Made by a program: the position numbers and the translations under genes | Notes under the pieces: generated by a model | What the model saw: the letters and a program-made list of their open reading frames with translations, nothing else | Databases searched by the model: none | Told to the model about the DNA's origin: nothing | Assembly: GCA_900754085.1 (NCBI GenBank) | Contig: CAAEBO010000057.1 | Span: 7,578-71,577 of the forward strand | DNA: 64,000 bases | Origin: Clostridia bacterium | GTDB lineage: Bacteria > Bacillota > Clostridia > TANB77 > CAG-508 | Reading direction: 5' to 3' | Shown here: piece by piece, positions 1 to 64,000 of the stretch | Numbering within the stretch: the stretch's first letter is position 1 | Layout of the letters: each line of letters begins with the position of its first letter

Positions 1-456
1 TTTAGATTTTATAAAAATAAGATTGTTTCTATGTGGACAGATAATGCATTCCAATGTATATTTTATAATTTACCAGTTCATTTAGATGGTATGCCTAAAG
101 AATTATATGATAGCGCAATAAACGAAAATGAATTTTATAGTAATTATTTTGTAGAAAAAGGATCAGAACAAATAAAGATATATATGAAGGGAATAGTACT
201 TTTAGTATTTACATTAAGTTTAATAAATTTATTAAAGTATAAAAAAGAATTATCTAATGAAGCAATTTTAATGATAACGATATTTTTAGGAGGATTTTTC
301 TTCCATGTATTATGGGAAGCAAAATCAAGATATGTAATTCCTTATTTTGTAGTTCTTATTCCAATTGCATGTATAAGTTTGAATAAAGAAATATTAGATT
401 TTTCTATTATAAAAAGAATAAAAAATATTTTTAGAAAAAAGGAGAAAGTAAAATGA
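1..456 (+). CDS. C-terminal fragment of a polytopic membrane protein, possibly a GT-C type (PMT/ArnT-like) glycosyltransferase; the 5' end is outside the window
   Basis: Frame 1 is open from base 1. Hydrophobic helices are present (LLVFTLSLINLL, MITIFLGGFFFHVLWEAKSRYVIPYFVVLIPIA). The stop overlaps the next start (ATGA at 453-456). Confidence 0.45.
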   Translation, partial: FRFYKNKIVSMWTDNAFQCIFYNLPVHLDGMPKELYDSAINENEFYSNYFVEKGSEQIKIYMKGIVLLVFTLSLINLLKYKKELSNEAILMITIFLGGFFFHVLWEAKSRYVIPYFVVLIPIACISLNKEILDFSIIKRIKNIFRKKEKVK

Positions 457-1487
457 AATTGTTAATGCATACTTGTTGTGCACCTTGTAGTGTATATTGC
501 ATAGATTCGCTAAGAAAAGAAGGTATAGAGCCAACAGTATATTGGTATAACCCAAATATACACCCATATATAGAGTACAAGACAAGAAGAGACACATTAA
601 AAGAATATACTAAAAATATAAACGTTGAAGCTATTTTTGAAGAGGAATATGGACTAGATGAATTTTGCAAAAATGTAATAGGTGATCTTAAAAATAGATG
701 TCAAAATTATTGTTATAGGGTAAGATTAGAGCAAACTGCAAAGTTTGCAAAAGAACATGGCTTTGACACAATTTCTACAACTCTTTTGGTAAGCCCTTAC
801 CAAAAACATGAGATTTTAAAAGAACAAGGTGAAGAAATTGCTAAAAAATACGGATTAAATTTTTTATATAGGGATTTTAGAGTGGGATTTAGAGAAGGTC
901 AAAATAAAGCAAGAGAATTAGGTTTGTATATGCAAAAATACTGTGGATGTGTTTTTTCAGAGGAGATGAGATATTATAACCGCAATCCTATACAAACCAG
1001 TAATACCAATGGTTACGAGATACCCAAAGAACCTAGAATGCAGGTTAAAAAAATAGAAAATAAAGAAGATTATATAGACTTACTTTTAGAGGCAGATCCT
1101 TCAAAAGACATGATACATAAGTATTTGAACGATTCTGATGTATATGCATTAAAAAAAGAAGATGAGCTAATTTCTATTGCAGTTATTTTGCACATTGATA
1201 GAAAAACATTAGAATTAAAAAACATAGTTACAAAAGAAAATTACAGAAATAAAGGTTATGCAAAAACACTTTTAAAATCATTATGTGGTAATTATAAACA
1301 GAAATATGACAGAATGTTGGTAGGAACAACAGAGAATAATATTCCTTTCTATGTTAAGCAGGGATTTGATAAATATGAGAAAACAATTAAAAATTTCTTT
1401 ATAGATAATTATAAAGAAGAAATAAAAGATGGAGAATTAACTTGTACTGATTTAATATATTATTCAAAAGATTTAAAGAAAAAATAA
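453..1487 (+). CDS. queH: Epoxyqueuosine reductase QueH (DUF208) fused to a C-terminal GNAT-like acetyltransferase domain
   Basis: The N-terminus MHTCCAPCS and the later YCGCVFSE match the Cys motifs I remember for QueH. The last ~150 aa carry a GNAT motif-A-like segment (NYRNKGYAKTLLKSL ... FYVKQGF). Confidence 0.75.
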   Translation: MKLLMHTCCAPCSVYCIDSLRKEGIEPTVYWYNPNIHPYIEYKTRRDTLKEYTKNINVEAIFEEEYGLDEFCKNVIGDLKNRCQNYCYRVRLEQTAKFAKEHGFDTISTTLLVSPYQKHEILKEQGEEIAKKYGLNFLYRDFRVGFREGQNKARELGLYMQKYCGCVFSEEMRYYNRNPIQTSNTNGYEIPKEPRMQVKKIENKEDYIDLLLEADPSKDMIHKYLNDSDVYALKKEDELISIAVILHIDRKTLELKNIVTKENYRNKGYAKTLLKSLCGNYKQKYDRMLVGTTENNIPFYVKQGFDKYEKTIKNFFIDNYKEEIKDGELTCTDLIYYSKDLKKK

Positions 1488-1526
1488 AATATTATAGTTA
1501 TTGAAATAATATCTAACATATATAAG

Positions 1527-1557
1527 AAATCTAATAGAAATATTAGATTTTTTATTT
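1527..1557 (+). terminator. Rho-independent terminator after queH
   Basis: AAATCTAATA (1527-1536), GAAA loop, TATTAGATTT (1541-1550): a perfect 10 bp stem followed by TTTATTTT. Confidence 0.75.
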
Positions 1558-1587
1558 TGCCTTCAAAAAGGAAGGAGTAAAAAGAAA

Positions 1588-2211
1588 ATGAAAAAAAATG
1601 AAAACAACAAACCAAAAAATAATGAAAAAATTAAAAAAGAAACAGAAAAGATTAAAGAGATTATAAGAAAGGAGACAGGTATTTATATAAAGAAGATGAA
1701 CTCAAGAAACTTAAAGAAAGAATTTGAACAATTTTATTATATTATGGCATCAAATTATTATGAGTGTTTAACAGCAATAGGGTATTTAGATGAAATAGAA
1801 ACTGATTGCTTTGCTTGTATAAAAGATGATTACTTATCAGATTTTGTAAGGTCAATGAGTGCTATGATGAATAAAATATTTTGTGATGAAGAAAAAGACT
1901 TTTCAGATATAATGAATGGAATTATGAGAATGTTAATTTCTGAAGATAAAATTGTTAATATTATAAAAGACGATATACCTAATTGGGTAATATTAAGAAA
2001 AAAGATAAGACCAGGATTAGTAAATATTGTACCTTTATATGATAATTTAAATGAATACTATTTGAATTATTCATATAGTTATAATGTTCAAGAAGATATA
2101 AAACCTTTTATTGCAGGACTTAACAATTTATTTGGTAAATTAGCAGATGATGAGGAGTTTATATATGTTTCTACTCATTTACAAGATGATAAAGAAATAA
2201 CAGAGGAATAA
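1588..2211 (+). CDS. Hypothetical protein (Lys-rich N-terminus, no recognised domain)
   Basis: 207-codon ORF in very AT-rich DNA. GGAAGGAG Shine-Dalgarno upstream of the ATG. Confidence 0.6.
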   Translation: MKKNENNKPKNNEKIKKETEKIKEIIRKETGIYIKKMNSRNLKKEFEQFYYIMASNYYECLTAIGYLDEIETDCFACIKDDYLSDFVRSMSAMMNKIFCDEEKDFSDIMNGIMRMLISEDKIVNIIKDDIPNWVILRKKIRPGLVNIVPLYDNLNEYYLNYSYSYNVQEDIKPFIAGLNNLFGKLADDEEFIYVSTHLQDDKEITEE

Positions 2212-2271
2212 ATATTAAAGACAAGAGTTAGCTTTTAAGAGTTAGCTCTTTTTTTGAGGAAAGGAGCAAGA

Positions 2272-3097
2272 ATGGGAAAGTGTCAGATAATTGCAATAGC
2301 AAATCAAAAAGGTGGAGTTGGAAAAACAACAACTACATTTAGTTTAGGAGTTGCACTTAGTAAACAAGGAAAAAGAGTATTACTAATTGATGCAGATCCA
2401 CAACGGAGATTTAACTACTTGTATGGGTTACTATAATCAAGATGAATTGCAGAATACTATTGGAACATTAATGTCTGATACTATATGTGATAATGAAATA
2501 AATGCAGAAAATGCTATTCTTCATCATAAAGAAGGAGTAGATTTAATTCCTGCAAATTTAGATTTATCAGCAATAGAGTTTTCATTAGTTAATGCAATGA
2601 GCAGAGAGTTCACGCTTAAAAATTCTATAAGAGGTATTAAAGATAACTATGATTATGTATTGATAGATTGTATGCCATCTCTTGGAATGATAACAATAAA
2701 TGCTCTGGCTTGTAGTGATAAGATAATAATTCCAGTACAGGGAGAATATCTGGCTGCAAAAGGAATGGGACATTTATTAAAGACAGTTACGAGAGTGCAG
2801 AAACAAATAAATCCAAATTTGAAAATAGGTGGAGTATTACTTACATTAGTAGATAAAAGAACAAATTTATCAAAAGATGTAAGAGATACTTTAATCGACA
2901 ATTATGGACAATATGTGAAAATATATGGTGCTGAAATACCAAAAGCAATAAATACTGCAAAATCAACATCAACAGGAAAGAGTATATTTGAATTTGATAA
3001 AAATAGTCCTGTTGCAAACGCATACAATAATTTAGCAAAGGAGGTATTAGAGAATGAAAGAACAAGACAAAAAGATGGTACTTCCAAAGTTAGATGA
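2272..3097 (+). pseudogene. parA: ParA/Soj-family partition ATPase interrupted by a 1-nt frameshift near 2404
   Basis: ORF 2254-2436 encodes the Walker A region and DADPQ ([32 protein letters not shown]). The ParA sequence then continues in the next frame ([12 protein letters not shown] ... IIIPVQGEYLAAKG ...). CCA CAA c GGA GAT indicates one extra base at about 2404. Confidence 0.8.
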
Positions 3098-4004
3098 TTT
3101 ATTCACAAGTCAAGAACAAAGAGATAATCCAGTTGTTGATGAGGTAAAGGAAATAGAACTATATAAAATAGGAGAATTTCCAGACCACCCTTTTAGAGTT
3201 ATAGATGATGATAAAATGGAAGAAATGGTTAAAAGTGTAAAAGAACATGGAGTTTTATTACCTGTTATAGTAAGAAAACGAGGAGAAGGAAATTATCAAA
3301 TGATTTCTGGACATAGAAGAAAAAGAGCGTGTGAACTTGCAGGAATAGATAAAATAAAATGTATTGTTAAAGAATTAACTGATGATGAGGCAACAATTCT
3401 TATGGTAGATAGTAATATTCAAAGAGAAGAAATATTGCCTAGTGAAAAAGCATTTGCATATAAAATGAAACTTGAAGCTATGAAACATCAGGGGAAAAGA
3501 GTTGATTTAGAAGAAAACGAAACTTCCGACCCAATGGGTTGGAAGTTAGAAAGTGCTAATAAATTAGGAAAAGAAGTAGGAGAAAGTATGACTAATATAA
3601 GAAGATATATTCGACTTACTTATTTAATACCAGAATTATTAGAACAAGTTGATAACAAAAGAATAGCTTTTAGACCAGCAGTAGAATTATCATATTTAAG
3701 TGAAGAAAATCAATATGTTGTAGAAAATATATTTGAATTTGATGAGGTAACACCTTCTTTAAGTCAAGCAATAAGATTAAAGAAATTAGAACAAGAAGGA
3801 AACCTAACAGAAGAAAAAATAGAAGAAATACTGCAACAGGAAAAGCCAAATCAAAAAGAATATATAAAGATACACAATGAAAAGATAGAAAAATATATTC
3901 CAAGTAGAGTAAAAGAATCTGGAAATGTTGAAGATTTTATTATTCAATGTGTGCAAGATTATATTAGGCGAGAACGAATAAAACAAGAAAGAAATTCCAG
4001 ATAG
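3054..4004 (+). CDS. parB: ParB/Spo0J-like N-terminal-domain protein of mobile elements
   Basis: ISGHRRKRACELAGIDKIKCIVKELTDDEATILMVDSNIQRE contains the GHRR ParB box. GGAGG Shine-Dalgarno. Overlaps the parA 3' end. Confidence 0.85.
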   Translation: MKEQDKKMVLPKLDDLFTSQEQRDNPVVDEVKEIELYKIGEFPDHPFRVIDDDKMEEMVKSVKEHGVLLPVIVRKRGEGNYQMISGHRRKRACELAGIDKIKCIVKELTDDEATILMVDSNIQREEILPSEKAFAYKMKLEAMKHQGKRVDLEENETSDPMGWKLESANKLGKEVGESMTNIRRYIRLTYLIPELLEQVDNKRIAFRPAVELSYLSEENQYVVENIFEFDEVTPSLSQAIRLKKLEQEGNLTEEKIEEILQQEKPNQKEYIKIHNEKIEKYIPSRVKESGNVEDFIIQCVQDYIRRERIKQERNSR

Positions 4005-4213
4005 TGTGTGAACAAAATTAGATATATTTAGTTATATTTGTTTGTGTGAACACTTTACAAAGTTTTCCCTTACAATCCCTTTTAAATACATACTATATTA
4101 CAAACTAAAAGATAATTATTATATTTAATTTATAAAAATAATATAAATAATAAATTACATATTTGTTTTTATCTAAAAAAAGCATATAATTAAGCTATAA
4201 GGAGATGGTAGTA

Positions 4214-4909
4214 ATGAAGAGTAAAAAGATATTAGTTTTAATAATTATAGCCTTAATAGTGGCATTATTTGCGAATATGATGATTATAAAATCAAAGAAA
4301 TTAAGTTTAAGTAAAATAGAAAATGAGAAAGAGATTGTAACTGAAATAAATAATATTGATGACGAAGAAAAAGAAGATATTGAAGTGATTGTTGTTGAAA
4401 ACAATACAGAAGAACAAGAGATTGAAGAAAAAACACATTTAGAAGCGGATATTGTAAAAGTTAATAATACAAGTATTCAAGAAGAACCAAAGAAAAATCA
4501 AACTATTAGACAAGAGAATATAGCAAAAAATACTAATAAAAATGAAGAATCTAAAACTATTGAAAATGATGTTATAAAAAAAGAACAAATGTCTAATACG
4601 GTATTGGAAAATAATGCAAATGATAATAGAGAAAATAACGATGAAGATACGAATGGAACAAGAGTACAAGAAGAGAAAAAAAGTAAAGATAAAGTTACAA
4701 AAGAGCCTACACCAAGTGATTTAGCTTATTGGTGTGCAGAGGGTGGAACTCACCATATTGCAGGAGATGGGGCAAATGAACATGGATATTATTCGAGTTG
4801 GAATGAAGCTCAAATTGCTTTTGAAAATTATACAAAAGGATGGCCTTCTGTTCAATACAAAATAAGTCAATGTTTGTGTGGAAAATACTATTTCTGGGCA
4901 ATAAAATAA
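4214..4909 (+). CDS. Membrane-anchored hypothetical protein with an acidic/Lys-rich linker and a Cys/His-containing C-terminal domain
   Basis: N-terminal TM helix (ILVLIIIALIVALFANMMII). ATG 4214 is better spaced from GGAG (4201-4204) than ATG 4205. C-terminus: AYWCAEGGTHHIAGDGANEHGYYSSWNEAQ...QCLCGKYYFWAIK. Confidence 0.6.
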   Translation: MKSKKILVLIIIALIVALFANMMIIKSKKLSLSKIENEKEIVTEINNIDDEEKEDIEVIVVENNTEEQEIEEKTHLEADIVKVNNTSIQEEPKKNQTIRQENIAKNTNKNEESKTIENDVIKKEQMSNTVLENNANDNRENNDEDTNGTRVQEEKKSKDKVTKEPTPSDLAYWCAEGGTHHIAGDGANEHGYYSSWNEAQIAFENYTKGWPSVQYKISQCLCGKYYFWAIK

Positions 4910-4987
4910 AATTAAATTAAATAAATTATATTTATAAGCTTTAATTTTTTAGTTAAGGCTTATTTTTTATGAAAGGATGATAAAAAT

Positions 4988-7900
4988 ATGAAAAGTAAAA
5001 CAAAGAAATTTATGGCAATTATATGTTTAGCATTATTGCTATTAACATCTTTGCCAATTAATACTTTTGCAGCATTTATTACTGATATGAATTCAAATGC
5101 ACAATTTGGTGTAATATCAGGAAGTTTAGCAAAAGTAGGACACGAATTACATTATGCTACTTATGATGGTCAAACTTATATAGCTTTTTGTTGTCAAAAG
5201 GGTGTAAAATCTCCTAACGGAAGTGAATATACTTTCAACGGAGATTTTTATGTTCAATATAAACAAAACTTACCACAATACGAGAAAATAGCTGAAATGA
5301 TATATTTTGGTTATACTATGAAATATGGTTTAGGGTTACCATCATCAGATGAAGCATATAGAGCAGCATGTTGTACTCAACAATATGTATGGGAGTATAT
5401 ACATAACAATATAAATAGTTCATTTGATGCATTCCCAAGAGATTCATGGAATGGAAATTTCATGTCATCAGGACACTATGCTAATTGGGTAGCAGAAGCT
5501 GAAGGATATTATAATCAGTATCATGGAAATACATCTTTTAATGGTTCAACACAAAGTGTTGCTATTGGAGATAGAAAAGTGATAACAGATAATAATGGAA
5601 AATTATCAGCATATCAATCATTTTCACAATCAAAAGATGGAGTAACATTTAGCCATACACAAGGAAGTAATGATTTAGTAATAACAATATCTGATAATTG
5701 TAATGTAGAAAATGTAACATTTAATTCAAGAGAATATGGGCTATATCAATTAATGCCAAATGGAAGTGCATATAATAGTTCTACAATGTCAAATTATATG
5801 TATTTTACATTTACTTCAGGTAGTGTTCAAAACTTAATATTTTCTAACTATGTTGATCCATCAGCATTTAGTGTTTCAGTTCATGTTGAAAGTGGAAAAA
5901 TAGAAATTAGAAAAACAAATAATATGGGAAATGCAGTTTCAGATTGTGTTTTTGGTCTATATAGAAATAATGAATGTACTGATTTAGTAAAGAAAGCAAA
6001 TACAAATAATGAAGGTAAAATTTTAATTGAAAAACTAAAACCTGGTACATATTTTGTAAAAGAAGAATCAGTTGCTAGTGGTTATTTATTAGATACAAGT
6101 ATTCAAAGAGTTAATGTAGCAGGTGGTCAAACAGCTAGTGTAACATTTAAAAATAACGAACCTACTGGACAAATAAAGATTTATAAAGTAAGTACAAATA
6201 ATGATAAAATAGCAGGAGCAGAATTTGAAGTAAAGGCAAATGAAGATATATATAATGTTGCGAAAACTAAAAAGTTCTATTCTAAAGGACAAGTAGTTGC
6301 TAAAATAACATCTAATTCAGATGGTGTCGCAACATTAAGTGATATTCCAGTAGGTAAATATATAGTTTATGAAACACAAGCACCTAAAGGATATTTATTA
6401 AATGAAACAATATTTAATGCTAATATTCAATATGTTAATTCTACTACACCAGTTATAGAATTAAAAATTGAAGGAGTAGTTGATACAGAGCCAAAAGGTT
6501 CTATTGAAATAATTAAAAAAGATAGTGAAACAGGAAGCATGGCACAAGGAGATGCTACACTAGAAAATGCAGTTTATAAAGTATTTGCTAATGAAGATAT
6601 ATACAATGTAGCTAAAAGTAAAAAGTATTATTCAAAAGGAGATTTAGTAGCAACAAGAACTATGGATAAATTCGGTAATACAACTCCTGTTGAAGATTTA
6701 CCACTTGGAAAATATATTGTAAAAGAAGATAAAGCTTCAGTTGGTTATTTATTAGATAAAACTGAATACCCAGTAAATTTAGAGTACAAAGACCAACACA
6801 CAAAAGTTATAGCAAATAAGACTACAAGTAATGAAGATGTAAAGAAAATGGGAGTTCACATCTTTAAATCTGGAATAAAAGTAAATTCAGGAGAAACACC
6901 AGGACTTGAAGGTGCAGAATTTACAATAAAATTAAATTCAGCTGTAGAAAGAGCATATTCACAAGGATATACTTATGCTGAAGTATGGAATGGTGTTGAT
7001 GAAAACGGAAATAAAGTTAATGTCGATACTAAAAGAGTAGCAGAGGCTCAAAAAATAGCTCCTACTTATGATGTATTAGTAACTGACAAAGATGGTAATG
7101 CATACACACAAAAGAACTTACCTTATGGTAAATATATCGTTAAGGAAACAGTTACACCAAAAGATTATGAAAGTGCAAGTGATTTCTATTTTTCTATTAC
7201 TCAAGACGAAAGTGAAATAAAAGAAATACCACAAAAAACAAAACATATTGTTGTTAATAATGAACAATTAGAAGCATATATAAAGTTAATCAAAAAAGAT
7301 TTAAAAACTGGAAAAGTTGTTACATTGACAAGTACAACCTTTGAAATAAAAGCTGAAAAAGATATTTACGATAGAGCAACAGGAAAAATAATATGGAAAA
7401 AAGGAGAATCAATTTCACAAAAAATTGGTAGTACAACATATACTTCATTTACAACAAATGCAGATAATATGATAGTACCAGATAAAAGCTTTACTAATAA
7501 CAAAGATGATAAAGGTTCAGTTGTTACTCCTTTACAATTACCAGTTGGAAGTTATGCAATTTATGAAATAAAAACTCCAAAAGGTTTCTTACAATTAGAA
7601 AAACCAGTTACTTTTGAAATAAAAGGAATAAGAGATTATGATAAAGATCAAGATGAAGATTTTATTAAAGAAGTTTTAATGAAAAATGAACAACCTACAG
7701 GCACTTTAATTATAAATAAAACAATAGCATTAAGAGAAGATGCTGACACATCATTGGTTGATACCTCTGATTTATCAGGTATTGAATTCAAACTTACTGC
7801 AAAAGAAGATATTATTGATTATGCAGATGGAAGCAAAATATATACTAAAGGTCAAGAAATAAAGAAATATAATTTGGATAAAAAAGGTAATTTAAAAGTT

Positions 7901-9520
7901 GATAATTTACCTATGGGAACTTATGAATTAGAGGAAACAAAAACTTTAGACGGATTAGTTTTAAATTGGACTAAATATGAAGTAAAATTTGAACAAAAAG
8001 ACTTAACAACAAAGGTATATGAAGATATTAAAGATATATCTAATGATACAACAATGTTTGAATTTTCTAAAAAATCTGTAACAGGAGATGATGAACTTGA
8101 AGGTGCAAAATTATCTGTTATTGATGAAAATAATAAAGTTGTTGATACATGGACATCTACTAAAAAGACTCATAAAATAGAGGGCTTGGTAGTTGGAAAA
8201 ACTTATAAATTAAAAGAAGAAATTGCACCTGATGGATATGTAAGAGCTTCTACAATAGAATTTAAAGTTGAAAGTACAACAAAAGTACAACAAGTTAAAA
8301 TGATAGATAAAATAGTAACAATGACAAAAGCAGATATAGGTGGAAAAGAAATTGAGGGTGCAGAAATTGTTGTTACTGATAAAGACGGAAATGTAATCGA
8401 TAGTTGGACATCTACAAAAGAAAGTCATAACATAAATGGACTAGAAGAAGGTAAAAAATATATTTTACATGAAGAATATGCTCCTGATGGATATGTTGTA
8501 GCAACAGATGTTGAATTTGAAGTTACAAATAAAAAAGATATTCAAAAAGTTGAAATGATAGACAAAATAGTTGAGATGAGAAAAATTGATATTGCAGGAA
8601 AAGAAATTGAAGGTGCAACAATTCAAGTATTAGATAAAGACAACAAAGTAGTTGATGAGTGGGTATCTGGTAAAGAACCACACAAAATCAAAAATTTAGT
8701 TGAGGGAGAAACTTATACATTACATGAAGAAATAGTTGCAGATTCTTATGTAAAAGCAACTGATGTTGTGTTTATTGTAACACCAGATAAAGAAACACAA
8801 AAAGTAGTTATGATTGATAAATTAGTAGAAATAACAAAAACAGATATAACTAATGGAAACGAATTAGAGGGTGCAGAATTAGAAGTAACAGATGAAGATG
8901 GTAATACAATAGATAAATGGACATCAACTAAGGAACCTCATAAAGTAAAAGGTTTAGAGGAAGGTAAAACATATATCTTAAAAGAAACTACTGCTCCTTA
9001 TGGTTATGAAATTACTGAAGAAATAAAATTCACAGTAACAACTGACAAAGAAACTCAAAAAATAGAAATGAAAGATATGCCAATACTAAAAAATGTAAAG
9101 GTAATTAAGATTGATACTGAAACAAAAGAAGTTATTAAAGATAAATTCATATTTGCAATATACGAAGATCCAGAATGTACAAAACTTATTAAAGAGGTTA
9201 AATCTAATTCAGAAGATGGAACAGTTTTATTTGAAGAATTAAGATATGGAACATATTACATTAAAGAAATAAAAGCACCAAAAGATTATGAATTATCAAA
9301 CAAAATTGTTAAAGTTGAAATCAATGACAAAGGTATATTTGTAGATGATACACAAGTAGAAGAAACTGAAAATACAATAGAATTTACATTTGAAAATAAA
9401 AAGATAGAAGTTCCTAAAACAGGAGTTGAAAGCAAAATAAAATTATTTGCTAGTGCAATAATTCTATCTTTACTAGGAATAGCTTATATAATTAAGCGTA
9501 AACAAAATAAAGATAAATAA
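4988..9520 (+). CDS. Cell-wall-anchored (LPXTG-type, VPKTG) surface adhesin with a putative N-terminal thioester domain and many SpaA/Cna-B-like Ig-fold repeats
   Basis: Signal peptide (MKSKTKKFMAIICLALLLLTSLPINTFA). FCCQ (aa 67-70) and TQQYVWEY (aa 130-137) resemble thioester-domain Cys and TQxxxW motifs. Repeated GxY.v.E...P.GY modules. C-terminal VPKTG, hydrophobic helix and KRKQNKDK tail. Confidence 0.8.
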   Translation: MKSKTKKFMAIICLALLLLTSLPINTFAAFITDMNSNAQFGVISGSLAKVGHELHYATYDGQTYIAFCCQKGVKSPNGSEYTFNGDFYVQYKQNLPQYEKIAEMIYFGYTMKYGLGLPSSDEAYRAACCTQQYVWEYIHNNINSSFDAFPRDSWNGNFMSSGHYANWVAEAEGYYNQYHGNTSFNGSTQSVAIGDRKVITDNNGKLSAYQSFSQSKDGVTFSHTQGSNDLVITISDNCNVENVTFNSREYGLYQLMPNGSAYNSSTMSNYMYFTFTSGSVQNLIFSNYVDPSAFSVSVHVESGKIEIRKTNNMGNAVSDCVFGLYRNNECTDLVKKANTNNEGKILIEKLKPGTYFVKEESVASGYLLDTSIQRVNVAGGQTASVTFKNNEPTGQIKIYKVSTNNDKIAGAEFEVKANEDIYNVAKTKKFYSKGQVVAKITSNSDGVATLSDIPVGKYIVYETQAPKGYLLNETIFNANIQYVNSTTPVIELKIEGVVDTEPKGSIEIIKKDSETGSMAQGDATLENAVYKVFANEDIYNVAKSKKYYSKGDLVATRTMDKFGNTTPVEDLPLGKYIVKEDKASVGYLLDKTEYPVNLEYKDQHTKVIANKTTSNEDVKKMGVHIFKSGIKVNSGETPGLEGAEFTIKLNSAVERAYSQGYTYAEVWNGVDENGNKVNVDTKRVAEAQKIAPTYDVLVTDKDGNAYTQKNLPYGKYIVKETVTPKDYESASDFYFSITQDESEIKEIPQKTKHIVVNNEQLEAYIKLIKKDLKTGKVVTLTSTTFEIKAEKDIYDRATGKIIWKKGESISQKIGSTTYTSFTTNADNMIVPDKSFTNNKDDKGSVVTPLQLPVGSYAIYEIKTPKGFLQLEKPVTFEIKGIRDYDKDQDEDFIKEVLMKNEQPTGTLIINKTIALREDADTSLVDTSDLSGIEFKLTAKEDIIDYADGSKIYTKGQEIKKYNLDKKGNLKVDNLPMGTYELEETKTLDGLVLNWTKYEVKFEQKDLTTKVYEDIKDISNDTTMFEFSKKSVTGDDELEGAKLSVIDENNKVVDTWTSTKKTHKIEGLVVGKTYKLKEEIAPDGYVRASTIEFKVESTTKVQQVKMIDKIVTMTKADIGGKEIEGAEIVVTDKDGNVIDSWTSTKESHNINGLEEGKKYILHEEYAPDGYVVATDVEFEVTNKKDIQKVEMIDKIVEMRKIDIAGKEIEGATIQVLDKDNKVVDEWVSGKEPHKIKNLVEGETYTLHEEIVADSYVKATDVVFIVTPDKETQKVVMIDKLVEITKTDITNGNELEGAELEVTDEDGNTIDKWTSTKEPHKVKGLEEGKTYILKETTAPYGYEITEEIKFTVTTDKETQKIEMKDMPILKNVKVIKIDTETKEVIKDKFIFAIYEDPECTKLIKEVKSNSEDGTVLFEELRYGTYYIKEIKAPKDYELSNKIVKVEINDKGIFVDDTQVEETENTIEFTFENKKIEVPKTGVESKIKLFASAIILSLLGIAYIIKRKQNKDK
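8057..9090 (+). repeat. Four tandem ~258-nt (~86-aa) domain repeats inside the adhesin gene
   Basis: Units have the form ...EL/IEGA.L.V.D.....VD.WTSTKE.HK..GL.EGK.Y.L.E..AP.GY......EF.V......Q.V.M.D. Confidence 0.7.
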
Positions 9521-9528
9521 TAAATGAC

Positions 9529-9556
9529 GGAGAGCTAGATTATTAGCTCTTTTTAA
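9529..9556 (+). terminator. Terminator after the adhesin gene
   Basis: AGAGCTA (9531-9537), GATTAT loop, TAGCTCT (9544-9550), followed by a T run. Confidence 0.65.
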
Positions 9557-9580
9557 TTTGTTAAAAATAGGAGGTGTGAA

Positions 9581-9808
9581 ATGCCTAGAAAAAGAAACTT
9601 AAGAATGGAAACATATAACAAGTTAATAAGTATTGGAAAATCAACAGAAAAAGATATTTCAAATTTAAAAATAGAAGATTTAAAAGAAATAACGAAAGAC
9701 CCTGATGTTTTGAATATTATTGCTTTACGAGAGTTTATTAAAGAACATAATACAATAGGGTATTTCAATTATCAAGAAACGAGAAAGGAGGAAACCGATG
9801 GCGAATAA
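9581..9808 (+). CDS. Small hypothetical protein, apparently translationally coupled to the polyvalent protein gene
   Basis: AGGAGG Shine-Dalgarno. 75 codons. The 3' end overlaps the start of the next gene by 11 nt. Confidence 0.55.
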   Translation: MPRKRNLRMETYNKLISIGKSTEKDISNLKIEDLKEITKDPDVLNIIALREFIKEHNTIGYFNYQETRKEETDGE

Positions 9809-12800
9809 ATATCAACTAATAAATGAAATGGCAAGTGAAACATTGAAAGAAATTACTCAAAATGGAGAAAGTTGGATTAAGTTTTTAAATACGGCGAGTA
9901 ACAATTACAAGTATTCTTTTAATGAGCAAGTGTTAATATATGCTCAAAAACCAAATGCTACTGCTTGTGCAGATATAGAAACTTGGAATAAAAAATTACG
10001 AAGATGGGTTAATAAGGGTGCAAAAGGTATTGTCTTATTATCAATGGAAAATGGCAGAAATGTATTAAGACATGTTTTTGATATTTCAGATACACATAGT
10101 GGTATAAATAAAGATTTTAAGTTATGGGAAATAAAACCTTCTTATGAAAATGGAATTATAGAAACATTAGAAAATAGTTTTGGAAATTTAGAAGTTAAAT
10201 CTAATTTAGCAGAAGCAATATATTCAGCATCTATAAATTTAGTTGAAGATAATTATCAAGATTATTTAGTTGATTTAAAAGAAGTTTTAGATGGTAGCTT
10301 ATTAGAGGGAATGCAAGATATAGATTTAGAGGGAAACTTTATTGTATTACTTGCAAAATCAATATCATATATGGCAATGAAAAGATGTGGCATTGATCCA
10401 ACAGAACATTTTAATGTATCGGATTTTGAAATGATTAGTAGTTTTAATAATAAAAGAGTTGTTTCAAGATTAGGTGCAGCAATAAGTGATATTGCAGAAC
10501 AAGAATTAAGAGAAATCTATTCTAGTGTTATAAATTATGAAAAAAATTATAAATTAACAAATCGTACATTTGTTAATAATGAAAAAATAAATTATCATAA
10601 TAATGAAGAAAAAAATAATGAAGGGAGAAATGATTATGATAGAATTAACATACAATCAAATGGGAGATTACCAAATACCACAAGTAGCATTACCAAAAAC
10701 GAAGAAAATGGCACAGGGGAGATTCTCAAGAATGAGGGAGAAATTCCTAAAAGAACACAAAAGAGGGTTATACGAGGAATTAATGTTAGATGGCAAGATG
10801 GAAGAACATTTAGGAGAAATAGAGCAAACAGCCCAAAAGAGAATGAAACAGATAATAACAAGTCTAGCAGAGAAGAATCAAATAACAGAGGAAATGAAAA
10901 GAGAGAATCAAATGAGTTGGGTACAAGCAATGAACTCAATAAAGAACCAAGCCGAAGAAATGATAATGTCAGAGCTAATTTACAATTAAATCTTTTTGAA
11001 GATACCTATGTACCACCAATTAAAGAGTTACCAAGTGTAGATACACAAATAAATAATATTCAAGCACAAGAAGAAGTAGAAAATACTTCTGCTTTTGAAT
11101 TTACACAAAAGGTAATAGATGATGTTCTTTTAGAGGGTAGTCATTTTGCTGATGGAAAATTTAGAATTTATAGATTATTCCAAGAAAGTTATTCTACTGA
11201 AGATAACATTACTTTTCTTAAAAAAGAATATGGCGAGGGTGGTGGAGGTGTAAGAAATTACGAAAATTTAGACGAATGGCATAATGCAAAAGGGATTAGA
11301 CTAACATTCGGACTAAAAGAAAATGCACCAGAAACTTTGATAACATGGAGTAAGGTTGAAAAAAGAATAAAAGAATTAGTAAATGCTGATATTTATCTTA
11401 ATAGTAATGAAAAAGAAGAATATCAAAAATGGCTTAATGAGGAATATGAAAATCAAAAATGGATGTATGATGCAAGAATAAATACAGATCAAAAACAAGT
11501 AGCTATTGATGAAGAAAATCAAGATATTCAAAATATAGAAAAGAATTATAAATTATCTAATGGCAATTATTTTCACTTCCATACTAATGATGAGGGGTAT
11601 TATTATGCGATTTATAATAACTTTGGAACAGAAATAGATGGTGGATTGCTAGAATATTCCGAAATAGATAATACAAAACAATCTGAACTAGATATAAGAA
11701 AAAGACTTGCTGAATTTACAGACATAGAAGAATTAGCAAATGAAAATCTAAGAGAAGTAAGTCAAGAATTTATTGATGCTTTAGAATCTGGAGCTATTGC
11801 AGAAGAGGTTGGAAATGCTGTTTTAGAAAAAGTAGAAAATGACACAATAAATGCAATAGACGAGTTAAAAGCAATTGGACAAGCACAAAAAGTAATCAAT
11901 TTATTTAAAGCCAGAGAAGAAAATGGAAAGCCACTTAATAGAGATGAATATTATAAAAATCAAGAAAAAATAAACTATCATATTGATAACAATTCTTTAG
12001 GAGAGGGAACGCCAAAAGAAAAAGTTAGAAGAAATATAGATGCCATAAAACTACTTAAAAAGCTAGAAGATGAAAACAGATTAGCCAATAAAGAAGAACA
12101 AGAAATTTTAGCTAGTTATGTGGGTTGGGGTGGACTTCCAGATGTGTTTGATGAAAGTAAAGATAATTGGAGCGAAGAATATAACGAATTAAAAGAAATT
12201 CTTACAGATGAAGAATATAAGTCTGCAAGAGCTTCTACTTTAACTGCTTTTTATACACCACCAGTAGTTATAAATGCAATATATGACACTCTAAAAAGCA
12301 TGGGTGTTGAACAAGCAAATATTCTTGAACCAAGTTGTGGTACAGGAAATTTTTTAGGAATGTTGCCACAAGAAATGCAAAGTTCAAAACTATATGGAGT
12401 AGAACTAGATTCTATAAGTGGTAAGATAGCAAAACAATTATATCAAAAAGCAAATATTAAAGTTCAAGGTTATGAAAAAGCAAATTTACCAGACTCGTTT
12501 TTTGATATAGCAATAGGAAATGTGCCATTTGGAGATTTCAAAGTTAATGATAAAAGATATGATAAAAATAATTTTCTAATACACGATTATTTCTTTGCTA
12601 AAACTTTAGATAAAGTTAGACCAGGAGGAGTAATTGCATTTATTACTTCAAAAGGAACAATGGATAAAGCAAGTCCAGAGGTTAGAAAGTATTTAGCACA
12701 AAGAGCAGACCTTTTAGGTGCTATTAGATTACCAGATAATACTTTTACAAAGAATGCAGGAACAAAAGTAACATCAGATATTATCTTCTTACAAAAAAGA

Positions 12801-15800
12801 GAAAATTTGACCGATATAATGCCAGATTGGGTATATCTTGATAGAGATGAAAACAATATTACAATGAATAAATATTTTGTAGATAATCCAGATATGATAT
12901 TAGGAAAAATGGAAATGGTATCTACTGCTTATGGCTATGATTCAACTTGTAAAGCAGAAGAAGACACAAATTTAGAAGAACAATTAAATTATGCGATAAC
13001 TAATATACATGGAGAATTACAGAATAATAGTATTGAAAATGAAATTGAACAAGAAGACACATCAATACCTGCAATTCCAACTGTTAAGAATTATTCTTAT
13101 GCAATAGTAGATGATAAATTGTATTTTAGAGAAAATTCAAAAATGATATTACAAGATGAGTTACCTTTAACGGCACAAAATAGAATAAAAGGTTTAATTT
13201 TGTTAAGAGAACAGGTAAGAGAATTAATTGATTTTCAAATGGAAGATTATTCAGATGAGGAAATTCATATTGCACAAGCAAAATTAAATGAATTATATGA
13301 TAGATTTACAAAAGAATATGGCTTAATAAATTCAAGAGCAAATGAAACAGCATTTTCTAATGATAGTAGTTATTTCTTATTATGCTCACTTGAAAAGATA
13401 GATGGAGAGGGTAATTTTGTAGGAAAAGCTGATATATTTAGCAAAAGAACTATAAAAGCTAAAAAGAAAGTATTACAAGTAGATACTCCAGATGAGGCTT
13501 TGATTTTATCTATACAAGATAAGGCAAAAGTTGATTTAGATTATATGCAACAATTATGCAAGATAGACAAAGAAGAAATAATAAATAGTTTAGAGGGTGT
13601 TATATTTAAAGTACCTGATTATGAAAATACAAACAATTGGGTAACTGCTGATGAATATTTATCTGGTAATGTTAGAGAAAAACTAAAAGTTGCAGAACAA
13701 TTTGCAAAAGAAGATTCTAGTTTTAATATAAATGTTGAAAAATTAAAAGAGGTTATTCCAAAAGACCTTACTGCAAGTGAAATTGGAATTAAGTTAGGCT
13801 CAACATGGATACCTCCAGAAATCATTAGAAAGTTTATTTTTGAATTATTAGATACACCAAGTTATAACAGATGGGATATTCATGTTAAATATTCTAATAT
13901 AACTGCTGAATGGTATATTGATGGAAAAAGTAATGATAGAAACAATGTAAAAGCATATACAACTTATGGTACATCAAGAATAAATGCATATAAAATAATA
14001 GAACAGACACTTAATCTAAAAGATGTAAAAATATTTGATACATTTATAGATGATGAGGGCAGAAAACAAAGAGTATTAAACAGAAAAGAAACTGCAATAG
14101 CTTGTAGTAAACAAGACGCAATAAAAGAAGCATTCTTAAATTGGGTATGGGAAGATCCAGAAAGAAGAAATCATTTAGTAAGACTTTATAATGATAAATT
14201 TAATTGCATAAGACCAAGAGAATATGATGGCTCTCATATAGGTTTTGTAGGAATGAATCCAGAGATAAAATTAAGGACACATCAACTTAATGCAGTAGCA
14301 CATGTTTTATATGGTAATAACACATTATTAGCACATGAAGTAGGTGCAGGAAAGACTTTTGAGATGGTTGCAGCTGCAATGGAAAGTAAGCGTTTAGGCT
14401 TATGTAATAAGTCTTTATTTGTAGTTCCAAATCATATTATAGAGCAGTTTGCAAGTGAGTTTTTGCAACTTTATCCAAGTGCCAATATTTTAGTTGCTAC
14501 TAAAAAAGACTTTGAAACCAAAAATAGAAAGAAATTTTGTAGTAGGATAGCAACAGGAGAATTTGATGCAGTAATTATTGGACATTCACAATTTGAAAGA
14601 ATACCAATGTCAATAGAAAGACAAATTGCATCATTAGAAGAACAAATAAGTGATATTACAAAAGGAATTGCCTCTGAAAAATCAAACAGAGGAGAAAACT
14701 ATACTATTAAACAAATGGAGAAAACAAGAAAATCATTAGAAACTAGATTAGAGAAATTACATAAGGAAGAAAGAAAAGATGGTGTTGTAACATTTGAAGA
14801 ATTAGGTGTAGATAAATTATTTGTTGATGAAGCTCATAATTATAAGAATTTGTTTTTATATACGAAAATGCGTAATGTAGGTGGAATAGCACAAACTGAA
14901 GCACAAAAATCTTCCGACCTTTTTATGAAATGTAGATATTTAGATGAAATTACAGGAGGCAAAGGTTCTGTATTTGCTACTGGAACACCAGTAAGTAACT
15001 CAATGGCAGAACTTTATACAATGCAGAGATATTTACAATATTCTGGACTAAAAGAAAATAGTTTAGAACATTTTGATAATTGGGCAAGTACATTTGGAGA
15101 AACAGTTACTGCAATAGAACTTGCACCAGAGGGTACAGGATATAGAGCAAAAACAAGATTTGCAAAATTTCACAATTTACCAGAGCTAATGTCTATGTTT
15201 AAAGAAGTAGCAGATATTCAAACTGCTGAAACATTAAATTTACCAACACCAGAATTTGAAAATATAAATGTAGTAGTAAAACCTAGTGAAATACAACAAG
15301 AAATGGTAAAGGCTTTAGGAGAAAGAGCAGAGAAAATAAGGTCAGGAACAGTTGATGCAACAGAAGATAATATGCTTAAAATTACAAATGAGGGTAGAAA
15401 ACTAGCATTAGACCAAAGACTTATGAATCCTTTATTACCAGATTCAGAAAGTAGTAAAGTAAATTCATGTGCAGAAAATGTTTATAGAATATGGAATGAA
15501 AATAGTGATAAGAAATCAACACAACTTGTATTCTGTGATTTATCAACTCCAAAAGACTTGAAAGGATATGAAAAAGAAGAATTTACAGATGTATATAATG
15601 AATTAAAGAAAAAGCTAATTCAAAAAGGCATTCCACCTGATGAAATAGCTTTTATTCATGAGGCAGATAATGAGGTTAAAAAGAAAGAATTATTTAGTAA
15701 AGTAAGAAAAGGACAAGTTAGAGTGTTAATGGGTTCAACTCAAAAAATGGGTGCAGGTACTAATGTTCAAGATAAGTTAATTGCAACTCATCATTTAGAT

Positions 15801-16760
15801 TGTGCATGGAAACCTTCTGATTTGACTCAACGAAATGGAAGAATGATTAGACAGGGGAATGAAAACAAAAAAGTATATGTATATTCTTATGTTACTGAAA
15901 AGACATTTGATAGTTATATGTATCAATTAGTAGAGCAAAAGCAAAAATTCATTTCTCAAATAATGACATCAAAAACACCTGCAAGAACAATGGAAGATAT
16001 TGATGACAAAGCATTAACTTATGGAGAAATAAAAGCATTAGCAACAGGAAATCCTAAAATATTAGAAAAGACTTCATTAGATACTGATGTAGCAAAATTA
16101 AGATTATTAAAACAAGAATTTATGAATCAAAAATATTCATTGCAAGATAAAATTATAAAGTATTTTCCAGAAGAAATAGCAAGACTTAATAATAAAATTG
16201 GAGCAATGGAAGAAGATACTATTAAATTACAAGAATACACTAGACCAAATGCAGATGGTTTTTCTCCTATGAAAATAAATGGAATAACTTATACTGAAAA
16301 ACAAGAGGCAGGAAAGAGATTATTACAAAGTATAAACGATTTAAAAAGTATGGAAACACGAGAAATAGGAGAATATAGAGGATTTACAATGGAAATTAGT
16401 TTTGATTCAATAACTAGAAATATTAGATTAAAACTAAAAAATAAATTTAGTTATTCTATTGATTTAGGAACTGATGTAAATGGAAATATAACAAGAATAA
16501 ATAATTGTTTAGAGAATATTGCAAAAGATATTCCTCACGAAAGAGATTTATTAGATAATACATATTTTCAATTAGAAAATGCAAAACAAGAATCTCAAAA
16601 AGAATTTCCGAAAGAACAAGAGTTACAAGAAAAGTTACGAAAACTAGAAGAAATAAATGCAGAATTAAAAATAAATGAAAATGAACACGAAATGCTAGGG
16701 GATGAAAAAGAAGAAAAACAAGATAAATTTCCTGATAAAAATTCTCCAGAAAGATGTTAA
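9798..16760 (+). CDS. Polyvalent conjugative-element-type protein: ArdC-like N-terminal domain, low-complexity linker, N6-adenine DNA methyltransferase and SNF2/DEAD-like helicase
   Basis: 2320-codon ORF with a GGAGG Shine-Dalgarno. MTase motif I ILEPSCGTGNFLG (about 12321) and motif IV GNVPFG (about 12516). Helicase motif I HEVGAGKTFEM (about 14335), motif II VDEAHNYKN (14826-14837), motif VI TQRNGRMIRQGN. Confidence 0.85.
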   Translation: MANKYQLINEMASETLKEITQNGESWIKFLNTASNNYKYSFNEQVLIYAQKPNATACADIETWNKKLRRWVNKGAKGIVLLSMENGRNVLRHVFDISDTHSGINKDFKLWEIKPSYENGIIETLENSFGNLEVKSNLAEAIYSASINLVEDNYQDYLVDLKEVLDGSLLEGMQDIDLEGNFIVLLAKSISYMAMKRCGIDPTEHFNVSDFEMISSFNNKRVVSRLGAAISDIAEQELREIYSSVINYEKNYKLTNRTFVNNEKINYHNNEEKNNEGRNDYDRINIQSNGRLPNTTSSITKNEENGTGEILKNEGEIPKRTQKRVIRGINVRWQDGRTFRRNRANSPKENETDNNKSSREESNNRGNEKRESNELGTSNELNKEPSRRNDNVRANLQLNLFEDTYVPPIKELPSVDTQINNIQAQEEVENTSAFEFTQKVIDDVLLEGSHFADGKFRIYRLFQESYSTEDNITFLKKEYGEGGGGVRNYENLDEWHNAKGIRLTFGLKENAPETLITWSKVEKRIKELVNADIYLNSNEKEEYQKWLNEEYENQKWMYDARINTDQKQVAIDEENQDIQNIEKNYKLSNGNYFHFHTNDEGYYYAIYNNFGTEIDGGLLEYSEIDNTKQSELDIRKRLAEFTDIEELANENLREVSQEFIDALESGAIAEEVGNAVLEKVENDTINAIDELKAIGQAQKVINLFKAREENGKPLNRDEYYKNQEKINYHIDNNSLGEGTPKEKVRRNIDAIKLLKKLEDENRLANKEEQEILASYVGWGGLPDVFDESKDNWSEEYNELKEILTDEEYKSARASTLTAFYTPPVVINAIYDTLKSMGVEQANILEPSCGTGNFLGMLPQEMQSSKLYGVELDSISGKIAKQLYQKANIKVQGYEKANLPDSFFDIAIGNVPFGDFKVNDKRYDKNNFLIHDYFFAKTLDKVRPGGVIAFITSKGTMDKASPEVRKYLAQRADLLGAIRLPDNTFTKNAGTKVTSDIIFLQKRENLTDIMPDWVYLDRDENNITMNKYFVDNPDMILGKMEMVSTAYGYDSTCKAEEDTNLEEQLNYAITNIHGELQNNSIENEIEQEDTSIPAIPTVKNYSYAIVDDKLYFRENSKMILQDELPLTAQNRIKGLILLREQVRELIDFQMEDYSDEEIHIAQAKLNELYDRFTKEYGLINSRANETAFSNDSSYFLLCSLEKIDGEGNFVGKADIFSKRTIKAKKKVLQVDTPDEALILSIQDKAKVDLDYMQQLCKIDKEEIINSLEGVIFKVPDYENTNNWVTADEYLSGNVREKLKVAEQFAKEDSSFNINVEKLKEVIPKDLTASEIGIKLGSTWIPPEIIRKFIFELLDTPSYNRWDIHVKYSNITAEWYIDGKSNDRNNVKAYTTYGTSRINAYKIIEQTLNLKDVKIFDTFIDDEGRKQRVLNRKETAIACSKQDAIKEAFLNWVWEDPERRNHLVRLYNDKFNCIRPREYDGSHIGFVGMNPEIKLRTHQLNAVAHVLYGNNTLLAHEVGAGKTFEMVAAAMESKRLGLCNKSLFVVPNHIIEQFASEFLQLYPSANILVATKKDFETKNRKKFCSRIATGEFDAVIIGHSQFERIPMSIERQIASLEEQISDITKGIASEKSNRGENYTIKQMEKTRKSLETRLEKLHKEERKDGVVTFEELGVDKLFVDEAHNYKNLFLYTKMRNVGGIAQTEAQKSSDLFMKCRYLDEITGGKGSVFATGTPVSNSMAELYTMQRYLQYSGLKENSLEHFDNWASTFGETVTAIELAPEGTGYRAKTRFAKFHNLPELMSMFKEVADIQTAETLNLPTPEFENINVVVKPSEIQQEMVKALGERAEKIRSGTVDATEDNMLKITNEGRKLALDQRLMNPLLPDSESSKVNSCAENVYRIWNENSDKKSTQLVFCDLSTPKDLKGYEKEEFTDVYNELKKKLIQKGIPPDEIAFIHEADNEVKKKELFSKVRKGQVRVLMGSTQKMGAGTNVQDKLIATHHLDCAWKPSDLTQRNGRMIRQGNENKKVYVYSYVTEKTFDSYMYQLVEQKQKFISQIMTSKTPARTMEDIDDKALTYGEIKALATGNPKILEKTSLDTDVAKLRLLKQEFMNQKYSLQDKIIKYFPEEIARLNNKIGAMEEDTIKLQEYTRPNADGFSPMKINGITYTEKQEAGKRLLQSINDLKSMETREIGEYRGFTMEISFDSITRNIRLKLKNKFSYSIDLGTDVNGNITRINNCLENIAKDIPHERDLLDNTYFQLENAKQESQKEFPKEQELQEKLRKLEEINAELKINENEHEMLGDEKEEKQDKFPDKNSPERC
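10636..10989 (+). CDS. tnpV: TnpV-like protein (117 aa) encoded in an alternative frame inside the polyvalent protein gene
   Basis: AAGGGAG (10621-10627) lies 8 nt before ATG 10636. The product MIELTYNQMGDYQIPQVALP...KFLKEHKRGLYEELMLDGKMEEHLGEIEQTAQ...ITEEMKRENQMSWVQAMNSIKNQAEEMIMSELIYN fits my memory of the TnpV family pattern. The longest ORF in this frame starts at 10603. Confidence 0.6.
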   Translation: MIELTYNQMGDYQIPQVALPKTKKMAQGRFSRMREKFLKEHKRGLYEELMLDGKMEEHLGEIEQTAQKRMKQIITSLAEKNQITEEMKRENQMSWVQAMNSIKNQAEEMIMSELIYN

Positions 16761-16774
16761 AAAAATTAAATTTA

Positions 16775-16783
16775 TGCTATAAT
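16775..16783 (+). promoter_or_regulatory. Extended -10 element (TGcTATAAT) upstream of the erm-like gene
   Basis: TG at 16775-16776 and TATAAT at 16778-16783. A weak -35-like TGTTAA lies 17 nt upstream. It is ~37 nt before the ATG, leaving no room for a leader-peptide attenuator. Confidence 0.5.
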
Positions 16784-16819
16784 GATTTCATCAAATAGTA
16801 ATTTGTAAAGGAGGTATTT

Positions 16820-17734
16820 ATGGGAATAGAACATTCGCAAAATTATTTACATAGTAAACAACTTGTAGCGACTTTGTTATCAAAGAGTAATATTTGTAAC
16901 GACGATATTATAATTGAGATAGGTCCTGGAAAAGGAATTATTACCATTGAACTTGCAAAAAAAAGCAAGCAAGTTATAGCAATAGAGTTTGATGCGAAAT
17001 TAGCGAAAACTTTATCTGAAAAGTATAAAGAATCTAAAAAAGTTCAAATAATAGAGATGGATTTTTTAAAATATAAAATATCAGTAAAAGAACCATATAA
17101 AGTATGTGCAAATATTCCATTTAACATAACTGCTGATATTGTGAAAAAGGTATTTGAAGCCGATAATCCTCCTGAAGATATATATTTCATAATGCAGTAT
17201 GAGGCTTTTCTCAGGTATTCTGGACAGCCCTTTTATAACGAAAGTTTGAGGTCTCTTTTATACAAACCTTGGTTTTCCGCTGAATTGATTTATGAGTTTA
17301 AACCATCAGATTTTTATCCTGTGCCAAATGCACGAATATGTTTTGCTCACTTTCAAAGAAAAACATCTGCTGATGTTGAGGATGCGATAGACTATAGAAA
17401 TTTTCTGTCATATATATTTTTAGCATCTGGAAATACTTTCAAAGATAAAACAAAAAAATTGTTTACTTATGAGCAACAAAAACGCATTTGCAAGTTTTTA
17501 AAAATTAAATTAGAGTCAACGCTTACTGAAATCTCATACGATGGATGGCTGTACCTATATGATGTTTTTCTTAAATTTGTTTCCAACGAAAAAAAAGCTA
17601 TTATATTAAATGCTGAACAAGACATGAAAAACAATCAAAACAAGATTCAAAAAAAACATCGAAATCGTAATCATGGTTATTGGAAATTTGAAGCTAAGCG
17701 CCAAAAAAAATTAAAATTTGAAAATGGAAAATAA
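16820..17734 (+). CDS. Erm/KsgA-family rRNA adenine N6-methyltransferase (candidate MLSB resistance determinant, divergent, with a basic C-terminal tail)
   Basis: HSQNYL start, SAM motif EIGPGKGIIT, catalytic-type NIPFNIT. Located next to ant(6) on a mobile element. I could not assign a specific erm class. Confidence 0.7.
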   Translation: MGIEHSQNYLHSKQLVATLLSKSNICNDDIIIEIGPGKGIITIELAKKSKQVIAIEFDAKLAKTLSEKYKESKKVQIIEMDFLKYKISVKEPYKVCANIPFNITADIVKKVFEADNPPEDIYFIMQYEAFLRYSGQPFYNESLRSLLYKPWFSAELIYEFKPSDFYPVPNARICFAHFQRKTSADVEDAIDYRNFLSYIFLASGNTFKDKTKKLFTYEQQKRICKFLKIKLESTLTEISYDGWLYLYDVFLKFVSNEKKAIILNAEQDMKNNQNKIQKKHRNRNHGYWKFEAKRQKKLKFENGK

Positions 17735-18126
17735 GAATTTTATCAGTAGCTATATTTCAAATTTCTATATTATTAGCAATAGTGTAAACAAAAAAGTTGA
17801 CAGAAAAAAGTAATAAGTAAATCATAAATTACAATTTGTTAAGTAGTTGATGATATGGATAAGTATTTAGAAATCAAAAAGATTTTTGTACTGTTTAGAT
17901 GTGATTATGATAGAGAAAGGATGCTAATACAATTTGGTCTGTAAGCTATGATATTAAAAATAATAGCATTTATAGGATTGATGGAAATCCAAAAAGGAAA
18001 AAATATAAAATAGATACAAGGTTAAATTTAAAGAATAATTTTATGTTTAAGGTAAATCTAAGGCAATAGAAAATTTACTTTTTTCTGTTATAATATAAGT
18101 AATAATAATTTTAAAAGTGAGTTGAT

Positions 18127-18984
18127 ATGAAAATGAGAACAGAGAAACAAATATATGATACTATACTTAATTTTGCTAAAGCAGATGATAGAATTAGGGT
18201 GGTTACTTTAGAAGGTTCAAGAACAAATATTAATATTATACCAGATGATTTTCAAGATTATGATATTACTTTTTTTGTCACAGACATGCAGAGTTTTATT
18301 AATAGTGATGAGTGGCTTAATGTTTTTGGAGAGAGACTTATTATGCAAAAACCCGAGGATATGGAATTGTTTCCAAAAGAAGAAAAAGGGTATTCATATC
18401 TTATGTTATTTTGGGACGGAGTTAAAATAGATTTGACATTATTGCCATTAGAAGTTTTAGATGAATATTTTACTTGGGATAAATTAGTAAAATTATTATT
18501 AGATAAGGATAATCGTGTTACTAATATACCAGTACCTACAGATGAAGATTATTATATAGAACATCCGACAGCACGTTCTTTTGATGATTGCTGTAATGAA
18601 TTTTGGAATACTGTAACATATGTAGTGAAAGGATTATGTCGAAAGGAAATTTTATTTGCAATCGACCATTTAAATAATATTGTGCGTATGGAATTACTGC
18701 GAATGATTTCATGGAAGGTTGGAATAGAGCAAGGTTATAGTTTTAGTCTAGGAAAAAACTATAAATTTTTAGAACGATATATTTCACCTGAATTATGGAA
18801 GAAAATTCTTGCTACATATAATATGGGGTCATATACAGAAATGTGGAAATCTTTAGAATTATGTATGGGAATTTTTAGAATGGTATCAAAAGAAGTGGCA
18901 CAATGTTTAAATTATTTATATCCAGATTATGATAAAAATATTAGTAATTATGTTATAAGACAAAAAGAAAAATATCAAAGATAA
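18127..18984 (+). CDS. ant(6): Aminoglycoside 6-nucleotidyltransferase ANT(6) (streptomycin resistance)
   Basis: MKMRTEKQIYDTILNFAKADDRIRVVTLEGSRTN...DYDITFFV...YSYLMLFWDGVKIDLTLLP matches the ANT(6)/AadE-AadK family as I remember it. 285 aa is the typical length. Confidence 0.85.
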   Translation: MKMRTEKQIYDTILNFAKADDRIRVVTLEGSRTNINIIPDDFQDYDITFFVTDMQSFINSDEWLNVFGERLIMQKPEDMELFPKEEKGYSYLMLFWDGVKIDLTLLPLEVLDEYFTWDKLVKLLLDKDNRVTNIPVPTDEDYYIEHPTARSFDDCCNEFWNTVTYVVKGLCRKEILFAIDHLNNIVRMELLRMISWKVGIEQGYSFSLGKNYKFLERYISPELWKKILATYNMGSYTEMWKSLELCMGIFRMVSKEVAQCLNYLYPDYDKNISNYVIRQKEKYQR

Positions 18985-19070
18985 AACATTTCTAACATTT
19001 GATGATAAAATAATTGGATATCAAAATTATAAAGAGGGCAACAAATTACAATTTATAGGGTAAAGATAAT

Positions 19071-19095
19071 AGGAGCCGAAAGGCTCTTATTTTTG
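19071..19095 (+). terminator. Terminator after ant(6)
   Basis: AGGAGCC, GAAA tetraloop, GGCTCTT, then ATTTTT. Confidence 0.6.
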
Positions 19096-19188
19096 TGCCT
19101 TTAAATCCTATTCACTTACAAAACTTTTCTTATTATATATGTTAAATTGTATTCACTCTAAAAAGTTTGTTGTATTAAGAATGGTGTC

Positions 19189-19431
19189 GTGATAGATTCT
19201 GGTCATTGTGATGGACCAGAAACTCTTATGAGATTAAGAGAAATAGACAACTTTAATATTCCTGTTATTGTTTTAACTGTTTCAAAAGGAAAAAGAGATA
19301 TGTTTGTTAATGGTTATGGATTTAATGAATATATGGAAAAACTCTTAACACAAGATAAAGTGATGGAAACATTACCAAAATTATTTAAAGATTTAGAATT
19401 TACAAAAATAGAAAGCAATAAGTCAGCATAA
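19189..19431 (+). pseudogene. Remnant of a response-regulator receiver domain (N-terminal part missing)
   Basis: DGPETLMRLREIDNFNIPVIVLTVSKG resembles the MPxMDGxEL...PVIxLTA segment of receiver domains. In-frame stops lie immediately upstream and no output domain follows. Confidence 0.5.
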
Positions 19432-19434
19432 GAC

Positions 19435-19875
19435 CTATTGCTTTTTTCTACCTAATAACTTATCTATTGAAAAAGGTTTATAGACAAGTGTTAAACTATA
19501 CAAAAATGTTGTTGGTATTAAGTTTTTAGAATTTTCATAGTGTGCATAATTTGCTTGTGGTGTATTGATTTTCTTTGCAACTTCTTCTTGTGTCATAGAA
19601 TTTCTTTTACGAAGTATGCGAAGATTTTTTGATATTAAATCTATATCTATTTCTAATGGCAAATATGATTCATCATTTTTATTTGTTATACCAAACAAGT
19701 AATCAAGACTAAAGTTATAATGATTAGCATATTCAATTAATCTTCTTAATGGGATAGTATCTTTTCCAGTTTCCCAACCAGATATTGTAGTAAAGTTCAA
19801 ATTAAAGAACTCTGCAATATCTTTTTGTTTTATATCAATATTTTCTCTACTATTTTTAAAGTTTTTAATTATCAT
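19435..19875 (-). CDS. XRE-family transcriptional regulator with two HTH domains
   Basis: Two copies of the pattern ...Q.D/EIA...N....IS.WE.G...P / ...MTQEEVAKKINTPQANYAHYENSKNLIP. Divergent from the sigma-like gene, as in Tn916-type regulatory modules. Confidence 0.8.
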   Translation of the reverse strand: MIIKNFKNSRENIDIKQKDIAEFFNLNFTTISGWETGKDTIPLRRLIEYANHYNFSLDYLFGITNKNDESYLPLEIDIDLISKNLRILRKRNSMTQEEVAKKINTPQANYAHYENSKNLIPTTFLYSLTLVYKPFSIDKLLGRKKQ

Positions 19876-19905
19876 TTTTTTCCCCCTATATAATTATTCC
19901 ACTTA

Positions 19906-19937
19906 CTAGGGCAAATATAATAATTCTAGGGGAAATA
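19906..19937. promoter_or_regulatory. Two direct repeats, CTAGGGCAAATA and CTAGGGGAAATA, spaced 20 bp apart just upstream of the XRE gene
   Basis: Copies at 19906-19917 and 19926-19937, 11 of 12 positions identical. Confidence 0.4.
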
Positions 19938-20066
19938 GACTATTACGAACAGAAAAAATTTGTATATTTGCACAATTCGACAAATTTTGCGATAGAAATA
20001 TGATATATTTTTATTGAAATTACCAGAAAATATCGGAAAAAAGCATATTTTGATAGTTATAATCAT

Positions 20067-20091
20067 TATATGAAATAGCATATTTCATATA
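20067..20091. promoter_or_regulatory. Perfect 25-bp palindrome (11-bp arms, 3-nt spacer), a candidate operator
   Basis: TATATGAAATA gca TATTTCATATA in the XRE / sigma-like divergent intergenic region. Confidence 0.5.
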
Positions 20092-20250
20092 CTAAAATAA
20101 AAAAATTGACTTTTGTATATAAATTTAGGCATTTCATAAACTATTTAGTTTTTGTGTCAAAAAATGTGGTACTATGTCGATGAAATTAAAAACGAAAGAG
20201 AAATCCATCAGATTACCAATGATGTTTTTTTAAAATCAGGGAGGGATAAG

Positions 20251-20298
20251 ATGGATTTTTATTTATTATATAAAAATAATTTAGAAAGCATACACTAA
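20251..20298 (+). promoter_or_regulatory. 15-codon leader ORF (MDFYLLYKNNLESIH) whose 3' end overlaps a terminator stem
   Basis: GGGAGGG Shine-Dalgarno (20239-20245) lies 5 nt before ATG 20251. The last four codons (20287-20298) form the 5' arm of the hairpin below. Confidence 0.45.
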
Positions 20299-20330
20299 CT
20301 TTTAAGGGTTAATTGTGTGCTTTTTTGTTT
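20287..20330 (+). terminator. Terminator/attenuator hairpin in the leader of the sigma-like gene
   Basis: AGCATACACTAAC ... GTTAATTGTGTGCT (imperfect stem) followed by TTTTTTGTTTTT. Confidence 0.55.
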
Positions 20331-20582
20331 TTATATAAGACAATTCCATTCTATGTACTTATTAAGCATAAACATGCTGAAGGAAAAAAATTATGAGAGA
20401 TTTTTTGGCGTAGCTTTATAGAAATGTTTATGTTTATGTTCTAAAAATCTACGCATTAAGAGGTGTGTAGATTTGAGAATTGTCTTGATTGATTTCAATA
20501 TAATTGCATATTTCAAAGTGAGTAGAAAAGATTTTATAGACTTTTCTGCTCATTTTGTGTTTTTAGCTCCTAAATGTAGAGG

Positions 20583-20627
20583 ACCTCCTATTACTTGAAT
20601 TAACTGAAATTTGAGTGAATAGGAGGT
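20583..20627 (+). promoter_or_regulatory. Anti-SD hairpin sequestering the ribosome-binding site of the sigma-like gene
   Basis: ACCTCCTATT (20583-20592) is the perfect reverse complement of AATAGGAGGT (20618-20627). The latter contains the GGAGG that serves ATG 20635. Confidence 0.6.
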
Positions 20628-20634
20628 TTTTCTT

Positions 20635-20982
20635 ATGTCTAATGAAGAATTAGAAGATGATGTTGTACTTGCAAAATTTATAAATTATATGCAAAAAGCA
20701 CTTTATCACATGAGATTAAATTATTTTAGAGATTATGAGAGAATGAGAGATTATGAGGTTGAACTAGAAGAAATTGAATGTCCAAATTCAAAAGATGTTA
20801 TAAATGAAGATATATCAATTATAGGAGTTTTAAATGATACTGAAATTAAATTATTAAACCTATTATATACACAGGGATTAAGTTATAAGGAAATATCTGA
20901 AATAACAAATGAAAATATAGAAACTTTAAAGAAAAGGCGAACTAGAGCCTTAAAGAAATTAAAAAAGGTTATGGAGGAATGA
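20635..20982 (+). CDS. Sigma-70 region-4-like small regulator (Tn916 Orf7-like)
   Basis: C-terminal LTEIKLLNLLYTQGLSYKEISEITNENIETLKKRRTRALKKLKK is an HTH of the sigma region 4 / LuxR type. Confidence 0.7.
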   Translation: MSNEELEDDVVLAKFINYMQKALYHMRLNYFRDYERMRDYEVELEEIECPNSKDVINEDISIIGVLNDTEIKLLNLLYTQGLSYKEISEITNENIETLKKRRTRALKKLKKVMEE

Positions 20983-20986
20983 AAAA

Positions 20987-21199
20987 ATGCAATATAATAC
21001 AGAGTTTTATAAATTATTAAGACAAGCTGTATATGATGATACAGCATTAGTAAGAGTATTAGACAAAATAATGAAACTTATAAATAGTAATTCTAAAGAT
21101 GATGATGGGAAAATTAACGAGGATTTAAAGAGCGAATTGATTACATATTCTATTGAATTGATACGAAATAAAAAAATTTATAAAAAATTTGAAATTTGA
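20987..21199 (+). CDS. Small helical protein paired with the sigma-like gene (Tn916 Orf8-like position)
   Basis: 70 codons. GGAGGAA Shine-Dalgarno. Starts 4 nt after the preceding stop. Confidence 0.5.
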   Translation: MQYNTEFYKLLRQAVYDDTALVRVLDKIMKLINSNSKDDDGKINEDLKSELITYSIELIRNKKIYKKFEI

Positions 21200-21575
21200 T
21201 GTCCACTTTTTCGATTTTTTTGTGCTGTTCATAGTAGAAGGGTTAAAAACTTCTACTATGGTATGCACATTGAAAATTGAATAGATTTTATTAGAACGAC
21301 AAGAACTACATTCTAGGTGGGTTAGCAACTATTTAGATATCTAATAAGAATGTTATCTTATTATGAAGTAGTTTGGATACTTTTGTATAGTCATAGAACG
21401 AGCGTAAAGTTATAGGAATAGACCATAATGTTTCTATAATGGTGCGTCCCACGCAATGAGTACAAACCAGAGTTCTGGGTGGTAGATAACCAATGTTGCT
21501 AGAAACAATAGCAATCTAATAAATGAATGGAACAATTAAAGTTAAAATAATTTAACTATTAAAATGGAGGCTAAA

Positions 21576-21815
21576 ATGTTAGATATTATTTCAATGATTA
21601 TAATATTATTCTTTTTAATGGGACTACCTATGATTTTAATAATTATAGGTGGCAGTAAAAGTAAGTCAGAACAAGAAAGAACTTATGAATTAGAAGAAGA
21701 AGCACAATACTGGAGAGATTATGAAAAAGAACAAATAAGAAAGAAAAAAATTAGAAAAATAAAAATTAGGAGGTTTTTCAAATGGGTAAAGAACTTTATA
21801 CATGGGAACAAGTAA
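21576..21815 (+). CDS. Small membrane protein with a highly basic C-terminus
   Basis: TM helix IISMIIILFFLMGLPMILIIIGG. GGAGG precedes ATG 21576; the ORF track starts at 21564. Confidence 0.45.
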   Translation: MLDIISMIIILFFLMGLPMILIIIGGSKSKSEQERTYELEEEAQYWRDYEKEQIRKKKIRKIKIRRFFKWVKNFIHGNK

Positions 21816-21973
21816 GAGCTTATGGAGAAATTGCATTACATAATTTAACAAAATCAGCAAATGAAATAAATATGAGAAATTTTAAAAAGTGCATAGATCC
21901 ACTACAAACTTTATATGCAAAAGATGGAGTGGAGGGAATGGCAGAATATTTAATGAATAAATATGAAAAATAA
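21782..21973 (+). CDS. Small hypothetical protein (63 aa), a possible recombination directionality or accessory factor
   Basis: AGGAGG Shine-Dalgarno 8 nt upstream. A terminator follows at 21983-22014. Confidence 0.5.
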   Translation: MGKELYTWEQVRAYGEIALHNLTKSANEINMRNFKKCIDPLQTLYAKDGVEGMAEYLMNKYEK

Positions 21974-21982
21974 ATAATAAAG

Positions 21983-22014
21983 AAAGATGTTAGTTTTTTA
22001 CTAGCATCTTTTTT
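21983..22014 (+). terminator. Terminator between the small ORFs and the recombinase module
   Basis: AAAGATGTTAG / CTAGCATCTTT stem (one G.U pair), 7-nt loop, T run. Confidence 0.6.
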
Positions 22015-22027
22015 GAAAGGAAAAGTT

Positions 22028-22321
22028 ATGGAGAAAATTAATCAATTAGAATACAAACTAAAGAAAAGCAAAGAAAATTTACAAGCAGATATTGCAAATA
22101 GAAGAATTGATAAAATTGATAATATTAGTATAGATTCTAATACTTCATTAGAATCGAGAATACTTAATTTCTTTCAAAAGATTAAAAATCCTTATGCAAT
22201 TAGAGTTGGAAATATAGTAGTGGAAATGGAGTTTTCAGATAATTCTAATATATCTCCAATGGAGTGCATAGACGCTACTTTAATAAATGAATACAAAATG
22301 AGAGAAATGTCAAATGTGTAA
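22028..22321 (+). CDS. Small recombinase-associated protein (DUF6870-like C-terminus, by recollection)
   Basis: FFQKIKNPYAIRVGNIVVEMEFSDNSNISPMECIDATL resembles the IKNPYcf+cG..vV...f motif I remember from proteins encoded just upstream of tandem serine recombinases in Firmicutes elements. Confidence 0.5.
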   Translation: MEKINQLEYKLKKSKENLQADIANRRIDKIDNISIDSNTSLESRILNFFQKIKNPYAIRVGNIVVEMEFSDNSNISPMECIDATLINEYKMREMSNV

Positions 22322-22401
22322 ATTTTAGAATTGAGGAATTTTAGTAAAATAGGATAAAATCAAAGGTTATGCTACTATTTGGGTGTAGGAGGTTTTAGAA
22401 A

Positions 22402-24078
22402 ATGAAAAGAGGTAGAAAAAGTAAATATGATATTGAAATAAATAAATCAAAAGTATGGAATGTTGCCGTATATATTAGATTATCAGTTCAAGATGGAGAT
22501 AAGGCAGAAAGTAATAGTGTAATTAATCAGAAAGAACTTTTAAATATGTATTTGGAACAAGATAAAGAACTTAATGTAAAAGAATATTATATTGATGACG
22601 GATTTTCTGGAACAACTTTTGATAGACCTGCTTTCAAGAAAATGATGAAAGATATAGAAAAAGAAATAGTAAATACAGTTATAGTAAAAGATTTATCTCG
22701 TTTTGGAAGAAACTATATTGAAGTTGGAAATAAGATAAATTCATTTATGAAAGATAATATAAGATTTATATCTGTTTGTGAAAAGATAGATAGTTATAAA
22801 GATAAAAAGTCAGTAGATGATATTATTTTTCCTTTAAAAAATATAATGAATGAAATGTATTGCAAAGATGTATCAGATAAATTGATAAAGACATTTGAGG
22901 TTATGAAAAAAGAGGGAAAATATATAGGGGGAATACCACCTTTTGGCTATATAAGAGATGAAAATAATAAACACAAACTAATAGTAGATGAGGCTTCAGC
23001 AAGTGTTGTAAGAAGAATATTTGATTTATGCGAATCTGGAATTGGTAATGTGTTAATTACTAAAGAATTAAATGAAAAAAATGTATTAACACCAAGCGAA
23101 TATAACTGTAAGATTTTAAAAATCACATCATCAAGTAGTAAAGTTGCAAAACAATGGACAGCAAGTATTGTCGGAAAGATATTAGATAATAGAGTTTATT
23201 GTGGGGATTTAGTTCAAAACAAGACAAGAGGAATTAGCTATAAAGTACATAAGAGATTAAAAAACGATGAAGAAGATTACATTATAATTGAAAATGCACA
23301 TGAACCAATTATAGAAAAAGAAAGATTTTTTAATATACAAAAAATAAGAAAAGATAGAAAGTTTAATTGGAACAGAAGAATAGAAAATATTTCTATATTT
23401 GACGGAATTGTATTTTGCAGTAATTGTAATAAGCCATTAGTAGCAACTATAAAAGAAAAAAGTATGATAAATGATACTGAAATTGATAAATATGTATTGG
23501 AATGTAAAGAATGCAATAATCAAAATGATAAACCTTATGTAATAGATGTGGACAAGTTAAAAATATGTATTTTTAGAAGTATTAAATATCATATAGATTT
23601 ACTAAATGGATTTGAAAATGCAAGATTATCTGTTAAAGAAAATAAAGAATATGCAGACAAAATAAAAGAGAATGTTGAGAATTTAAAAAATAAATTAGAA
23701 AGACTTGATAAAGAAAGAACAAAATATTTCACAAAATTCAGAGATATGGAAATTGACGAGCAAGAATATATTGCTTTTATCAGAGAGAATGTTAAAGAGG
23801 AAGAAAATATAAAGGAACAAATTAAAAAAGAAAAAGCAAAGTTAATGGAGGCAAGATTAAGTTATAAGAATGTTGCTGAAAATAACTGGGTAGATACTTT
23901 AATGAAATATAAAAATCAAAGGAAGATTACAAAAGAAATGTTAAATGACTTAATAGAAAAAATTTATATCAATAATGATGGTAGAAAAATTAAATTAGTA
24001 TTTAAGTATGAAGACGCTTTTAAATTGGCAATGGATTATTTGAAAATTGTAAAGGAAGGGGGAAATACTAATGCCTAG
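22402..24078 (+). CDS. Large serine recombinase (resolvase domain, recombinase domain, Zn ribbon, coiled coil)
   Basis: AVYIRLSVQDGDKAESNSVINQKELL (catalytic Ser region), VIVKDLSRFGRNYIEVG, CSNCNKPL...ECKECNN. Confidence 0.9.
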   Translation: MKRGRKSKYDIEINKSKVWNVAVYIRLSVQDGDKAESNSVINQKELLNMYLEQDKELNVKEYYIDDGFSGTTFDRPAFKKMMKDIEKEIVNTVIVKDLSRFGRNYIEVGNKINSFMKDNIRFISVCEKIDSYKDKKSVDDIIFPLKNIMNEMYCKDVSDKLIKTFEVMKKEGKYIGGIPPFGYIRDENNKHKLIVDEASASVVRRIFDLCESGIGNVLITKELNEKNVLTPSEYNCKILKITSSSSKVAKQWTASIVGKILDNRVYCGDLVQNKTRGISYKVHKRLKNDEEDYIIIENAHEPIIEKERFFNIQKIRKDRKFNWNRRIENISIFDGIVFCSNCNKPLVATIKEKSMINDTEIDKYVLECKECNNQNDKPYVIDVDKLKICIFRSIKYHIDLLNGFENARLSVKENKEYADKIKENVENLKNKLERLDKERTKYFTKFRDMEIDEQEYIAFIRENVKEEENIKEQIKKEKAKLMEARLSYKNVAENNWVDTLMKYKNQRKITKEMLNDLIEKIYINNDGRKIKLVFKYEDAFKLAMDYLKIVKEGGNTNA

Positions 24079-25753
24079 ACAAAGTAAATATAATAAAGAA
24101 GAAAAAGATAATGTGAAAAGTTATCAATATAAAGCAGCAATATATATAAGATTATCAGTAGAAGATGGAGATAAAGAAGAAAGTAATAGTATAACAAATC
24201 AAAGAATGTTATTAAATCAATTTTTAAAAGATAATTCAGATATTGAAGTATATGATTATTATACAGATGATGGATTTTCTGGAACTACTTTTAATAGACC
24301 AGGATTTGAAAAATTGTTAGAAGACTTATATGAAAAGAAATTTAATACTGTTATTGTAAAAGATTTATCAAGATTAGGAAGAAACTATATTGAAGTTGGA
24401 AATTATATTGAAAAAGTATTTCCTTTATATAATATAAGATTTATTGCAGTTAATGACCAAATAGATAGCATAAAAAATCCTGAATCAGTTAATAGCATAA
24501 TTGTACCTTTTAAGAATTTAATAAATGACGAATACTGTCGAGATATATCAAATAAAATAAAGGCAGTATTAAATGTAAAAATGAAAAAAGGGGAATATGT
24601 TGGAGCTTATGCACCTTATGGATATATCAAAGATCCAGATGATGTACACCATTTAATTATTGATGAAGATGCAGCAAAAGTCGTTAGAATGATATATGAA
24701 CTTACTTTAAATGGATATGGAAGAACAGCAATAGCAAAAAAATTAAATGAATTAGGAATATTAAATCCAACAGGACATAGAGCAATAGATTTAAAAATGA
24801 AAACACCATTTAAGAATAATACCGATAAAGTTACATATTCTTGGTGTTCAACAACAATTAGAGATATTTTACGAAATCAAATGTATTGTGGAGATTTAGT
24901 TCAAAACAAAGGAAAACTAATTAGTTATAAAATACATAAAAGAGTATTAGTACCACAAGAAGAATGGATTATTGTAAAAGATACACATGATGCAATTATA
25001 GATAGAGATACATTTGATAAGGTACAAAAAGCAATACTAGACAGAGATACAAGAATGAATACAGATGGAAAAATATCCATATTTGCAGGACATATTAAAT
25101 GTGGAGATTGCCAAAGGGCAATGAGTAAAAAGATACCAGGAAAATATAAAGGACAACCTAGAAATTATTATCATTATATGTGTTCTGCATATATGAGGTC
25201 TGGTGGAGAAATTTGTACAAAGCATAGTATAAAAAATGATGAATTAGAAAAAGCAGTTTTAGAAAGCGTAAAAGTTCAAATTGGACTTATAATAGATATG
25301 AAAAGAATAAAAGGACAAATAGATAGTAAAACATTTAATGATAATCGTAGAAGTTATTTGCTAGAAAATATCAATAAATGTGAAGAAACATTGAATATTA
25401 AAAGAAAGTTAAGAAAAGAGGCTTACGAGGATTGGAAATTAGGCATTATTACAGAAAAGGAATATAATGACTACACCCAAGAATACGGAAGGCAAATAAG
25501 GGAAAATGAAGCATATATTGAAGAAAACTATAAAGAATTACAGAATTTAGACAAAATGAGTACCTCTGGAGAATGGATTGAATATTTTGAAAAATATCAG
25601 AATGTAAATTCATTATCAAGAGAACTTATAGATGGACTAATAGATGATATATATGTTTATGAAGATAAGAAAATTAAAGTTAAGTTTAAATATGAAGATG
25701 AATACAATTATTTAATTCAATATATAAAAAGAAGAAAGGGAGATATACTTTAA
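24071..25753 (+). CDS. Second large serine recombinase, overlapping the first by 8 nt
   Basis: AAIYIRLSVEDGDKEESNSITNQRMLL, VIVKDLSRLGRNYIEVG, CGDCQRAM...YMCSAY...CTKH. Confidence 0.9.
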   Translation: MPRQSKYNKEEKDNVKSYQYKAAIYIRLSVEDGDKEESNSITNQRMLLNQFLKDNSDIEVYDYYTDDGFSGTTFNRPGFEKLLEDLYEKKFNTVIVKDLSRLGRNYIEVGNYIEKVFPLYNIRFIAVNDQIDSIKNPESVNSIIVPFKNLINDEYCRDISNKIKAVLNVKMKKGEYVGAYAPYGYIKDPDDVHHLIIDEDAAKVVRMIYELTLNGYGRTAIAKKLNELGILNPTGHRAIDLKMKTPFKNNTDKVTYSWCSTTIRDILRNQMYCGDLVQNKGKLISYKIHKRVLVPQEEWIIVKDTHDAIIDRDTFDKVQKAILDRDTRMNTDGKISIFAGHIKCGDCQRAMSKKIPGKYKGQPRNYYHYMCSAYMRSGGEICTKHSIKNDELEKAVLESVKVQIGLIIDMKRIKGQIDSKTFNDNRRSYLLENINKCEETLNIKRKLRKEAYEDWKLGIITEKEYNDYTQEYGRQIRENEAYIEENYKELQNLDKMSTSGEWIEYFEKYQNVNSLSRELIDGLIDDIYVYEDKKIKVKFKYEDEYNYLIQYIKRRKGDIL

Positions 25754-25776
25754 AGAGAATTTATCTCTCTTTTTTC
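25752..25776 (+). terminator. Terminator after the recombinase genes
   Basis: AAAGAGA, ATTTATC loop, TCTCTTT, then a T run. Confidence 0.6.
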
Positions 25777-26136
25777 TATAATTTTATAGAAAAAAATTAA
25801 ATTTTATGATATAATTTGAAAAGTTTTAAGGAGGTTATATATTATAACCGCAAAAACTTAAAAAACTTATGTATGAACACTTACATAAGATTATGAAAAA
25901 TACGAAAAATAAGAAAAAATGGCGAATAAAAGCCTCAAAACTCTTGATATTATAACTGTTTTAATGAAGAACGACAGGGTACGCGAATTTAAATGGTTAG
26001 ATACGAGGAGTTGAGAGGAAGATAGATATAGTAAGCAAATAAAAAGAGATTTGGAAAATGTAAAAAAATAATAAAGAAATTTTTACATAAAATTTTACTG
26101 ATTAATACTTATTGAAAACATAAAGATAAAAATAAA

Positions 26137-26838
26137 ATGGAGAAAAATATGGAAAACAAAGAAGAAAAAATAGTAGCAAAAGAAGAGGGCAAAAAATCTA
26201 AAATAAAAAGTATACTAACAGCTATAAAAAAATGTCCTAAAATTATAAAAAGGGGAATACTAGTAGTAATTTTAATAGCAATTGTAGCACTAGGAATAAA
26301 TTATAGCTATGTGTTTAATAAAGAAGCAGATACATTAAGTATAGAATTTAAAAATGTTGGAGAGCTAGTAACACAATCTGCATTCATACGAGTATTAGAA
26401 GATAGTACAGTTAATAGAACAATTTTCGAGAAATTTGAAATACCATTTACAGAAAGTAGAAAGATGTTTAGTTATATAGTACAAGTAGATGCCGCAATAA
26501 ATTTTGAAGAAATATCTATAGAAGATATTAACGAATCAACAAAAACAATAAAGGTAAAACTTCCACATTCAAAAATATATAATGCTACGCCAGATTTGGA
26601 ATCTTTTAAATCGTACATAGATTCAGAAAGTTGGTTTTCTAGAATTGATTCAGAAAAATACAATGAAGCATTAAAAGATTTAACAAATCAGGGAAAACAA
26701 GATGCTATTGATAATGGAATACTAGAAAAAGCAGACGAAAATGGAAAGAATATTATAGAAAGCTTTATTAAAAGTAACAAAAAATATAAAGAGTATAAAG
26801 TAGAATATGAATATATAGAGGAGAATAAAGATGAGTAA
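26137..26838 (+). CDS. Membrane-anchored DUF4230-like protein
   Basis: N-terminal TM helix (GILVVILIAIVALGINY). The body resembles DUF4230 proteins by recollection. Confidence 0.55.
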   Translation: MEKNMENKEEKIVAKEEGKKSKIKSILTAIKKCPKIIKRGILVVILIAIVALGINYSYVFNKEADTLSIEFKNVGELVTQSAFIRVLEDSTVNRTIFEKFEIPFTESRKMFSYIVQVDAAINFEEISIEDINESTKTIKVKLPHSKIYNATPDLESFKSYIDSESWFSRIDSEKYNEALKDLTNQGKQDAIDNGILEKADENGKNIIESFIKSNKKYKEYKVEYEYIEENKDE

Positions 26839-26944
26839 AAAAGAGAAAAAAAGTAAAGGCATATTTAAGGTAATTATGTATATATTATTAGGCCTTATAG
26901 TAGTAATAGGATTATTTTATTTATGGTTAGCACTAACAAAATAA
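26831..26944 (+). CDS. 37-aa single-pass membrane peptide (MSKKEKKSKGIFKVIMYILLGLIVVIGLFYLWLALTK)
   Basis: The ATG overlaps the preceding stop (ATGAGTAA). Clear TM helix. Not in the ORF track because it is shorter than 60 aa. Confidence 0.45.
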   Translation: MSKKEKKSKGIFKVIMYILLGLIVVIGLFYLWLALTK

Positions 26945-26980
26945 TTCAATATGCAAAAATATTAAATTAAATATAAAGAA

Positions 26981-27017
26981 AAATAAGCAGTATTATATTT
27001 TTAATAACTGCTTATTT
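26981..27017. terminator. Bidirectional terminator between convergent genes
   Basis: AAATAAGCAGT / ACTGCTTATTT, a perfect 11-bp stem flanked by A and T runs. Confidence 0.65.
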
Positions 27018-27078
27018 TATAGTTTAAAGTAATAATAATTAAAAAATTTTAATCTTAATAATTACAAACTAATTTATA

Positions 27079-28065
27079 TTATAATAAATCTTTTAAAATT
27101 TCTTCATTAGACTTAGGTAAAAGATAAGAAACAGGTATGTCTAAAACAGTGACAGCACCAGTTTTTCCTTCTTTACGTAATTTATAAATTCCTCTTGCAT
27201 AAGCAACTAAAACACTTGCAGTAAATTCTGGATTAGAATCTAATTTTAAAGAAAATTCAGCTACTTGATTTATATTATCACTAGTACGTCCACTTCTTAA
27301 AACAAATCCGCCATGTGGCATACCAGAATGATTTTTAAGAAGTTCGTCTTCAGTTATAAAATGAACAACAGTATTGTAAGGTTCAAAATAATTTGGCATT
27401 TCCTTAATTTCTTTTTCTATTTTTGCTTCATCTGCGCCATCTTCTAAAACTACAAAACATTCTCTCCACATAACTTCTCTTACAGAAGAAAAATTAGGAT
27501 TTTCTCCAGATCTTACTTTTTCTACAGCTTCTTCATAAGGAACTGTGTACTGAACGGCATTTTTTACTCCATTAATTCTTCTTATAGCATCAGAATGCCC
27601 TTGGCTTAAGCCCTTTCCATAGAATACATAATTATTACCAGTAGGAAGAATTGCTTCTAGTAAAGCTCTGTTTAAAGAAAATAATCCTGGGTCCCAACCA
27701 CAAGAAATTAAAGATAAGTGATTACTTTCTTTTGCTTCCGTATTAACACTTTTAAAATATTCAGGTATTTTTGCATGTGTATCAAAACTATCTACTGTAT
27801 TAAATAATTTTGCTATTTCTGGTGTTTGCTTTGGTAAATCTGTAGCAGAGCCACCGCATAATATCATAACATCTATTTTATTTTGCATATTTTTTACATC
27901 ATCTACAGAAAACACTTTTGTTTCAGAATGTAAAGTTTTAAGAGTACTTGGATCTCTTCTTGTAAAAACTCCAACAAGTTCTACATCTTCATTATTATAT
28001 ATGGCAGTTTCTACGCCTTTTCCTAGATTTCCATAACCATAAATTCCAATTTTTATTTTATCCAT
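27079..28065 (-). CDS. ddh: meso-Diaminopimelate D-dehydrogenase
   Basis: IGIYGYGNLGKGVE, GWDPGLFSLNR, GLSQGHSDAIRRINGVKNAVQYTVP, MPHGGFV and NPEFTASVLVAYARG align with Ddh as I remember it from Corynebacterium. Confidence 0.9.
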   Translation of the reverse strand: MDKIKIGIYGYGNLGKGVETAIYNNEDVELVGVFTRRDPSTLKTLHSETKVFSVDDVKNMQNKIDVMILCGGSATDLPKQTPEIAKLFNTVDSFDTHAKIPEYFKSVNTEAKESNHLSLISCGWDPGLFSLNRALLEAILPTGNNYVFYGKGLSQGHSDAIRRINGVKNAVQYTVPYEEAVEKVRSGENPNFSSVREVMWRECFVVLEDGADEAKIEKEIKEMPNYFEPYNTVVHFITEDELLKNHSGMPHGGFVLRSGRTSDNINQVAEFSLKLDSNPEFTASVLVAYARGIYKLRKEGKTGAVTVLDIPVSYLLPKSNEEILKDLL

Positions 28066-28334
28066 TTACTTTACCTCCATTAGTTTTTATTTATCAATAT
28101 AATTCTACTATAAACTAACGAAAAATACTACAAAAAAATGAGAAAACGTTGAAATTTACAAATAGACGATATTGTTTATATAATACAGAGCAAAATGTAT
28201 ATGTAACATAATACATATATATAACATAATATAAAGAACTATATACTATTTTAGTATATAGTTTTTTAGTAAGAACTTCCAAGTGAAGCGTGGAAATTGC
28301 TAAGTTTTAAACTTCATATGAGGGGAGAGATAAT

Positions 28335-29048
28335 ATGAATAACATAAAAATAATTGGAAACACACCAATGATAAAGATAAATTATGAATTTAAAAATAAT
28401 AAGAAATACATATATGCAAAATTAGAATACTATAATTTAACTGGTAGTATTAAAGATAGAGTGGCACTGTATATGATAAAAAATGCTAAAAAAAGAGGAA
28501 TTTTAAAAGATGATATGCCTATAATAGAAGCAACAAGTGGAAATACAGGAATTTCCTTATCTGCTATAGGAAAAGCATATGGTCATAAAGTATATATTTT
28601 TATGCCAGATTGGGTGAGTATAGAAAGAAGAAAACTAATAAAAGCATATGGTGCAGAGGTAATACTATATTCAAAAGAAGAAGGCGGTTTCTTAAGATGT
28701 ATAGAAGAAGCTAAAAAGCTAGCAATAGCTAAAGATGGTTATTTAACTAATCAATTTTCAAATAAGGATAATTTTTTAGCACATTATGAAACAACAGGTA
28801 AAGAATTTATAGAGCAACTACCAGAAGAATTAGGAGGTTTTATCTCTGGTGTTGGAATTTCTTCTGGAGCAAATTTTTTAGGAGCAATCTTATTAAATGA
28901 GAAAACAAATAAACCTGTAGCTACAATATTTGCAGATGATAATAAAAAGTATTTGTCTACAGATTTGTTTAAAAATAATGCAATTTCAAGAAGATCTCAA
29001 AATCTTATTTCTAATAATATAAAGTTGAACAGTTATGAGTTAATTTAA
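28335..29048 (+). CDS. Cysteine synthase/PLP-dependent (CysK-like) protein with an apparent internal in-frame deletion; possibly non-functional
   Basis: The N-terminal two thirds are CysK-like (GNTPM, SIKDR, ATSGNTGISL, ERRKLIKAYGAEV). GFISGVG runs directly into ISSGANFLGA, so the segment normally lying between GVGTGGT and GISSGA appears to be missing (237 aa versus about 300). Confidence 0.6.
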   Translation: MNNIKIIGNTPMIKINYEFKNNKKYIYAKLEYYNLTGSIKDRVALYMIKNAKKRGILKDDMPIIEATSGNTGISLSAIGKAYGHKVYIFMPDWVSIERRKLIKAYGAEVILYSKEEGGFLRCIEEAKKLAIAKDGYLTNQFSNKDNFLAHYETTGKEFIEQLPEELGGFISGVGISSGANFLGAILLNEKTNKPVATIFADDNKKYLSTDLFKNNAISRRSQNLISNNIKLNSYELI

Positions 29049-29071
29049 AGATTTTTTAATAAATAAAAAAA

Positions 29072-29112
29072 GGTGGCTAGCCAGTCATAAATTATTAGAC
29101 TTTTTAGCCACC
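29072..29112 (-). terminator. Terminator of the minus-strand gene 29124-29462
   Basis: GGTGGCTA / TAGCCACC stem. The T run lies on the minus strand (A run 29062-29071 on +). Confidence 0.45.
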
Positions 29113-29123
29113 AGAATCATTAC

Positions 29124-29462
29124 TTAACCTGGAACTTGGGAAATTAGATAAGTATTGTATCCGCCCATCTCTTCTCTTTTTGTTACCTCAGAGAATTTGA
29201 ATTCGCAATGAGAGTCGAAGAAATGAAGATATCGTCCTACAAACTTTTCACTAAGCAAAAGTTCTTGATGAACATCCAAATGATATCCTGCAATGATATC
29301 ATAATCTTCAAGTTTCTTCTTATCTGCTATTAAATGATTGCAAACTTTTATTTCACACTCAATAGATTTTTCGTTAAGTACGTTTTTTAAGAGATCTGCA
29401 ATTACAGATAAATCCAAATTCTGACCATACAGTTCAGAGTAAAGCAATAAAACCTTTTTCAT
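29124..29462 (-). CDS. Hypothetical protein (112 aa)
   Basis: ORF with a GGAGG Shine-Dalgarno on the minus strand (AAGGAGGTTACATTATG). Confidence 0.55.
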   Translation of the reverse strand: MKKVLLLYSELYGQNLDLSVIADLLKNVLNEKSIECEIKVCNHLIADKKKLEDYDIIAGYHLDVHQELLLSEKFVGRYLHFFDSHCEFKFSEVTKREEMGGYNTYLISQVPG

Positions 29463-29629
29463 AATGTAACCTCCTTAAGGGAATTCCCGTTGTAAATTTA
29501 AGTTTTTAGATTCACATTACATTATACAGTATTTTACATAAAATTGCAAATTTGTTAAAAATCATTATTAAATCACAAAATATATTAAATACATAAAATT
29601 GTAAACGTAGCAAATTTACAACTAAAACA

Positions 29630-29658
29630 TTGATAAACTAACAAAAAATTTGTATAAT
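29630..29658 (+). promoter_or_regulatory. Sigma-A-type promoter of the ABC-F gene
   Basis: TTGATA (29630-29635), 17-nt spacer ending in TG, TATAAT (29653-29658). Confidence 0.65.
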
Positions 29659-29693
29659 CTATGTAATTAATAAAAAATGGAGATACGAGTAAA

Positions 29694-31250
29694 ATGGCAT
29701 TATTAGAAGTAGAAAATTTAACACATTCATTTGGAGATAAATTATTATATAAAGATTCTTCATTCGAATTATATAAAGGCGAACATATGGGAATTGTAGG
29801 GCAAAATGGTGCAGGTAAAAGTACACTTATAAAAATACTATTAGGTGAAATATTGCCAGATAAAGGTTCGGTGAAATGGCAAAATGGAATTACAATAGGA
29901 AAGCTAGATCAATATGCAATAGTAGAGGAAAATCAAACTATTTTTAATTATTTAAGGACTGCCTTCGAAAAATTATACAAGGTAGAAGAGGAATTAAATA
30001 AATTATATGAAGAAATGGCAGAAAATTATAATGAAAATATACTAAACAAAGTTTCAAAATATCAAGAAGAGTTGGAAGAAAAAAATTTTTATGCCATAGA
30101 TAGTACAATTCAAAAGATTGCAAGTGGATTAGGAATAACAGCACTTGGAATGGAAAATAATTTAAAAAATTTAAGTGGAGGTCAAAGAGCAAAAGTAATT
30201 TTAGCTAAGCTACTTTTACAGAAACCAGAGGTTTTAGTATTGGACGAGCCAACTAACTTTTTGGATAAAGAACATGTTGAATGGCTTTCAGAATATTTAA
30301 CAACATTTAAAGGTGCTTTTATAATTGTATCACATGATTTCGATTTTTTAGAGAAAGTTACTACATGTATTTGTGATATAGAATTTAATAAAATGAAGAA
30401 ATATAAAGGTACATATTCTAGTTTCTTAAAGCAAAAAGAATTATTAAGAGAAGATTATATAAGACAATATAATTCACAACAAAAAGAGATTAAAAGACTA
30501 GAAGACTATATTGCCAAGAACAAAGTAAGAGCATCTACAGCTCAAATGGCAAAAAGTAGAGAAAAAAAGTTAGAGAAAATGGAAAAAATTGATAAACCTT
30601 CTTTTACAACGAAGCCACATTTTAGATTTAATTGTATAGAAAGCACAGCCCAAGTAATACTAGAAGTAAATGGTTTGGAGGTGGGATATTATTATCCATT
30701 ACTTCCAAAGATGAAATTTGATATACGAAATGAAGAGAAAATAGTTATAACAGGTTTTAATGGTATAGGTAAATCTACATTATTAAAAACTATAATGGGT
30801 GAAATAGTTCCCATTTCTGGTAGTTTTAAATTTTCAGAAACTATTAAAAATATTGGGTATTATGAGCAAGATCTAAAATGGGAAAATGTAGAAGATACAC
30901 CTCTTAGCATAATTTCTAAGGATTTTCCTAAATTAACACAAAAACAAATAAGAAAACATTTAGCAGATTGTGGAATAAAGAAAGAACACGTAATGCAACC
31001 TATTTCAACATTAAGTGGTGGGGAACAAGCGAAAGTAAAACTATGTAAATTAATTTTAAAGCCTTGTAATTTATTAATTTTAGATGAACCTACAAATCAT
31101 TTAGACGCAGATACAAAAGAAGAGCTGAAAAAAGCAATAACAGAGTTTAAAGGAACTGTTATTTTGGTTTCTCATGAAGCTAGTTTTTATAAAGATTTAG
31201 CTACAAGAGTAGTTAATATAGAAAATTTATGTATAAAAAAATTAAAATAA
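29694..31250 (+). CDS. ABC-F family ATPase (two ABC domains, no transmembrane domain)
   Basis: Two Walker A motifs (GQNGAGKST, GFNGIGKST), two signature motifs (LSGGQ, LSGGE) and a charged interdomain linker (QQKEIKRLEDYIAKNKVRASTAQMAKSREKKLEKM). Confidence 0.85.
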   Translation: MALLEVENLTHSFGDKLLYKDSSFELYKGEHMGIVGQNGAGKSTLIKILLGEILPDKGSVKWQNGITIGKLDQYAIVEENQTIFNYLRTAFEKLYKVEEELNKLYEEMAENYNENILNKVSKYQEELEEKNFYAIDSTIQKIASGLGITALGMENNLKNLSGGQRAKVILAKLLLQKPEVLVLDEPTNFLDKEHVEWLSEYLTTFKGAFIIVSHDFDFLEKVTTCICDIEFNKMKKYKGTYSSFLKQKELLREDYIRQYNSQQKEIKRLEDYIAKNKVRASTAQMAKSREKKLEKMEKIDKPSFTTKPHFRFNCIESTAQVILEVNGLEVGYYYPLLPKMKFDIRNEEKIVITGFNGIGKSTLLKTIMGEIVPISGSFKFSETIKNIGYYEQDLKWENVEDTPLSIISKDFPKLTQKQIRKHLADCGIKKEHVMQPISTLSGGEQAKVKLCKLILKPCNLLILDEPTNHLDADTKEELKKAITEFKGTVILVSHEASFYKDLATRVVNIENLCIKKLK

Positions 31251-31389
31251 TAATTAATATAAACGTAAAAAGATTATAAATATACCTTGAATAATTCTAA
31301 AAAAAATTATATGATTGTAAAGAAAAAAATTAAATTATAAAAAGGATAATTATTAAGACAAAAAATTACAAAAGAATAAGGGAGAAGGC

Positions 31390-32898
31390 ATGAAAAAAAG
31401 AACAAAAAATTTAATATTATTTTTTATTTTATTTGTAATAACAGGGGCTGTTTTTTGGAATTACATATCAATGCATTATGCAACAGATACATATAATATA
31501 ATGAATATAGGATATGAGAAATATGCAATAAATAATTCCTTAAGTGATGGAAGAATATTTATGTTTTTAATAGGCATGTTTGCGAATTGGGCAAATATTC
31601 CTATTAATATTTTTGTAATAACATTAACTACTATAGGTTTAATAGTATCATGTGTGGCAGTTATTGTATTAAAAAATATGATAATGGAGTTTTGTAAAAA
31701 TGAAAACAAATTGCAAGAAGTTATTGCAATTTTAATATCATACTGCACAGTGTTTAATTTTATGTATGTAGAAAACCTATACTTTGTAGAAGCGGGAGTA
31801 ATGGCATTTAGTATATTATTTTACATACTAGCAGTAAAACAAATTATAAATAGAAATAAGCTATATTTGTTAAAATCAGGGATATTAGCAATATTAGCTA
31901 CTTTTTGCTACCAGGGAACAATTGGTTTATTTGCATTATATGGAATTGTTTTTTCTATTGCCAAAAATGGAAAAAATATAAAAGAGATATTAAAAGATTT
32001 TGGAGCTATAGTGTTAATAACAATAATTTCATTTGTAGCAAATTTAATTCAAATAGATATCGCAACTCAAATAGCAGGAACTACCCAAAAAAGATTGAAT
32101 GGAATACAAAATTTGTTTAAAAATTCGGTTCACATTTTAAGAAACTTTGGAACTATGGTATTTGGAACAATGTTTATAAGCAATTGTGGTTTGTTTCCTA
32201 ATTATTTAATGCTAATATTTACGTTAATTATTACACTTATAGCTGGAATTTATGAAATAAAGGCAAAAAGAAATGGCTTAGTATTTAATATTGTATTTCT
32301 TTTCTTTGGAACAATGCTTATAACATTTGCAATGTGCGTTGTTAGTATAGCAAGTTATGATACAGGAAGAATCCACGTGCCTGTGGGAGCTTTTATAGGA
32401 GTAATATTTATATACCTATTTTGTTCAACTAAAATATTTGAGGATGAAACATTAATTAAGTATTTACTAATGGCAACATTAGTGGCATATAATATTATTT
32501 TAGTAATAAATACAATTTCGTTATTGTACCAACACAAACAAGTAAATAAACTAGAAAAAGAGCAATGTGCAGGGATAGAAGAATATATAAAGGAATATGA
32601 AAAAGAAAATAATGTAAAAATTACAGAAGCACGATATTTTAAACTTTCAAATATGAAACCATATGGTTATTTTGACGAAATAAAAAACGAATCTGTTCTT
32701 ACATATGATGGAGTAGCATGTACATGGTCTGCAATAGCTACAATTAATTTTCATACAAATAGAAATTTTGAAGATAATTATTTAGAAGCATATCCTAATA
32801 GAGATTTATTTTATGCATATGCTGCTAAAAGAAAATTAGGATATGAAGGAAATTTTGTAATAATGGATAATATTTTGTATTTCTTAGCATATATTTAA
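31390..32898 (+). CDS. Polytopic membrane protein, GtrII-like glucosyltransferase family (paralogue 1)
   Basis: HYATDTYNIMNIGYEKYA motif near the N-terminus and more than 10 predicted TM helices. Confidence 0.6.
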   Translation: MKKRTKNLILFFILFVITGAVFWNYISMHYATDTYNIMNIGYEKYAINNSLSDGRIFMFLIGMFANWANIPINIFVITLTTIGLIVSCVAVIVLKNMIMEFCKNENKLQEVIAILISYCTVFNFMYVENLYFVEAGVMAFSILFYILAVKQIINRNKLYLLKSGILAILATFCYQGTIGLFALYGIVFSIAKNGKNIKEILKDFGAIVLITIISFVANLIQIDIATQIAGTTQKRLNGIQNLFKNSVHILRNFGTMVFGTMFISNCGLFPNYLMLIFTLIITLIAGIYEIKAKRNGLVFNIVFLFFGTMLITFAMCVVSIASYDTGRIHVPVGAFIGVIFIYLFCSTKIFEDETLIKYLLMATLVAYNIILVINTISLLYQHKQVNKLEKEQCAGIEEYIKEYEKENNVKITEARYFKLSNMKPYGYFDEIKNESVLTYDGVACTWSAIATINFHTNRNFEDNYLEAYPNRDLFYAYAAKRKLGYEGNFVIMDNILYFLAYI

Positions 32899-32913
32899 AA
32901 TTTGGGTGATAAA

Positions 32914-34461
32914 ATGAGAAAATTACCAGACAAAAAGCAAAAAGATAAAAAGAGAGAAATCTTGCATATAAAGAAAGATTATATAATTTTTCTTGGAATA
33001 TTATTACTAGCAGTAATAATGTATATTAATTGGATTAATATGCATTATTCTGCAGATACATATAATATTATGAATGTAGGATATGAAAAATATGCTATGA
33101 ATTGGTCTTTAAAAGATGGCAGAATAATAATGTATTTTATTACAATGATTTTTGATAAATTACATATTCCAATAGAAGTATATGTAATAAGTACTCTATT
33201 AGGGGCTTTAGTAATATCTTGTATTTGTGTAATAAAATTAAAAAACATAATTATAAACTGTAGCAATAGTGAAAGCAGAACAAAAGAAATATTTGTTACA
33301 ATAGCATCATTTTTTACAATATTCAATTTTATGTATATAGAAGATATGTATTTTGTAGAAGCTATTGTAATGGCACTAAGCTTACTACTATTTATTTATT
33401 CTGCAAATATAATGGTTAATAATAAAAATTTAAAAAATAGAGTAATAGCACTAATTTTATCTATAATTGGTATAATAGCATATCAAGGTACAGCAGGATT
33501 TCTTATTATATTAACATTTGTTATAAGTTTAATAAAAAATAAGGTAGAATTAAAAGGACAAAAAGACAAGATAAAAACAAATATAAAGTATATAATTTTA
33601 GATACAATTATAGCAGGAATTATAACTTTTATAGCAATTGCTATAAATATGATACTAGTTAAAGTAATAGGAAATGTCACAGGACAAGTTCAAACAAGAG
33701 TGGGAAGCATATTTGCTATATTCGAAAACTTAAAATATATTGTTAATAATTTTAATATTATCTTAAAAGAAAATATTGGATTATTTCCAACAAATTTATT
33801 ATATATTTTTATAGGAATTACGTTAATATTAGCTCTTATATATGACTTAAAAACGAAAAGTGTAAATTTTTTAACTTTAAAATTAATATGTATAATAACT
33901 TTAAGCATAGTGTGTGGTTTTTTAGTATCTTTAGGTACATTATCTAGTTTTTATACAGGAAGATTGCATTATTGTATAGGAACAATGCTGGGATTTGTAT
34001 TAATTTGTCTAATTATGGAAAATGAAGACGAAATTTTTAGAAGAATAACTGAATTAATTTTAATAATATATAGCATTGTTAATATATATAATTGTATAAT
34101 AGTTACATACGAACATAAACTAGTAAATGAATATGAAAAACAAAATGCTGAAGAAATAGAAGTATATATAAAAGAATATGAAGAAAAAAATAAAACACAA
34201 GTAGAAAATATTGCAATATACACAGTAACAGGACAAAACTATAAAACATATTTTAAAGAGCTTAATAGGAAATCTGTAGTAACATATAATGCACTAAGAT
34301 GCAATTGGTCAGCAGATGGTGTTATAAATTTTTATACAAATAGAAATTTAGACACAGTAAATATAAATAAAGAATTATTACAGAAATATTTAAAATTAGA
34401 ACAAGATAATGGCTATGGAATAATAAATAATACATTAATTATAGAGTGTTACATGTATTAA
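32914..34461 (+). CDS. Polytopic membrane protein, GtrII-like glucosyltransferase family (paralogue 2)
   Basis: HYSADTYNIMNVGYEKYA and the same architecture. ATG 32914 follows a GGGTGAT Shine-Dalgarno; the ORF track starts at TTG 32902. Confidence 0.6.
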   Translation: MRKLPDKKQKDKKREILHIKKDYIIFLGILLLAVIMYINWINMHYSADTYNIMNVGYEKYAMNWSLKDGRIIMYFITMIFDKLHIPIEVYVISTLLGALVISCICVIKLKNIIINCSNSESRTKEIFVTIASFFTIFNFMYIEDMYFVEAIVMALSLLLFIYSANIMVNNKNLKNRVIALILSIIGIIAYQGTAGFLIILTFVISLIKNKVELKGQKDKIKTNIKYIILDTIIAGIITFIAIAINMILVKVIGNVTGQVQTRVGSIFAIFENLKYIVNNFNIILKENIGLFPTNLLYIFIGITLILALIYDLKTKSVNFLTLKLICIITLSIVCGFLVSLGTLSSFYTGRLHYCIGTMLGFVLICLIMENEDEIFRRITELILIIYSIVNIYNCIIVTYEHKLVNEYEKQNAEEIEVYIKEYEEKNKTQVENIAIYTVTGQNYKTYFKELNRKSVVTYNALRCNWSADGVINFYTNRNLDTVNINKELLQKYLKLEQDNGYGIINNTLIIECYMY

Positions 34462-34476
34462 GAAAGAAGGTTAATT

Positions 34477-37182
34477 TTGGGAAAATTAGTATTAATAGAT
34501 GGAAATAGTATTTTAAATAGAGCATTTTATGGAATTATGGGAAATAAAATGCTTACAACTAAAGATGGGACTCCAACAAATGCAGTATATGGCTTTTTGG
34601 CTATTATGTTTAAAATCTTGGAAGATATTAAGCCAGAATATTTAGTTGTTGCATTCGACTTAAAAGGTCCTACTAAAAGACACGAAATGTATGAAGGATA
34701 CAAAGCAAATAGAAAAGGAATGCCAGATGAACTTGCTTGCCAAATGCCAATAATAAAAGAAATTTTAAGGGCAATGAATATAGATATCGTAGAAAAACAA
34801 GGATACGAAGGTGACGATATATTAGGAACATTATCTGTTTTTGGAGAAAAACAAGGACTAGAAGTAACTATTTTATCTGGAGATAGAGATACATTTCAAC
34901 TTGCAACAGATAAAGTAACAATAAGAATACCAAGAACGAAAATGGGTAAAACAGAAGTAGAAGATTTTAACAGAGAAAAAGTAAAAGAAATATATAATTT
35001 AGAACCAAAACAATTAATAGAGGTAAAAAGTCTTCAAGGTGATACTTCAGATAATATACCGGGTGTTCCAGGCATAGGTGAAAAAACTGCTTTAAAATTA
35101 GTACAAGAATATAGTAGCATAGAGAATCTATATAAATTACTAGAAGAGGGACAAGCTCAAGATGTAAAAGGAAAGACAAGAGAGCGCATAATAGAAAATA
35201 AAGAATTAGCTAAGTTATCTAAAGAATTGGGTACAATAAATATTAATGCACCGATAGAAGAAAATTTAGATGATTTTAAACTAGAAGAATGGGATAAAAA
35301 AGAAGTTTTAAGAATATTTAAAGAATTAAATTTTAATAGATATATAGAAAGATTTAATTTGTCTTCAGAAGAGGATAATATCCTAGAGGAAGTAACAGAA
35401 AAATATGAAATAGAAGAAATAGACATAAAAAAAGCTAAAAATATTATATTAAAAACGAAAGAATTGTTTTATCATTTTTCTACAAAAGAAGTGAATAAAG
35501 AAGAATATATAATAAAAAAAGAATTTAATACTTTTTCATTCTATAATAAAGAAGAAAATAAGGCATATTTTGTAAAAATAAATTTAAAAGATTTAGAAAC
35601 AATAAAAGAAATATTCGAAAATGAAGAAATAAAAAAATATGGTTACAAAACATCAGAAGACTATATTATATTAAAACAAAGTGGAATTTTGCCAAAAAGT
35701 ATAATATATGATGCAGAAATAGCAATATATGACTTAGACCCATCAAACATGAAATACAAAATACAAGATGTAGCATTCCAATATTTAGATTTTAATATGG
35801 ACGAATATTTAAATACATTAGGAATAAAAAAACAAGAACAAATAAATTTATTCGAACAAACTTCAGAGAATGATGAATACGAAAAAAATATTAATACTTT
35901 ATACTGCTATTTAATACAAAAGTTATATGAAAAAACTGCTGAAGAATTAGAAGAACTAGATGAAGTAGAACTATTTAATAATATAGAAATGCCATTGGTA
36001 GAAGTGCTTTCAGAAATGCAATATGAAGGAATACAAATAGATAAAGAAGAATTAGAAGAATTTGGACAGAATCTTAAACAAAAAATAGAGGAGATTACAA
36101 AAGAAATATATAATTTAAGTGGAACAGAATTTAATATAAATTCTCCAAAGCAATTAGGAGAAATATTATTCGAAAAATTAGAATTACCAGTAATAAAGAA
36201 AACAAAAACAGGTTATTCAACAGATGTAGACGTTTTGGAAAAATTAAAAAAAGAACATCCAATAGTAGAAAAAATATTAGAATATAGGAGTTTGGCAAAA
36301 TTAAATTCAACTTATGTTGAAGGTTTAAAACCATATATAAATAAAGAAACAGGAAGAATACACTCTTATTTCCACCAAACAATAACAGCAACAGGAAGAA
36401 TTAGTTCTACAGAGCCAAATCTTCAAAATATACCAACAAGAATAGAACTTGGAAAGCAATTAAGACGAGCTTTTAAGCCAAAGGATGGATATGTATTTAT
36501 AGATGCAGACTATTCACAAATAGAATTAAGAGTTTTAGCACATATTTCAAATGATGAACATATGATAGAAGCTTTTAATAATAATGAAGACATACACAAG
36601 CAGGCTGCAGCAAGTGTGTTTAAAGTTCCTTTAGATGAAGTTACTAAAGAACAAAGAACACATGCTAAAGCAGTTAATTTTGGAATAGTATATGGAATAA
36701 GTGATTTTGGGTTAGGAGAGCAGATAGGTGTATCTAGAAAAAAAGCTAAAGAATATATAGACCAATACTTAGAAAAATATAATGGTATAAAGAAATTTAT
36801 GTCAGACGTTGTAGAAGAAGCGAAAGAAAAAGGATATGTAGAAACTTTATTTAAAAGAAGAAGATATATACCAGAACTTAAATCTAAAAACTTTAATATA
36901 AGACAATTTGGAGCAAGGGCTGCCATGAATACTCCAATACAAGGAACAGCAGCAGATATAATGAAAATTGCAATGATTGATGTATTTAAAAGGTTAAGAG
37001 AAAGAAATTTAAATTCGAGATTAATATTACAAATACACGATGAACTTTTAATAGAAACGAAAGAAGAAGAAAAAGAAGAAGTTAAAGAAATATTAAAAAC
37101 TTCTATGGAAAATGCAATAAGTTTAAAAGTACCATTAAGAGCTGATGTAGGAGAAGCATATAATTGGTATGACTTAAAATAA
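34477..37182 (+). CDS. polA: DNA polymerase I
   Basis: 5'-nuclease N-terminus (LIDGNSILNRAFYG, GDTSDNIPGVPGIGEKTA) and polymerase motifs (DYSQIELRVLAH, RTHAKAVNFGIVYG, QIHDELLIE). Confidence 0.95.
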   Translation: MGKLVLIDGNSILNRAFYGIMGNKMLTTKDGTPTNAVYGFLAIMFKILEDIKPEYLVVAFDLKGPTKRHEMYEGYKANRKGMPDELACQMPIIKEILRAMNIDIVEKQGYEGDDILGTLSVFGEKQGLEVTILSGDRDTFQLATDKVTIRIPRTKMGKTEVEDFNREKVKEIYNLEPKQLIEVKSLQGDTSDNIPGVPGIGEKTALKLVQEYSSIENLYKLLEEGQAQDVKGKTRERIIENKELAKLSKELGTININAPIEENLDDFKLEEWDKKEVLRIFKELNFNRYIERFNLSSEEDNILEEVTEKYEIEEIDIKKAKNIILKTKELFYHFSTKEVNKEEYIIKKEFNTFSFYNKEENKAYFVKINLKDLETIKEIFENEEIKKYGYKTSEDYIILKQSGILPKSIIYDAEIAIYDLDPSNMKYKIQDVAFQYLDFNMDEYLNTLGIKKQEQINLFEQTSENDEYEKNINTLYCYLIQKLYEKTAEELEELDEVELFNNIEMPLVEVLSEMQYEGIQIDKEELEEFGQNLKQKIEEITKEIYNLSGTEFNINSPKQLGEILFEKLELPVIKKTKTGYSTDVDVLEKLKKEHPIVEKILEYRSLAKLNSTYVEGLKPYINKETGRIHSYFHQTITATGRISSTEPNLQNIPTRIELGKQLRRAFKPKDGYVFIDADYSQIELRVLAHISNDEHMIEAFNNNEDIHKQAAASVFKVPLDEVTKEQRTHAKAVNFGIVYGISDFGLGEQIGVSRKKAKEYIDQYLEKYNGIKKFMSDVVEEAKEKGYVETLFKRRRYIPELKSKNFNIRQFGARAAMNTPIQGTAADIMKIAMIDVFKRLRERNLNSRLILQIHDELLIETKEEEKEEVKEILKTSMENAISLKVPLRADVGEAYNWYDLK

Positions 37183-37231
37183 TACGAAATTTAAAGAAAG
37201 GAGTGTATGATAGAATATCATACAATGAAGA

Positions 37232-37795
37232 ATGGTTAATAAATTACTAAAGATAATAGTTATATTATTAATTTTATGTGCTATAATGTATGTAGCTTTT
37301 GGAATATTCGGAGTACATAAAAAAATAGTAAGACAAATATACCCACAAAAATATTCTGAATATGTAGAAAAATATTCAAATGAATTTAATGTGGATTCAT
37401 TATTAATATATGCAATAATAAAAGCTGAAAGTAACTTTAAACCAGATGTTATTTCTAAAAGCAATGCTGTAGGATTAATGCAACTTATGGATGCAACAGC
37501 AAAAGATATGGCTAATAAATTGGGAATGGAATACAAAGAAGAAGATTTAAAAAATCCAGAAATAAATATAAAACTTGGAGTTAAATATTTTTCTACATTG
37601 TATGATAAATATAAAAATATCCCAATTTCATTAACAGCCTACAATGCAGGGAGTGGCAATGTTAATAAGTGGATTTCTGAAGATATTATTTCTTCAGATG
37701 GTTCTAATGTAGAAAATATTCCATTTAGAGAAACAAATAATTATGTAAGAAAAATATTAAGAGATTATGAAATTTATAAAGAAATTTATAAGTAG
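37232..37795 (+). CDS. Membrane-anchored lytic transglycosylase (SLT domain)
   Basis: AIIKAESNFKPDVISKSNAVGLMQLM and AYNAGSGNV. Confidence 0.85.
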   Translation: MVNKLLKIIVILLILCAIMYVAFGIFGVHKKIVRQIYPQKYSEYVEKYSNEFNVDSLLIYAIIKAESNFKPDVISKSNAVGLMQLMDATAKDMANKLGMEYKEEDLKNPEINIKLGVKYFSTLYDKYKNIPISLTAYNAGSGNVNKWISEDIISSDGSNVENIPFRETNNYVRKILRDYEIYKEIYK

Positions 37796-37827
37796 TAATA
37801 ATAAATTATAGTTAAGGAGGAAATGAT

Positions 37828-38832
37828 ATGTCAATTTTAGTTACAGGTGGTGCTGGATATATTGGTAGCCATACAGTAATAGAGCTACTAAATTCTGGTA
37901 GAGAAGTGGTAATTATAGATGATTTTTCTAATAGTAAACCAGAGGTATTAGACTCAATTAGAAAAATAACAGGTAAAGATTTTAAATTTTATGAAATTAA
38001 TTATTTAAATAAAAAAGAACTAGACAAAGTTTTTAAAGAGAATAATATTGAAGCTGTTTTAAATTTTGCAGGTTTTAAAGCAGTTGGAGAATCTGTTCAA
38101 AAACCTATAGAATATTATACAAATAATATTTCTGGAGCTTTAACTTTACTAGAAGTTATGAAAGAAAATAATGTTAAGAAATTTGTATTTAGCTCTTCAG
38201 CAACAGTATATGGTTCACCAGAAATTATACCAATTACAGAAGAATGTAAAACTGGTGGAACTACAAACCCATATGGGACAAGTAAATTGTTTATAGAGCA
38301 AATATTAAAAGATATATATGTGTCAGATAATAGTTGGGATATAGTAATTTTAAGATATTTTAATCCAATAGGAGCACATAAAAGTGGATTAATAGGTGAA
38401 GAACCACAAGGAATACCAAATAATTTAATGCCATATATAGTAAGAGTAGCAAATGGTACATTAAAGGAACTATCTGTGTTCGGAGATGACTATAATACTC
38501 CAGACGGTACAGGTGTAAGAGATTATATTCATGTTGTAGATTTAGCTAAAGGACATATTAACGCATTAGAAAAATTAGAAAAAGAAGGAAAAGGTTTATT
38601 TATATATAACCTGGGAACAGGAAAAGGATATAGTGTCTTAGATATGGTAAAAACATTTGAAGAAGCAACAGGAATGAAGGTTCCTTATAAAATAGCACCT
38701 AGAAGAGCAGGGGATATAGCTACTTGCTATTCTAATCCAACAAAAGCAAAAGAAGAATTAGGCTGGACTGCAGAAAAAGACTTAAAAGAAATGTGTATAG
38801 ATTCATGGAATTATATAAAAAATAAAATGTAA
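37828..38832 (+). CDS. galE: UDP-glucose 4-epimerase
   Basis: ILVTGGAGYIGSH, SSSATVYG, YGTSK, RYFNPIGAH. Confidence 0.9.
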   Translation: MSILVTGGAGYIGSHTVIELLNSGREVVIIDDFSNSKPEVLDSIRKITGKDFKFYEINYLNKKELDKVFKENNIEAVLNFAGFKAVGESVQKPIEYYTNNISGALTLLEVMKENNVKKFVFSSSATVYGSPEIIPITEECKTGGTTNPYGTSKLFIEQILKDIYVSDNSWDIVILRYFNPIGAHKSGLIGEEPQGIPNNLMPYIVRVANGTLKELSVFGDDYNTPDGTGVRDYIHVVDLAKGHINALEKLEKEGKGLFIYNLGTGKGYSVLDMVKTFEEATGMKVPYKIAPRRAGDIATCYSNPTKAKEELGWTAEKDLKEMCIDSWNYIKNKM

Positions 38833-38874
38833 GAATTTATAGTTGTTAGAATTAGATAAAAAATTTGGGTGAAA

Positions 38875-39762
38875 ATGGTGGAAGAAAATAAAGAAGGAAA
38901 AATTAAGAACAATAGCAATAAAATAGTATTTATATATAGAATTGTAGTATCAATTATAATGATTATTAGTATAATATTAGTATATATATTAAATCATTTA
39001 GGAGAAAGTAAGGAAGTTGATGCTATGGCAAATGTAATTAATCAAAACAGTATTACTGAAACAAATACTGTTGGAGAAGAACATATTACATCTGAAGAAA
39101 ATTTAAAAAAACTTAATGATTGGCGTTTAATTTTAGTGAATTATGAAAATGAAATGCCAAAAGATTATAATCCACCACTAAGCAGTATAGAAAAAGAAAG
39201 ACAATTTGATTCTAGAGCAATAAATAGTTTATTACAAATGATGATAGACATGAATAATGCAGGAATAACCCATATATGGGCACAATCTGCATACAGAAAC
39301 CCTAAAAAACAAGAGCATTTAATTCAAGAGAGTATACAAGAACATTTAGCAGAAGGAAAAACGCTAGAAGAAGCAAAAGCATTAACAGCAAGGTCTATAG
39401 GAGAACCCTATAAAAGCGAACATAACTTAGGATTAGCAGTAGACTTTAACGATGTAAACTATGAATTTGAAGAAGAAAAAGCATTTCCATGGCTTGTAGA
39501 AAACGCAGAAAACTATGGCTTCATACTAAGATATCCAAAAGACAAAGAAGAAATAACCAAAATAAAATACGAACCATGGCATTGGAGATATGTAGGAATA
39601 GAAAACGCAAAAGAAATAAACAAATTAGGATTTTGTTTAGAAGAATATATACAATACTTAAAAACTGGGAATCGGGATTCGGGGACGGACCTTAAAATCC
39701 CGGTTCATTTTTTTGTAAAAAATTTAAAAATTTTGCTAGATAAAAAATATATATTGTGGTAA
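38875..39762 (+). CDS. VanY-like D-alanyl-D-alanine carboxypeptidase (peptidase M15B); the 3' end runs through a palindromic repeat
   Basis: SAYRNPKKQ, SEHNLGLAVDF, EPWHWRYVG. The last ~30 codons (from about 39662) are encoded by repeat copy A and the following AT-rich DNA. Confidence 0.8.
   Translation: MVEENKEGKIKNNSNKIVFIYRIVVSIIMIISIILVYILNHLGESKEVDAMANVINQNSITETNTVGEEHITSEENLKKLNDWRLILVNYENEMPKDYNPPLSSIEKERQFDSRAINSLLQMMIDMNNAGITHIWAQSAYRNPKKQEHLIQESIQEHLAEGKTLEEAKALTARSIGEPYKSEHNLGLAVDFNDVNYEFEEEKAFPWLVENAENYGFILRYPKDKEEITKIKYEPWHWRYVGIENAKEINKLGFCLEEYIQYLKTGNRDSGTDLKIPVHFFVKNLKILLDKKYILW
39674..39701 (+). repeat. Palindromic dispersed repeat, copy A
   Basis: GGGATTCGGGGACGGACCTTAAAATCCC. 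Confidence 0.85.
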
Positions 39763-39801
39763 AATAACAAATGCGCTAAAAAGAAAGAAGGGAGAATAAA
39801 G

Positions 39802-41550
39802 ATGATAAAAGAATTATCAAAATATGTAAAACAATACAAAAAGTATGCAATTTTAACACCAATTATGGTTATTTTGGAAATCATAATGGAAGTTATAATT
39901 CCATATCTTATGGCAAAAATCATAGATGTAGGAATACAAAACAATGATTTAAACTATATTATAAAAATGGGAATAATGCTTGTTGTATCTGCAATAATGT
40001 CATTAATATTTGGAGTACTTTCTGGAAGGTTTGCAGCAACTGCGTCAGCAGGATTTGCGAAAAACTTAAGACAAGGAATGTTTTACAACATACAAAATTT
40101 TTCATTTACAAATATAGATAAATTTTCTACATCAAGTTTAGTAACAAGACTTACAACAGATGTAACAAATGTTCAAAATGCATTTCAAATGATTATAAGA
40201 TTATTAGTAAGAGGACCAGTGATGATAATATTTGCCTTAATTATGGCATTTTCAATAAATAAAAATTTATCATTTGTATATATAGCAACAATGCTTCCTC
40301 TTGCAATTTTACTAGCATTTATATCTTTTAAAGCTCATCCTTATTTTGAAAAAGTATTTAAAAAATATGATGAATTAAATAGAGTAGTTGGAGAAAATTT
40401 AAGTGCTATTAGAGTTGTAAAATCATTTGCAACAGAAAAATTTGAAGAAGATAAATTTGAGAAAGTAAACTTATTAGTATATAAATTATTTAAAAAAGCA
40501 GAGAAAATTGTAATATTTAATAGCCCATTAATGCAAATTGCGATATATGGCTGTGTATTACTATTATCTTGGCTTGGGGCAAAAGCAATTGTAGTAGGAA
40601 GTATGCAAACAGGAGAACTTTCTAGCTTAATTACATATGCTTGGCAAATTCTTTCAAGTTTAATGATGCTTTCTATGGTATTAGTTATGATAATAATATC
40701 ACAATCATCTGCGGAAAGAATTATAGAAGTAATTAATGAGGATTCAACTATAAAAAATAAAGAAAATCCTATAAAAGAAATTAAAGATGGAAGTATAGAA
40801 TTTATAGATGTTGATTTCCAATATGATGATGCAAAAGCAAATGAAATGCTACCGTTAGAAGATATAAACTTAAAGATAAATTCTGGAGAAACTGTTGGAA
40901 TTTTGGGTGGAACAGGTAGCTCTAAAACTTCTTTAGTAAACTTAATACCTAGATTGTATGATGTAAAATCAGGCTTTGTAAAAGTTGGGGGAGTAGATGT
41001 AAGAAACTATGAACTTAATGCTTTAAGAGATGAAGTTGCTATGGTATTACAAAAAAATGTACTATTTTCTGGAACTATTGCAGAAAACTTAAGATGGGGA
41101 AATAAAGATGCTACAGACGAAGAATTAATAGAAGCTTGTAAATTATCACAAGCAGATAGTTTTATACAAGAATTACCAGATAAATATAATACTGTATTAG
41201 ACCAAGGTGGGACAAATGTTTCTGGAGGTCAAAAACAAAGAATTTGTATTGCCAGAGCATTACTAAAGAAACCTAAAATACTAATTTTAGATGACTCTAC
41301 TAGTGCAGTAGATACAAAAACAGATTCATTAATAAGAAAAGCTTTTAAAGAAAAAATACCAAATACAACAAAAATTATAATAGCACAAAGGGTAAGTTCT
41401 ATTATAGACGCAGACAAAATAATTGTTATGGATAATGGTAAGATAGATGGAATTGGCACATCTGAAGAATTACTAAAAACAAATAAAATTTATAAGGAAG
41501 TATATGAATCTCAAATGGGAGGAGATGACAAAGAAAATGAAAAAGAGTAG
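39802..41550 (+). CDS. ABC exporter, fused permease-ATPase (heterodimer subunit 1)
   Basis: Six-TM N-terminal half. GGTGSSKTS Walker A, VSGGQKQR signature, ILILDDSTSAVD Walker B. Confidence 0.9.
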   Translation: MIKELSKYVKQYKKYAILTPIMVILEIIMEVIIPYLMAKIIDVGIQNNDLNYIIKMGIMLVVSAIMSLIFGVLSGRFAATASAGFAKNLRQGMFYNIQNFSFTNIDKFSTSSLVTRLTTDVTNVQNAFQMIIRLLVRGPVMIIFALIMAFSINKNLSFVYIATMLPLAILLAFISFKAHPYFEKVFKKYDELNRVVGENLSAIRVVKSFATEKFEEDKFEKVNLLVYKLFKKAEKIVIFNSPLMQIAIYGCVLLLSWLGAKAIVVGSMQTGELSSLITYAWQILSSLMMLSMVLVMIIISQSSAERIIEVINEDSTIKNKENPIKEIKDGSIEFIDVDFQYDDAKANEMLPLEDINLKINSGETVGILGGTGSSKTSLVNLIPRLYDVKSGFVKVGGVDVRNYELNALRDEVAMVLQKNVLFSGTIAENLRWGNKDATDEELIEACKLSQADSFIQELPDKYNTVLDQGGTNVSGGQKQRICIARALLKKPKILILDDSTSAVDTKTDSLIRKAFKEKIPNTTKIIIAQRVSSIIDADKIIVMDNGKIDGIGTSEELLKTNKIYKEVYESQMGGDDKENEKE

Positions 41551-43390
41551 AAAAAATACAGCTTTTAGATTACTAAAATATTCTATGGGAGGATATAAAT
41601 TACAGTTCGTAATAGTTTTAATTACTATAATAATAAGTGCTACAACAAGCGTTATAGGAATACAATTTATTCAAAAACTTATAGATAATTACATTATTCC
41701 ACTTATAGGTAACCAAAACCCTAACTATACATCATTATTACATGCTATAGTTACTATGGGAGGTATATATTTAATAGGAATTATAGCTACATATATTTAT
41801 AACAGATTAATGTTAAATATAACACAAGGAACACTTAAAAAAATCAGAACAGATATGTTTAAACATATGCAGAAATTGCCAATAGGTTACTTTGACAGCA
41901 ATAATCATGGGGAAATTATGAGTACATATACAAATGACGTAGATACTTTAAGAGAAGCAATAAGCCAAAGTATACCTCAAATTTTTTCAGCTATAGTTTC
42001 TATGCTTGCAATATTAATATCTATGATTATAACAAATGTATATTTAACAGGAATTGTTCTTGCAATGGTTATAATAATGATGTTTGTATCTAAATTTTTT
42101 GCAAAACATAGTTCAAAACATTTTATAAATCAACAAAAAAATATTAGTAAGGTTGATGGATATATAGAAGAGATGATGAATGGGCAAAAAGTAGTTAAAG
42201 TATTTTGCTACGAAGAACGTTCTAAACAAAAATTTGACGAATTAAATGAAGAGTTATTCCAAAGTAGTAAAAAAGCCAATTCTTATGCAAATACATTGAT
42301 GCCATGTATAATGAATATTGGAAATATAGGTTATGTACTAGTTGCAGTAATAGGAGGAATTTTAGCAGTAAACCAAGTTCTTACAATAGGTAGTATTGCA
42401 GCATTTTTACAATATATAAAGGCTTTTACAAATCCATTAGGACAAGTTTCACAACAAATTAATTTTATTGCTATGGCTTTAGCTGGAGCAGAAAGAATAT
42501 TTGACTTAATAGATGAAAAAGTAGAAGAAGATGATGGCTATGTAACTCTTGTAAATGCTAAAGAAGAAAACGGAAAAATAGTAGAAGTTGAAGAGAGAAC
42601 AGGCCTTTGGGCATGGAAACATCCACATAGTGATGGAAGCATTACATATACTAAATTATGTGGAAATGTAGAATTTGAAGATGTAAATTTTGGTTATGTT
42701 AAAGACAAACAAATTTTATATAATATAAGTTTAGATGCAAAAGAAGGTGAAAAAGTTTCTTTTGTAGGACCAACGGGAGCTGGAAAAACTACTATTACAA
42801 ACTTAATAAATCGTTTTTACGATATTCAAAGTGGAAAGATTAGATATGATGGAATTAATATAAATAAAATGAAAAAAGACGATTTAAGAAGATCACTAGG
42901 AGTAGTTTTACAAGACACACATTTATTTACTGGAACAATAAAAGAAAATATAAAATATGGAAATATGAATGCAACAGATGAAGAAGTTATTGCTGCAGCG
43001 AAACTTGCAAATGCAGATAGATTTATAAGACATTTGCCACACGCGTATGATACAGAAATAACAGGTGATGGAGAAGGCTTATCTCAAGGGCAAAGGCAAT
43101 TACTAGCCATTGCAAGAGCAGCACTTTATAATCCACCAGTATTAATATTAGATGAAGCAACAAGTTCTATAGATACACGTACAGAGAAAATTGTACAAGA
43201 CGGAATGGATAAATTAATGAAAGGTAGAACAGTATTTGTTATTGCACATAGATTATCTACAATAAGAAATTCAGATTTAATAATGGTTCTAGACCATGGA
43301 CATATTATAGAAAGAGGAAATCATGACGATTTAATAAAAAATAATGGAATGTATTATGGCCTATATACTGGAGCTATAGAGATAGAGTAA
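41504..43390 (+). CDS. ABC exporter, fused permease-ATPase (heterodimer subunit 2); the start may be ATG 41537
   Basis: GPTGAGKTT, LSQGQRQL, VLILDEATSSID. GGGAGGAG at 41517-41524 favours the ATG at 41537. Confidence 0.9.
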   Translation: MNLKWEEMTKKMKKSRKNTAFRLLKYSMGGYKLQFVIVLITIIISATTSVIGIQFIQKLIDNYIIPLIGNQNPNYTSLLHAIVTMGGIYLIGIIATYIYNRLMLNITQGTLKKIRTDMFKHMQKLPIGYFDSNNHGEIMSTYTNDVDTLREAISQSIPQIFSAIVSMLAILISMIITNVYLTGIVLAMVIIMMFVSKFFAKHSSKHFINQQKNISKVDGYIEEMMNGQKVVKVFCYEERSKQKFDELNEELFQSSKKANSYANTLMPCIMNIGNIGYVLVAVIGGILAVNQVLTIGSIAAFLQYIKAFTNPLGQVSQQINFIAMALAGAERIFDLIDEKVEEDDGYVTLVNAKEENGKIVEVEERTGLWAWKHPHSDGSITYTKLCGNVEFEDVNFGYVKDKQILYNISLDAKEGEKVSFVGPTGAGKTTITNLINRFYDIQSGKIRYDGININKMKKDDLRRSLGVVLQDTHLFTGTIKENIKYGNMNATDEEVIAAAKLANADRFIRHLPHAYDTEITGDGEGLSQGQRQLLAIARAALYNPPVLILDEATSSIDTRTEKIVQDGMDKLMKGRTVFVIAHRLSTIRNSDLIMVLDHGHIIERGNHDDLIKNNGMYYGLYTGAIEIE

Positions 43391-43444
43391 AATATTATAT
43401 TAAAAAAATACCCATAAAATATGAAAAAAAGAGCTAAAATAACA

Positions 43445-43473
43445 GGGATTTTAAGGTACGTCCCCAAAATCCC
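43445..43473 (-). repeat. Palindromic dispersed repeat, copy E (inverted orientation)
   Basis: GGGATTTTAAGGTACGTCCCCAAAATCCC. The stem extends to CAGGGATTTT / AAAATCCCTG. Confidence 0.8.
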
Positions 43474-43491
43474 TGCAGAAAAGAATGTTGA

Positions 43492-43520
43492 TTGACAAAT
43501 AAAACTAATTAAGTTATTAT
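43492..43520 (+). promoter_or_regulatory. Sigma-A-type promoter of the asp23 operon
   Basis: TTGACA (43492-43497), 17-nt spacer, TATTAT (43515-43520). Confidence 0.6.
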
Positions 43521-43577
43521 ATAAATAGGTATATTGGAAATAATTTATATTAAATAATATTTTAAGGAGGTATTATT

Positions 43578-43961
43578 ATGGACGAAGAAAAAATTGTAGA
43601 ACAAGAAATTAATGTGGCTAATGAAGTTGTGGCTACTATTGCTGGTATGGCGGTTTCTAAGGTTGATGGTGTTGCAAAAATGGCAGGAGGATTTACAGAA
43701 GGTCTTAAAGCCATAGGTGGAAAAAAACAAATGTCAAGAGGAATTAAAGTAGAAGCAGATGGAGAGAATGTAAAGATAGAAATAAATATTATTGTAAGAT
43801 ACGGAGTAAACATAAGAGAAGTAGGAAAGAATATTCAAGAAAAAGTTAAAGAAGAAGTAGAAAATATGACAGGAAATAAAGTTGACAGAGTTGTTGTTAA
43901 TGTTCAAGGTGTAAAAGTTGATGATGATACAGAGGAAAAGATAGATAATATGGAGGAATAA
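43578..43961 (+). CDS. Asp23/Gls24-family alkaline shock protein
   Basis: VANEVVATIAGMAVSKVDGVA ... VRYGVNIREVGKNIQEKVKEEVENMTG. Confidence 0.85.
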   Translation: MDEEKIVEQEINVANEVVATIAGMAVSKVDGVAKMAGGFTEGLKAIGGKKQMSRGIKVEADGENVKIEINIIVRYGVNIREVGKNIQEKVKEEVENMTGNKVDRVVVNVQGVKVDDDTEEKIDNMEE

Positions 43962-43965
43962 TGTT

Positions 43966-44508
43966 ATGGACCAAATAAAAGATTTGTTAAAGAAATCTGG
44001 TACGTCTAATATATTGGTATCAATAATTTTTGGACTATTTGGAGTAATATTATGCATTTTGAATGAAGGAGCAGTAAAAGTAATTTCTTGTTTAATAGGT
44101 TTGCTATTTATAATAATAGGAGTGGCAAGACTAGTAAACTATGTAAAAGGAAGAGGAATAGGTGAACATTTTAATTTTGACTTATTGTGTGGCTTAGTTG
44201 CAACAGTTCTTGGGGGTGCAGCTATAATTTATACAGATGCAATAGGTATAATATTAAGATTAATAGTAGGAACATGGATTGTATATAGTGGTATAACAAG
44301 AACTTATTTATCTTTAAAATTAAAAGTTTTTAATTCATCAATATGGATAATTAGTTTAGTATTATCAATTTTAATGGTTATATTTGGTATATATATTATG
44401 CTAAATAGTGGGGCAATTGTAACATTAATTGGTTCATTAATGATTGCATATGCAATAATAGATATAATAGAAAGTATAATTTTTATAAAGAAAATAAAAC
44501 AATTTTAA
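43966..44508 (+). CDS. DUF308/HdeD-like membrane protein
   Basis: Six hydrophobic helices. Typical position downstream of asp23. Confidence 0.6.
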   Translation: MDQIKDLLKKSGTSNILVSIIFGLFGVILCILNEGAVKVISCLIGLLFIIIGVARLVNYVKGRGIGEHFNFDLLCGLVATVLGGAAIIYTDAIGIILRLIVGTWIVYSGITRTYLSLKLKVFNSSIWIISLVLSILMVIFGIYIMLNSGAIVTLIGSLMIAYAIIDIIESIIFIKKIKQF

Positions 44509-44512
44509 AAAG

Positions 44513-44568
44513 AGAATACAAGATTACATAGTATAATTTAGTACTAAAAATCTTGTATTCTTTTTTTT
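44513..44568 (+). terminator. Terminator of the asp23 operon
   Basis: AGAATACAAGATT / AATCTTGTATTCT, a 13-bp stem followed by T8. Confidence 0.8.
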
Positions 44569-44768
44569 GAATAAAAAATTTTGAACAATTATTTTATTTA
44601 CAAATAAAACACAATTAGGGAATAATTTGGATATAATTAACATGTAAAATATATCCATAGTAACCAGAAAGGGGTGACGCTAAATTAGAAAATAATATTA
44701 TTAAATCTCAAAAAGAGATATTTAAAAACGAAAAGATAACAATAAAAAGCGACATTTTTAATAAATTG

Positions 44769-45326
44769 ATGTCAGTATACTCACTAAGCATAGAACAAAT
44801 TAGAAAAATTGTTGAAGAGTGGGAGGTGAAGTACAAGGAAATAAATTTAATAGATCATGTTAAATATAGAATTAAAAGTCCTAAAAGTATAATAAACAAA
44901 ATGAAAAAGAAAAATTATGAATTAAATTATTCAGAACTTATAGAAAAAATAAATGATGTAGCAGGAATTAGAATTATTTGTCCGTTCAAAGAAAATGTTT
45001 ATATAGTAAGACAACTAATAATGGAAAATCCAAACATACATATATTAGATGAAAAAGATTATATTCAAAATCCTAAAAAAAGTGGTTATTCCAGTCTACA
45101 TTTAATTATAGAAATACCTGTAGAAACAGAACTTGGAAAAGTATATGTGAAGGCAGAAATACAAATAAGAACAATGGCTATGGATTTTTGGGCTAGTTTG
45201 GAACATGAACTTAAATATAAAAATAATAACATTACCAAAGCAGCTTCTAAGAAACTATTAAAAGCAGCTAAAGTGATGAAAAAACTAGATGCTGAAATGT
45301 CAGTAATAGCAAATGAAATACGTTAA
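44769..45326 (+). CDS. Small alarmone synthetase (RelQ/RelP-type GTP pyrophosphokinase); start uncertain
   Basis: DVAGIRIICPF, GYSSLHLII, EIQIRTMAMDFWASLEHELKYK. Confidence 0.8.
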   Translation: MSVYSLSIEQIRKIVEEWEVKYKEINLIDHVKYRIKSPKSIINKMKKKNYELNYSELIEKINDVAGIRIICPFKENVYIVRQLIMENPNIHILDEKDYIQNPKKSGYSSLHLIIEIPVETELGKVYVKAEIQIRTMAMDFWASLEHELKYKNNNITKAASKKLLKAAKVMKKLDAEMSVIANEIR

Positions 45327-45348
45327 ATTCCCCTTTTATTAAATATAT

Positions 45349-45388
45349 AAAGCTACCTTAAGAAAAATATTCTGAAGGTAGCTTTTAA
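45349..45388 (+). terminator. Terminator after the alarmone synthetase gene
   Basis: AAAGCTACCTT / AAGGTAGCTTT, a perfect 11-bp stem. Confidence 0.7.
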
Positions 45389-45486
45389 AATTGAATAAAT
45401 TATTTGTATTTTTATAAATAATATAGTAATATAGTGTAGTATATGATAAAATAATAAAACAATGCGAAAGAAAAGGAGTGTAATAT

Positions 45487-47826
45487 TTGGAAAAGGAAAA
45501 TTTAAAAGGCTTAACAGAAAAACAAGTAGAAGAAAGAATAAAAGATGGTAAAGTAAACAAAGTAGAAGACAATAAAACAAGAACTAATTGGGAAATTATT
45601 AGAGATAATGTATGTACATTGTTTAACTTATTCAATCTTTTAATTGCAATTGCTTTAATAGCAGTTAAAGCATATACTAATTTAGCATATATGCTAATTA
45701 TAGTAGTAAATATTATAATTGGAGTAGTGCAAGAAATACATGCAAGAAACCTAGTACAAAAACTATCTGTATTAAAAGTTTCTAAGGCAAATGTAATTAG
45801 AGATGAAAAAGAAAAAGAAATAAATATAGATGAAATAGTACTAGATGACTTAATTGTATTAGATTCAGGAAAGCAAATTTGTGCAGACTCTGTAGTAATG
45901 AGTGGAGAAGTAGAAGTTAATGAATCATTACTTACAGGTGAGTCAGATACTATATTAAAACAAAAAGGTGATAAACTATTATCTGGAAGTTATGTAGTTA
46001 GTGGAAAATGCTATTCTAAAGTAGAAAAAGTTGGAAAAGATAATTTTGCAGAACAAATTACAAGTGAAACAAAGAAATATAAAAGAGCAGAGTCAGAACT
46101 TGTAAATTCTATGAAGAAGGTTACAAATTTTACTAGTTTTGTAATAATACCAGTAGGATTAATACTTTTTGTTCAAGCATATTTCTTTAGAAATGTTGAT
46201 ATAACAAATTCTGTTGTTTCTACTGCAGCAGCATTATTAGGAATGCTACCTAAAGGATTAATGCTTCTTATAACAATATCTTTAGCAACAGGTGTAATAA
46301 AACTTGCTAAAAAACGTGTATTAGTACAAGATTTATACAGTGTAGAAACATTAGCACATATAGACACTTTGTGTTTAGACAAAACAGGTACAATTACAGA
46401 AGGAAGAATGAAAGTTGATAATGTAAAAATATATAATGAAAAATGTTTACCACATCCTATGCAAAAAATGATGACAGCATTTGTAAACGAAATGTCAGAT
46501 AATAACGCGACTTTTATGGCGCTTAAAGACTATTACAAAGGTGAAGATAAATTCGAAGTAGAGGATAATATGGCATTTTCTTCTGAAAGAAAATGGAGTT
46601 CAATAAGTTTTAAAGAAATTGGCTCTATAGTATTAGGAGCGCCAGAACGTTTAATAGAAAAAAGTAAAATGGAAATGCCAGAAGAAATTGTAACAGCACA
46701 AAAAGCAGGAAAAAGAATGCTATTTGTAGGTTATTCAAAAGAAGTCGTAAGTAATGAAAACTTACCAAACTTAGAAATTATTGCAGCTATAACATTAGAT
46801 GATCCACTAAGAAAAAATGCAAAAGAAATGTTAGGATTCTTTAAGACACAGTCTGTAGATATAAAAATAATTTCAGGAGATAATCCATTAACTGTTTCTA
46901 GCATAGCTAAAAAAGCAGGATTAGAATCATATGATTCATATATAGATTTATCAACAATAACATCAGATGATCAAATTCCAGAGTTAGTAGATAAATACAG
47001 TGTATTTGCAAGGGTTATGCCACATCAAAAAAGCTTAATAGTAAAAGCCCTTCAAGAAAAAGGACATTCTGTAGCAATGACAGGTGATGGGGTAAATGAT
47101 GTTGTTGCGCTTAAACAAGCGGATTGTAGTATAACATTACCAGAAGCTTCAGATATAGCAAGACAAGTTTCACAAATTGTATTACTAAATTCAGATTTTA
47201 GTGTACTAAAAGATGTATTAATGGAAGGAAGAAGAGTTGTTAATAATATAACAAATGTAGCTAGAATATTCTTTATTAAAACAATATATTCTATGTTACT
47301 AGCACTATTTAATATAGTAACAAATACAGCATTCCCATTCATACCAATACAAATAACACTAATAGACTTAGCAATAGAAGGTTATACATCATTCTTCTTA
47401 TCTTTCTTAGAAAATTCAAAACCATTAAAAGGAACCTTCTTGCGAACAGTAATAAAAAATGCACTGCCATATGCTTTAACAATAATTATTAGTATTATAA
47501 TTATAACATTTACTAAAGCAGGTATGGGGCTAAACTTAGAAGAATCTCACACTCTTATGTATTTAATTATAGGTGGTGTAAGTATTTTTGCAGTAATAGA
47601 AGCATGTAGACCATTTAACAGAATAAGTACATTCTTATGTACAACAACAGCAGTTGGATTTTTCTTTGCAGCAATTTTATTTAAAAAGTTATTACATTTA
47701 ACAGCTATAAATGAACAAGTAATAATTATATTAGGAGCTAGTCTAATTTTGGCATATATTGTAGTTACAGGTCTTAAATATCTAATTAATAATTTAAGTA
47801 GCGATTTAGAAAAAGCAAGAGAATAA
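45487..47826 (+). CDS. Cation-transporting P-type ATPase (TTG start)
   Basis: TGES, CLDKTGTITEG, MTGDGVNDVVALKQAD. AAGGAG Shine-Dalgarno 9 nt before the TTG. Confidence 0.9.
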   Translation: MEKENLKGLTEKQVEERIKDGKVNKVEDNKTRTNWEIIRDNVCTLFNLFNLLIAIALIAVKAYTNLAYMLIIVVNIIIGVVQEIHARNLVQKLSVLKVSKANVIRDEKEKEINIDEIVLDDLIVLDSGKQICADSVVMSGEVEVNESLLTGESDTILKQKGDKLLSGSYVVSGKCYSKVEKVGKDNFAEQITSETKKYKRAESELVNSMKKVTNFTSFVIIPVGLILFVQAYFFRNVDITNSVVSTAAALLGMLPKGLMLLITISLATGVIKLAKKRVLVQDLYSVETLAHIDTLCLDKTGTITEGRMKVDNVKIYNEKCLPHPMQKMMTAFVNEMSDNNATFMALKDYYKGEDKFEVEDNMAFSSERKWSSISFKEIGSIVLGAPERLIEKSKMEMPEEIVTAQKAGKRMLFVGYSKEVVSNENLPNLEIIAAITLDDPLRKNAKEMLGFFKTQSVDIKIISGDNPLTVSSIAKKAGLESYDSYIDLSTITSDDQIPELVDKYSVFARVMPHQKSLIVKALQEKGHSVAMTGDGVNDVVALKQADCSITLPEASDIARQVSQIVLLNSDFSVLKDVLMEGRRVVNNITNVARIFFIKTIYSMLLALFNIVTNTAFPFIPIQITLIDLAIEGYTSFFLSFLENSKPLKGTFLRTVIKNALPYALTIIISIIIITFTKAGMGLNLEESHTLMYLIIGGVSIFAVIEACRPFNRISTFLCTTTAVGFFFAAILFKKLLHLTAINEQVIIILGASLILAYIVVTGLKYLINNLSSDLEKARE

Positions 47827-47837
47827 TAGGTGATGTA

Positions 47838-48638
47838 ATGCAAAATATATTCTTAAATATATTTTTAATAATAGGAATTTTATTAATATATAGTGGAGTA
47901 TCTGGAATAGCAACAGATATATATAGAAAAAGAAAAATACTAAATAGAACATATTTAATACTAATGCTAGGAATTATGGTGGTTTTTTCTGCCATAATTC
48001 CAAATTTAATTGATAACAAAATAACCTTATTTATAAAATATATATCAATATATTTTACTATTACTTTTGTTATATTTTGTATATTAAGTATAATAGTTAA
48101 TCTTAATATTGGTAAAAAAACATATAATGCAATAATTGTTTTAGGTGGATATTTGCTAAATGGTAACCAATTAACAAGAGCACTAACAAAACGATTAAAC
48201 TTAGCTATAAAATTGTATAATAATCAAAAAGAAAAACCTAAAATTATTGTATCTGGAGGAAAAATAAGAGAAGAAACAATATCTGAAGCAGAAGTAATGG
48301 AACAGTATTTAGTAAGTAAAAATATTCCGATAAAGGATATTATAAAAGAGAATGAATCTAAAAATACTTTAGAAAATTTTAAGTTTTCTAAGAAAAAACT
48401 AGAAGAACTTAATATAAATGAAAATATAGCATTTGTAAGTAATAATTTTCATATATTAAGGTCAAAAATATATTCATTAAAGTGTAAAATAAAAGCTAAT
48501 GGAGTAGGTGCAAAAACTTTATGGTATTATTTTATAGAAGCTTTTATAAATGAATATTTAGCACTTGTGTTATTGTTTAAAAGTATATTAATTATATATT
48601 GCATTATATCAATTTTTTTAACAATAATAGCAAAATAA
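47838..48638 (+). CDS. YdcF/ElyC-like DUF218 membrane protein
   Basis: N-terminal TM helices, then IIVLGG ... IIVSGG ... SEAEVM pattern. Confidence 0.65.
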   Translation: MQNIFLNIFLIIGILLIYSGVSGIATDIYRKRKILNRTYLILMLGIMVVFSAIIPNLIDNKITLFIKYISIYFTITFVIFCILSIIVNLNIGKKTYNAIIVLGGYLLNGNQLTRALTKRLNLAIKLYNNQKEKPKIIVSGGKIREETISEAEVMEQYLVSKNIPIKDIIKENESKNTLENFKFSKKKLEELNINENIAFVSNNFHILRSKIYSLKCKIKANGVGAKTLWYYFIEAFINEYLALVLLFKSILIIYCIISIFLTIIAK

Positions 48639-48670
48639 AGTTAGGTATATAACAATGAAAGGAATAAAAA

Positions 48671-49270
48671 ATGAAAAAATATGGCTTCTTTGGAGGGAGT
48701 TTTAATCCACCAACTAAGGCTCACGAAATATTAGCAAAAGAGATAGCAATTACCTTTAATCTTGATAAAGTATATTTTGTACCGGTAGGAAACTTTTATA
48801 ATAAAGAAGAACTAATAGATGAAAGTAAAAGATTTGAAATGCTTAATCTTATAAAAAATGATAAAATAGAAGTTTTAGACATAGAATTAAACTCTAAAGA
48901 AAAATTGCAAACCATAGATGCTTTTAATTTAATAAACAATAAATTTAATGTATCCGAAAATTATTTTATTTTGGGTGGAGATAACATAGAAAAATTACCA
49001 AATTGGAAAGAAGCAGAAAAATGCTTAAATAATAAAATTATTGCTGTTAAAAGAGGAAAAAGAATAGAAGATATAATAGAAAATAATAAATTGTTAAAAC
49101 TAAACAAAGAAAAAATATTTATATACGACACTAATAAATTAGCAAATTATAGTTCAACAGAAGTGAGAAATGCAATAAAAAATAATAACAAAGAAATATT
49201 AAAAGAAATGCTTAACGAAAAAGTGTATTCATATGTAAAAGAGAATATGTTATATAAAGGAGAAAAATAG
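48671..49270 (+). CDS. nadD: Nicotinate-nucleotide adenylyltransferase
   Basis: GFFGGSFNPPTKAHE and SSTEVR. Confidence 0.85.
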   Translation: MKKYGFFGGSFNPPTKAHEILAKEIAITFNLDKVYFVPVGNFYNKEELIDESKRFEMLNLIKNDKIEVLDIELNSKEKLQTIDAFNLINNKFNVSENYFILGGDNIEKLPNWKEAEKCLNNKIIAVKRGKRIEDIIENNKLLKLNKEKIFIYDTNKLANYSSTEVRNAIKNNNKEILKEMLNEKVYSYVKENMLYKGEK

Positions 49271-50388
49271 TGAAAATATTATTAGTAATGGACCAATTCG
49301 AAAATGCAAATAATGGTACAACAATTTCTGCAATAAGGTTTGCAGATGGACTAAAAAAGAGAGGACACGAAGTAAGAATATTAAGTACAGGAACAGAAGG
49401 AGAAAATAAATATGTGGTAAAAACATTAAAATTACCAATAGGTGTTTCTAATATTATAAAATCGCAAGGAATGTGCTTTGGTGTACCAGATAAGGAGATA
49501 ATAAGAAAAGCAATGGAAGGGGTAGATATTGTACATTTTTATATGCCTTTTTGGCTTTCTAAGGCTAGTTTAAAAATTGCAGAAGAATTAAAAATTCCTC
49601 ATACAGCTGCTTTTCATGTTCAACCAGAAAATATAACATATACAATAAAATTAGGAAATAATAAAATAGTTAATAAAACAATATATAGTAAGTTTAGAGA
49701 TGATTTCTTTAATAAATTTAGACATATACATTGCCCAAGTAAATTTATTGCGAATCAATTAGAAGAAAATAATTATACTGCAAAGCTACATGTTATTTCT
49801 AATGGAATACAAAATAAATTTCAGTTTACTCCAAAAGAGAAACATGATAAAATAGTAATAACTATGGTAGGCAGATTATCTGGTGAAAAAAGACAAGACT
49901 TATTATTTGAAGCAATAAAAAAATCTAAATATGAAAAGAAAATTCAATTAGTACTGGCAGGAAAAGGACCTAAATACAAACAATATGTTCAATTAGGAAA
50001 AACATTAACAAATGAACCAATTATAACATTTATAGATGAAAACAAATTATTAAAGTTATTAGCAAATACAGATTTATATGTACATACATCAGATGCAGAA
50101 ATAGAGGCTATTTCTTGCTTAGAAGCAATTGCTTGTGGTAATGTACCTATTATAGCAAATAGCGAAAGATCTGCAACACCACAATTTGCTTTAGACGAAA
50201 GAAGTTTATTTGAAGCAGGTAACAGTGATGATTTAGCAAAAAAAATAGATATGTGGTTATATAACACAGAAGAATTAAATAATATGAGAAAAATATATAG
50301 TGAAAGCGCAGAAGAATATAGAATAGAGAAAAGTATGGAGAAAATAGAGGAGATGTTTAATGATGAAATTAAAGAATACAATATTTAA
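49270..50388 (+). CDS. GT4-family glycosyltransferase (glycolipid-synthase-like)
   Basis: GT-B pattern with C-terminal E..(S/G)....EA.A.G.P. GTG start after AAAGGAG. Confidence 0.7.
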   Translation: MKILLVMDQFENANNGTTISAIRFADGLKKRGHEVRILSTGTEGENKYVVKTLKLPIGVSNIIKSQGMCFGVPDKEIIRKAMEGVDIVHFYMPFWLSKASLKIAEELKIPHTAAFHVQPENITYTIKLGNNKIVNKTIYSKFRDDFFNKFRHIHCPSKFIANQLEENNYTAKLHVISNGIQNKFQFTPKEKHDKIVITMVGRLSGEKRQDLLFEAIKKSKYEKKIQLVLAGKGPKYKQYVQLGKTLTNEPIITFIDENKLLKLLANTDLYVHTSDAEIEAISCLEAIACGNVPIIANSERSATPQFALDERSLFEAGNSDDLAKKIDMWLYNTEELNNMRKIYSESAEEYRIEKSMEKIEEMFNDEIKEYNI

Positions 50389-51070
50389 TTTTTTCGCAAA
50401 CATATTTTATTATCTTATTGCAGTACCAATAGTGTTTTTAATAGATAAAATATTTCTGGACTATAAAGTAGTAGGAAGAGAGAATATAAAGAAAGTTCCA
50501 GAAGGAAAAATAACAATATCTAATCATATGCATTATTTAGATTGCACAATGAATGGGCTTGCAAATTTTCCCGATTACTCATATTTTGTTACATTGGAAT
50601 CAAATTTTAAAATACCTATAGTAGGACCATTAATAAAACTATTAAGAGCAATTCCAATACCAACAAAAATAGAAGAGAAAAAGCAATTTTACAAATACAT
50701 TTCTAAACTTTTACAAGAAGGAGAAACAATACATATATATCCAGAAGGAGAATTACGTGTGTACGAAAAAGAATTAAATAAATTCCATAAAGGTGCATTT
50801 GCAATGGCAGTAGAAAACAATGTACCAATAATTCCAACAGTAATAACAACACATAGCCCAGAAGGAATTTATAAATACATAAAAACAAAGCCAGTAATGA
50901 CGCATGTAATATTAGAACCAATATATCCAGATTTATCAATAGAAAACAAATTAGAAAGAATAGAAAAATTAAAACAAGAATCATATTATAGAATGAAAGA
51001 AGTTCTAGAAAGAACAGAATTATGTTATGAAATAGGGATCGAGGGACGGTCCTTAAAATCCCTTTTTTAA
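50360..51070 (+). CDS. plsC: 1-acyl-sn-glycerol-3-phosphate acyltransferase-like protein; the last 12 codons and the stop are supplied by a palindromic repeat
   Basis: SNHMHYLDC (HX4D), IYPEGE. The C-terminal GIEGRSLKSLF is encoded by repeat copy B. Confidence 0.75.
   Translation: MMKLKNTIFNFFANIFYYLIAVPIVFLIDKIFLDYKVVGRENIKKVPEGKITISNHMHYLDCTMNGLANFPDYSYFVTLESNFKIPIVGPLIKLLRAIPIPTKIEEKKQFYKYISKLLQEGETIHIYPEGELRVYEKELNKFHKGAFAMAVENNVPIIPTVITTHSPEGIYKYIKTKPVMTHVILEPIYPDLSIENKLERIEKLKQESYYRMKEVLERTELCYEIGIEGRSLKSLF
51035..51062 (+). repeat. Palindromic dispersed repeat, copy B
   Basis: GGGATCGAGGGACGGTCCTTAAAATCCC. Its 3' arm also pairs with the downstream GGGATTTT (51056-51083 palindrome). 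Confidence 0.85.
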
Positions 51071-51126
51071 AAAAGGGATTTTAAAAATATCTTTGGAGTT
51101 AGCATATATAAAAAAATAGTGATAAG

Positions 51127-51161
51127 AAAAAGCAATGTAATAAAAAAACACATTGCTTTTT
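51127..51161 (+). terminator. Terminator upstream of argS
   Basis: AAAAAGCAATGT / ACATTGCTTTTT, a perfect 12-bp stem. Confidence 0.75.
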
Positions 51162-51164
51162 TTG

Positions 51165-51193
51165 TTGCAATATATAAGCATTTATTATATAAT
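51165..51193 (+). promoter_or_regulatory. Sigma-A-type promoter of argS
   Basis: TTGCAA (51165-51170), 17-nt spacer, TATAAT (51188-51193). Confidence 0.65.
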
Positions 51194-51227
51194 AAGCACG
51201 GAAAATAGGATAGGATAAGGTGATTTT

Positions 51228-52934
51228 ATGATAGATTTTAAAGAGAAAATAGCAGAAGAAATAAGCAAAAAAATAGACATTACAAAAGATGAATTAAAAG
51301 AATATTTAGAAATACCAAAAGATAGCAAAATGGGAGATTATGCACTTCCTTGTTTTAAACTTGCAAAACAAATGAGAAAATCACCAGTAGAAATTGCTAA
51401 TGGAATAAAAGAAGAAATAAAGGTTCCAAATGATTATATTTCTAAAATTGATGCAGTAAATGGTTTTTTAAATATATTTATAAATAATGAAATATTAATA
51501 AAAGATTTATTAAACGAAATGGAAAACAAAAAAGAAGCATATGGATCTTCAAACATAGGAAATGGCAAAAATATAATAGTAGAATATTCTTCACCTAATA
51601 TTGCAAAGCCATTTCATGTTGGGCATTTAAGAACAACAGTAATAGGAAGAGCTATATATAATATGTATAAATTTCTTGGGTATAATACTATTGGAATTAA
51701 CCATTTAGGAGATTGGGGAACACAATTTGGAAAACTAATAGAAGGTTATAAAAGATTTGGAAACGAATATAATTTAGAAGAAAGTCCAATAGACAAACTT
51801 ACAGAAATTTATGTAAGAATTAATGAATTATGTAAAGAAGATGAATCTGTATTAGAAGATTGCAGAAACAATTTTAAGAAACTAGAAGATGGAGATGAAT
51901 ATTGTACAGACATTTGGAAGAAATTTAAAGATCTAAGTTTAAAAGAGTTCCAAAGAATATATGATATTTTAGATGTTCATTTTGATTCAAATAATGGTGA
52001 ATCTTTCTATACAGACAAGATGCCAGAAATAGTAGAAATTTTAAGAAAGAATAATAAATTAGTAAAATCACAAGGAGCGGAAATAGTAGATTTAGATTAT
52101 GCAGATATACCACCATTAATGGTAGCAAAATCTAATGGGTCAACAACATATGCTACAAGGGACTTAGCAGCAGTAGTATATAGAGCAAGAACATATGATT
52201 TTGAAAAATGTATATATGTAGTTGGATCTGAGCAAATATTGCACTTTAAACAAGTATTTGAAGTTGCAAAATATTTAGATTTAGACGAAAAATATACAAA
52301 TGGATTAATACATGTACCTTATGGAATGGTAAGATTAAAAACAGGAAGAATGTCTACAAGAGAGGGAACTTTAATAAAATTAGAAGATATTTTAAATGAA
52401 GCAATAACAAGAGCAAAAGCAATAATAGAACAAAAAAATCCAAACTTAGCAGGAAAAGAAGAAGTAGCAAAAAAAGTTGGAATAGGTGCAGTAATTTTTA
52501 ACGATTTATCTAATAATATTATTAAAGATGAAGTTTTCGATTGGGATATTATGCTTAATTTCCAAGGAGAAACAGGACCATATATACAATATATGTATGT
52601 AAGAACAAAGAGTATACTAGAAAAAGAAAACTACACTATGGATAAAAACTTAGTAGATATTTCAGAAATAGAGAAAAATGGAATGGAAGTTGTAAAACAA
52701 CTTTATAAATTTGAAGAAACAATAAAACAGGCAATAGACAAAAATGAACCATCAATAATAGCACGTTACTTAATAGAAATTGCTAAGTTATATAGTAGCT
52801 TTTATAATGATAACAAAATATTAGTAGAAGATGAAAAAATAAAAAATACAAGACTTTGTTTAACATATATGGTTGGTAATGTATTAAAAATAGGCGCAAA
52901 TCTATTAGGAATGGAAATGCCAGACAGAATGTAA
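51228..52934 (+). CDS. argS: Arginine--tRNA ligase
   Basis: SSPNIAKPFHVGHLR (HIGH region), MSTREG, C-terminal anticodon-binding domain. Confidence 0.95.
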   Translation: MIDFKEKIAEEISKKIDITKDELKEYLEIPKDSKMGDYALPCFKLAKQMRKSPVEIANGIKEEIKVPNDYISKIDAVNGFLNIFINNEILIKDLLNEMENKKEAYGSSNIGNGKNIIVEYSSPNIAKPFHVGHLRTTVIGRAIYNMYKFLGYNTIGINHLGDWGTQFGKLIEGYKRFGNEYNLEESPIDKLTEIYVRINELCKEDESVLEDCRNNFKKLEDGDEYCTDIWKKFKDLSLKEFQRIYDILDVHFDSNNGESFYTDKMPEIVEILRKNNKLVKSQGAEIVDLDYADIPPLMVAKSNGSTTYATRDLAAVVYRARTYDFEKCIYVVGSEQILHFKQVFEVAKYLDLDEKYTNGLIHVPYGMVRLKTGRMSTREGTLIKLEDILNEAITRAKAIIEQKNPNLAGKEEVAKKVGIGAVIFNDLSNNIIKDEVFDWDIMLNFQGETGPYIQYMYVRTKSILEKENYTMDKNLVDISEIEKNGMEVVKQLYKFEETIKQAIDKNEPSIIARYLIEIAKLYSSFYNDNKILVEDEKIKNTRLCLTYMVGNVLKIGANLLGMEMPDRM

Positions 52935-53013
52935 AAAAGTAGTTTTGCTACATAAGAAATTAATTGATAATTACACGTAATAAGGTAGTTTAACCGTATT
53001 ACATAAGAAAAGA

Positions 53014-53042
53014 GGGATTTTAAGGACCGTCCCCGAAATCCC
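53014..53042 (-). repeat. Palindromic dispersed repeat, copy C (inverted orientation)
   Basis: GGGATTTTAAGGACCGTCCCCGAAATCCC. Confidence 0.85.
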
Positions 53043-53061
53043 TGTGAAGGAGGAAAAAAAT

Positions 53062-54426
53062 ATGGGAAAATATTTTGAAACAGATGGAATTAGAAGAATT
53101 GCAAATACGGAGTTAACTCCAGAATTGGTTTATAAAGTTGCAAAGGCAGGAGCTTATGTATTAGCTAAGCATTCTGACCACAGCCCAACAATTTTAATTG
53201 GTAGAGATACTAGAATTTCTGGAAGTTTAATAGAGAGTGCAATGACTGCAGGTTTTTTAAGCTATGGAGCAAATGTAAAACAATTAGGTGTTTTGCCAAC
53301 ACCAGCTGTTGCATATTTAACTAGAAAACTAAAAGCAGATGCAAGTGTTGTAATATCTGCATCTCATAATACTTATGAATTTAATGGCGTAAAATACTTT
53401 AGTAATGAAGGTACAAAAATACCAGACAATATAGAAGCAGAAATAGAAGAAGTTATGGACTCTGGTAAATTAGATGAGCTTACAGCGTGTAACGATAAAA
53501 TAGGAATATCTGAAAACGCAGAAGAATTAGTAGACGAATATGTATATTTCTTTAGAAAAACATTTGAAGAGATTATAGAAAAGTATAATACAGATGATTT
53601 TAAAGTTGTAATAGATACAGCAAATGGAGCAACATATGAAGTTGCAGAAAAAGTATTTTCTAAATTAAAAATTAATCACAAAATTATAAATAATGCTCCT
53701 AATGGAATAAATATTAATAAAAACTGTGGATCAACACATTTAGAAATGCTTCAAAAATATGTAGTAGAAAATGGCTATAGCTTAGGAATAGCATATGATG
53801 GTGATGGCGACAGATGTTTATTAGTTGATGAAAATGGTGAAGTTATAGATGGTGACAGAATACTAGCAATTGTTTCAAACTATATGAAACAAAAAGGTAC
53901 ATTAAAGAAAGATACTTTAGTTGCAACAGTTATGAGTAATTTGGGATTAGATATATATTCTAAAGAAAATAATATTAATTTTGTTAGAACAAAAGTAGGA
54001 GATAGATATGTATTAGAAGAAATGAAGAAAAACGGATATAACCTAGGAGGAGAACAATCTGGACATATTATATTCTTAGATTACAATCCAACAGGAGATG
54101 GAATATTAACTTCATTAATGTTTATTTCTATAATGTTAGAAAAAGCAGAAAAGGCAAGCAAACTAGAAGAAATAATAAATATATATCCTCAAGTACTTAT
54201 AAATGCAAAAGTTTCTAACGAAAAGAAATATGATTTTGACAAAGATGCAGTTATTAGAAGTGCAATAGAAGAAGTAGAAAGAGAATTTTCTGGAAGCGGA
54301 AGAGTTTTAATAAGAACATCTGGAACAGAACCATTAGTAAGAGTTATGATAGAAGGTAAAGACCAAGAATATATAACTGAAAAAGCTAAATCTATAGCAG
54401 AATTAATAGAACAAAGATTAAGCTAA
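53062..54426 (+). CDS. glmM: Phosphoglucosamine mutase
   Basis: MGKYFETDGIRR, ISASHNTYEFNGVKYF, DGDGDR. GAAGGAGG Shine-Dalgarno 7 nt before ATG 53062; the ORF-track GTG 53044 lies in the repeat. Confidence 0.95.
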   Translation: MGKYFETDGIRRIANTELTPELVYKVAKAGAYVLAKHSDHSPTILIGRDTRISGSLIESAMTAGFLSYGANVKQLGVLPTPAVAYLTRKLKADASVVISASHNTYEFNGVKYFSNEGTKIPDNIEAEIEEVMDSGKLDELTACNDKIGISENAEELVDEYVYFFRKTFEEIIEKYNTDDFKVVIDTANGATYEVAEKVFSKLKINHKIINNAPNGININKNCGSTHLEMLQKYVVENGYSLGIAYDGDGDRCLLVDENGEVIDGDRILAIVSNYMKQKGTLKKDTLVATVMSNLGLDIYSKENNINFVRTKVGDRYVLEEMKKNGYNLGGEQSGHIIFLDYNPTGDGILTSLMFISIMLEKAEKASKLEEIINIYPQVLINAKVSNEKKYDFDKDAVIRSAIEEVEREFSGSGRVLIRTSGTEPLVRVMIEGKDQEYITEKAKSIAELIEQRLS

Positions 54427-54452
54427 AAAATAAATAAAGGAAGATGATGTAA

Positions 54453-56039
54453 ATGGATAGAAAAACATATTATATAACTACTCCAATTTATTATCCAAGT
54501 GGAAAATTCCATATTGGTACAGCATATACAGAGGTATTTGCAAATACAATGAAAAAATATAAGCAAAAAAGGGGATATGATGCATATCTTTTAACAGGAC
54601 TAGATGAACATGGGCAAAAAGTTCAAACTGTTGCAGAGAATGCTGGAAAGACTCCACAAGAACACACTGACGAAATGGCAGAAAACGCAAAAAAACTTTG
54701 GAAAAAGATGAATATAGAATATGATGATTTTATAAGAACAACAGAACCAAGGCACTATAAAATTGTAGAAGATATTTTTGAAAAACTTTTAGCAAAAGGG
54801 GACATTTATAAAGGCGAATATGAAGGATGGTATTGTATGCCATGTGAAACATATTTTACAGAAACACAATTAGTAGATGGAAAATGTCCAGATTGCGGTA
54901 GAGAAGTTAAGAAAATGAAAGAAGAAGCATATTTCTTTAATATGAAAAAATATGCAGATAAACTAATACAATTTTATGAAGAAAATCCAAAATTTATAGA
55001 ACCAGAATCTAGAAAAAATGAAATATTTAACAATTTCTTAAAACCAGGTTTAGAAGATTTATGTATAACAAGAACTACATTCGACTGGGGTGTAAAAGTA
55101 AAAAGTGATCCTAAACATGTTGTATATGTGTGGCTTGATGCACTAACAAACTATATTACAGCTTTAGGCTATGGATCTAATAATGAAGATTTATTTAACA
55201 AATATTGGCCAGCAGACTTACATGTTGTTGGTAAAGATATTATAAGATTTCATGGAATATATTGGCCAATTTTCTTAATGGCATTAGATTTACCACTTCC
55301 AAAGAAAATTTATGCACATGGATTTATAATGATGAAAGATGGTAAAATGTCTAAATCTAAAGGAAATGTAATTTATCCAGAAATTTTAGTGGATAAATAT
55401 GGCATAGATGCCACAAAATATTTCTTAATTAGAGAATTTCCATATGGGCAAGACACAATATTTACACCAGAGGGTTTTGTTGAAAGATTTAATTATGATT
55501 TGTGTAATGATTTAGGAAACTTATTAAATAGAACAATAGGAATGATAAATAAATATTTTGATGGAAATATTTATAAATATAATGGTCACCAAAATGAACC
55601 TGACGAAGAAATAGAAAAATATTCATTAGAACAAATAAGAATTGTAGAAGAGAAAATGGAAAATTTACATTTAAATGAAGCATTAGCAGAAATTTGGAAC
55701 TTAATTTCTAGAACAAATAAATATATAGACGAAACAGCTCCATGGTTACTTGCAAAAGATGAAGATATGCAAGAAAAATTAAAGTCTGTAATGTATCATT
55801 TATGTGAAAACTTAAGAAAAGTTGCGATATTAATTAGTCCATTTATGGAAGAAACATCAAATAGAATATTTAATCAATTAGGATTAAATAACGAAAATCT
55901 ACAAACATGGGAAAGTTTATATGAATATGATAAAATTCCTGACTCTACAAAGGTAATAGAAAAGGGAGAACCTCTATTTGTAAGGTTAGATTTAGAAGAA
56001 GAAGTTTCTTATATAAAAGAACAAATGTCAAAAAAATAG
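54453..56039 (+). CDS. metG: Methionine--tRNA ligase (short form)
   Basis: [20 protein letters not shown], zinc knuckle CMPCE...[13 protein letters not shown]. Confidence 0.95.
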
Positions 56040-56099
56040 AATTTACATGAGTATATTAAATTTAAAGAGAATAACTATAATTTAAGGAGGAAAATTTAT

Positions 56100-56414
56100 T
56101 TGGAATTAGACCTATTAAATAACATTATTAGGGGGCAAAACGATATTGATATTAATCAATTTAAAAGGGAGCTAACAAATAAATTAGAAGAAATGGAAAA
56201 TAGATTTACAGTTGATAGAATTGAAAATGATATAGCAATTTTAGAAAATCGTGATACAGGCGAAATGCTTAATGTAAATAAGAGTGATTTACCACAAGAA
56301 TTAAAAGAAGGAACAATTTTAAAAATGGTTAACAACAAATATGAAATAGACAACGAGGAACAAAAAAAAGTTGAAGACAGAATACGAGAAAAAATGAATA
56401 AATTGTGGAAATAG
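56100..56414 (+). CDS. DUF3006-like small protein (TTG start)
   Basis: FTVDRIENDIAILENRDTGEMLNVNKSDLPQELKEGTIL. AAGGAGG Shine-Dalgarno 9 nt before the TTG. Confidence 0.6.
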   Translation: MELDLLNNIIRGQNDIDINQFKRELTNKLEEMENRFTVDRIENDIAILENRDTGEMLNVNKSDLPQELKEGTILKMVNNKYEIDNEEQKKVEDRIREKMNKLWK

Positions 56415-56441
56415 AACAAAAGAAAGAATGGAGTAAGTAAC

Positions 56442-57461
56442 ATGGGAAATAAAGATGAAAATGGAAAAATTAGTCTTTGGGAAAAGTCAAAATTAGGGAA
56501 AAAAACGAAATATTATAAAATACACACATGGCTTAGTAGACTAGCTTCACTTATAATTTTAATCGTTTTACTAGTATTAGGAAAAAACTATTGGGAAACA
56601 CACGATTACAACAACTATATAGAAAATACATTAGGAAATAAGATTCAAGATGATGTTATAATAAATGATATAGAAAAAACAAATACAATAGAAACAGAAG
56701 CGGTAGCAGATGGAAATCTTAGAGTGTATTATATAGATGTAGGACAAGCAGATAGTACATTAGTTATAGATAAAGATAAAACCATGCTAATAGATGCAGG
56801 AACAAATGAAGCTGGAGATACTGTAGTAAAATTTTTAAAGGATAAAGGAATAACTAAAATAGATTACTTAATAGGAACACATCCTCATGAAGATCACATT
56901 GGTGGGCTAGATGATGTTATAAATAATTTTGACATTGGAGCAATTTATATGCCAAAAATGCAGACTACAACAAAAACTTTTGAAGATGTTTTAGACAGCA
57001 TTGCAAATAAAAATTTACAAGTTACAACTCCAGTTGTTGGAGATACATTTAAATTAACAAATGCCAATTGTACGATAATGGCTACAGATACAGAAGACAC
57101 AAAAGATAATATAAATTTATCTTCTATTGTTCTAAGAATGACTTATGGAGGAAATAGTTTCTTATTTATGGGAGATGCAGAAGCAGAAGTAGAGGAAAGT
57201 AGAACATGGCAACCAGCAGATGTATTAAAAGTTGGACATCATGGCTCAAGAACATCTTCTACACAAAACTTTATTCTTCAAGTAATGCCATCTATATCAG
57301 TTATACCAGTAGGAAAAGATAATTCATACAATTTGCCAAATAAAGAAACATTAGAAAAACTAAGTTCTGTAGGGTCAAAGATTTATAGAACAGATGAAGA
57401 CGGTAATATTCTTGTTGTAAGTGATGGCTCTAATATAAAAGTGGAAACAAAAGTAAAATAG
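56442..57461 (+). CDS. Membrane-anchored MBL-fold hydrolase (ComEC C-terminal-domain-like)
   Basis: VYYIDVGQADS, GTHPHEDHIGG, VGHHGS. Confidence 0.8.
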   Translation: MGNKDENGKISLWEKSKLGKKTKYYKIHTWLSRLASLIILIVLLVLGKNYWETHDYNNYIENTLGNKIQDDVIINDIEKTNTIETEAVADGNLRVYYIDVGQADSTLVIDKDKTMLIDAGTNEAGDTVVKFLKDKGITKIDYLIGTHPHEDHIGGLDDVINNFDIGAIYMPKMQTTTKTFEDVLDSIANKNLQVTTPVVGDTFKLTNANCTIMATDTEDTKDNINLSSIVLRMTYGGNSFLFMGDAEAEVEESRTWQPADVLKVGHHGSRTSSTQNFILQVMPSISVIPVGKDNSYNLPNKETLEKLSSVGSKIYRTDEDGNILVVSDGSNIKVETKVK

Positions 57462-57473
57462 AAGGAGAAAGAA

Positions 57474-58937
57474 ATGAAAGAATTTATAAAAAAGCATTTA
57501 AATAAATTAAACATAGGGCTTATTGTATTAATTGCAATAGCACCTATGCTTCTATGCTTTAATGATAGTTTATGGTTTGACGAGGCATATTCTGTAGGAA
57601 TTGCAAGACAGCCATTGGGGAATTTATTAATTTCTACAATTAATGATGTTCACCCAATATTGTATTATGTATTACTTAAATTATATTCATTAGTGTTTGG
57701 AACTAGTGTAATAGCACTAAGAATATTTTCGGTAATTCCAATAATTTTATTAGCTATATTTTCATTTGTAAAAATAAGAAAAGAATTTGGAGAAAAAGTA
57801 AGTTTTTATTTTAACTTAGTTCTTTTATTATTACCAGTTACAATTCATTATGGTTCGCAAATAAGAATGTATAGTTTAGCAATGCTTTTTGTTACAATTA
57901 CAGCAGTATATGCATACTTAGCTTATAAAAATAACAAGAAAAAGGATTGGATAATATTTGCAATAGTAAGTGTTTGTAGTGCGTATACACATTATTTTGC
58001 ATTATTTACTATTGGAATTATAAATATTTTATTACTTTTCTTTATAATAAGAGAAAGAAAAGAACTTTTAAAAAGATGGTTTATATATGGTGCTATACAA
58101 ATAGTTTGTTATTTACCAGGAGCGCTAATATTCTTTATGCAATCATCTAGAGTAGCAAATGGATTCTGGATAAGTGTACAATACCCAGATATTATAACTC
58201 AAATTATAGAATTTTTCTTTTTAGATAGCATTAATTCTGGCTTGCCAGCTGTATTTGGTGTATTTATAGTAGTATATATGATTTTAAGAGTACATAAATT
58301 ATATTTGGAAGATAAAAAGAAAATAAGACCAGTTACAATAGCATTAACTACTTGCGGATTAGTAATACTTGTAACATTATTAATTTCTTTTGTAAGAGCA
58401 GTATTTATACCAAGATATATGTTACCAATGCTAGGACTATTTATATTTGCGCTAGCATATGTATTATCTGTCGAAAAAAGTCGAATTGTAAAAATAATAA
58501 TATGTACAGGGTTAATAGGATTAAGTATTTGGAATGGGACTACATTATGGAACAAGTCTTATTCTGAAGAAAATAGCAAACCTATAGATGCAATTAAAGC
58601 AGAAATACAAGAGAATGACATTTTTGTATATACAACAATTGGGCCTAGTAGTTCTGTTGCTATAGAATTTGATAATAATAAACAATATTTTTATAATAAA
58701 GATAATTGGACTGTAGAAAAGGCTTATGGAGCTTTTGCACCACAAATGAAAGTTATAAATAACTTAGAAGAGATTGAAAATTATGCTGGTAGGATTTGGG
58801 TAATAGATGCTGCAGATTCAAATATGTATGATTATATTAACGAAATGGAAGGAACAAATATTATAAAAAATAAAGAAGAATATAGTCATCCATTTAGCGG
58901 TGATAAATTTATAATATCATTATTTGAAAAAAAATAA
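57474..58937 (+). CDS. GT-C family membrane glycosyltransferase (ArnT/PMT_2-like)
   Basis: Polytopic. DEAYSV motif in the first loop. Confidence 0.6.
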   Translation: MKEFIKKHLNKLNIGLIVLIAIAPMLLCFNDSLWFDEAYSVGIARQPLGNLLISTINDVHPILYYVLLKLYSLVFGTSVIALRIFSVIPIILLAIFSFVKIRKEFGEKVSFYFNLVLLLLPVTIHYGSQIRMYSLAMLFVTITAVYAYLAYKNNKKKDWIIFAIVSVCSAYTHYFALFTIGIINILLLFFIIRERKELLKRWFIYGAIQIVCYLPGALIFFMQSSRVANGFWISVQYPDIITQIIEFFFLDSINSGLPAVFGVFIVVYMILRVHKLYLEDKKKIRPVTIALTTCGLVILVTLLISFVRAVFIPRYMLPMLGLFIFALAYVLSVEKSRIVKIIICTGLIGLSIWNGTTLWNKSYSEENSKPIDAIKAEIQENDIFVYTTIGPSSSVAIEFDNNKQYFYNKDNWTVEKAYGAFAPQMKVINNLEEIENYAGRIWVIDAADSNMYDYINEMEGTNIIKNKEEYSHPFSGDKFIISLFEKK

Positions 58938-59017
58938 AAAAAATTTAATTGTACGACAAGTTTCGACAAAAAATATCGACACTATATGCTATAATTTGTA
59001 TATAGGAGGGATGCGAT

Positions 59018-59179
59018 ATGGATGTTTCTTTAAAAATTCAAAAACATAGAGCGAAATTAGAACAAATGATTTTAGACAAAGAGGACTATAATGATATTGT
59101 GAGGCAAAGCCAAAAATTGGATAAATACATAAATATCGCAATGGAACAAATGATGTCGAAATCAAGAAGTAATAACTAA
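59018..59179 (+). CDS. Spo0E-family sporulation regulatory (aspartyl-phosphate phosphatase-like) protein, 53 aa
   Basis: MDVSLKIQKHRAKLEQMILDKEDYNDIVRQSQKLDKYINIAM contains the SQxLDxxI signature. AGGAGGG Shine-Dalgarno 7 nt upstream. Not in the ORF track. Confidence 0.65.
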   Translation: MDVSLKIQKHRAKLEQMILDKEDYNDIVRQSQKLDKYINIAMEQMMSKSRSNN

Positions 59180-59208
59180 AAGCACTATTCTATAGAATAG
59201 TGCTTTTA
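59178..59208 (+). terminator. Terminator after the Spo0E-like gene
   Basis: AAAGCACTATTCTA / TAGAATAGTGCTTT palindrome. Confidence 0.7.
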
Positions 59209-59313
59209 GTTAAATCATTAACAAATTAGAAAATTAACTAATAATATGATTGACATTATAAAGAATAAGAAATAAAATAAGAAAGAAAATGAATTTAAGG
59301 AAGGTGATTTTTT

Positions 59314-60243
59314 ATGCCATTTGTAACAACAAAGGAAATGTTTGAAAAATCTATGAAGGAGAAATTTGCAATAGGTGCATTTAATATTAATAATATGGAG
59401 TTTGTACAAGCAATAATGGATGCAGCAGCTAAAGAAAATTCACCAGTTATATTACAAACTTCAGCAAGTGCTATAAAATATGCAAGAATACCATATTTAA
59501 AGAAAATGATAGAAGCAGGTCTAGAAGAACATGATATTCCAGTAGCATTACATTTAGACCATGGTCCAGACTTCGAAACTTGTAAGATGTGTGTAGACAA
59601 TGGTTATACATCAATAATGTTTGATGGTTCAAAATACGACTTTGAAACAAATATTAAATTAACAAAAGAGGTTGTAGACTATGCACATGCACATGGTGTA
59701 GTAGTAGAAGCAGAACTTGGAAAATTAGCAGGAATTGAAGATGATGTTAATGTTTCAGCAGAAGATGCAATGTATACAGACCCAGAAGAAGCAAAAGAAT
59801 TCGTAGAAAGAACAGGTTGCGATTCTTTAGCAATAGCAATTGGAACAAGCCATGGAGCTTACAAATTTAAAGGTGAAGCAAAATTAAGATTTGATATTTT
59901 AGCTAAAATAAAAGAAAAAATACCAAATACTCCAATAGTATTACATGGAGCTTCAACAGTTATACCAGAACTTGTAGAAACTTGTAACAAATATGGAGCA
60001 GACTTACCAGGAGCAAAAGGTGTTCCAGATGAAATATTACACGAAGCAAGTACTTTAGGAGTATCAAAAATAAATGTAGATACAGACTTAAGATTAGCAA
60101 TGACAGCAGGAATAAGAGAAACATTTGTAGAAAGTCCAAATGTATTTGATCCAAGAAAATACATGGGAAAAGGAAGAGACCTAATAGAAGAAACAGTAGC
60201 ACATAAAATAAGAGAAGTATTTGGATCAAGCAACAAAGCATAA
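59314..60243 (+). CDS. fba: Class II fructose-bisphosphate aldolase
   Basis: FAIGAFNINNMEF, LHLDHG, GTSHGAYKF, LHGAS. Confidence 0.95.
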   Translation: MPFVTTKEMFEKSMKEKFAIGAFNINNMEFVQAIMDAAAKENSPVILQTSASAIKYARIPYLKKMIEAGLEEHDIPVALHLDHGPDFETCKMCVDNGYTSIMFDGSKYDFETNIKLTKEVVDYAHAHGVVVEAELGKLAGIEDDVNVSAEDAMYTDPEEAKEFVERTGCDSLAIAIGTSHGAYKFKGEAKLRFDILAKIKEKIPNTPIVLHGASTVIPELVETCNKYGADLPGAKGVPDEILHEASTLGVSKINVDTDLRLAMTAGIRETFVESPNVFDPRKYMGKGRDLIEETVAHKIREVFGSSNKA

Positions 60244-60245
60244 AA

Positions 60246-60273
60246 GGGATCGGGGGACGGTCCTTAAAATCCC
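60246..60273 (+). repeat. Palindromic dispersed repeat, copy D
   Basis: GGGATCGGGGGACGGTCCTTAAAATCCC, starting 3 nt after the fba stop codon. Confidence 0.85.
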
Positions 60274-60301
60274 TCCTTTATATTTATAAAGGAGGGATTT
60301 T
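60266..60301. terminator. Bidirectional terminator between fba and the peroxiredoxin gene; it shares its 5' arm with repeat copy D
   Basis: AAAATCCCTCCTTTATA ttt? no: AAAATCCCTCCTTTATA / TATAAAGGAGGGATTTT, a perfect long stem. Confidence 0.75.
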
Positions 60302-60349
60302 GTATGTTAATCGAGCAAATTTTAATATGATAAGTAGTTTACTATTAAA

Positions 60350-61027
60350 TTATTTATCTAATTTTTTGTTTTCAGAATTTTTAAAGCTTAAATACCAGGT
60401 CATACCATTTTTATTTTTATTAAGGCTATCATTTCTTTGGCAAAGTGAATTAAAAGTTCTTGGGGAAGGAGCAATCATTGGATTACCCGGAACCCAATTA
60501 GCTGGTGTCATACACTTATTTTGGTCAGCATATTGCAGTGCAGTTACAGTTCTTAATATTTCTGGTATATATCTACCTATATTCATAGGATAAATAAAAA
60601 TACTTCTAATAATTCCATTATTGTCAATTATAAAAACATTTCTTACAGTTTCTGTAGAACTTATATCATTAGAAATCATACCATATTTTCTAGAAATAAT
60701 ACCGCTTTGATCTGCTATAATTGGAAAATTTACAATAAGACCTGTTTTTAAATAAATATCATACAACCATGCTAAATGGGAATTTAATCCATCTACGCTT
60801 ATACCAATAAGTTCAGTATTTATTTTCTTAAAATATGTATCTGCTTTAGCAAAGCCAATTATTTCAGTTGTACAAACTGGGGTAAAATCACCAGGATGCG
60901 AAAAAAATACTACCCATTTGCCCTTATAAGTAGAAAGAGAAATATCACCAGTAGTAGAAACAGCATTAAAATCTGGAGCTTCCATACCAATTTTTAAGTT
61001 ATTATTCATCATTATTTCATAATCCAT
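60350..61027 (-). CDS. Peroxiredoxin (Prx6/1-Cys-like, AhpC/TSA family)
   Basis: IGMEAPDF and FFSHPGDFTPVCTTE. AAGGAG Shine-Dalgarno 8 nt before the ATG at 61027; the ORF-track start 61069 is less likely. Confidence 0.9.
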   Translation of the reverse strand: MDYEIMMNNNLKIGMEAPDFNAVSTTGDISLSTYKGKWVVFFSHPGDFTPVCTTEIIGFAKADTYFKKINTELIGISVDGLNSHLAWLYDIYLKTGLIVNFPIIADQSGIISRKYGMISNDISSTETVRNVFIIDNNGIIRSIFIYPMNIGRYIPEILRTVTALQYADQNKCMTPANWVPGNPMIAPSPRTFNSLCQRNDSLNKNKNGMTWYLSFKNSENKKLDK

Positions 61028-61150
61028 AAAAATATACTCCTTTATATTTTTATTAATAGTATATGGCATAAAAAAATTTTTGTTAATAAAATTCTAATTA
61101 GAATAAAAAGGATATATACGTTAATAATAAAAATATGGAGGTATGATAAT

Positions 61151-61318
61151 ATGGAATATAACCAAAAGATACATTGCTCGGTTGGTAGTTGCAAATATAA
61201 TGATATAACAGTACAAGAATGTAAATTAAAAGCTATAAATGTTATGCCAAATACAAATGTAAATACAGGAACTGAAAAAGAAACAATGTGTGTAAGTTAC
61301 AAAAAGACTAATAAATAA
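61151..61318 (+). CDS. DUF1540-like small Cys-rich protein (55 aa)
   Basis: MEYNQKIHCSVGSCKYNDITVQECKLKAINV...TMCVSYKK. GGAGG Shine-Dalgarno 9 nt upstream. Not in the ORF track. Confidence 0.6.
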   Translation: MEYNQKIHCSVGSCKYNDITVQECKLKAINVMPNTNVNTGTEKETMCVSYKKTNK

Positions 61319-61323
61319 AAAAT

Positions 61324-61362
61324 ATACCAAAGGTTTTCTAATTATGAGAAAATCTTTGGTAT
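61324..61362. terminator. Bidirectional terminator (DUF1540 gene / smpB)
   Basis: ATACCAAAGGTTTTCT / AGAAAATCTTTGGTAT, a 16-bp stem with a 7-nt loop. Confidence 0.8.
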
Positions 61363-61410
61363 ATCATACTATTTTAAGATTATTACAAACTGCTAAAGAG
61401 TATTACAAAT

Positions 61411-61866
61411 TTATAAGTTTTTTTCGCTTAAACTCTTTAATATTTGTTTATTAGCGTCTTTCTTTTTTAAATCTTCTCTTTTATCATACAATTTCTTACC
61501 CTTAGCAAGCCCAAGTTCTAATTTTACTAAACTACCTTTAAAATAAATACTTAAAGGAATTAAAGCATAGCCTTTTTGTTTTAATAGCCCATATAGTTTT
61601 AAAATTTCTTTTTTATGTAGTAAAAGTTTTTTCGGTCTTAAAGGATCTTTATTATATATGTTGCCATGTTCATAAGGACTTATGTGTAAATTATATACAT
61701 AACATTCAGAGTTAGAAATACTAGCATAACTATCTTTTAAATTAACTTTTCCAAGCCTAATAGATTTAATTTCTGTACCAGATAATACAATTCCAGTTTC
61801 ATAAGTATCTAATATTTCATAATTATGTTTGGCTGTTGGATTTTTAGCAATTAATTTTGTATTCAT
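61411..61866 (-). CDS. smpB: SsrA-binding protein
   Basis: [32 protein letters not shown] ... LLLHKKEI ... GKKLYDKRE. Confidence 0.95.
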
Positions 61867-62000
61867 AAAATTACCTCTCTTATTTTTGTTATTTTATTAT
61901 AACATGAAAATAAAAAAAGTAAAGATTAAGCTGTTACCAGATAAGTAACAGCTTATAATTAGGATGAGTATAGTTTAATTAAAGTATTCCTTATAAAAAA

Positions 62001-62435
62001 TTATTCATTATGATTTCTTTTTACTAAATACCATACAAGAAAAGCAATACCTAATGTAACAGCAACAACTATAATCCAAGACCAAACAGTACCATTAGAA
62101 AAAGCGGAATTTGTTGCAACTGTAGCAGTTCTTGTTGCATTATATGCACCATCTTTTACATCTTCTGTAGCTTCACCAATACCATTTTTAAAATCTTTTG
62201 CTTGTTCATTAGTTTTTGTAACTATATTACTAGACATATCTTTCATTGAATTAGAAATATTCTTTACAGTATTAGAAGCATCTTGCATAACATTTTCTGT
62301 ATGTCCAACACCATTTTTAGTAGATTCAGCAGCTTTAGGAAGCATATCATTATTAGCGAAAGAATTACCAGTTATAAAAAATATTATTACAGCAGAAAAT
62401 ATAACAAAAGAAATCTTCTTAGCTAGATTAGCCAT
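62001..62435 (-). CDS. Hypothetical secreted/membrane-anchored protein (signal peptide and C-terminal TM helix)
   Basis: N-terminal FVIFSAVIIFFITGNSFA, C-terminal WSWIIVVAVTLGIAFLVWYLV, polar Asn/Thr/Lys-rich middle. Confidence 0.55.
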   Translation of the reverse strand: MANLAKKISFVIFSAVIIFFITGNSFANNDMLPKAAESTKNGVGHTENVMQDASNTVKNISNSMKDMSSNIVTKTNEQAKDFKNGIGEATEDVKDGAYNATRTATVATNSAFSNGTVWSWIIVVAVTLGIAFLVWYLVKRNHNE

Positions 62436-62552
62436 AATTTACCTCCTGCTAAAGTTTGAAATATTATTAAAATATCTCTTTATTATTTTTAGAAAATTAA
62501 TAAAAAATATACAAAAAAAATAAACCAATCTAACTAAAGATTGGTAAAAAAA

Positions 62553-62843
62553 TTAATGTTTTAATCTAATTAATATAGCAATACTTAATAATATAAGAAG
62601 TATTCCAATTACAATTAACAAAATATTTAAAATATTAGAAATATCTAAACCACCAGAAGCTGAAGTAGAAGAATAATTTGTTGGTGCTGGTGGAGCATAA
62701 GTATCTTCTGTAGCTACAGTATTAGATGTTTCATTTGATGTAAGATTCATGTCTATATCATCCACTGCAAAAACAGAGGAAATATTTACAAAAAATAAAC
62801 TTAAAATTATTATTGGTATGATTAATAAAAATTTTTTTATCAT
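62553..62843 (-). CDS. Small hypothetical protein with a signal peptide and C-terminal TM helix
   Basis: LLIIPIIILSLFFVNISSVFA ... ILNILLIVIGILLILLSIAILI. Confidence 0.5.
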   Translation of the reverse strand: MIKKFLLIIPIIILSLFFVNISSVFAVDDIDMNLTSNETSNTVATEDTYAPPAPTNYSSTSASGGLDISNILNILLIVIGILLILLSIAILIRLKH

Positions 62844-63003
62844 ATGTTAAAACCTCCTAAAAATGTCCTTATTCATATTATCTATTTTATACATAACAAT
62901 CATACACAAAAATACAAAAAAAGTCCATACAAAACAAAAAAAAATTAAAAAAATATTGACATTATAAAATCTTAAATATATCTTAAAGGCAAGGAGTGAT
63001 AGT

Positions 63004-64000
63004 ATGGATGAATATATGAAACAATTAATTGAAAGTAAAGAATTTGAAGTATATAAAAAGTTAGATAAAGCAACACTAAAAATAATGCTAATGTATTTAA
63101 GATTGAACTTAATAGAAATATATCAACAAGATGCAAACGAAAAAAGTAACAATCAAATTAAATATGCTGTTATAAGAAGTTGCGTTCCATCAGATTATAA
63201 TTATTTAGAACTTTTAATGGATTGCAATTACAGAATTAATTTAAATCTTGCAAGAAATGTTTTTATAGATAAACTTGGTGAAAAAAAGAATAAATGCCAA
63301 AATTGTAATATAGAATATTGTATAAAATATTTATTAAGAAATTTTTTATGTGAAATATTAAAGATACAAAATAGAGATAAAACTGTAATAAATGCCCAAA
63401 AATTAATAAATCTTTTCATAAACGAAAAAGATAATATTAATTTAAATGACACAGTAAAAGTTGAATTTGACAATATAGATATAATTTCTTTAATGTTTGT
63501 GGAAATAATTTTAAAGAATAAATTTATACAATTAATAGATTATAACGAAGAAACAAAAATAGCTAAATTTAATGTATTAAACTTAGTAAATTTAGAAAAT
63601 TATACATATTATATTAATAAAATACATCAATATTATTCTGGGAACTATAAGAATGAAATAGAACTGAATATAAAGGAATTTGAAAAAAACAACAATATTA
63701 CAGATGTTACAGATTATAAGTATATTTATAATTTAGCTTCATATTATACATTTTTAATAGAAAATAAAAAAATAGATGTTATAAAACAATTAGAAAAATA
63801 TATATTGCAAAGAAATAAAGATAAAATTAGCAATAGAGGAAAGTTATTTAATAGAATATATTTAGAACGTGTAGAAAAGTTATCTTGTAATAAAGAAACA
63901 AAAAACAAAATAAAAAAATTATTTAATTATGTTTTAAATTATAATTATGCAGCATCAACGCCTTTTATACCTATTAATATAGTAATGTATACAGAAGACA
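63004..64000 (+). CDS. Hypothetical protein; the 3' end is outside the window
   Basis: I translated 332 codons from ATG 63004 by hand and found no stop, in DNA that is extremely AT-rich. GGAG Shine-Dalgarno. It is not in the ORF track because it has no stop within the window. Confidence 0.65.
   Translation, partial: MDEYMKQLIESKEFEVYKKLDKATLKIMLMYLRLNLIEIYQQDANEKSNNQIKYAVIRSCVPSDYNYLELLMDCNYRINLNLARNVFIDKLGEKKNKCQNCNIEYCIKYLLRNFLCEILKIQNRDKTVINAQKLINLFINEKDNINLNDTVKVEFDNIDIISLMFVEIILKNKFIQLIDYNEETKIAKFNVLNLVNLENYTYYINKIHQYYSGNYKNEIELNIKEFEKNNNITDVTDYKYIYNLASYYTFLIENKKIDVIKQLEKYILQRNKDKISNRGKLFNRIYLERVEKLSCNKETKNKIKKLFNYVLNYNYAASTPFIPINIVMYTED

Follow-up and report, generated by a model that had tools for sequence, protein, structure and literature searches.

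In the 64,000-nucleotide stretch of Clostridia bacterium contig CAAEBO010000057.1 analyzed here (the window), a complete gene of the TnpV family, tnpV, appears to lie out of frame within a much larger gene encoding a polyvalent-type protein; from the patterns of constraint on the two frames, we judge it probable (at roughly 0.85) that this is a genuine and ancient same-strand nested gene pair on an integrated mobile element of Firmicutes. Both open reading frames (ORFs) are present exactly as originally predicted, with the 2320-aa frame at 9798–16760 and the +1-frame ORF at 10603–10989, both on the forward (+) strand. The overlap amounts to 354 nt read in two sense frames, which would represent an unusually clear bacterial case of two proteins encoded by one DNA stretch. 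The original prediction, in which a gene of the TnpV family overprints a polyvalent gene in another frame, is supported; each of the outcomes that it had named as able to overturn it (no TnpV similarity, a host frame that is normally interrupted, or no constraint in the second frame) was looked for, and none was found.

The nested gene, tnpV (10636–10989, + strand), contains 117 codons followed by a stop codon (10987–10989) and is located entirely within the host gene, in the +1 frame; the +1-frame ORF encodes 128 aa from its first ATG and 117 aa from ATG 10636. The similarity to TnpV that had been proposed proved to be real, as the profile search suggested at that time gave a full-length match to PF14198 (profile positions 1–111 of 111; 130.4 bits, compared to a cut-off of 27; E = 3.6e-38). 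The sequence also bears out the proposed Shine-Dalgarno motif, AAGGGAG (10621–10627, + strand), which is placed within host codons, 8 nt ahead of ATG 10636. A Shine-Dalgarno core was present within 20 nt upstream of the tnpV start in 74 of 77 genome loci; the start codon was ATG in 84 of 85 loci, the stop codon was found 3–12 nt past the end of the profile, and the predicted product ranged from 113 to 119 aa across the 85 loci. Several lineages carry a stop codon in the TnpV frame immediately 5′ of this ATG. AlphaFold2 predicted TnpV as a confidently folded protein (pLDDT 82.6) with a β-hairpin and helices, and no significant structural relative was found by a sequence search of the PDB or by Foldseek against PDB and BFVD. 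A promoter scan near tnpV gave no internal promoter above chance, and an Rfam search gave no match to a known RNA element. The exact 117-aa product was found on 53 contigs in public collections, and the exact 2320-aa host protein on 19 contigs.

The host gene (9798–16760, + strand, frame 0) is a 2320-codon ORF whose product presents, by Pfam and profile A1, the domain order N-terminal domain (N-domain), linker, LPD16, methyltransferase, and SNF2 helicase; all of these features are on the + strand. The N-domain (residues 1–261; 9798–10580) is recognized by profile A1 in at least 80 species genomes and was modeled by AlphaFold2 with a pLDDT of ~90. It is followed by an inter-domain linker (residues 258–412; 10569–11033) that is predicted to be disordered (pLDDT ~30) and lacks secondary structure in the AlphaFold2 model; the whole tnpV overlap, corresponding to host residues 280–397, falls inside this linker. 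Further downstream are LPD16 (residues 581–662; 11538–11783; PF18830, E = 2.2e-8), a methyltransferase-like segment (residues 842–909; 12321–12524), and an SNF2/ResIII helicase core with Helicase_C (residues ~1490–2020; 14265–15857; SNF2-rel_dom E = 2.9e-11, plus ResIII and Helicase_C matches). Of the putative methylase-helicase dyad, the helicase is clear, and the methyltransferase match in the window (Methyltransf_25) is sub-threshold, with 20.9 bits against a 27-bit cut-off; homologues of the host protein are named N-6 DNA methylase by NCBI and include N6_Mtase matches. Several unrelated domains are thus combined in one very large mobile-element polypeptide, as expected for a polyvalent protein, and the surroundings of the gene include ParA/ParB, a SpaA adhesin, resistance genes, and serine recombinases. 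The N-domain had been described as ArdC-like; this label retains sub-threshold Pfam support, both in the window (ArdcN, PF08401, E = 0.031, 14.9 bits, below the cut-off of 22.6) and in six of 12 N-domain homologues (best E = 6e-5), but not a match above threshold or a structural match, as neither a PDB sequence search nor Foldseek linked the N-domain to a known structure or to ArdC, respectively. On this evidence the N-domain was not assigned to ArdC-N, of which it is possibly a distant relative.

All 80 species-level genomes carrying the N-domain presented full-length TnpV homology at the same place and in the same +1 frame, with the tnpV ATG located 50–77 nt downstream of the N-domain. These genomes span Clostridia, Bacilli, “Tenericutes”, and Peptococcaceae, include isolates, HiFi MAGs, and one complete genome, and cover a range of N-domain identities (45–100%) and tnpV GC contents (29–62%). 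The host frame ran through tnpV without a stop codon in 79 of the 80, and usually continued for 1700–3057 codons, contrary to the possibility that this frame is normally interrupted here. The same nested layout was found in Monoglobus and Cohnella plasmids, as well as with more divergent N-domain variants. Cultivable carriers include Acetivibrio mesophilus N2K1, Pseudoflavonifractor sp. MSJ-30, Pelotomaculum terephthalicicum JT, and Anaerofustis, and Lutispora thermophila DSM 19022 has a stop in its host frame. Genome matches numbered at least 578.

The open host frame is not what chance would produce. A hand count accompanying the original prediction, according to which none of the 10 tnpV codons ending in T precedes AA, AG, or GA, is exact (37% of codons start in this way), and the pattern was found to extend far beyond chance when tnpV codons were redrawn synonymously with local codon usage (50 dereplicated lineages; 500 resamples for the window): in the window ~10.5 host-frame stops were expected, and 0 of the 500 resamples were stop-free. 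Across the 50 lineages, one host-frame stop was observed inside tnpV versus ~443 expected (per lineage, ~10 expected and none seen), a sum of related lineages in which combined probabilities overstate independence, although wobble positions are near saturation between deep lineages. The third frame, used as a control, contained 914 stops (~20 per lineage) versus 716 expected. The host frame lacks stops because T is avoided at tnpV wobble positions before codons starting with AA, AG, or GA (1/1907, compared to 524/3890, or 13.5%, elsewhere); T occupies 8% of third positions in tnpV versus 37–43% in the host gene. Among 23 free-standing tnpV genes, the equivalent frame contained between one and 17 stops and was never free of them. 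Resampling, the third frame, the wobble-T counts, and the free-standing controls together rule out chance or composition as the cause of the open frame and point firmly to strong selection against stop codons in the host frame. The overlap is also purine-rich, and this composition leaves an antisense ORF open at 10634–10939 as a by-product; this ORF, which had been noted before, is present but not conserved, and an antisense third coding frame was rejected since the antisense frames concerned are open in no more than 10 and 16 of the 50 lineages.

Substitution patterns in the deepest divergence bin suggest which frame carries the constraint on residues. Within the overlap, host codon position 3, which is TnpV position 2, was the most conserved position (0.67), and in flanking host sequence position 3 was the least conserved (0.32–0.35); synonymous codon identity in the host frame reached 2.0 times expectation in the overlap versus 1.04–1.07 in the flanks. 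TnpV amino acid identity was 0.44, compared to 0.16 expected if the host peptide alone were conserved, and TnpV frames simulated under the latter assumption acquired 3.3 stops. Host-linker identity (0.24) was close to that expected from TnpV conservation alone (0.21–0.23). The linker is indeed uninterrupted in the host frame, as had been described, but its sequence is not conserved, and what look like motifs in it arise as a by-product of TnpV conservation. Constraint was found in both frames, as predicted, acting on amino acids in the case of the TnpV frame and against stop codons in the case of the host frame. These comparisons show purifying selection on the TnpV sequence comparable in strength to that on the host N-domain, and the signature of little selection on the actual residues of the host-frame overlap; selection on the host frame may preserve only the continuity of translation into the downstream domains.

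Several other explanations can be weighed against this pattern. The long ORF could be an artefactual fusion, due to error or chance, of what are really an N-domain gene, a free-standing tnpV, and a methylase-helicase gene. This three-gene layout, which had been anticipated, does exist in one lineage (L008), where the genes are separate because of a single TAG just upstream of tnpV; another lineage (L104) has a host-frame stop 30 nt after tnpV, a third (L061) has one within the overlap, NCBI annotation often consists of TnpV and a truncated methylase or helicase, and the purine-rich composition could favor open frames. Nevertheless, an artefact is extremely unlikely, as the host frame is open in all but one of 80 independent genomes that include isolates, HiFi assemblies, and a complete genome, which rules out sequencing error; moreover, the stops expected in each lineage are missing from the host frame and plentiful in the third frame, the avoidance of T is specific to its context, free-standing tnpV genes of similar composition do contain stops, the host frame of L008 is otherwise open and differs by that one stop only, and the truncated annotations begin at internal codons of ORFs that are really open. 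The variants in L008, L104, and L061, along with the A6 alleles of L012–15 (see below), lose the fusion and keep tnpV, which shows that fusion is not obligatory; they may represent either pseudogenes or split forms that remain viable. The opposite proposal, that only the host frame is coding and that the TnpV-like reading is relictual or incidental to the linker sequence, could appeal to annotation rules, which normally forbid a gene within a gene, and to the fact that translation of TnpV is predicted here from sequence. We find it scarcely credible, given that TnpV identity far exceeds the by-product expectation, that simulated frames gain stops, that the phase of conservation follows the TnpV frame, that the Shine-Dalgarno motif, ATG, and stop are kept at fixed positions, that the product is a full-length Pfam match predicted to fold confidently, and that free-standing homologues exist at 44–58% identity (e.g., one adjoining a serine recombinase). 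It is likewise extremely improbable that tnpV is what is left of a small mobile cassette recently inserted into an SNF2-type gene; tnpV-bearing IMEs and CIMEs are integrated in ICE snf2 genes in Streptococcus suis (PMC9815147), which provides an analogy, and free-standing and nested TnpVs are interleaved in a rough NJ tree, but hosts whose N-domains share only 45% identity have tnpV at the same position, in the same frame, and with the same spacing, TnpV divergence tracks N-domain divergence (0.43 versus 0.46; 0.83 versus 0.87), and the segment is exactly one ORF long, without other cassette genes.

Another alternative involves an A7 homopolymer (10609–10615, + strand) just 5′ of the tnpV Shine-Dalgarno motif, where a programmed +1 frameshift, transcriptional slippage, or phase variation might make an N-domain::TnpV fusion the main form of TnpV. 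Runs of seven A are known to be prone to slippage, and an internal Shine-Dalgarno sequence can stimulate +1 shifting, as in prfB. In addition, A6 alleles, in which the N-domain is joined in frame with TnpV, encode a 396-aa fusion in two lineages (24 contigs); the same element has A7 in L001–4 versus A6 in L012–15, and P0122 and P0123 present the same A-run shift within the lineage of the window. We consider it very unlikely that this route is the main source of TnpV, since the A-run is missing in L006/7, L008, and most lineages, the spacing from Shine-Dalgarno motif to ATG is that of ordinary initiation, and the in-frame state was found in none of the 80 species-representative genomes. The A7 tract is thus not the conserved slippery motif at the frame junction that programmed frameshifting would call for, and in the lineages with a TnpV-frame stop right before the ATG an upstream frameshift is excluded; on both grounds, a conserved programmed frameshift at the A-run was rejected. 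Other frame-switch proteins in the database change frame at sites spread along the sequence, as random frameshift mutants would, and a common in-frame fusion, as 39x-aa “N-domain to TnpV” proteins might suggest, was rejected for this reason; the protein-search match list from which they come is skewed to short proteins and lacks any full-length protein, though the collection has them, and is therefore unusable for frequencies.

For the nested gene pair, we infer translation of both frames from the selection signatures and the initiation signals; both ORFs are intact and selectively maintained in many lineages. One mRNA would give two products, with ribosomes starting at 9798 reading straight on to produce the full-length host protein and ribosomes binding the internal Shine-Dalgarno motif starting at 10636 to produce TnpV; with a single mRNA and an internal start, TnpV would be co-transcribed with the polyvalent protein, and its yield would be set by internal initiation. 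The same 354 nt would specify the middle of a disordered linker in the host frame and a folded 117-aa TnpV in the +1 frame. As to its history, tnpV may once have been located between two same-frame genes and have become a linker once the host frame opened through it; the structured TnpV frame looks older, and the disordered host frame looks derived. A more far-reaching reading, which we regard as doubtful, is that nesting is the main and ancestral state of much of the TnpV family and that the overlap is a functional device. Embedding would then tie TnpV synthesis to the transcription and translation of a polyvalent establishment protein, elongating host-frame ribosomes would modulate internal initiation, and free-standing tnpV genes (of the Tn4451 type or in tet(O)/aph cassettes) would be repeated escapees in which the host frame subsequently decayed. 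In the A7 lineages, homopolymer slippage could represent a heritable switch between two product sets, i.e., full-length polyvalent protein plus TnpV, or N-domain::TnpV fusion plus a headless methylase-helicase.

Among known systems, comS is a gene of ~46 codons confined to the B. subtilis group. It is a small other-frame gene inside the very large multidomain srfAB, on the same strand, co-transcribed, and with its own start (PMC12915044). Like comS in Bacillus subtilis, tnpV is a same-strand, other-frame gene located wholly inside a very large multidomain gene; unlike comS, tnpV is 117 codons long, is a member of a widespread Pfam family, occurs across classes of Firmicutes over the GC range given above, and is embedded in a disordered linker rather than in an enzymatic module, as in srfAB. 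In phage lambda Rz1/Rz and in phiX174-type pairs, a complete gene is likewise embedded in the +1 frame of another and both are functional; however, these pairs sit in compact phage genomes and their products act together in one process, whereas tnpV resides on an element integrated in the chromosomes of cells, and TnpV is not known to be functionally linked to the polyvalent protein. Nested genes are usually explained in evolutionary terms by overprinting (PMC8227390). Long ORFs embedded in annotated E. coli and Pseudomonas genes and excluded by annotation pipelines have also been reported (PMC7103648, PMC8850804). As such a long embedded ORF, tnpV resembles pop/ompA and the P. aeruginosa overlapping genes, but those are antisense, taxonomically young, and mostly orphan, with Ribo-seq support and weak conservation, whereas tnpV is on the same strand, belongs to a known family, and is deeply conserved. 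While comS is experimentally proven and these antisense genes have Ribo-seq support, the nesting of tnpV is read from genome sequences.

TnpV has been postulated to be Xis-like and to act with TnpX-type serine recombinases (PMC3158075). The tnpV of the window belongs to the same family (PF14198) as TnpV of the Tn4451/Tn4453 type, and the association of this family with large serine recombinases is paralleled by two serine recombinase genes in the window (22402–25753). However, tnpV of the Tn4451/Tn4453 type stands on its own immediately after a TnpX-type recombinase gene, a context seen in L098 and absent for the tnpV of the window, which is nested and located ~11.4 kb from the recombinase genes; free-standing genes of this type also contain stops in the frame that is kept open in nested tnpV. 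A recombinase-adjacent context is a habit of the TnpV family, not a requirement. The host protein, in turn, resembles described polyvalent proteins in being a giant multidomain mobile-element protein with a putative DNA methylase-helicase dyad and LPD16, which Iyer et al. 2017 (PMC5512222) list as a domain confined to polyvalent proteins of conjugative elements. Their account mentions neither TnpV nor overlap nor frameshift and does not include the idea of another gene concealed in a linker between domains, and the openly accessible literature on TnpV covered here contained no description of a tnpV overlap.

The nested layout has consequences for annotation. Pipelines forbid nested genes and, therefore, either drop tnpV or shorten the giant protein by 500–1000 residues; NCBI annotation of the overlap is inconsistent, to the extent that the GenBank and RefSeq records of one genome differ. 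This error is systematic and distorts surveys of domain architecture in mobile-element proteins. To our knowledge, bacteria are considered to have very few long, conserved overlapping genes on the same strand, and the cases reported are mostly young antisense ORFs with weak evolutionary support; in the present overlap of 354 nt, both frames have been kept across dozens of species-level lineages with a two-fold range in GC content. The pair may thus provide a natural system for studying how two proteins share one sequence, one frame encoding a folded protein and the other a disordered linker that tolerates sequence change, and it points to a way in which polyvalent proteins in general may grow, i.e., by reading through an intervening other-frame gene, which fuses the neighboring genes while the intervening gene is retained. 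TnpV often marks resistance-carrying elements in gut Firmicutes, and its pairing with a methylase-helicase protein would represent a new functional lead for this family.

The host gene is a single 2320-codon ORF on the forward strand (9798–16760) whose product presents, by Pfam, an LPD16 domain (residues 581–662), a sub-threshold methyltransferase segment (residues 842–909), an SNF2/ResIII helicase core (residues ~1490–1684), and a Helicase_C domain (residues 1933–2020); its conserved N-terminal domain (residues 1–261; N-domain) matched no Pfam family above threshold. Inside this gene, the +1 frame is open for 128 codons (10603–10989) and contains tnpV, which encodes 117 aa from an ATG at 10636, 8 nt downstream of a Shine-Dalgarno sequence (AAGGGAG, 10621–10627). 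The tnpV product covered the entire Pfam TnpV profile (PF14198; 130 bits, E = 3.6e-38), confirming the family assignment of the original prediction; its hand count was also exact (i.e., 10 tnpV codons end in T and none of them precedes a codon beginning with AA, AG, or GA, as 37% of the codons do).

The N-domain profile, searched against one genome per GTDB species, identified 578 relatives, the best 80 of which (N-domain identity 45–100%; Clostridia, Bacilli, 'Tenericutes', and Peptococcaceae) were analyzed, including isolates (Pelotomaculum terephthalicicum JT, Acetivibrio mesophilus N2K1, Desulfosporosinus, Anaerofustis, Pseudoflavonifractor sp. MSJ-30, Desulfotomaculum, and Lutispora thermophila), two hifiasm MAGs, and one complete Dehalobacter genome. 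All of these 80 best loci presented TnpV homology in frame +1 to the N-domain, full-length except at three loci cut by contig ends, and the tnpV ATG was located 50–77 nt past the N-domain end. The host frame contained no stop inside tnpV at 79 of the 80 and usually extended for 1700–3057 codons or off the contig; none of these species-representative genomes carried the N-domain and TnpV in the same frame. The nested layout was also found in RefSeq records of Monoglobus pectinilyticus and Cohnella herbarum, in a GC-rich homologue (L104), and on three IMG/VR contigs (L111, L112, and L118) with N-domains too divergent for the profile. The Anaerofustis locus (L066) has two more, free-standing tnpV copies (16828–17184 and 18087–18446, one after a 712-codon ORF) a few kb past the nested copy; both carry stops in the frame kept open by the nested copy.

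The nested ORF starts with ATG at 84 of 85 loci; at L056 (1318–1684), ATT occupies the start position and the upstream AGGAGG is intact. A Shine-Dalgarno core, typically GAAAGGAG, GAAGGGAG, or AAAGGAGG and ending a few nt before the ATG, was present in the 20 nt preceding the start at 74 of 77 genome loci. Several lineages have a TnpV-frame stop directly 5′ of the ATG (...TAGATG), and TnpV therefore cannot be an extension from upstream in these lineages; a TnpV-frame stop also follows 3–12 nt past the end of the profile match.

Chance openness of the host frame across tnpV was refuted by resampling, by the third frame, by context-specific wobble T, and by comparison with free-standing tnpV genes. 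With tnpV synonymous codons redrawn by the codon usage of the same locus in 50 lineages (dereplicated to <90% TnpV identity; tnpV GC 0.29–0.62), 443 host-frame stops were expected within tnpV, i.e., ~10 per AT-rich lineage, but only one was observed, while the remaining frame presented 914 stops versus 716 expected. T was found at the tnpV wobble position in 1 of 1907 cases before AA, AG, or GA codons, as compared to 524 of 3890 before other codons; third-position T amounted to 8% in the tnpV of the window versus 37–43% elsewhere in the host gene. All 23 tnpV genes spanned by no long ORF (e.g., beside a serine recombinase in Campylobacter plasmids, upstream of tet(O/W/32/O), next to RepA_N, and on several IMG/VR contigs) presented stops (1–17) in the equivalent frame. 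An antisense ORF of 101 codons (10634–10939, reverse strand) is open over tnpV because the sense strand is purine-rich; it was rejected as a coding frame, since only 10 and 16 of the 50 lineages keep the corresponding frames free of stops.

Sequence constraint was assessed, with reciprocal simulations, in the deepest divergence bin (N-domain identity <50%), in which amino-acid identity was 0.43–0.44 for TnpV versus 0.46 for the N-domain. Nucleotide identity at host codon positions 1, 2, and 3 was 0.57, 0.68, and 0.35 in the N-domain and 0.45, 0.55, and 0.32 downstream of the overlap, as compared to 0.42, 0.54, and 0.67 in the overlap, indicating that conservation periodicity switches to the TnpV phase there. 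Host-frame synonymous conservation was doubled in the overlap (observed/expected codon identity of 2.0 versus 1.04–1.07 in the flanks), a signal of the synplot type proposed as a check with the original prediction; TnpV synonymous sites exceeded those of the N-domain only marginally in conservation (observed/expected 1.08–1.58 versus 1.07–1.50). Simulations conserving the host peptide alone yielded a TnpV identity of 0.16 (observed, 0.44) with ~3.3 TnpV-frame stops, while those conserving TnpV alone yielded a host-linker identity of 0.21–0.23 (observed, 0.24). Together, these data show that tnpV is constrained in sequence and that the host frame is constrained for openness and hardly for residues. 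Apparent linker motifs in distant homologues (GRL.. and ..NLQL..) were rejected as shadows of the TnpV GDY and ELIY motifs.

AlphaFold2 modeled TnpV with confidence (pLDDT 82.6); in this model, an N-terminal beta-hairpin precedes four or five helices, with no significant resemblance to solved or viral predicted structures. For host residues 1–480, the N-domain was modeled with a pLDDT of about 90, and residues 258–412 with a pLDDT of about 30 and without secondary structure; the overlap (residues 280–397) is thus predicted to lie entirely within a disordered linker. N-domain matches to ArdC-N were sub-threshold in Pfam, and structure comparison did not support a likeness to ArdC.

Several variants break the pattern. 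While loci L001–L004 are nested as in the window (TnpV 91% identical, host ORF of 2128–2236 codons), L012–L015 (24 contigs) represent the same element with A6 instead of A7, which places the N-domain in frame with TnpV (396 aa) and leaves the methylase-helicase part separate. The A7 tract (10609–10615) closely precedes the tnpV ribosome-binding site in the window, and the A7-to-A6 change occurred in two lineages, i.e., L012–L015 and two database proteins of the window's own lineage (P0122 and P0123); this site could be prone to mutation or act as a phase-variable switch. As the A-run is not conserved, it cannot account for the family-wide pattern. The three-gene arrangement that, according to the original prediction, would make the long ORF an artefactual fusion around a stand-alone tnpV is present in L008, in which an N-domain gene (264 aa), tnpV, and an 1879-aa gene follow each other; however, this layout is caused by a lone TAG just upstream of tnpV, and the host frame is otherwise open through tnpV into the next domain. 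Other variants include host-frame stops 30 nt past tnpV (L104) or within the overlap (L061), frameshifts in tnpV itself (L016 and L103), and TnpVs 89–100% identical to that of the window without an N-domain (L005, 7843–8538, and L105, 3811–4351). Similarity of the latter two to the window starts ~90 nt before tnpV (at ..FVNNEKINYHNN), and in L005 the preceding part comprises unrelated sequence as well as an LRR gene and housekeeping genes; they are either deletion or recombination variants or chimeric assemblies. All these variants, including the A6 alleles, resemble split forms or the products of ordinary decay. Matches from a protein homology search with the N-domain did not exceed 487 aa, even though the collection contains the 2320-aa window protein and many relatives of 2000–3000 aa; truncated and frameshifted products are over-represented among these matches, which are unsuitable for frequencies. 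In L104, a group II intron-type reverse transcriptase gene (14444–16327) splits the helicase part of the homologous polyvalent gene.

The polyvalent gene is part of an integrated element (roughly 2.2–25.8 kb of the window) that looks compact (~23 kb, 2387–25753) and also encodes ParA (2387–3097), ParB (3054–4004), a 1510-aa SpaA-repeat surface protein (adhesin; 4988–9520), a 75-aa ORF (9581–9808), an Erm-like rRNA adenine dimethylase (16820–17734), a streptomycin adenylyltransferase (18127–18984), and two adjacent large serine recombinases (22402–24078 and 24071–25753); only small ORFs occupy 19.0–22.4 kb, and neither relaxase nor type IV secretion genes were found among the ORFs scanned. Housekeeping genes lie on either side (QueH; DAPDH and PolA). 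A Clostridium sp. CAG:780 scaffold (L034, HF994452.1) has the same 2320-codon ORF with a 100% identical N-domain.

Public annotation of the locus (e.g., in L101, 8160–15839, and L102, 8115–14375) is inconsistent, even between GenBank and RefSeq versions of one genome: some records include TnpV and shorten the giant protein to begin at an internal codon or leave it out, and others give the giant protein in full and lack TnpV. For P. terephthalicicum JT, GenBank lists TnpV (MCG9968398.1) and a methylase shortened to 1694 aa (MCG9968397.1), while RefSeq lists the full 2561-aa protein (WP_446676305.1). The M. pectinilyticus RefSeq record has TnpV and an SNF2 protein shortened to 1522 aa within an open 2559-codon ORF; for A. 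mesophilus (GenBank/RefSeq), the full-length protein is present and the exact TnpV product is absent from the protein collection.

Nested out-of-frame genes are a known class that includes Rz1 in Rz and genes of phiX174. The tnpV/host pair is of the same kind as comS in srfAB (PMC12915044). The literature containing 'TnpV' that was searched, mostly outside subscription journals, does not describe an overlap with another gene, and the defining paper on polyvalent proteins (PMC5512222) does not mention TnpV, overlap, or frameshift; the case thus appears undescribed in that literature.

The observation is confirmed, and the original prediction of a tnpV overprinted out of frame on a polyvalent gene is supported and generalized; it is very likely (probability of about 0.85) that both readings of the overlap represent functional coding sequence. 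In the parts of the overlapping-gene literature consulted, a rule of thumb holds the disordered frame of a pair to be the younger one; on this basis, the host frame may have opened across an existing tnpV flanked by two genes that share one frame. A rough neighbor-joining tree without support values, in which nested and free-standing TnpVs interleave, does not give the direction of the transition. An Xis-like role of TnpV beside TnpX-type serine recombinases has only been postulated (PMC3158075); two such recombinases are encoded by the element in the window. Both products would be made from a single transcript, with TnpV probably translated by internal initiation. These findings are consistent with dual coding maintained over a long time, in which frame +1 would encode a folded, sequence-constrained TnpV, while the same bases in the host frame would provide a sequence-tolerant, stop-free, disordered tether joining the N-domain to the LPD16-methylase-helicase body.

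Follow-up and report, generated by a model that had tools for sequence, protein, structure and literature searches.

Five hairpin repeats in the window

The stretch of DNA analysed here, referred to as the window, spans 64 kb of a low-GC clostridial genome and contains five hairpins of 28-29 nt, all of which are present at the coordinates originally assigned to them. None of 100 dinucleotide-preserving shuffles of the window gave any match to the repeat, and a profile HMM built from 169 copies in other genomes recovered from the 64 kb only the same five copies, with E-values between 3.7e-10 and 7.3e-8. The profile found no copy in the 1-39.6 kb portion, which includes the mobile element at approximately 2-26 kb; the initial annotation had also described this element as free of copies.

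Copy A (39674..39701, + strand, GGGATTCGGGGACGGACCTTAAAATCCC) lies within the last 29 codons of a VanY-like ORF (38869-39762), where it encodes RDSGTDLKIP; its stem reaches outward to approximately 39670-39705, and seven consecutive T (39708-39714) come after it. Copy E (43445..43473, - strand, reverse complement GGGATTTTGGGGACGTACCTTAAAATCCC) is flanked by the stop codon of an ABC-transporter gene (43390) and a promoter-like site of an Asp23 gene (43492-43520). Copy B (51035..51062, + strand, GGGATCGAGGGACGGTCCTTAAAATCCC) supplies the final 11 residues, GIEGRSLKSLF, of a PlsC-like ORF (50360-51070), and its right arm joins a vestigial inverted second arm (GGGATTTTAA) in a perfect 32-nt palindrome (51053..51084, + strand, TTAAAATCCCTTTTTT/AAAAAAGGGATTTTAA) that looks like a terminator. 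Copy C (53014..53042, - strand, reverse complement GGGATTTCGGGGACGGTCCTTAAAATCCC) is located between the argS stop codon (52934) and the ribosome-binding site and start of glmM. Copy D (60246..60273, + strand, GGGATCGGGGGACGGTCCTTAAAATCCC) begins 2 nt past the stop codon of fba, and fba (+) and ahpC (-) converge around it; here the right arm of the repeat and an inverted GGGATTTT downstream form a second hairpin (60266..60301, + strand, AAAATCCCTCCTTTATA-T-TTATAAAGGAGGGATTTT), which probably represents either a terminator acting in both directions or what is left of a doublet. Of the copies, which the initial annotation placed at gene ends or intergenic sites, C, D and E are intergenic, and A and B each form part of the 3′ end of an ORF instead of following it. 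The copies are G+C-rich hairpins in a genome of 27% GC, placed just past or across stop codons. All five differ from each other in sequence, and they occur only as singletons, two of which carry vestigial second arms.

Extent, fold and placement of the repeat family

One scan returned at least 114 loci, of which 112 came from uncultured Clostridium/Clostridia MAGs and two were chance matches in unrelated phyla. Together with the window, these loci hold at least 183 core matches, and 176 are left once chance matches and double-strand duplicates are removed. Among the matches listed, the repeat is common to about 30 uncultured gut Clostridia/Clostridium MAG species, and a single related MAG has more than 25 separate loci. 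The window's species carries the five copies in the 64 kb and four more in 10.9 kb around the transposase gene described below. In 2.9 million viral contigs the repeat is nearly absent (2 matches). It has no match in Rfam, and the initial annotation had not recognised it as a named family. The five hairpins are genuine members of a large REP-like repeat family of low-GC gut Clostridia that has apparently not been described so far.

The unit of 28-29 nt consists of a GGGAT(T)/(A)ATCCC stem that contains G-T/A-C positions and a bulge placed asymmetrically. When the family consensus is folded as RNA in the + orientation, it gives a stem of 13-14 bp that includes G-U pairs and is almost uninterrupted (-16.7 kcal/mol, z = -4.5). 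The outer stem that was first proposed holds, but the "loop" can partly pair with itself. Covariation is seen at the two base pairs directly outside the core stem, which are Watson-Crick in 115/153 (maximum in shuffles, 104) and 60/153 (maximum, 58). The unit is flanked by (C/T)A-GGGAT... and ...ATCCC-T(G/T/C)T, and neither end of the palindrome carries a GTAG or CGTC tag.

Placement was counted for 181 copies, 37 of which are at locus edges. Co-directional genes surround 103 copies, convergent genes 27 and divergent genes 7, and a further 7 overlap ORF ends, so that the intergenic share is approximately 95% of the classifiable copies. Between co-directional genes, a copy lies at a median of 21 nt past the upstream stop codon and 106 nt ahead of the next start, and 39% of copies are followed by at least five T within the next 8 nt. 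Singletons between co-directional genes run with the genes in 48 cases and opposite to them in 15 (15/63), a bias that is not assignable to transcription or to replication, since GC skew agreed with gene direction in every case. In related genomes, the 43 close pairs are 38 '+-', 4 '--', 1 '++' and 0 '-+'; the doublets are therefore convergent with a fixed polarity, and their tight form is unit-TTCTAGAA-inverse unit. There are also composite inverted elements of 125-150 bp with the structure unit-spacer-GGGAnnnnGGGACACTCC...loop...inverse, and no flanking direct repeats or target-site duplications are evident in those displayed. Both the doublets and the composite elements resemble REPINs or BIMEs.

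Related species differ in the sites that are occupied. One genome (L025) has the repeat at a site where another (L027), with 91% amino acid identity in the neighbouring genes, has a different hairpin family, and the orthologous intergenic site of a second pair (L065 and L067) differs in the same way. PMT_2 and QueH are separated by a complete REP-transposase-REP unit in L117; in the window's species these two genes overlap with nothing between them. The initial annotation had proposed a search for further copies and for insertion polymorphism between strains. Many copies were found in about 30 related species, but at B, C and D there was no presence/absence polymorphism in about 20 contigs of strains that are 98-99.9% identical to the window. 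Therefore, the variation found is between species and not within the window's species.

A Y1 transposase gene between inverted copies

The search for a RAYT/IS200-like transposase, also proposed at the outset, led to a gene that is probably of the RAYT type. The window's species and several related ones encode a HUH/Y1 transposase of 256 aa between inverted repeat copies. The gene at L073:273-1058 matches Pfam Y1_Tnp (E = 4.8e-10, 40 bits, cutoff 23) and NCBIfam REP_Tyr_transpos (E = 2e-18, but 66.7 bits, under the curated cutoff of 80), and its match to NCBIfam IS200 has E = 0.004. Copies lie on either side of it, at 87-114 (+) and 1073-1100 (-), and the transposase genes of L069 and L119-L122 are flanked by inverted copies as well. 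In the window's species, the PSP1 protein P0232 and the ArgS of the window are encoded on one contig of 1,223,609 nt, and the order at L228-L231 is PSP1, Fer4, REP(+), Y1_Tnp, a 104-aa ORF and REP(-). The bracketing copies, REP(+) 6222-6252 and REP(-) 7718-7748, contain 29-mers identical to the reverse complement of copy E, and a 29-mer identical to copy C occurs near the same locus (L228:10261-10292). These identities indicate either recent copying or strong constraint. The intact 256-aa ORF is kept in most strains; it is frameshifted in one (L231) and has an in-frame repeat expansion in another (L228). Four species-level lineages share the PSP1-Fer4-[gene]-PFOR site, with proteins 54-60% identical to that of L073, and the position of the gene is fixed across many samples. 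The transposase gene is thus apparently single-copy and vertically inherited.

Across the protein family, 40 of the 67 transposase loci checked show, on each flank, a GGGGACR loop enclosed by a stem of at least 5 bp, and stems of at least 6 bp are found at 38% of GGGGACR sites versus 4.3% of random positions. The flanking hairpins have the GGGGACG(G/T) loop in common, and their stems are lineage-specific with compensatory changes. This shared loop explains the conservation seen in the window and supports the early proposal, drawn from that conservation, that a protein or transposase recognises the sequence.

The protein has the HUH motif NHAH and a predicted catalytic tyrosine, Y121, in YIHNNPVKA; the YIxxNPVK motif is common to this transposase and E. 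coli RayT. In 97 sequences the HUH histidine H63, Y121, N125 and P126 are invariant, and H61 is conserved in at least 90%. Foldseek placed the AF2 model (pLDDT 84.9) closest in the PDB to 4ER8_A, the complex of E. coli TnpA_REP with a REP hairpin (E = 2e-6, TM 0.71), followed by ISDra2 and IS608 TnpA; by sequence alone, the similarity to 4ER8 is weak (E = 0.049). The model also contains a helical C-terminal domain at residues 180-259. A sigma-70 region-4-like match in the protein is weak, and homologues are annotated with PF04545, PF13384 or PF02796. According to the predicted structure, the transposase is TnpA_REP-like and carries an extra C-terminal helix-turn-helix (HTH) domain.

Three known systems are close to this one. 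The REP/REPIN-RAYT systems (REPtrons) of Escherichia and Pseudomonas likewise have short, imperfect, extragenic palindromes near gene 3′ ends, arranged as singlets, inverted doublets (REPINs) and mosaic clusters (BIMEs); there, too, the single-copy HUH/Y1 gene is inherited vertically and has inverted copies of the repeat on both sides, and no target-site duplication is made. In the predicted structure, E. coli TnpA_REP (RayT, PDB 4ER8) is the closest fold. However, REPtron hosts are Proteobacteria and the present host belongs to a low-GC Clostridia lineage. REPtrons have a GTAG tag at the foot of the stem, whereas here there is none and GGGGACG(G/T) is conserved in the loop instead. RayT has 165 aa, and the present protein, at approximately 256 aa, is about 90 residues longer, with the C-terminal HTH domain, and scores under the cutoff of the NCBIfam RAYT model. 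An association with REPs or REPINs has been found only for RAYT groups 2 and 3 (Bertels et al., 2017; PMC5581495).

The TIRtrons (TIRYT, TnpA_REP subclass 2.1) also combine a RAYT-like Y1 protein that has a C-terminal HTH (Quentin et al., 2018; PMC6006769) with flanking inverted repeats that share a G-rich motif. According to Di Nocera et al. (2013; PMC3733652), the consensus of TIRtron repeats is GGGGWSAS, and some of these repeats are self-complementary, moderately repeated and found in dimers or clusters. This consensus fits the second sub-unit of our composite elements (GGGGACAC/GGGGACAG), but the main unit (GGGGACGG/GGGGACGT) mismatches it at position 7. Moreover, no REP-like sequences were reported near subclass 2.1 genes (Quentin et al., 2018; PMC6006769), whereas the flanks here are clear hairpins with lineage-specific stems and belong to an apparently high-copy REP-like family. 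The IS200/IS605 transposases (TnpA of IS608 and ISDra2) share the HUH/Y1 fold and are the second-best structural matches; they recognise imperfect hairpins on single-stranded DNA and leave no target duplication, and by analogy the same may apply here. In contrast to a multi-copy IS, however, the present gene is apparently single-copy and its syntenic position is fixed in at least four species, its hairpins spread without the gene, and it matches the IS200 model only at E = 0.004.

Origin and role of the repeats

We consider it highly probable that the five hairpins are non-autonomous REP-type repeats belonging to a HUH/Y1 transposase of the RAYT/TIRYT kind that is single-copy and fixed in the chromosome. 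On this reading, the system is a REP/RAYT (TIRtron-like) one, of a kind that is already known and to which this case is new. By analogy with TnpA_REP and the IS200/IS605 TnpA, the enzyme would bind the hairpin in single-stranded DNA, for example at the replication fork, and would read the loop motif together with the asymmetric bulge or mismatch from which the polarity of the palindrome derives. It would then cut near the hairpin by means of Y121 and the HUH motif, and REP singlets and doublets would be copied or moved without target-site duplication. It is plausible that the copies have a secondary role as transcript 3′-end hairpins, either as terminators or as mRNA stabilisers.

In a rival explanation, the copies are fossil REPs that were spread by the transposase in the past, are immobile now in the window's species, and persist as harmless or co-opted gene-end hairpins while the transposase decays or is re-purposed. 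We give this possibility considerable weight, although less than an even chance. It is consistent with the fixation of B, C and D in all strain contigs examined, with the mutual differences of the five window copies, with their occurrence only as singletons, two of them with vestigial second arms, and with the frameshifted transposase of one strain (L231); furthermore, the general view of RAYTs is that they are single-copy genes that have been domesticated (PMC5581495). Evidence to the contrary comes from the bracketing 29-mers, which are perfect and identical to the distant copy E, the second identical pair formed by copy C and L228:10261, and the intact 256-aa ORF of most strains.

If the repeats were purely host terminators or mRNA-stabilising hairpins, their likeness would come from constraint or from a common RNA-binding factor, as could be expected from the median distance of 21 nt past stop codons, the 48:15 excess of singletons in gene orientation, the T-runs after 39% of copies and after the stem of copy A, and the fusion of B and D to strong terminator-like palindromes. 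However, 15/63 singletons between co-directional genes run opposite, doublets contain both orientations, copy C lies directly upstream of a ribosome-binding site in an operon-like gene pair, and the window also contains an ordinary terminator (59173-59212) whose sequence is unrelated to theirs. Because this explanation also leaves unaccounted for the fixed-polarity doublets, the composite elements and the inverted copies around a Y1 transposase in many species, we regard it as improbable. An origin as MITEs or solo terminal inverted repeats of a classical DDE-transposase insertion sequence appears very improbable to us. The long inverted arms of the 125-150 bp composites would suit it, and the species does have IS elements, such as an IS3-family insertion in L123; however, this insertion is unassociated with the repeat, no DDE transposase recurs beside the repeats in the 114 loci, and every unit is itself a hairpin. 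Because target-site duplications are not evident in the composite elements displayed, the REP part of the initial REP/MITE-like description stands, in the form of a REP/REPIN-like family, and a DDE-type MITE does not. As near-palindromes of 28-29 bp, the units might also be DNA-uptake sequences, or they might be bound as duplex DNA by a regulator, a recombinase or a nucleoid protein, and the uptake sequences of other bacteria do occur as inverted pairs after genes. The covarying stems and the loop conserved across lineages nevertheless indicate a folded single strand and not a duplex operator, there is no regulon-like link to promoters (7/181 copies lie between divergent genes), and no competence-related evidence was found; we attach scarcely any probability to such sites.

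A broader proposal starts from the REP-transposase reading, and we advance it tentatively, as rather unlikely: these enzymes, with more than 1,400 protein clusters, might form a distinct and very widespread REP-transposase class among anaerobes including Clostridia, in which the loop is read and the repeats are co-opted. The Y1 enzyme, aided by its HTH domain, would read the hairpin loop GGGGACGK instead of a stem-foot tag, and the stems would therefore be free to diverge between lineages. The repeats, which have stop codons in 2/3 frames and a terminator-like hairpin, would be co-opted as gene-end punctuation; if true, this would explain their position on or after stop codons and the rewritten protein C-termini.

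To our knowledge, almost all characterised REP/RAYT systems are from Proteobacteria. Of the main surveys, one did not link the RAYT relatives of the Clostridia type to high-copy repeats (PMC5581495), and another found no REP-like sequences next to the subclass with the HTH (PMC6006769). The present case joins a repeat to its enzyme in uncultured gut Clostridia that are abundant and have small genomes, and it offers a simple, testable candidate rule of recognition, with a conserved loop and free stems. The repeats also have practical consequences. Short-read contigs of other strains stop exactly at 53042, in copy C, or begin inside copy B, which shows that the repeats break the assemblies of these organisms. 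Moreover, proteins gain repeat-encoded tails, and the repeats can mislead gene callers, as with PlsC, which has been called as a protein of 236 aa and of 281 aa.

A REP-type repeat family in gut Clostridia

The five hairpin repeats of the window belong to a real REP-type repeat family that is linked to a Y1 transposase, probably of the RAYT/TIRYT type. According to the initial annotation, these copies were REP/MITE-like; the REP-type assignment is upheld, and all five positions proved exact. Copy A (39674-39701, + strand) is part of the 3′ tail of an ORF for a VanY-like carboxypeptidase; copy E (43445-43473, − strand) separates an ABC-transporter gene from that of Asp23, and copy C (53014-53042, − strand) separates argS from glmM. 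Copy B (51035-51062, + strand) supplies the final 11 codons of an ORF for a PlsC-like acyltransferase, and copy D (60246-60273, + strand) begins 2 nt past the fba stop codon, with the convergent ahpC opposite. The adjoining genes are housekeeping genes, the window has approximately 27% G+C, and the + strand carries nearly all genes. The repeat had 0 matches in 100 dinucleotide-preserving shuffles of the window, and a profile HMM derived from 169 copies of other genomes detected only A-E in it (E = 3.7e-10 to 7.3e-8). The mobile element at window positions ~2000-26000 had been described as free of copies, and the profile HMM likewise found 0 copies at ~2-26 kb. This element encodes ParB (3054-4004), a SpaA-type (SpaA-repeat) adhesin of 1,510 aa, an SNF2/polyvalent protein of 2,320 aa, an erm-type rRNA adenine dimethylase (methylase; 16820-17734), an ANT(6)-type streptomycin adenylyltransferase (18127-18984) and two large serine recombinases (22402-25753). 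Copies B and D are each joined to a strong palindrome, in which the copy's own right arm is combined with an inverted arm that is vestigial. The stretch upstream of fba, past a small SpoOE-like gene, has a perfect 40-nt palindrome, TAACTAAAAGCACTATTCTATAGAATAGTGCTTTTAGTTA (window positions 59173-59212), a hairpin of the ordinary terminator type with no relation to the repeat family. The window contains no tRNA or tmRNA genes.

A scan with GGGACGNNCCTTAAAATCCC of one genome per species returned at least 114 loci. Among the 114 loci listed, 112 come from approximately 30 uncultured Clostridium/Clostridia MAG species of human, chicken, mouse and rabbit gut; the other two, in unrelated phyla, were set aside as chance matches. 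The listed loci and the window together hold 183 core matches, or 176 without the chance matches and double-strand duplicates. The consensus unit is N-GGGATTNRG-GGACG(T/G)TCC-TTAAAATCCC-N′, in which the apparent invariance of the right arm is partly ascertainment because the search pattern fixed that arm. The two positions flanking the core stem covary, with Watson-Crick pairs at 115/153 (shuffle maximum 104) and 60/153 (maximum 58).

The gene context was counted for 181 copies: 103 lie between co-directional genes, 27 between convergent and seven between divergent genes, seven overlap an ORF end, and 37 are at a locus edge. In the co-directional gaps, the median copy is 21 nt past the upstream stop and 106 nt ahead of the next start. 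Nearly all close pairs have the convergent orientation (38 '+-', four '--', one '++' and no '-+'), and their forms extend from a tight doublet, unit-TTCTAGAA-inverse unit, to composite inverted elements of 125-150 bp that include a second sub-unit, GGGAnnnnGGGACACTCC. In the composite elements displayed, direct repeats on the flanks are not evident. These doublets and composites agree with a REPIN/BIME organisation. Singletons in co-directional gaps are in gene orientation in 48 cases and in the opposite orientation in 15, a bias in which transcription and replication strand are inseparable because GC skew and gene direction agreed throughout. In gene orientation, the consensus RNA folds into a near-continuous hairpin (−16.7 kcal/mol, z = −4.5), and the repeats may act as terminators or stabilisers.

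Other classes of repeat were also considered. CRISPR-like and riboswitch-like readings were dropped, given that spacer arrays are absent and Rfam gave no match at the gathering threshold and only chance-level matches in a permissive scan. A Xer/dif-like (11-6-11) site was rejected because the copy number and the covarying stems are unlike those of a duplex recombination site. Moreover, when all ORFs of the 114 listed loci were clustered, no protein family recurred beside the repeats; therefore, a multi-copy adjacent transposase is unlikely.

A Y1 transposase between inverted copies

The initial annotation suggested a search for a RAYT/IS200-like transposase, and a Y1 transposase was found between inverted repeat copies at loci L073, L069, L119-L122 and, in the species of the window, L228-L231. 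The E. coli RayT query gave a weak match (E = 0.025) to one ORF, L073:258-1055, which is bracketed by a forward repeat at 87-114 and an inverted repeat at 1073-1100; its homologues in L069 and L119-L122 are bracketed by repeats in the same way. This ORF matches Pfam Y1_Tnp (E = 4.8e-10, 40 bits, cutoff 23), and NCBIfam REP_Tyr_transpos (E = 2e-18, 66.7 bits, under the cutoff of 80), compared with E = 0.004 for IS200. Depending on the query, the protein family comprises 561 clusters (E <= 1e-5) or 1,423 clusters (E <= 1e-20), with members of approximately 256 aa. Each of 97 sequences has the HUH histidine H63 as well as Y121, N125 and P126 of the motif YIHNNPVKA, and conservation of H61 is 90% or higher. 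Members also have a helical, HTH-like domain at the C-terminus. When the PDB was searched by sequence with the family profile, 4ER8, the E. coli TnpA_REP with its REP hairpin, was reached only at E = 0.049. Because this match and that of the RayT query were weak, a comparison of folds was needed. The best match of the AlphaFold2 model (pLDDT 84.9) was 4ER8_A (E = 2e-6, target TM 0.71), followed by ISDra2 and IS608 TnpA.

According to Bertels et al. (2017; PMC5581495), only RAYT groups 2 and 3 are associated with REPs or REPINs, and group 1 was noted in Clostridia. TIRtrons consist of RAYT-like genes (TIRYTs) between inverted repeats with a common GGGGWSAS, some of which are self-complementary and present in moderate copy number (Di Nocera et al., 2013; PMC3733652). 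TnpA_REP proteins of subclass 2.1 have C-terminal HTH domains and reportedly no REP-like sequences nearby (Quentin et al., 2018; PMC6006769). The TIRtron/subclass 2.1 type is nearest to the present system, which differs from it, however, in having a genuinely REP-like, high-copy hairpin family. The literature searched contained no paper on this repeat, and absence there is no proof of novelty.

No homologue of the transposase occurs inside the window. Two earlier protein searches had not returned the gene of this species, which was located through its conserved neighbour PSP1. The contigs that carry the exact ArgS of the window include one of 1,223,609 nt, and a contig of this very length encodes a PSP1 protein (P0232) that is 91% identical to the PSP1 beside the transposase in L119. 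One of the P0232 loci, L228, and a contig with 100% identity to window positions 1-1554 come from a single run. The gene order is PSP1, Fer4, REP(+), Y1_Tnp ORF (256-264 aa), degenerate REP(−), a 104-aa ORF, REP(−) and PFOR. Two perfect 29-mers, GGGATTTTGGGGACGTACCTTAAAATCCC, form the bracket and have exactly the sequence of copy E; a further copy, at a distance of 2.5 kb, matches copy C exactly. The gene occupies this syntenic site in L119, L225 and L073 as well, an indication that it is inherited vertically. In one strain, a frameshift (L231:6355-7139) splits the transposase into ORFs of 129 aa and 140 aa; in another, it has an in-frame EADA repeat expansion (L228:6355-7149). Downstream of the transposase there is always a conserved small ORF of approximately 104 aa that lacks a Pfam match (L228:7341-7655, L119:3855-4181, L073:1125 onward); in the species of the window, this ORF sits within the bracket of the two perfect copies.

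Constant loop and changing stems

If the Y1 enzyme recognises the repeat as a folded single strand, the loop should remain constant and the stems should change in a compensatory manner. We fetched 80 further metagenome loci, with transposase relatives that are 26-59% identical. Nearly all have an upstream hairpin and its inverse downstream, in the form [lineage-specific stem]-(N)GGGGACG(G/T)...-[complementary stem]. The lineage stems include TGAACACTT, ATTGCCA, TGTCAA, GTGCCAA, CAGGCAA, GAGTCA, AAGGAAAAG and CCTGTTTTT, together with GGGATTT in the repeat of the window and TGAACTTT in L117 and L082. On both flanks, perfect stems reach 5 bp or more in 40 of 67 loci; stems of 6 bp or more are present at 38% of GGGGACR sites, compared with 4.3% of random positions. 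The conserved loop had been taken earlier to imply specific recognition, and this reasoning is sound because the loop is constant while the stems change compensatorily, as folded-strand recognition predicts. We infer that the transposase binds, cleaves and copies the repeat as a single strand. A stem-swapped variant, TGAACTTTAGGGACGG(A/T)CCTTAAA(A)GTTCA, has the same loop as the repeat of the window; it brackets the transposase in L117 (3747-3776 and 4892-4921) and, together with a canonical copy, an unrelated 144-aa ORF in L082 (6958-6986 and 7585-7613).

Turnover and effects on assemblies and genes

At orthologous intergenic sites, the species differ. L025 and L027, with neighbouring genes of 91% amino acid identity, hold at the same site the repeat of the window and a different hairpin family, respectively; L065 and L067 differ likewise, and L019 and L086 have an orthologous copy in common, the centre of which has decayed in L086. 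The second family, of the GGTTCCGG / GTCCCCACTGGTTCCGGG type, occurs in related genomes; its L027 copy (6311-6393) sits where L025 has the family of the window, and in L077 (1700-1960, 2740-2900) it flanks another transposase paralogue. In L117, PMT_2 and QueH have a complete REP-transposase-REP unit between them; such a unit is missing in the species of the window (QueH 69% identical), where PMT_2 and QueH overlap with nothing between them. Insertion polymorphism had also been suggested as a check, and no empty sites were found at B, C or D, which all strain contigs (98-99.9% identity) retain. Spread of the repeats in the past is thus well supported, as opposed to present activity, of which the strain contigs give no sign.

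Logan short-read contigs stop exactly at the end of copy C, and two contigs, one from Logan and one from ENA, start inside copy B. One assembly (L124:1971-2400) passes from copy C into the dut, carD, dnaG locus and not into glmM; this junction is a chimera formed at the repeat or else a genuine rearrangement between copies. In other strains, a T-to-A change at window position 51068 converts the stop TAA of the PlsC-like ORF past copy B to AAA; gene callers then lengthen PlsC from 236 to 281 aa, and the C-terminus is repeat-encoded in both calls. On the same-species 1.22 Mb contig, and not in the window, a 1.45-kb IS3-family insertion (HTH_Tnp_1 and rve ORFs; L123:1463-2914) lies between copy B and argS, at the site corresponding to window positions 51142-51145.
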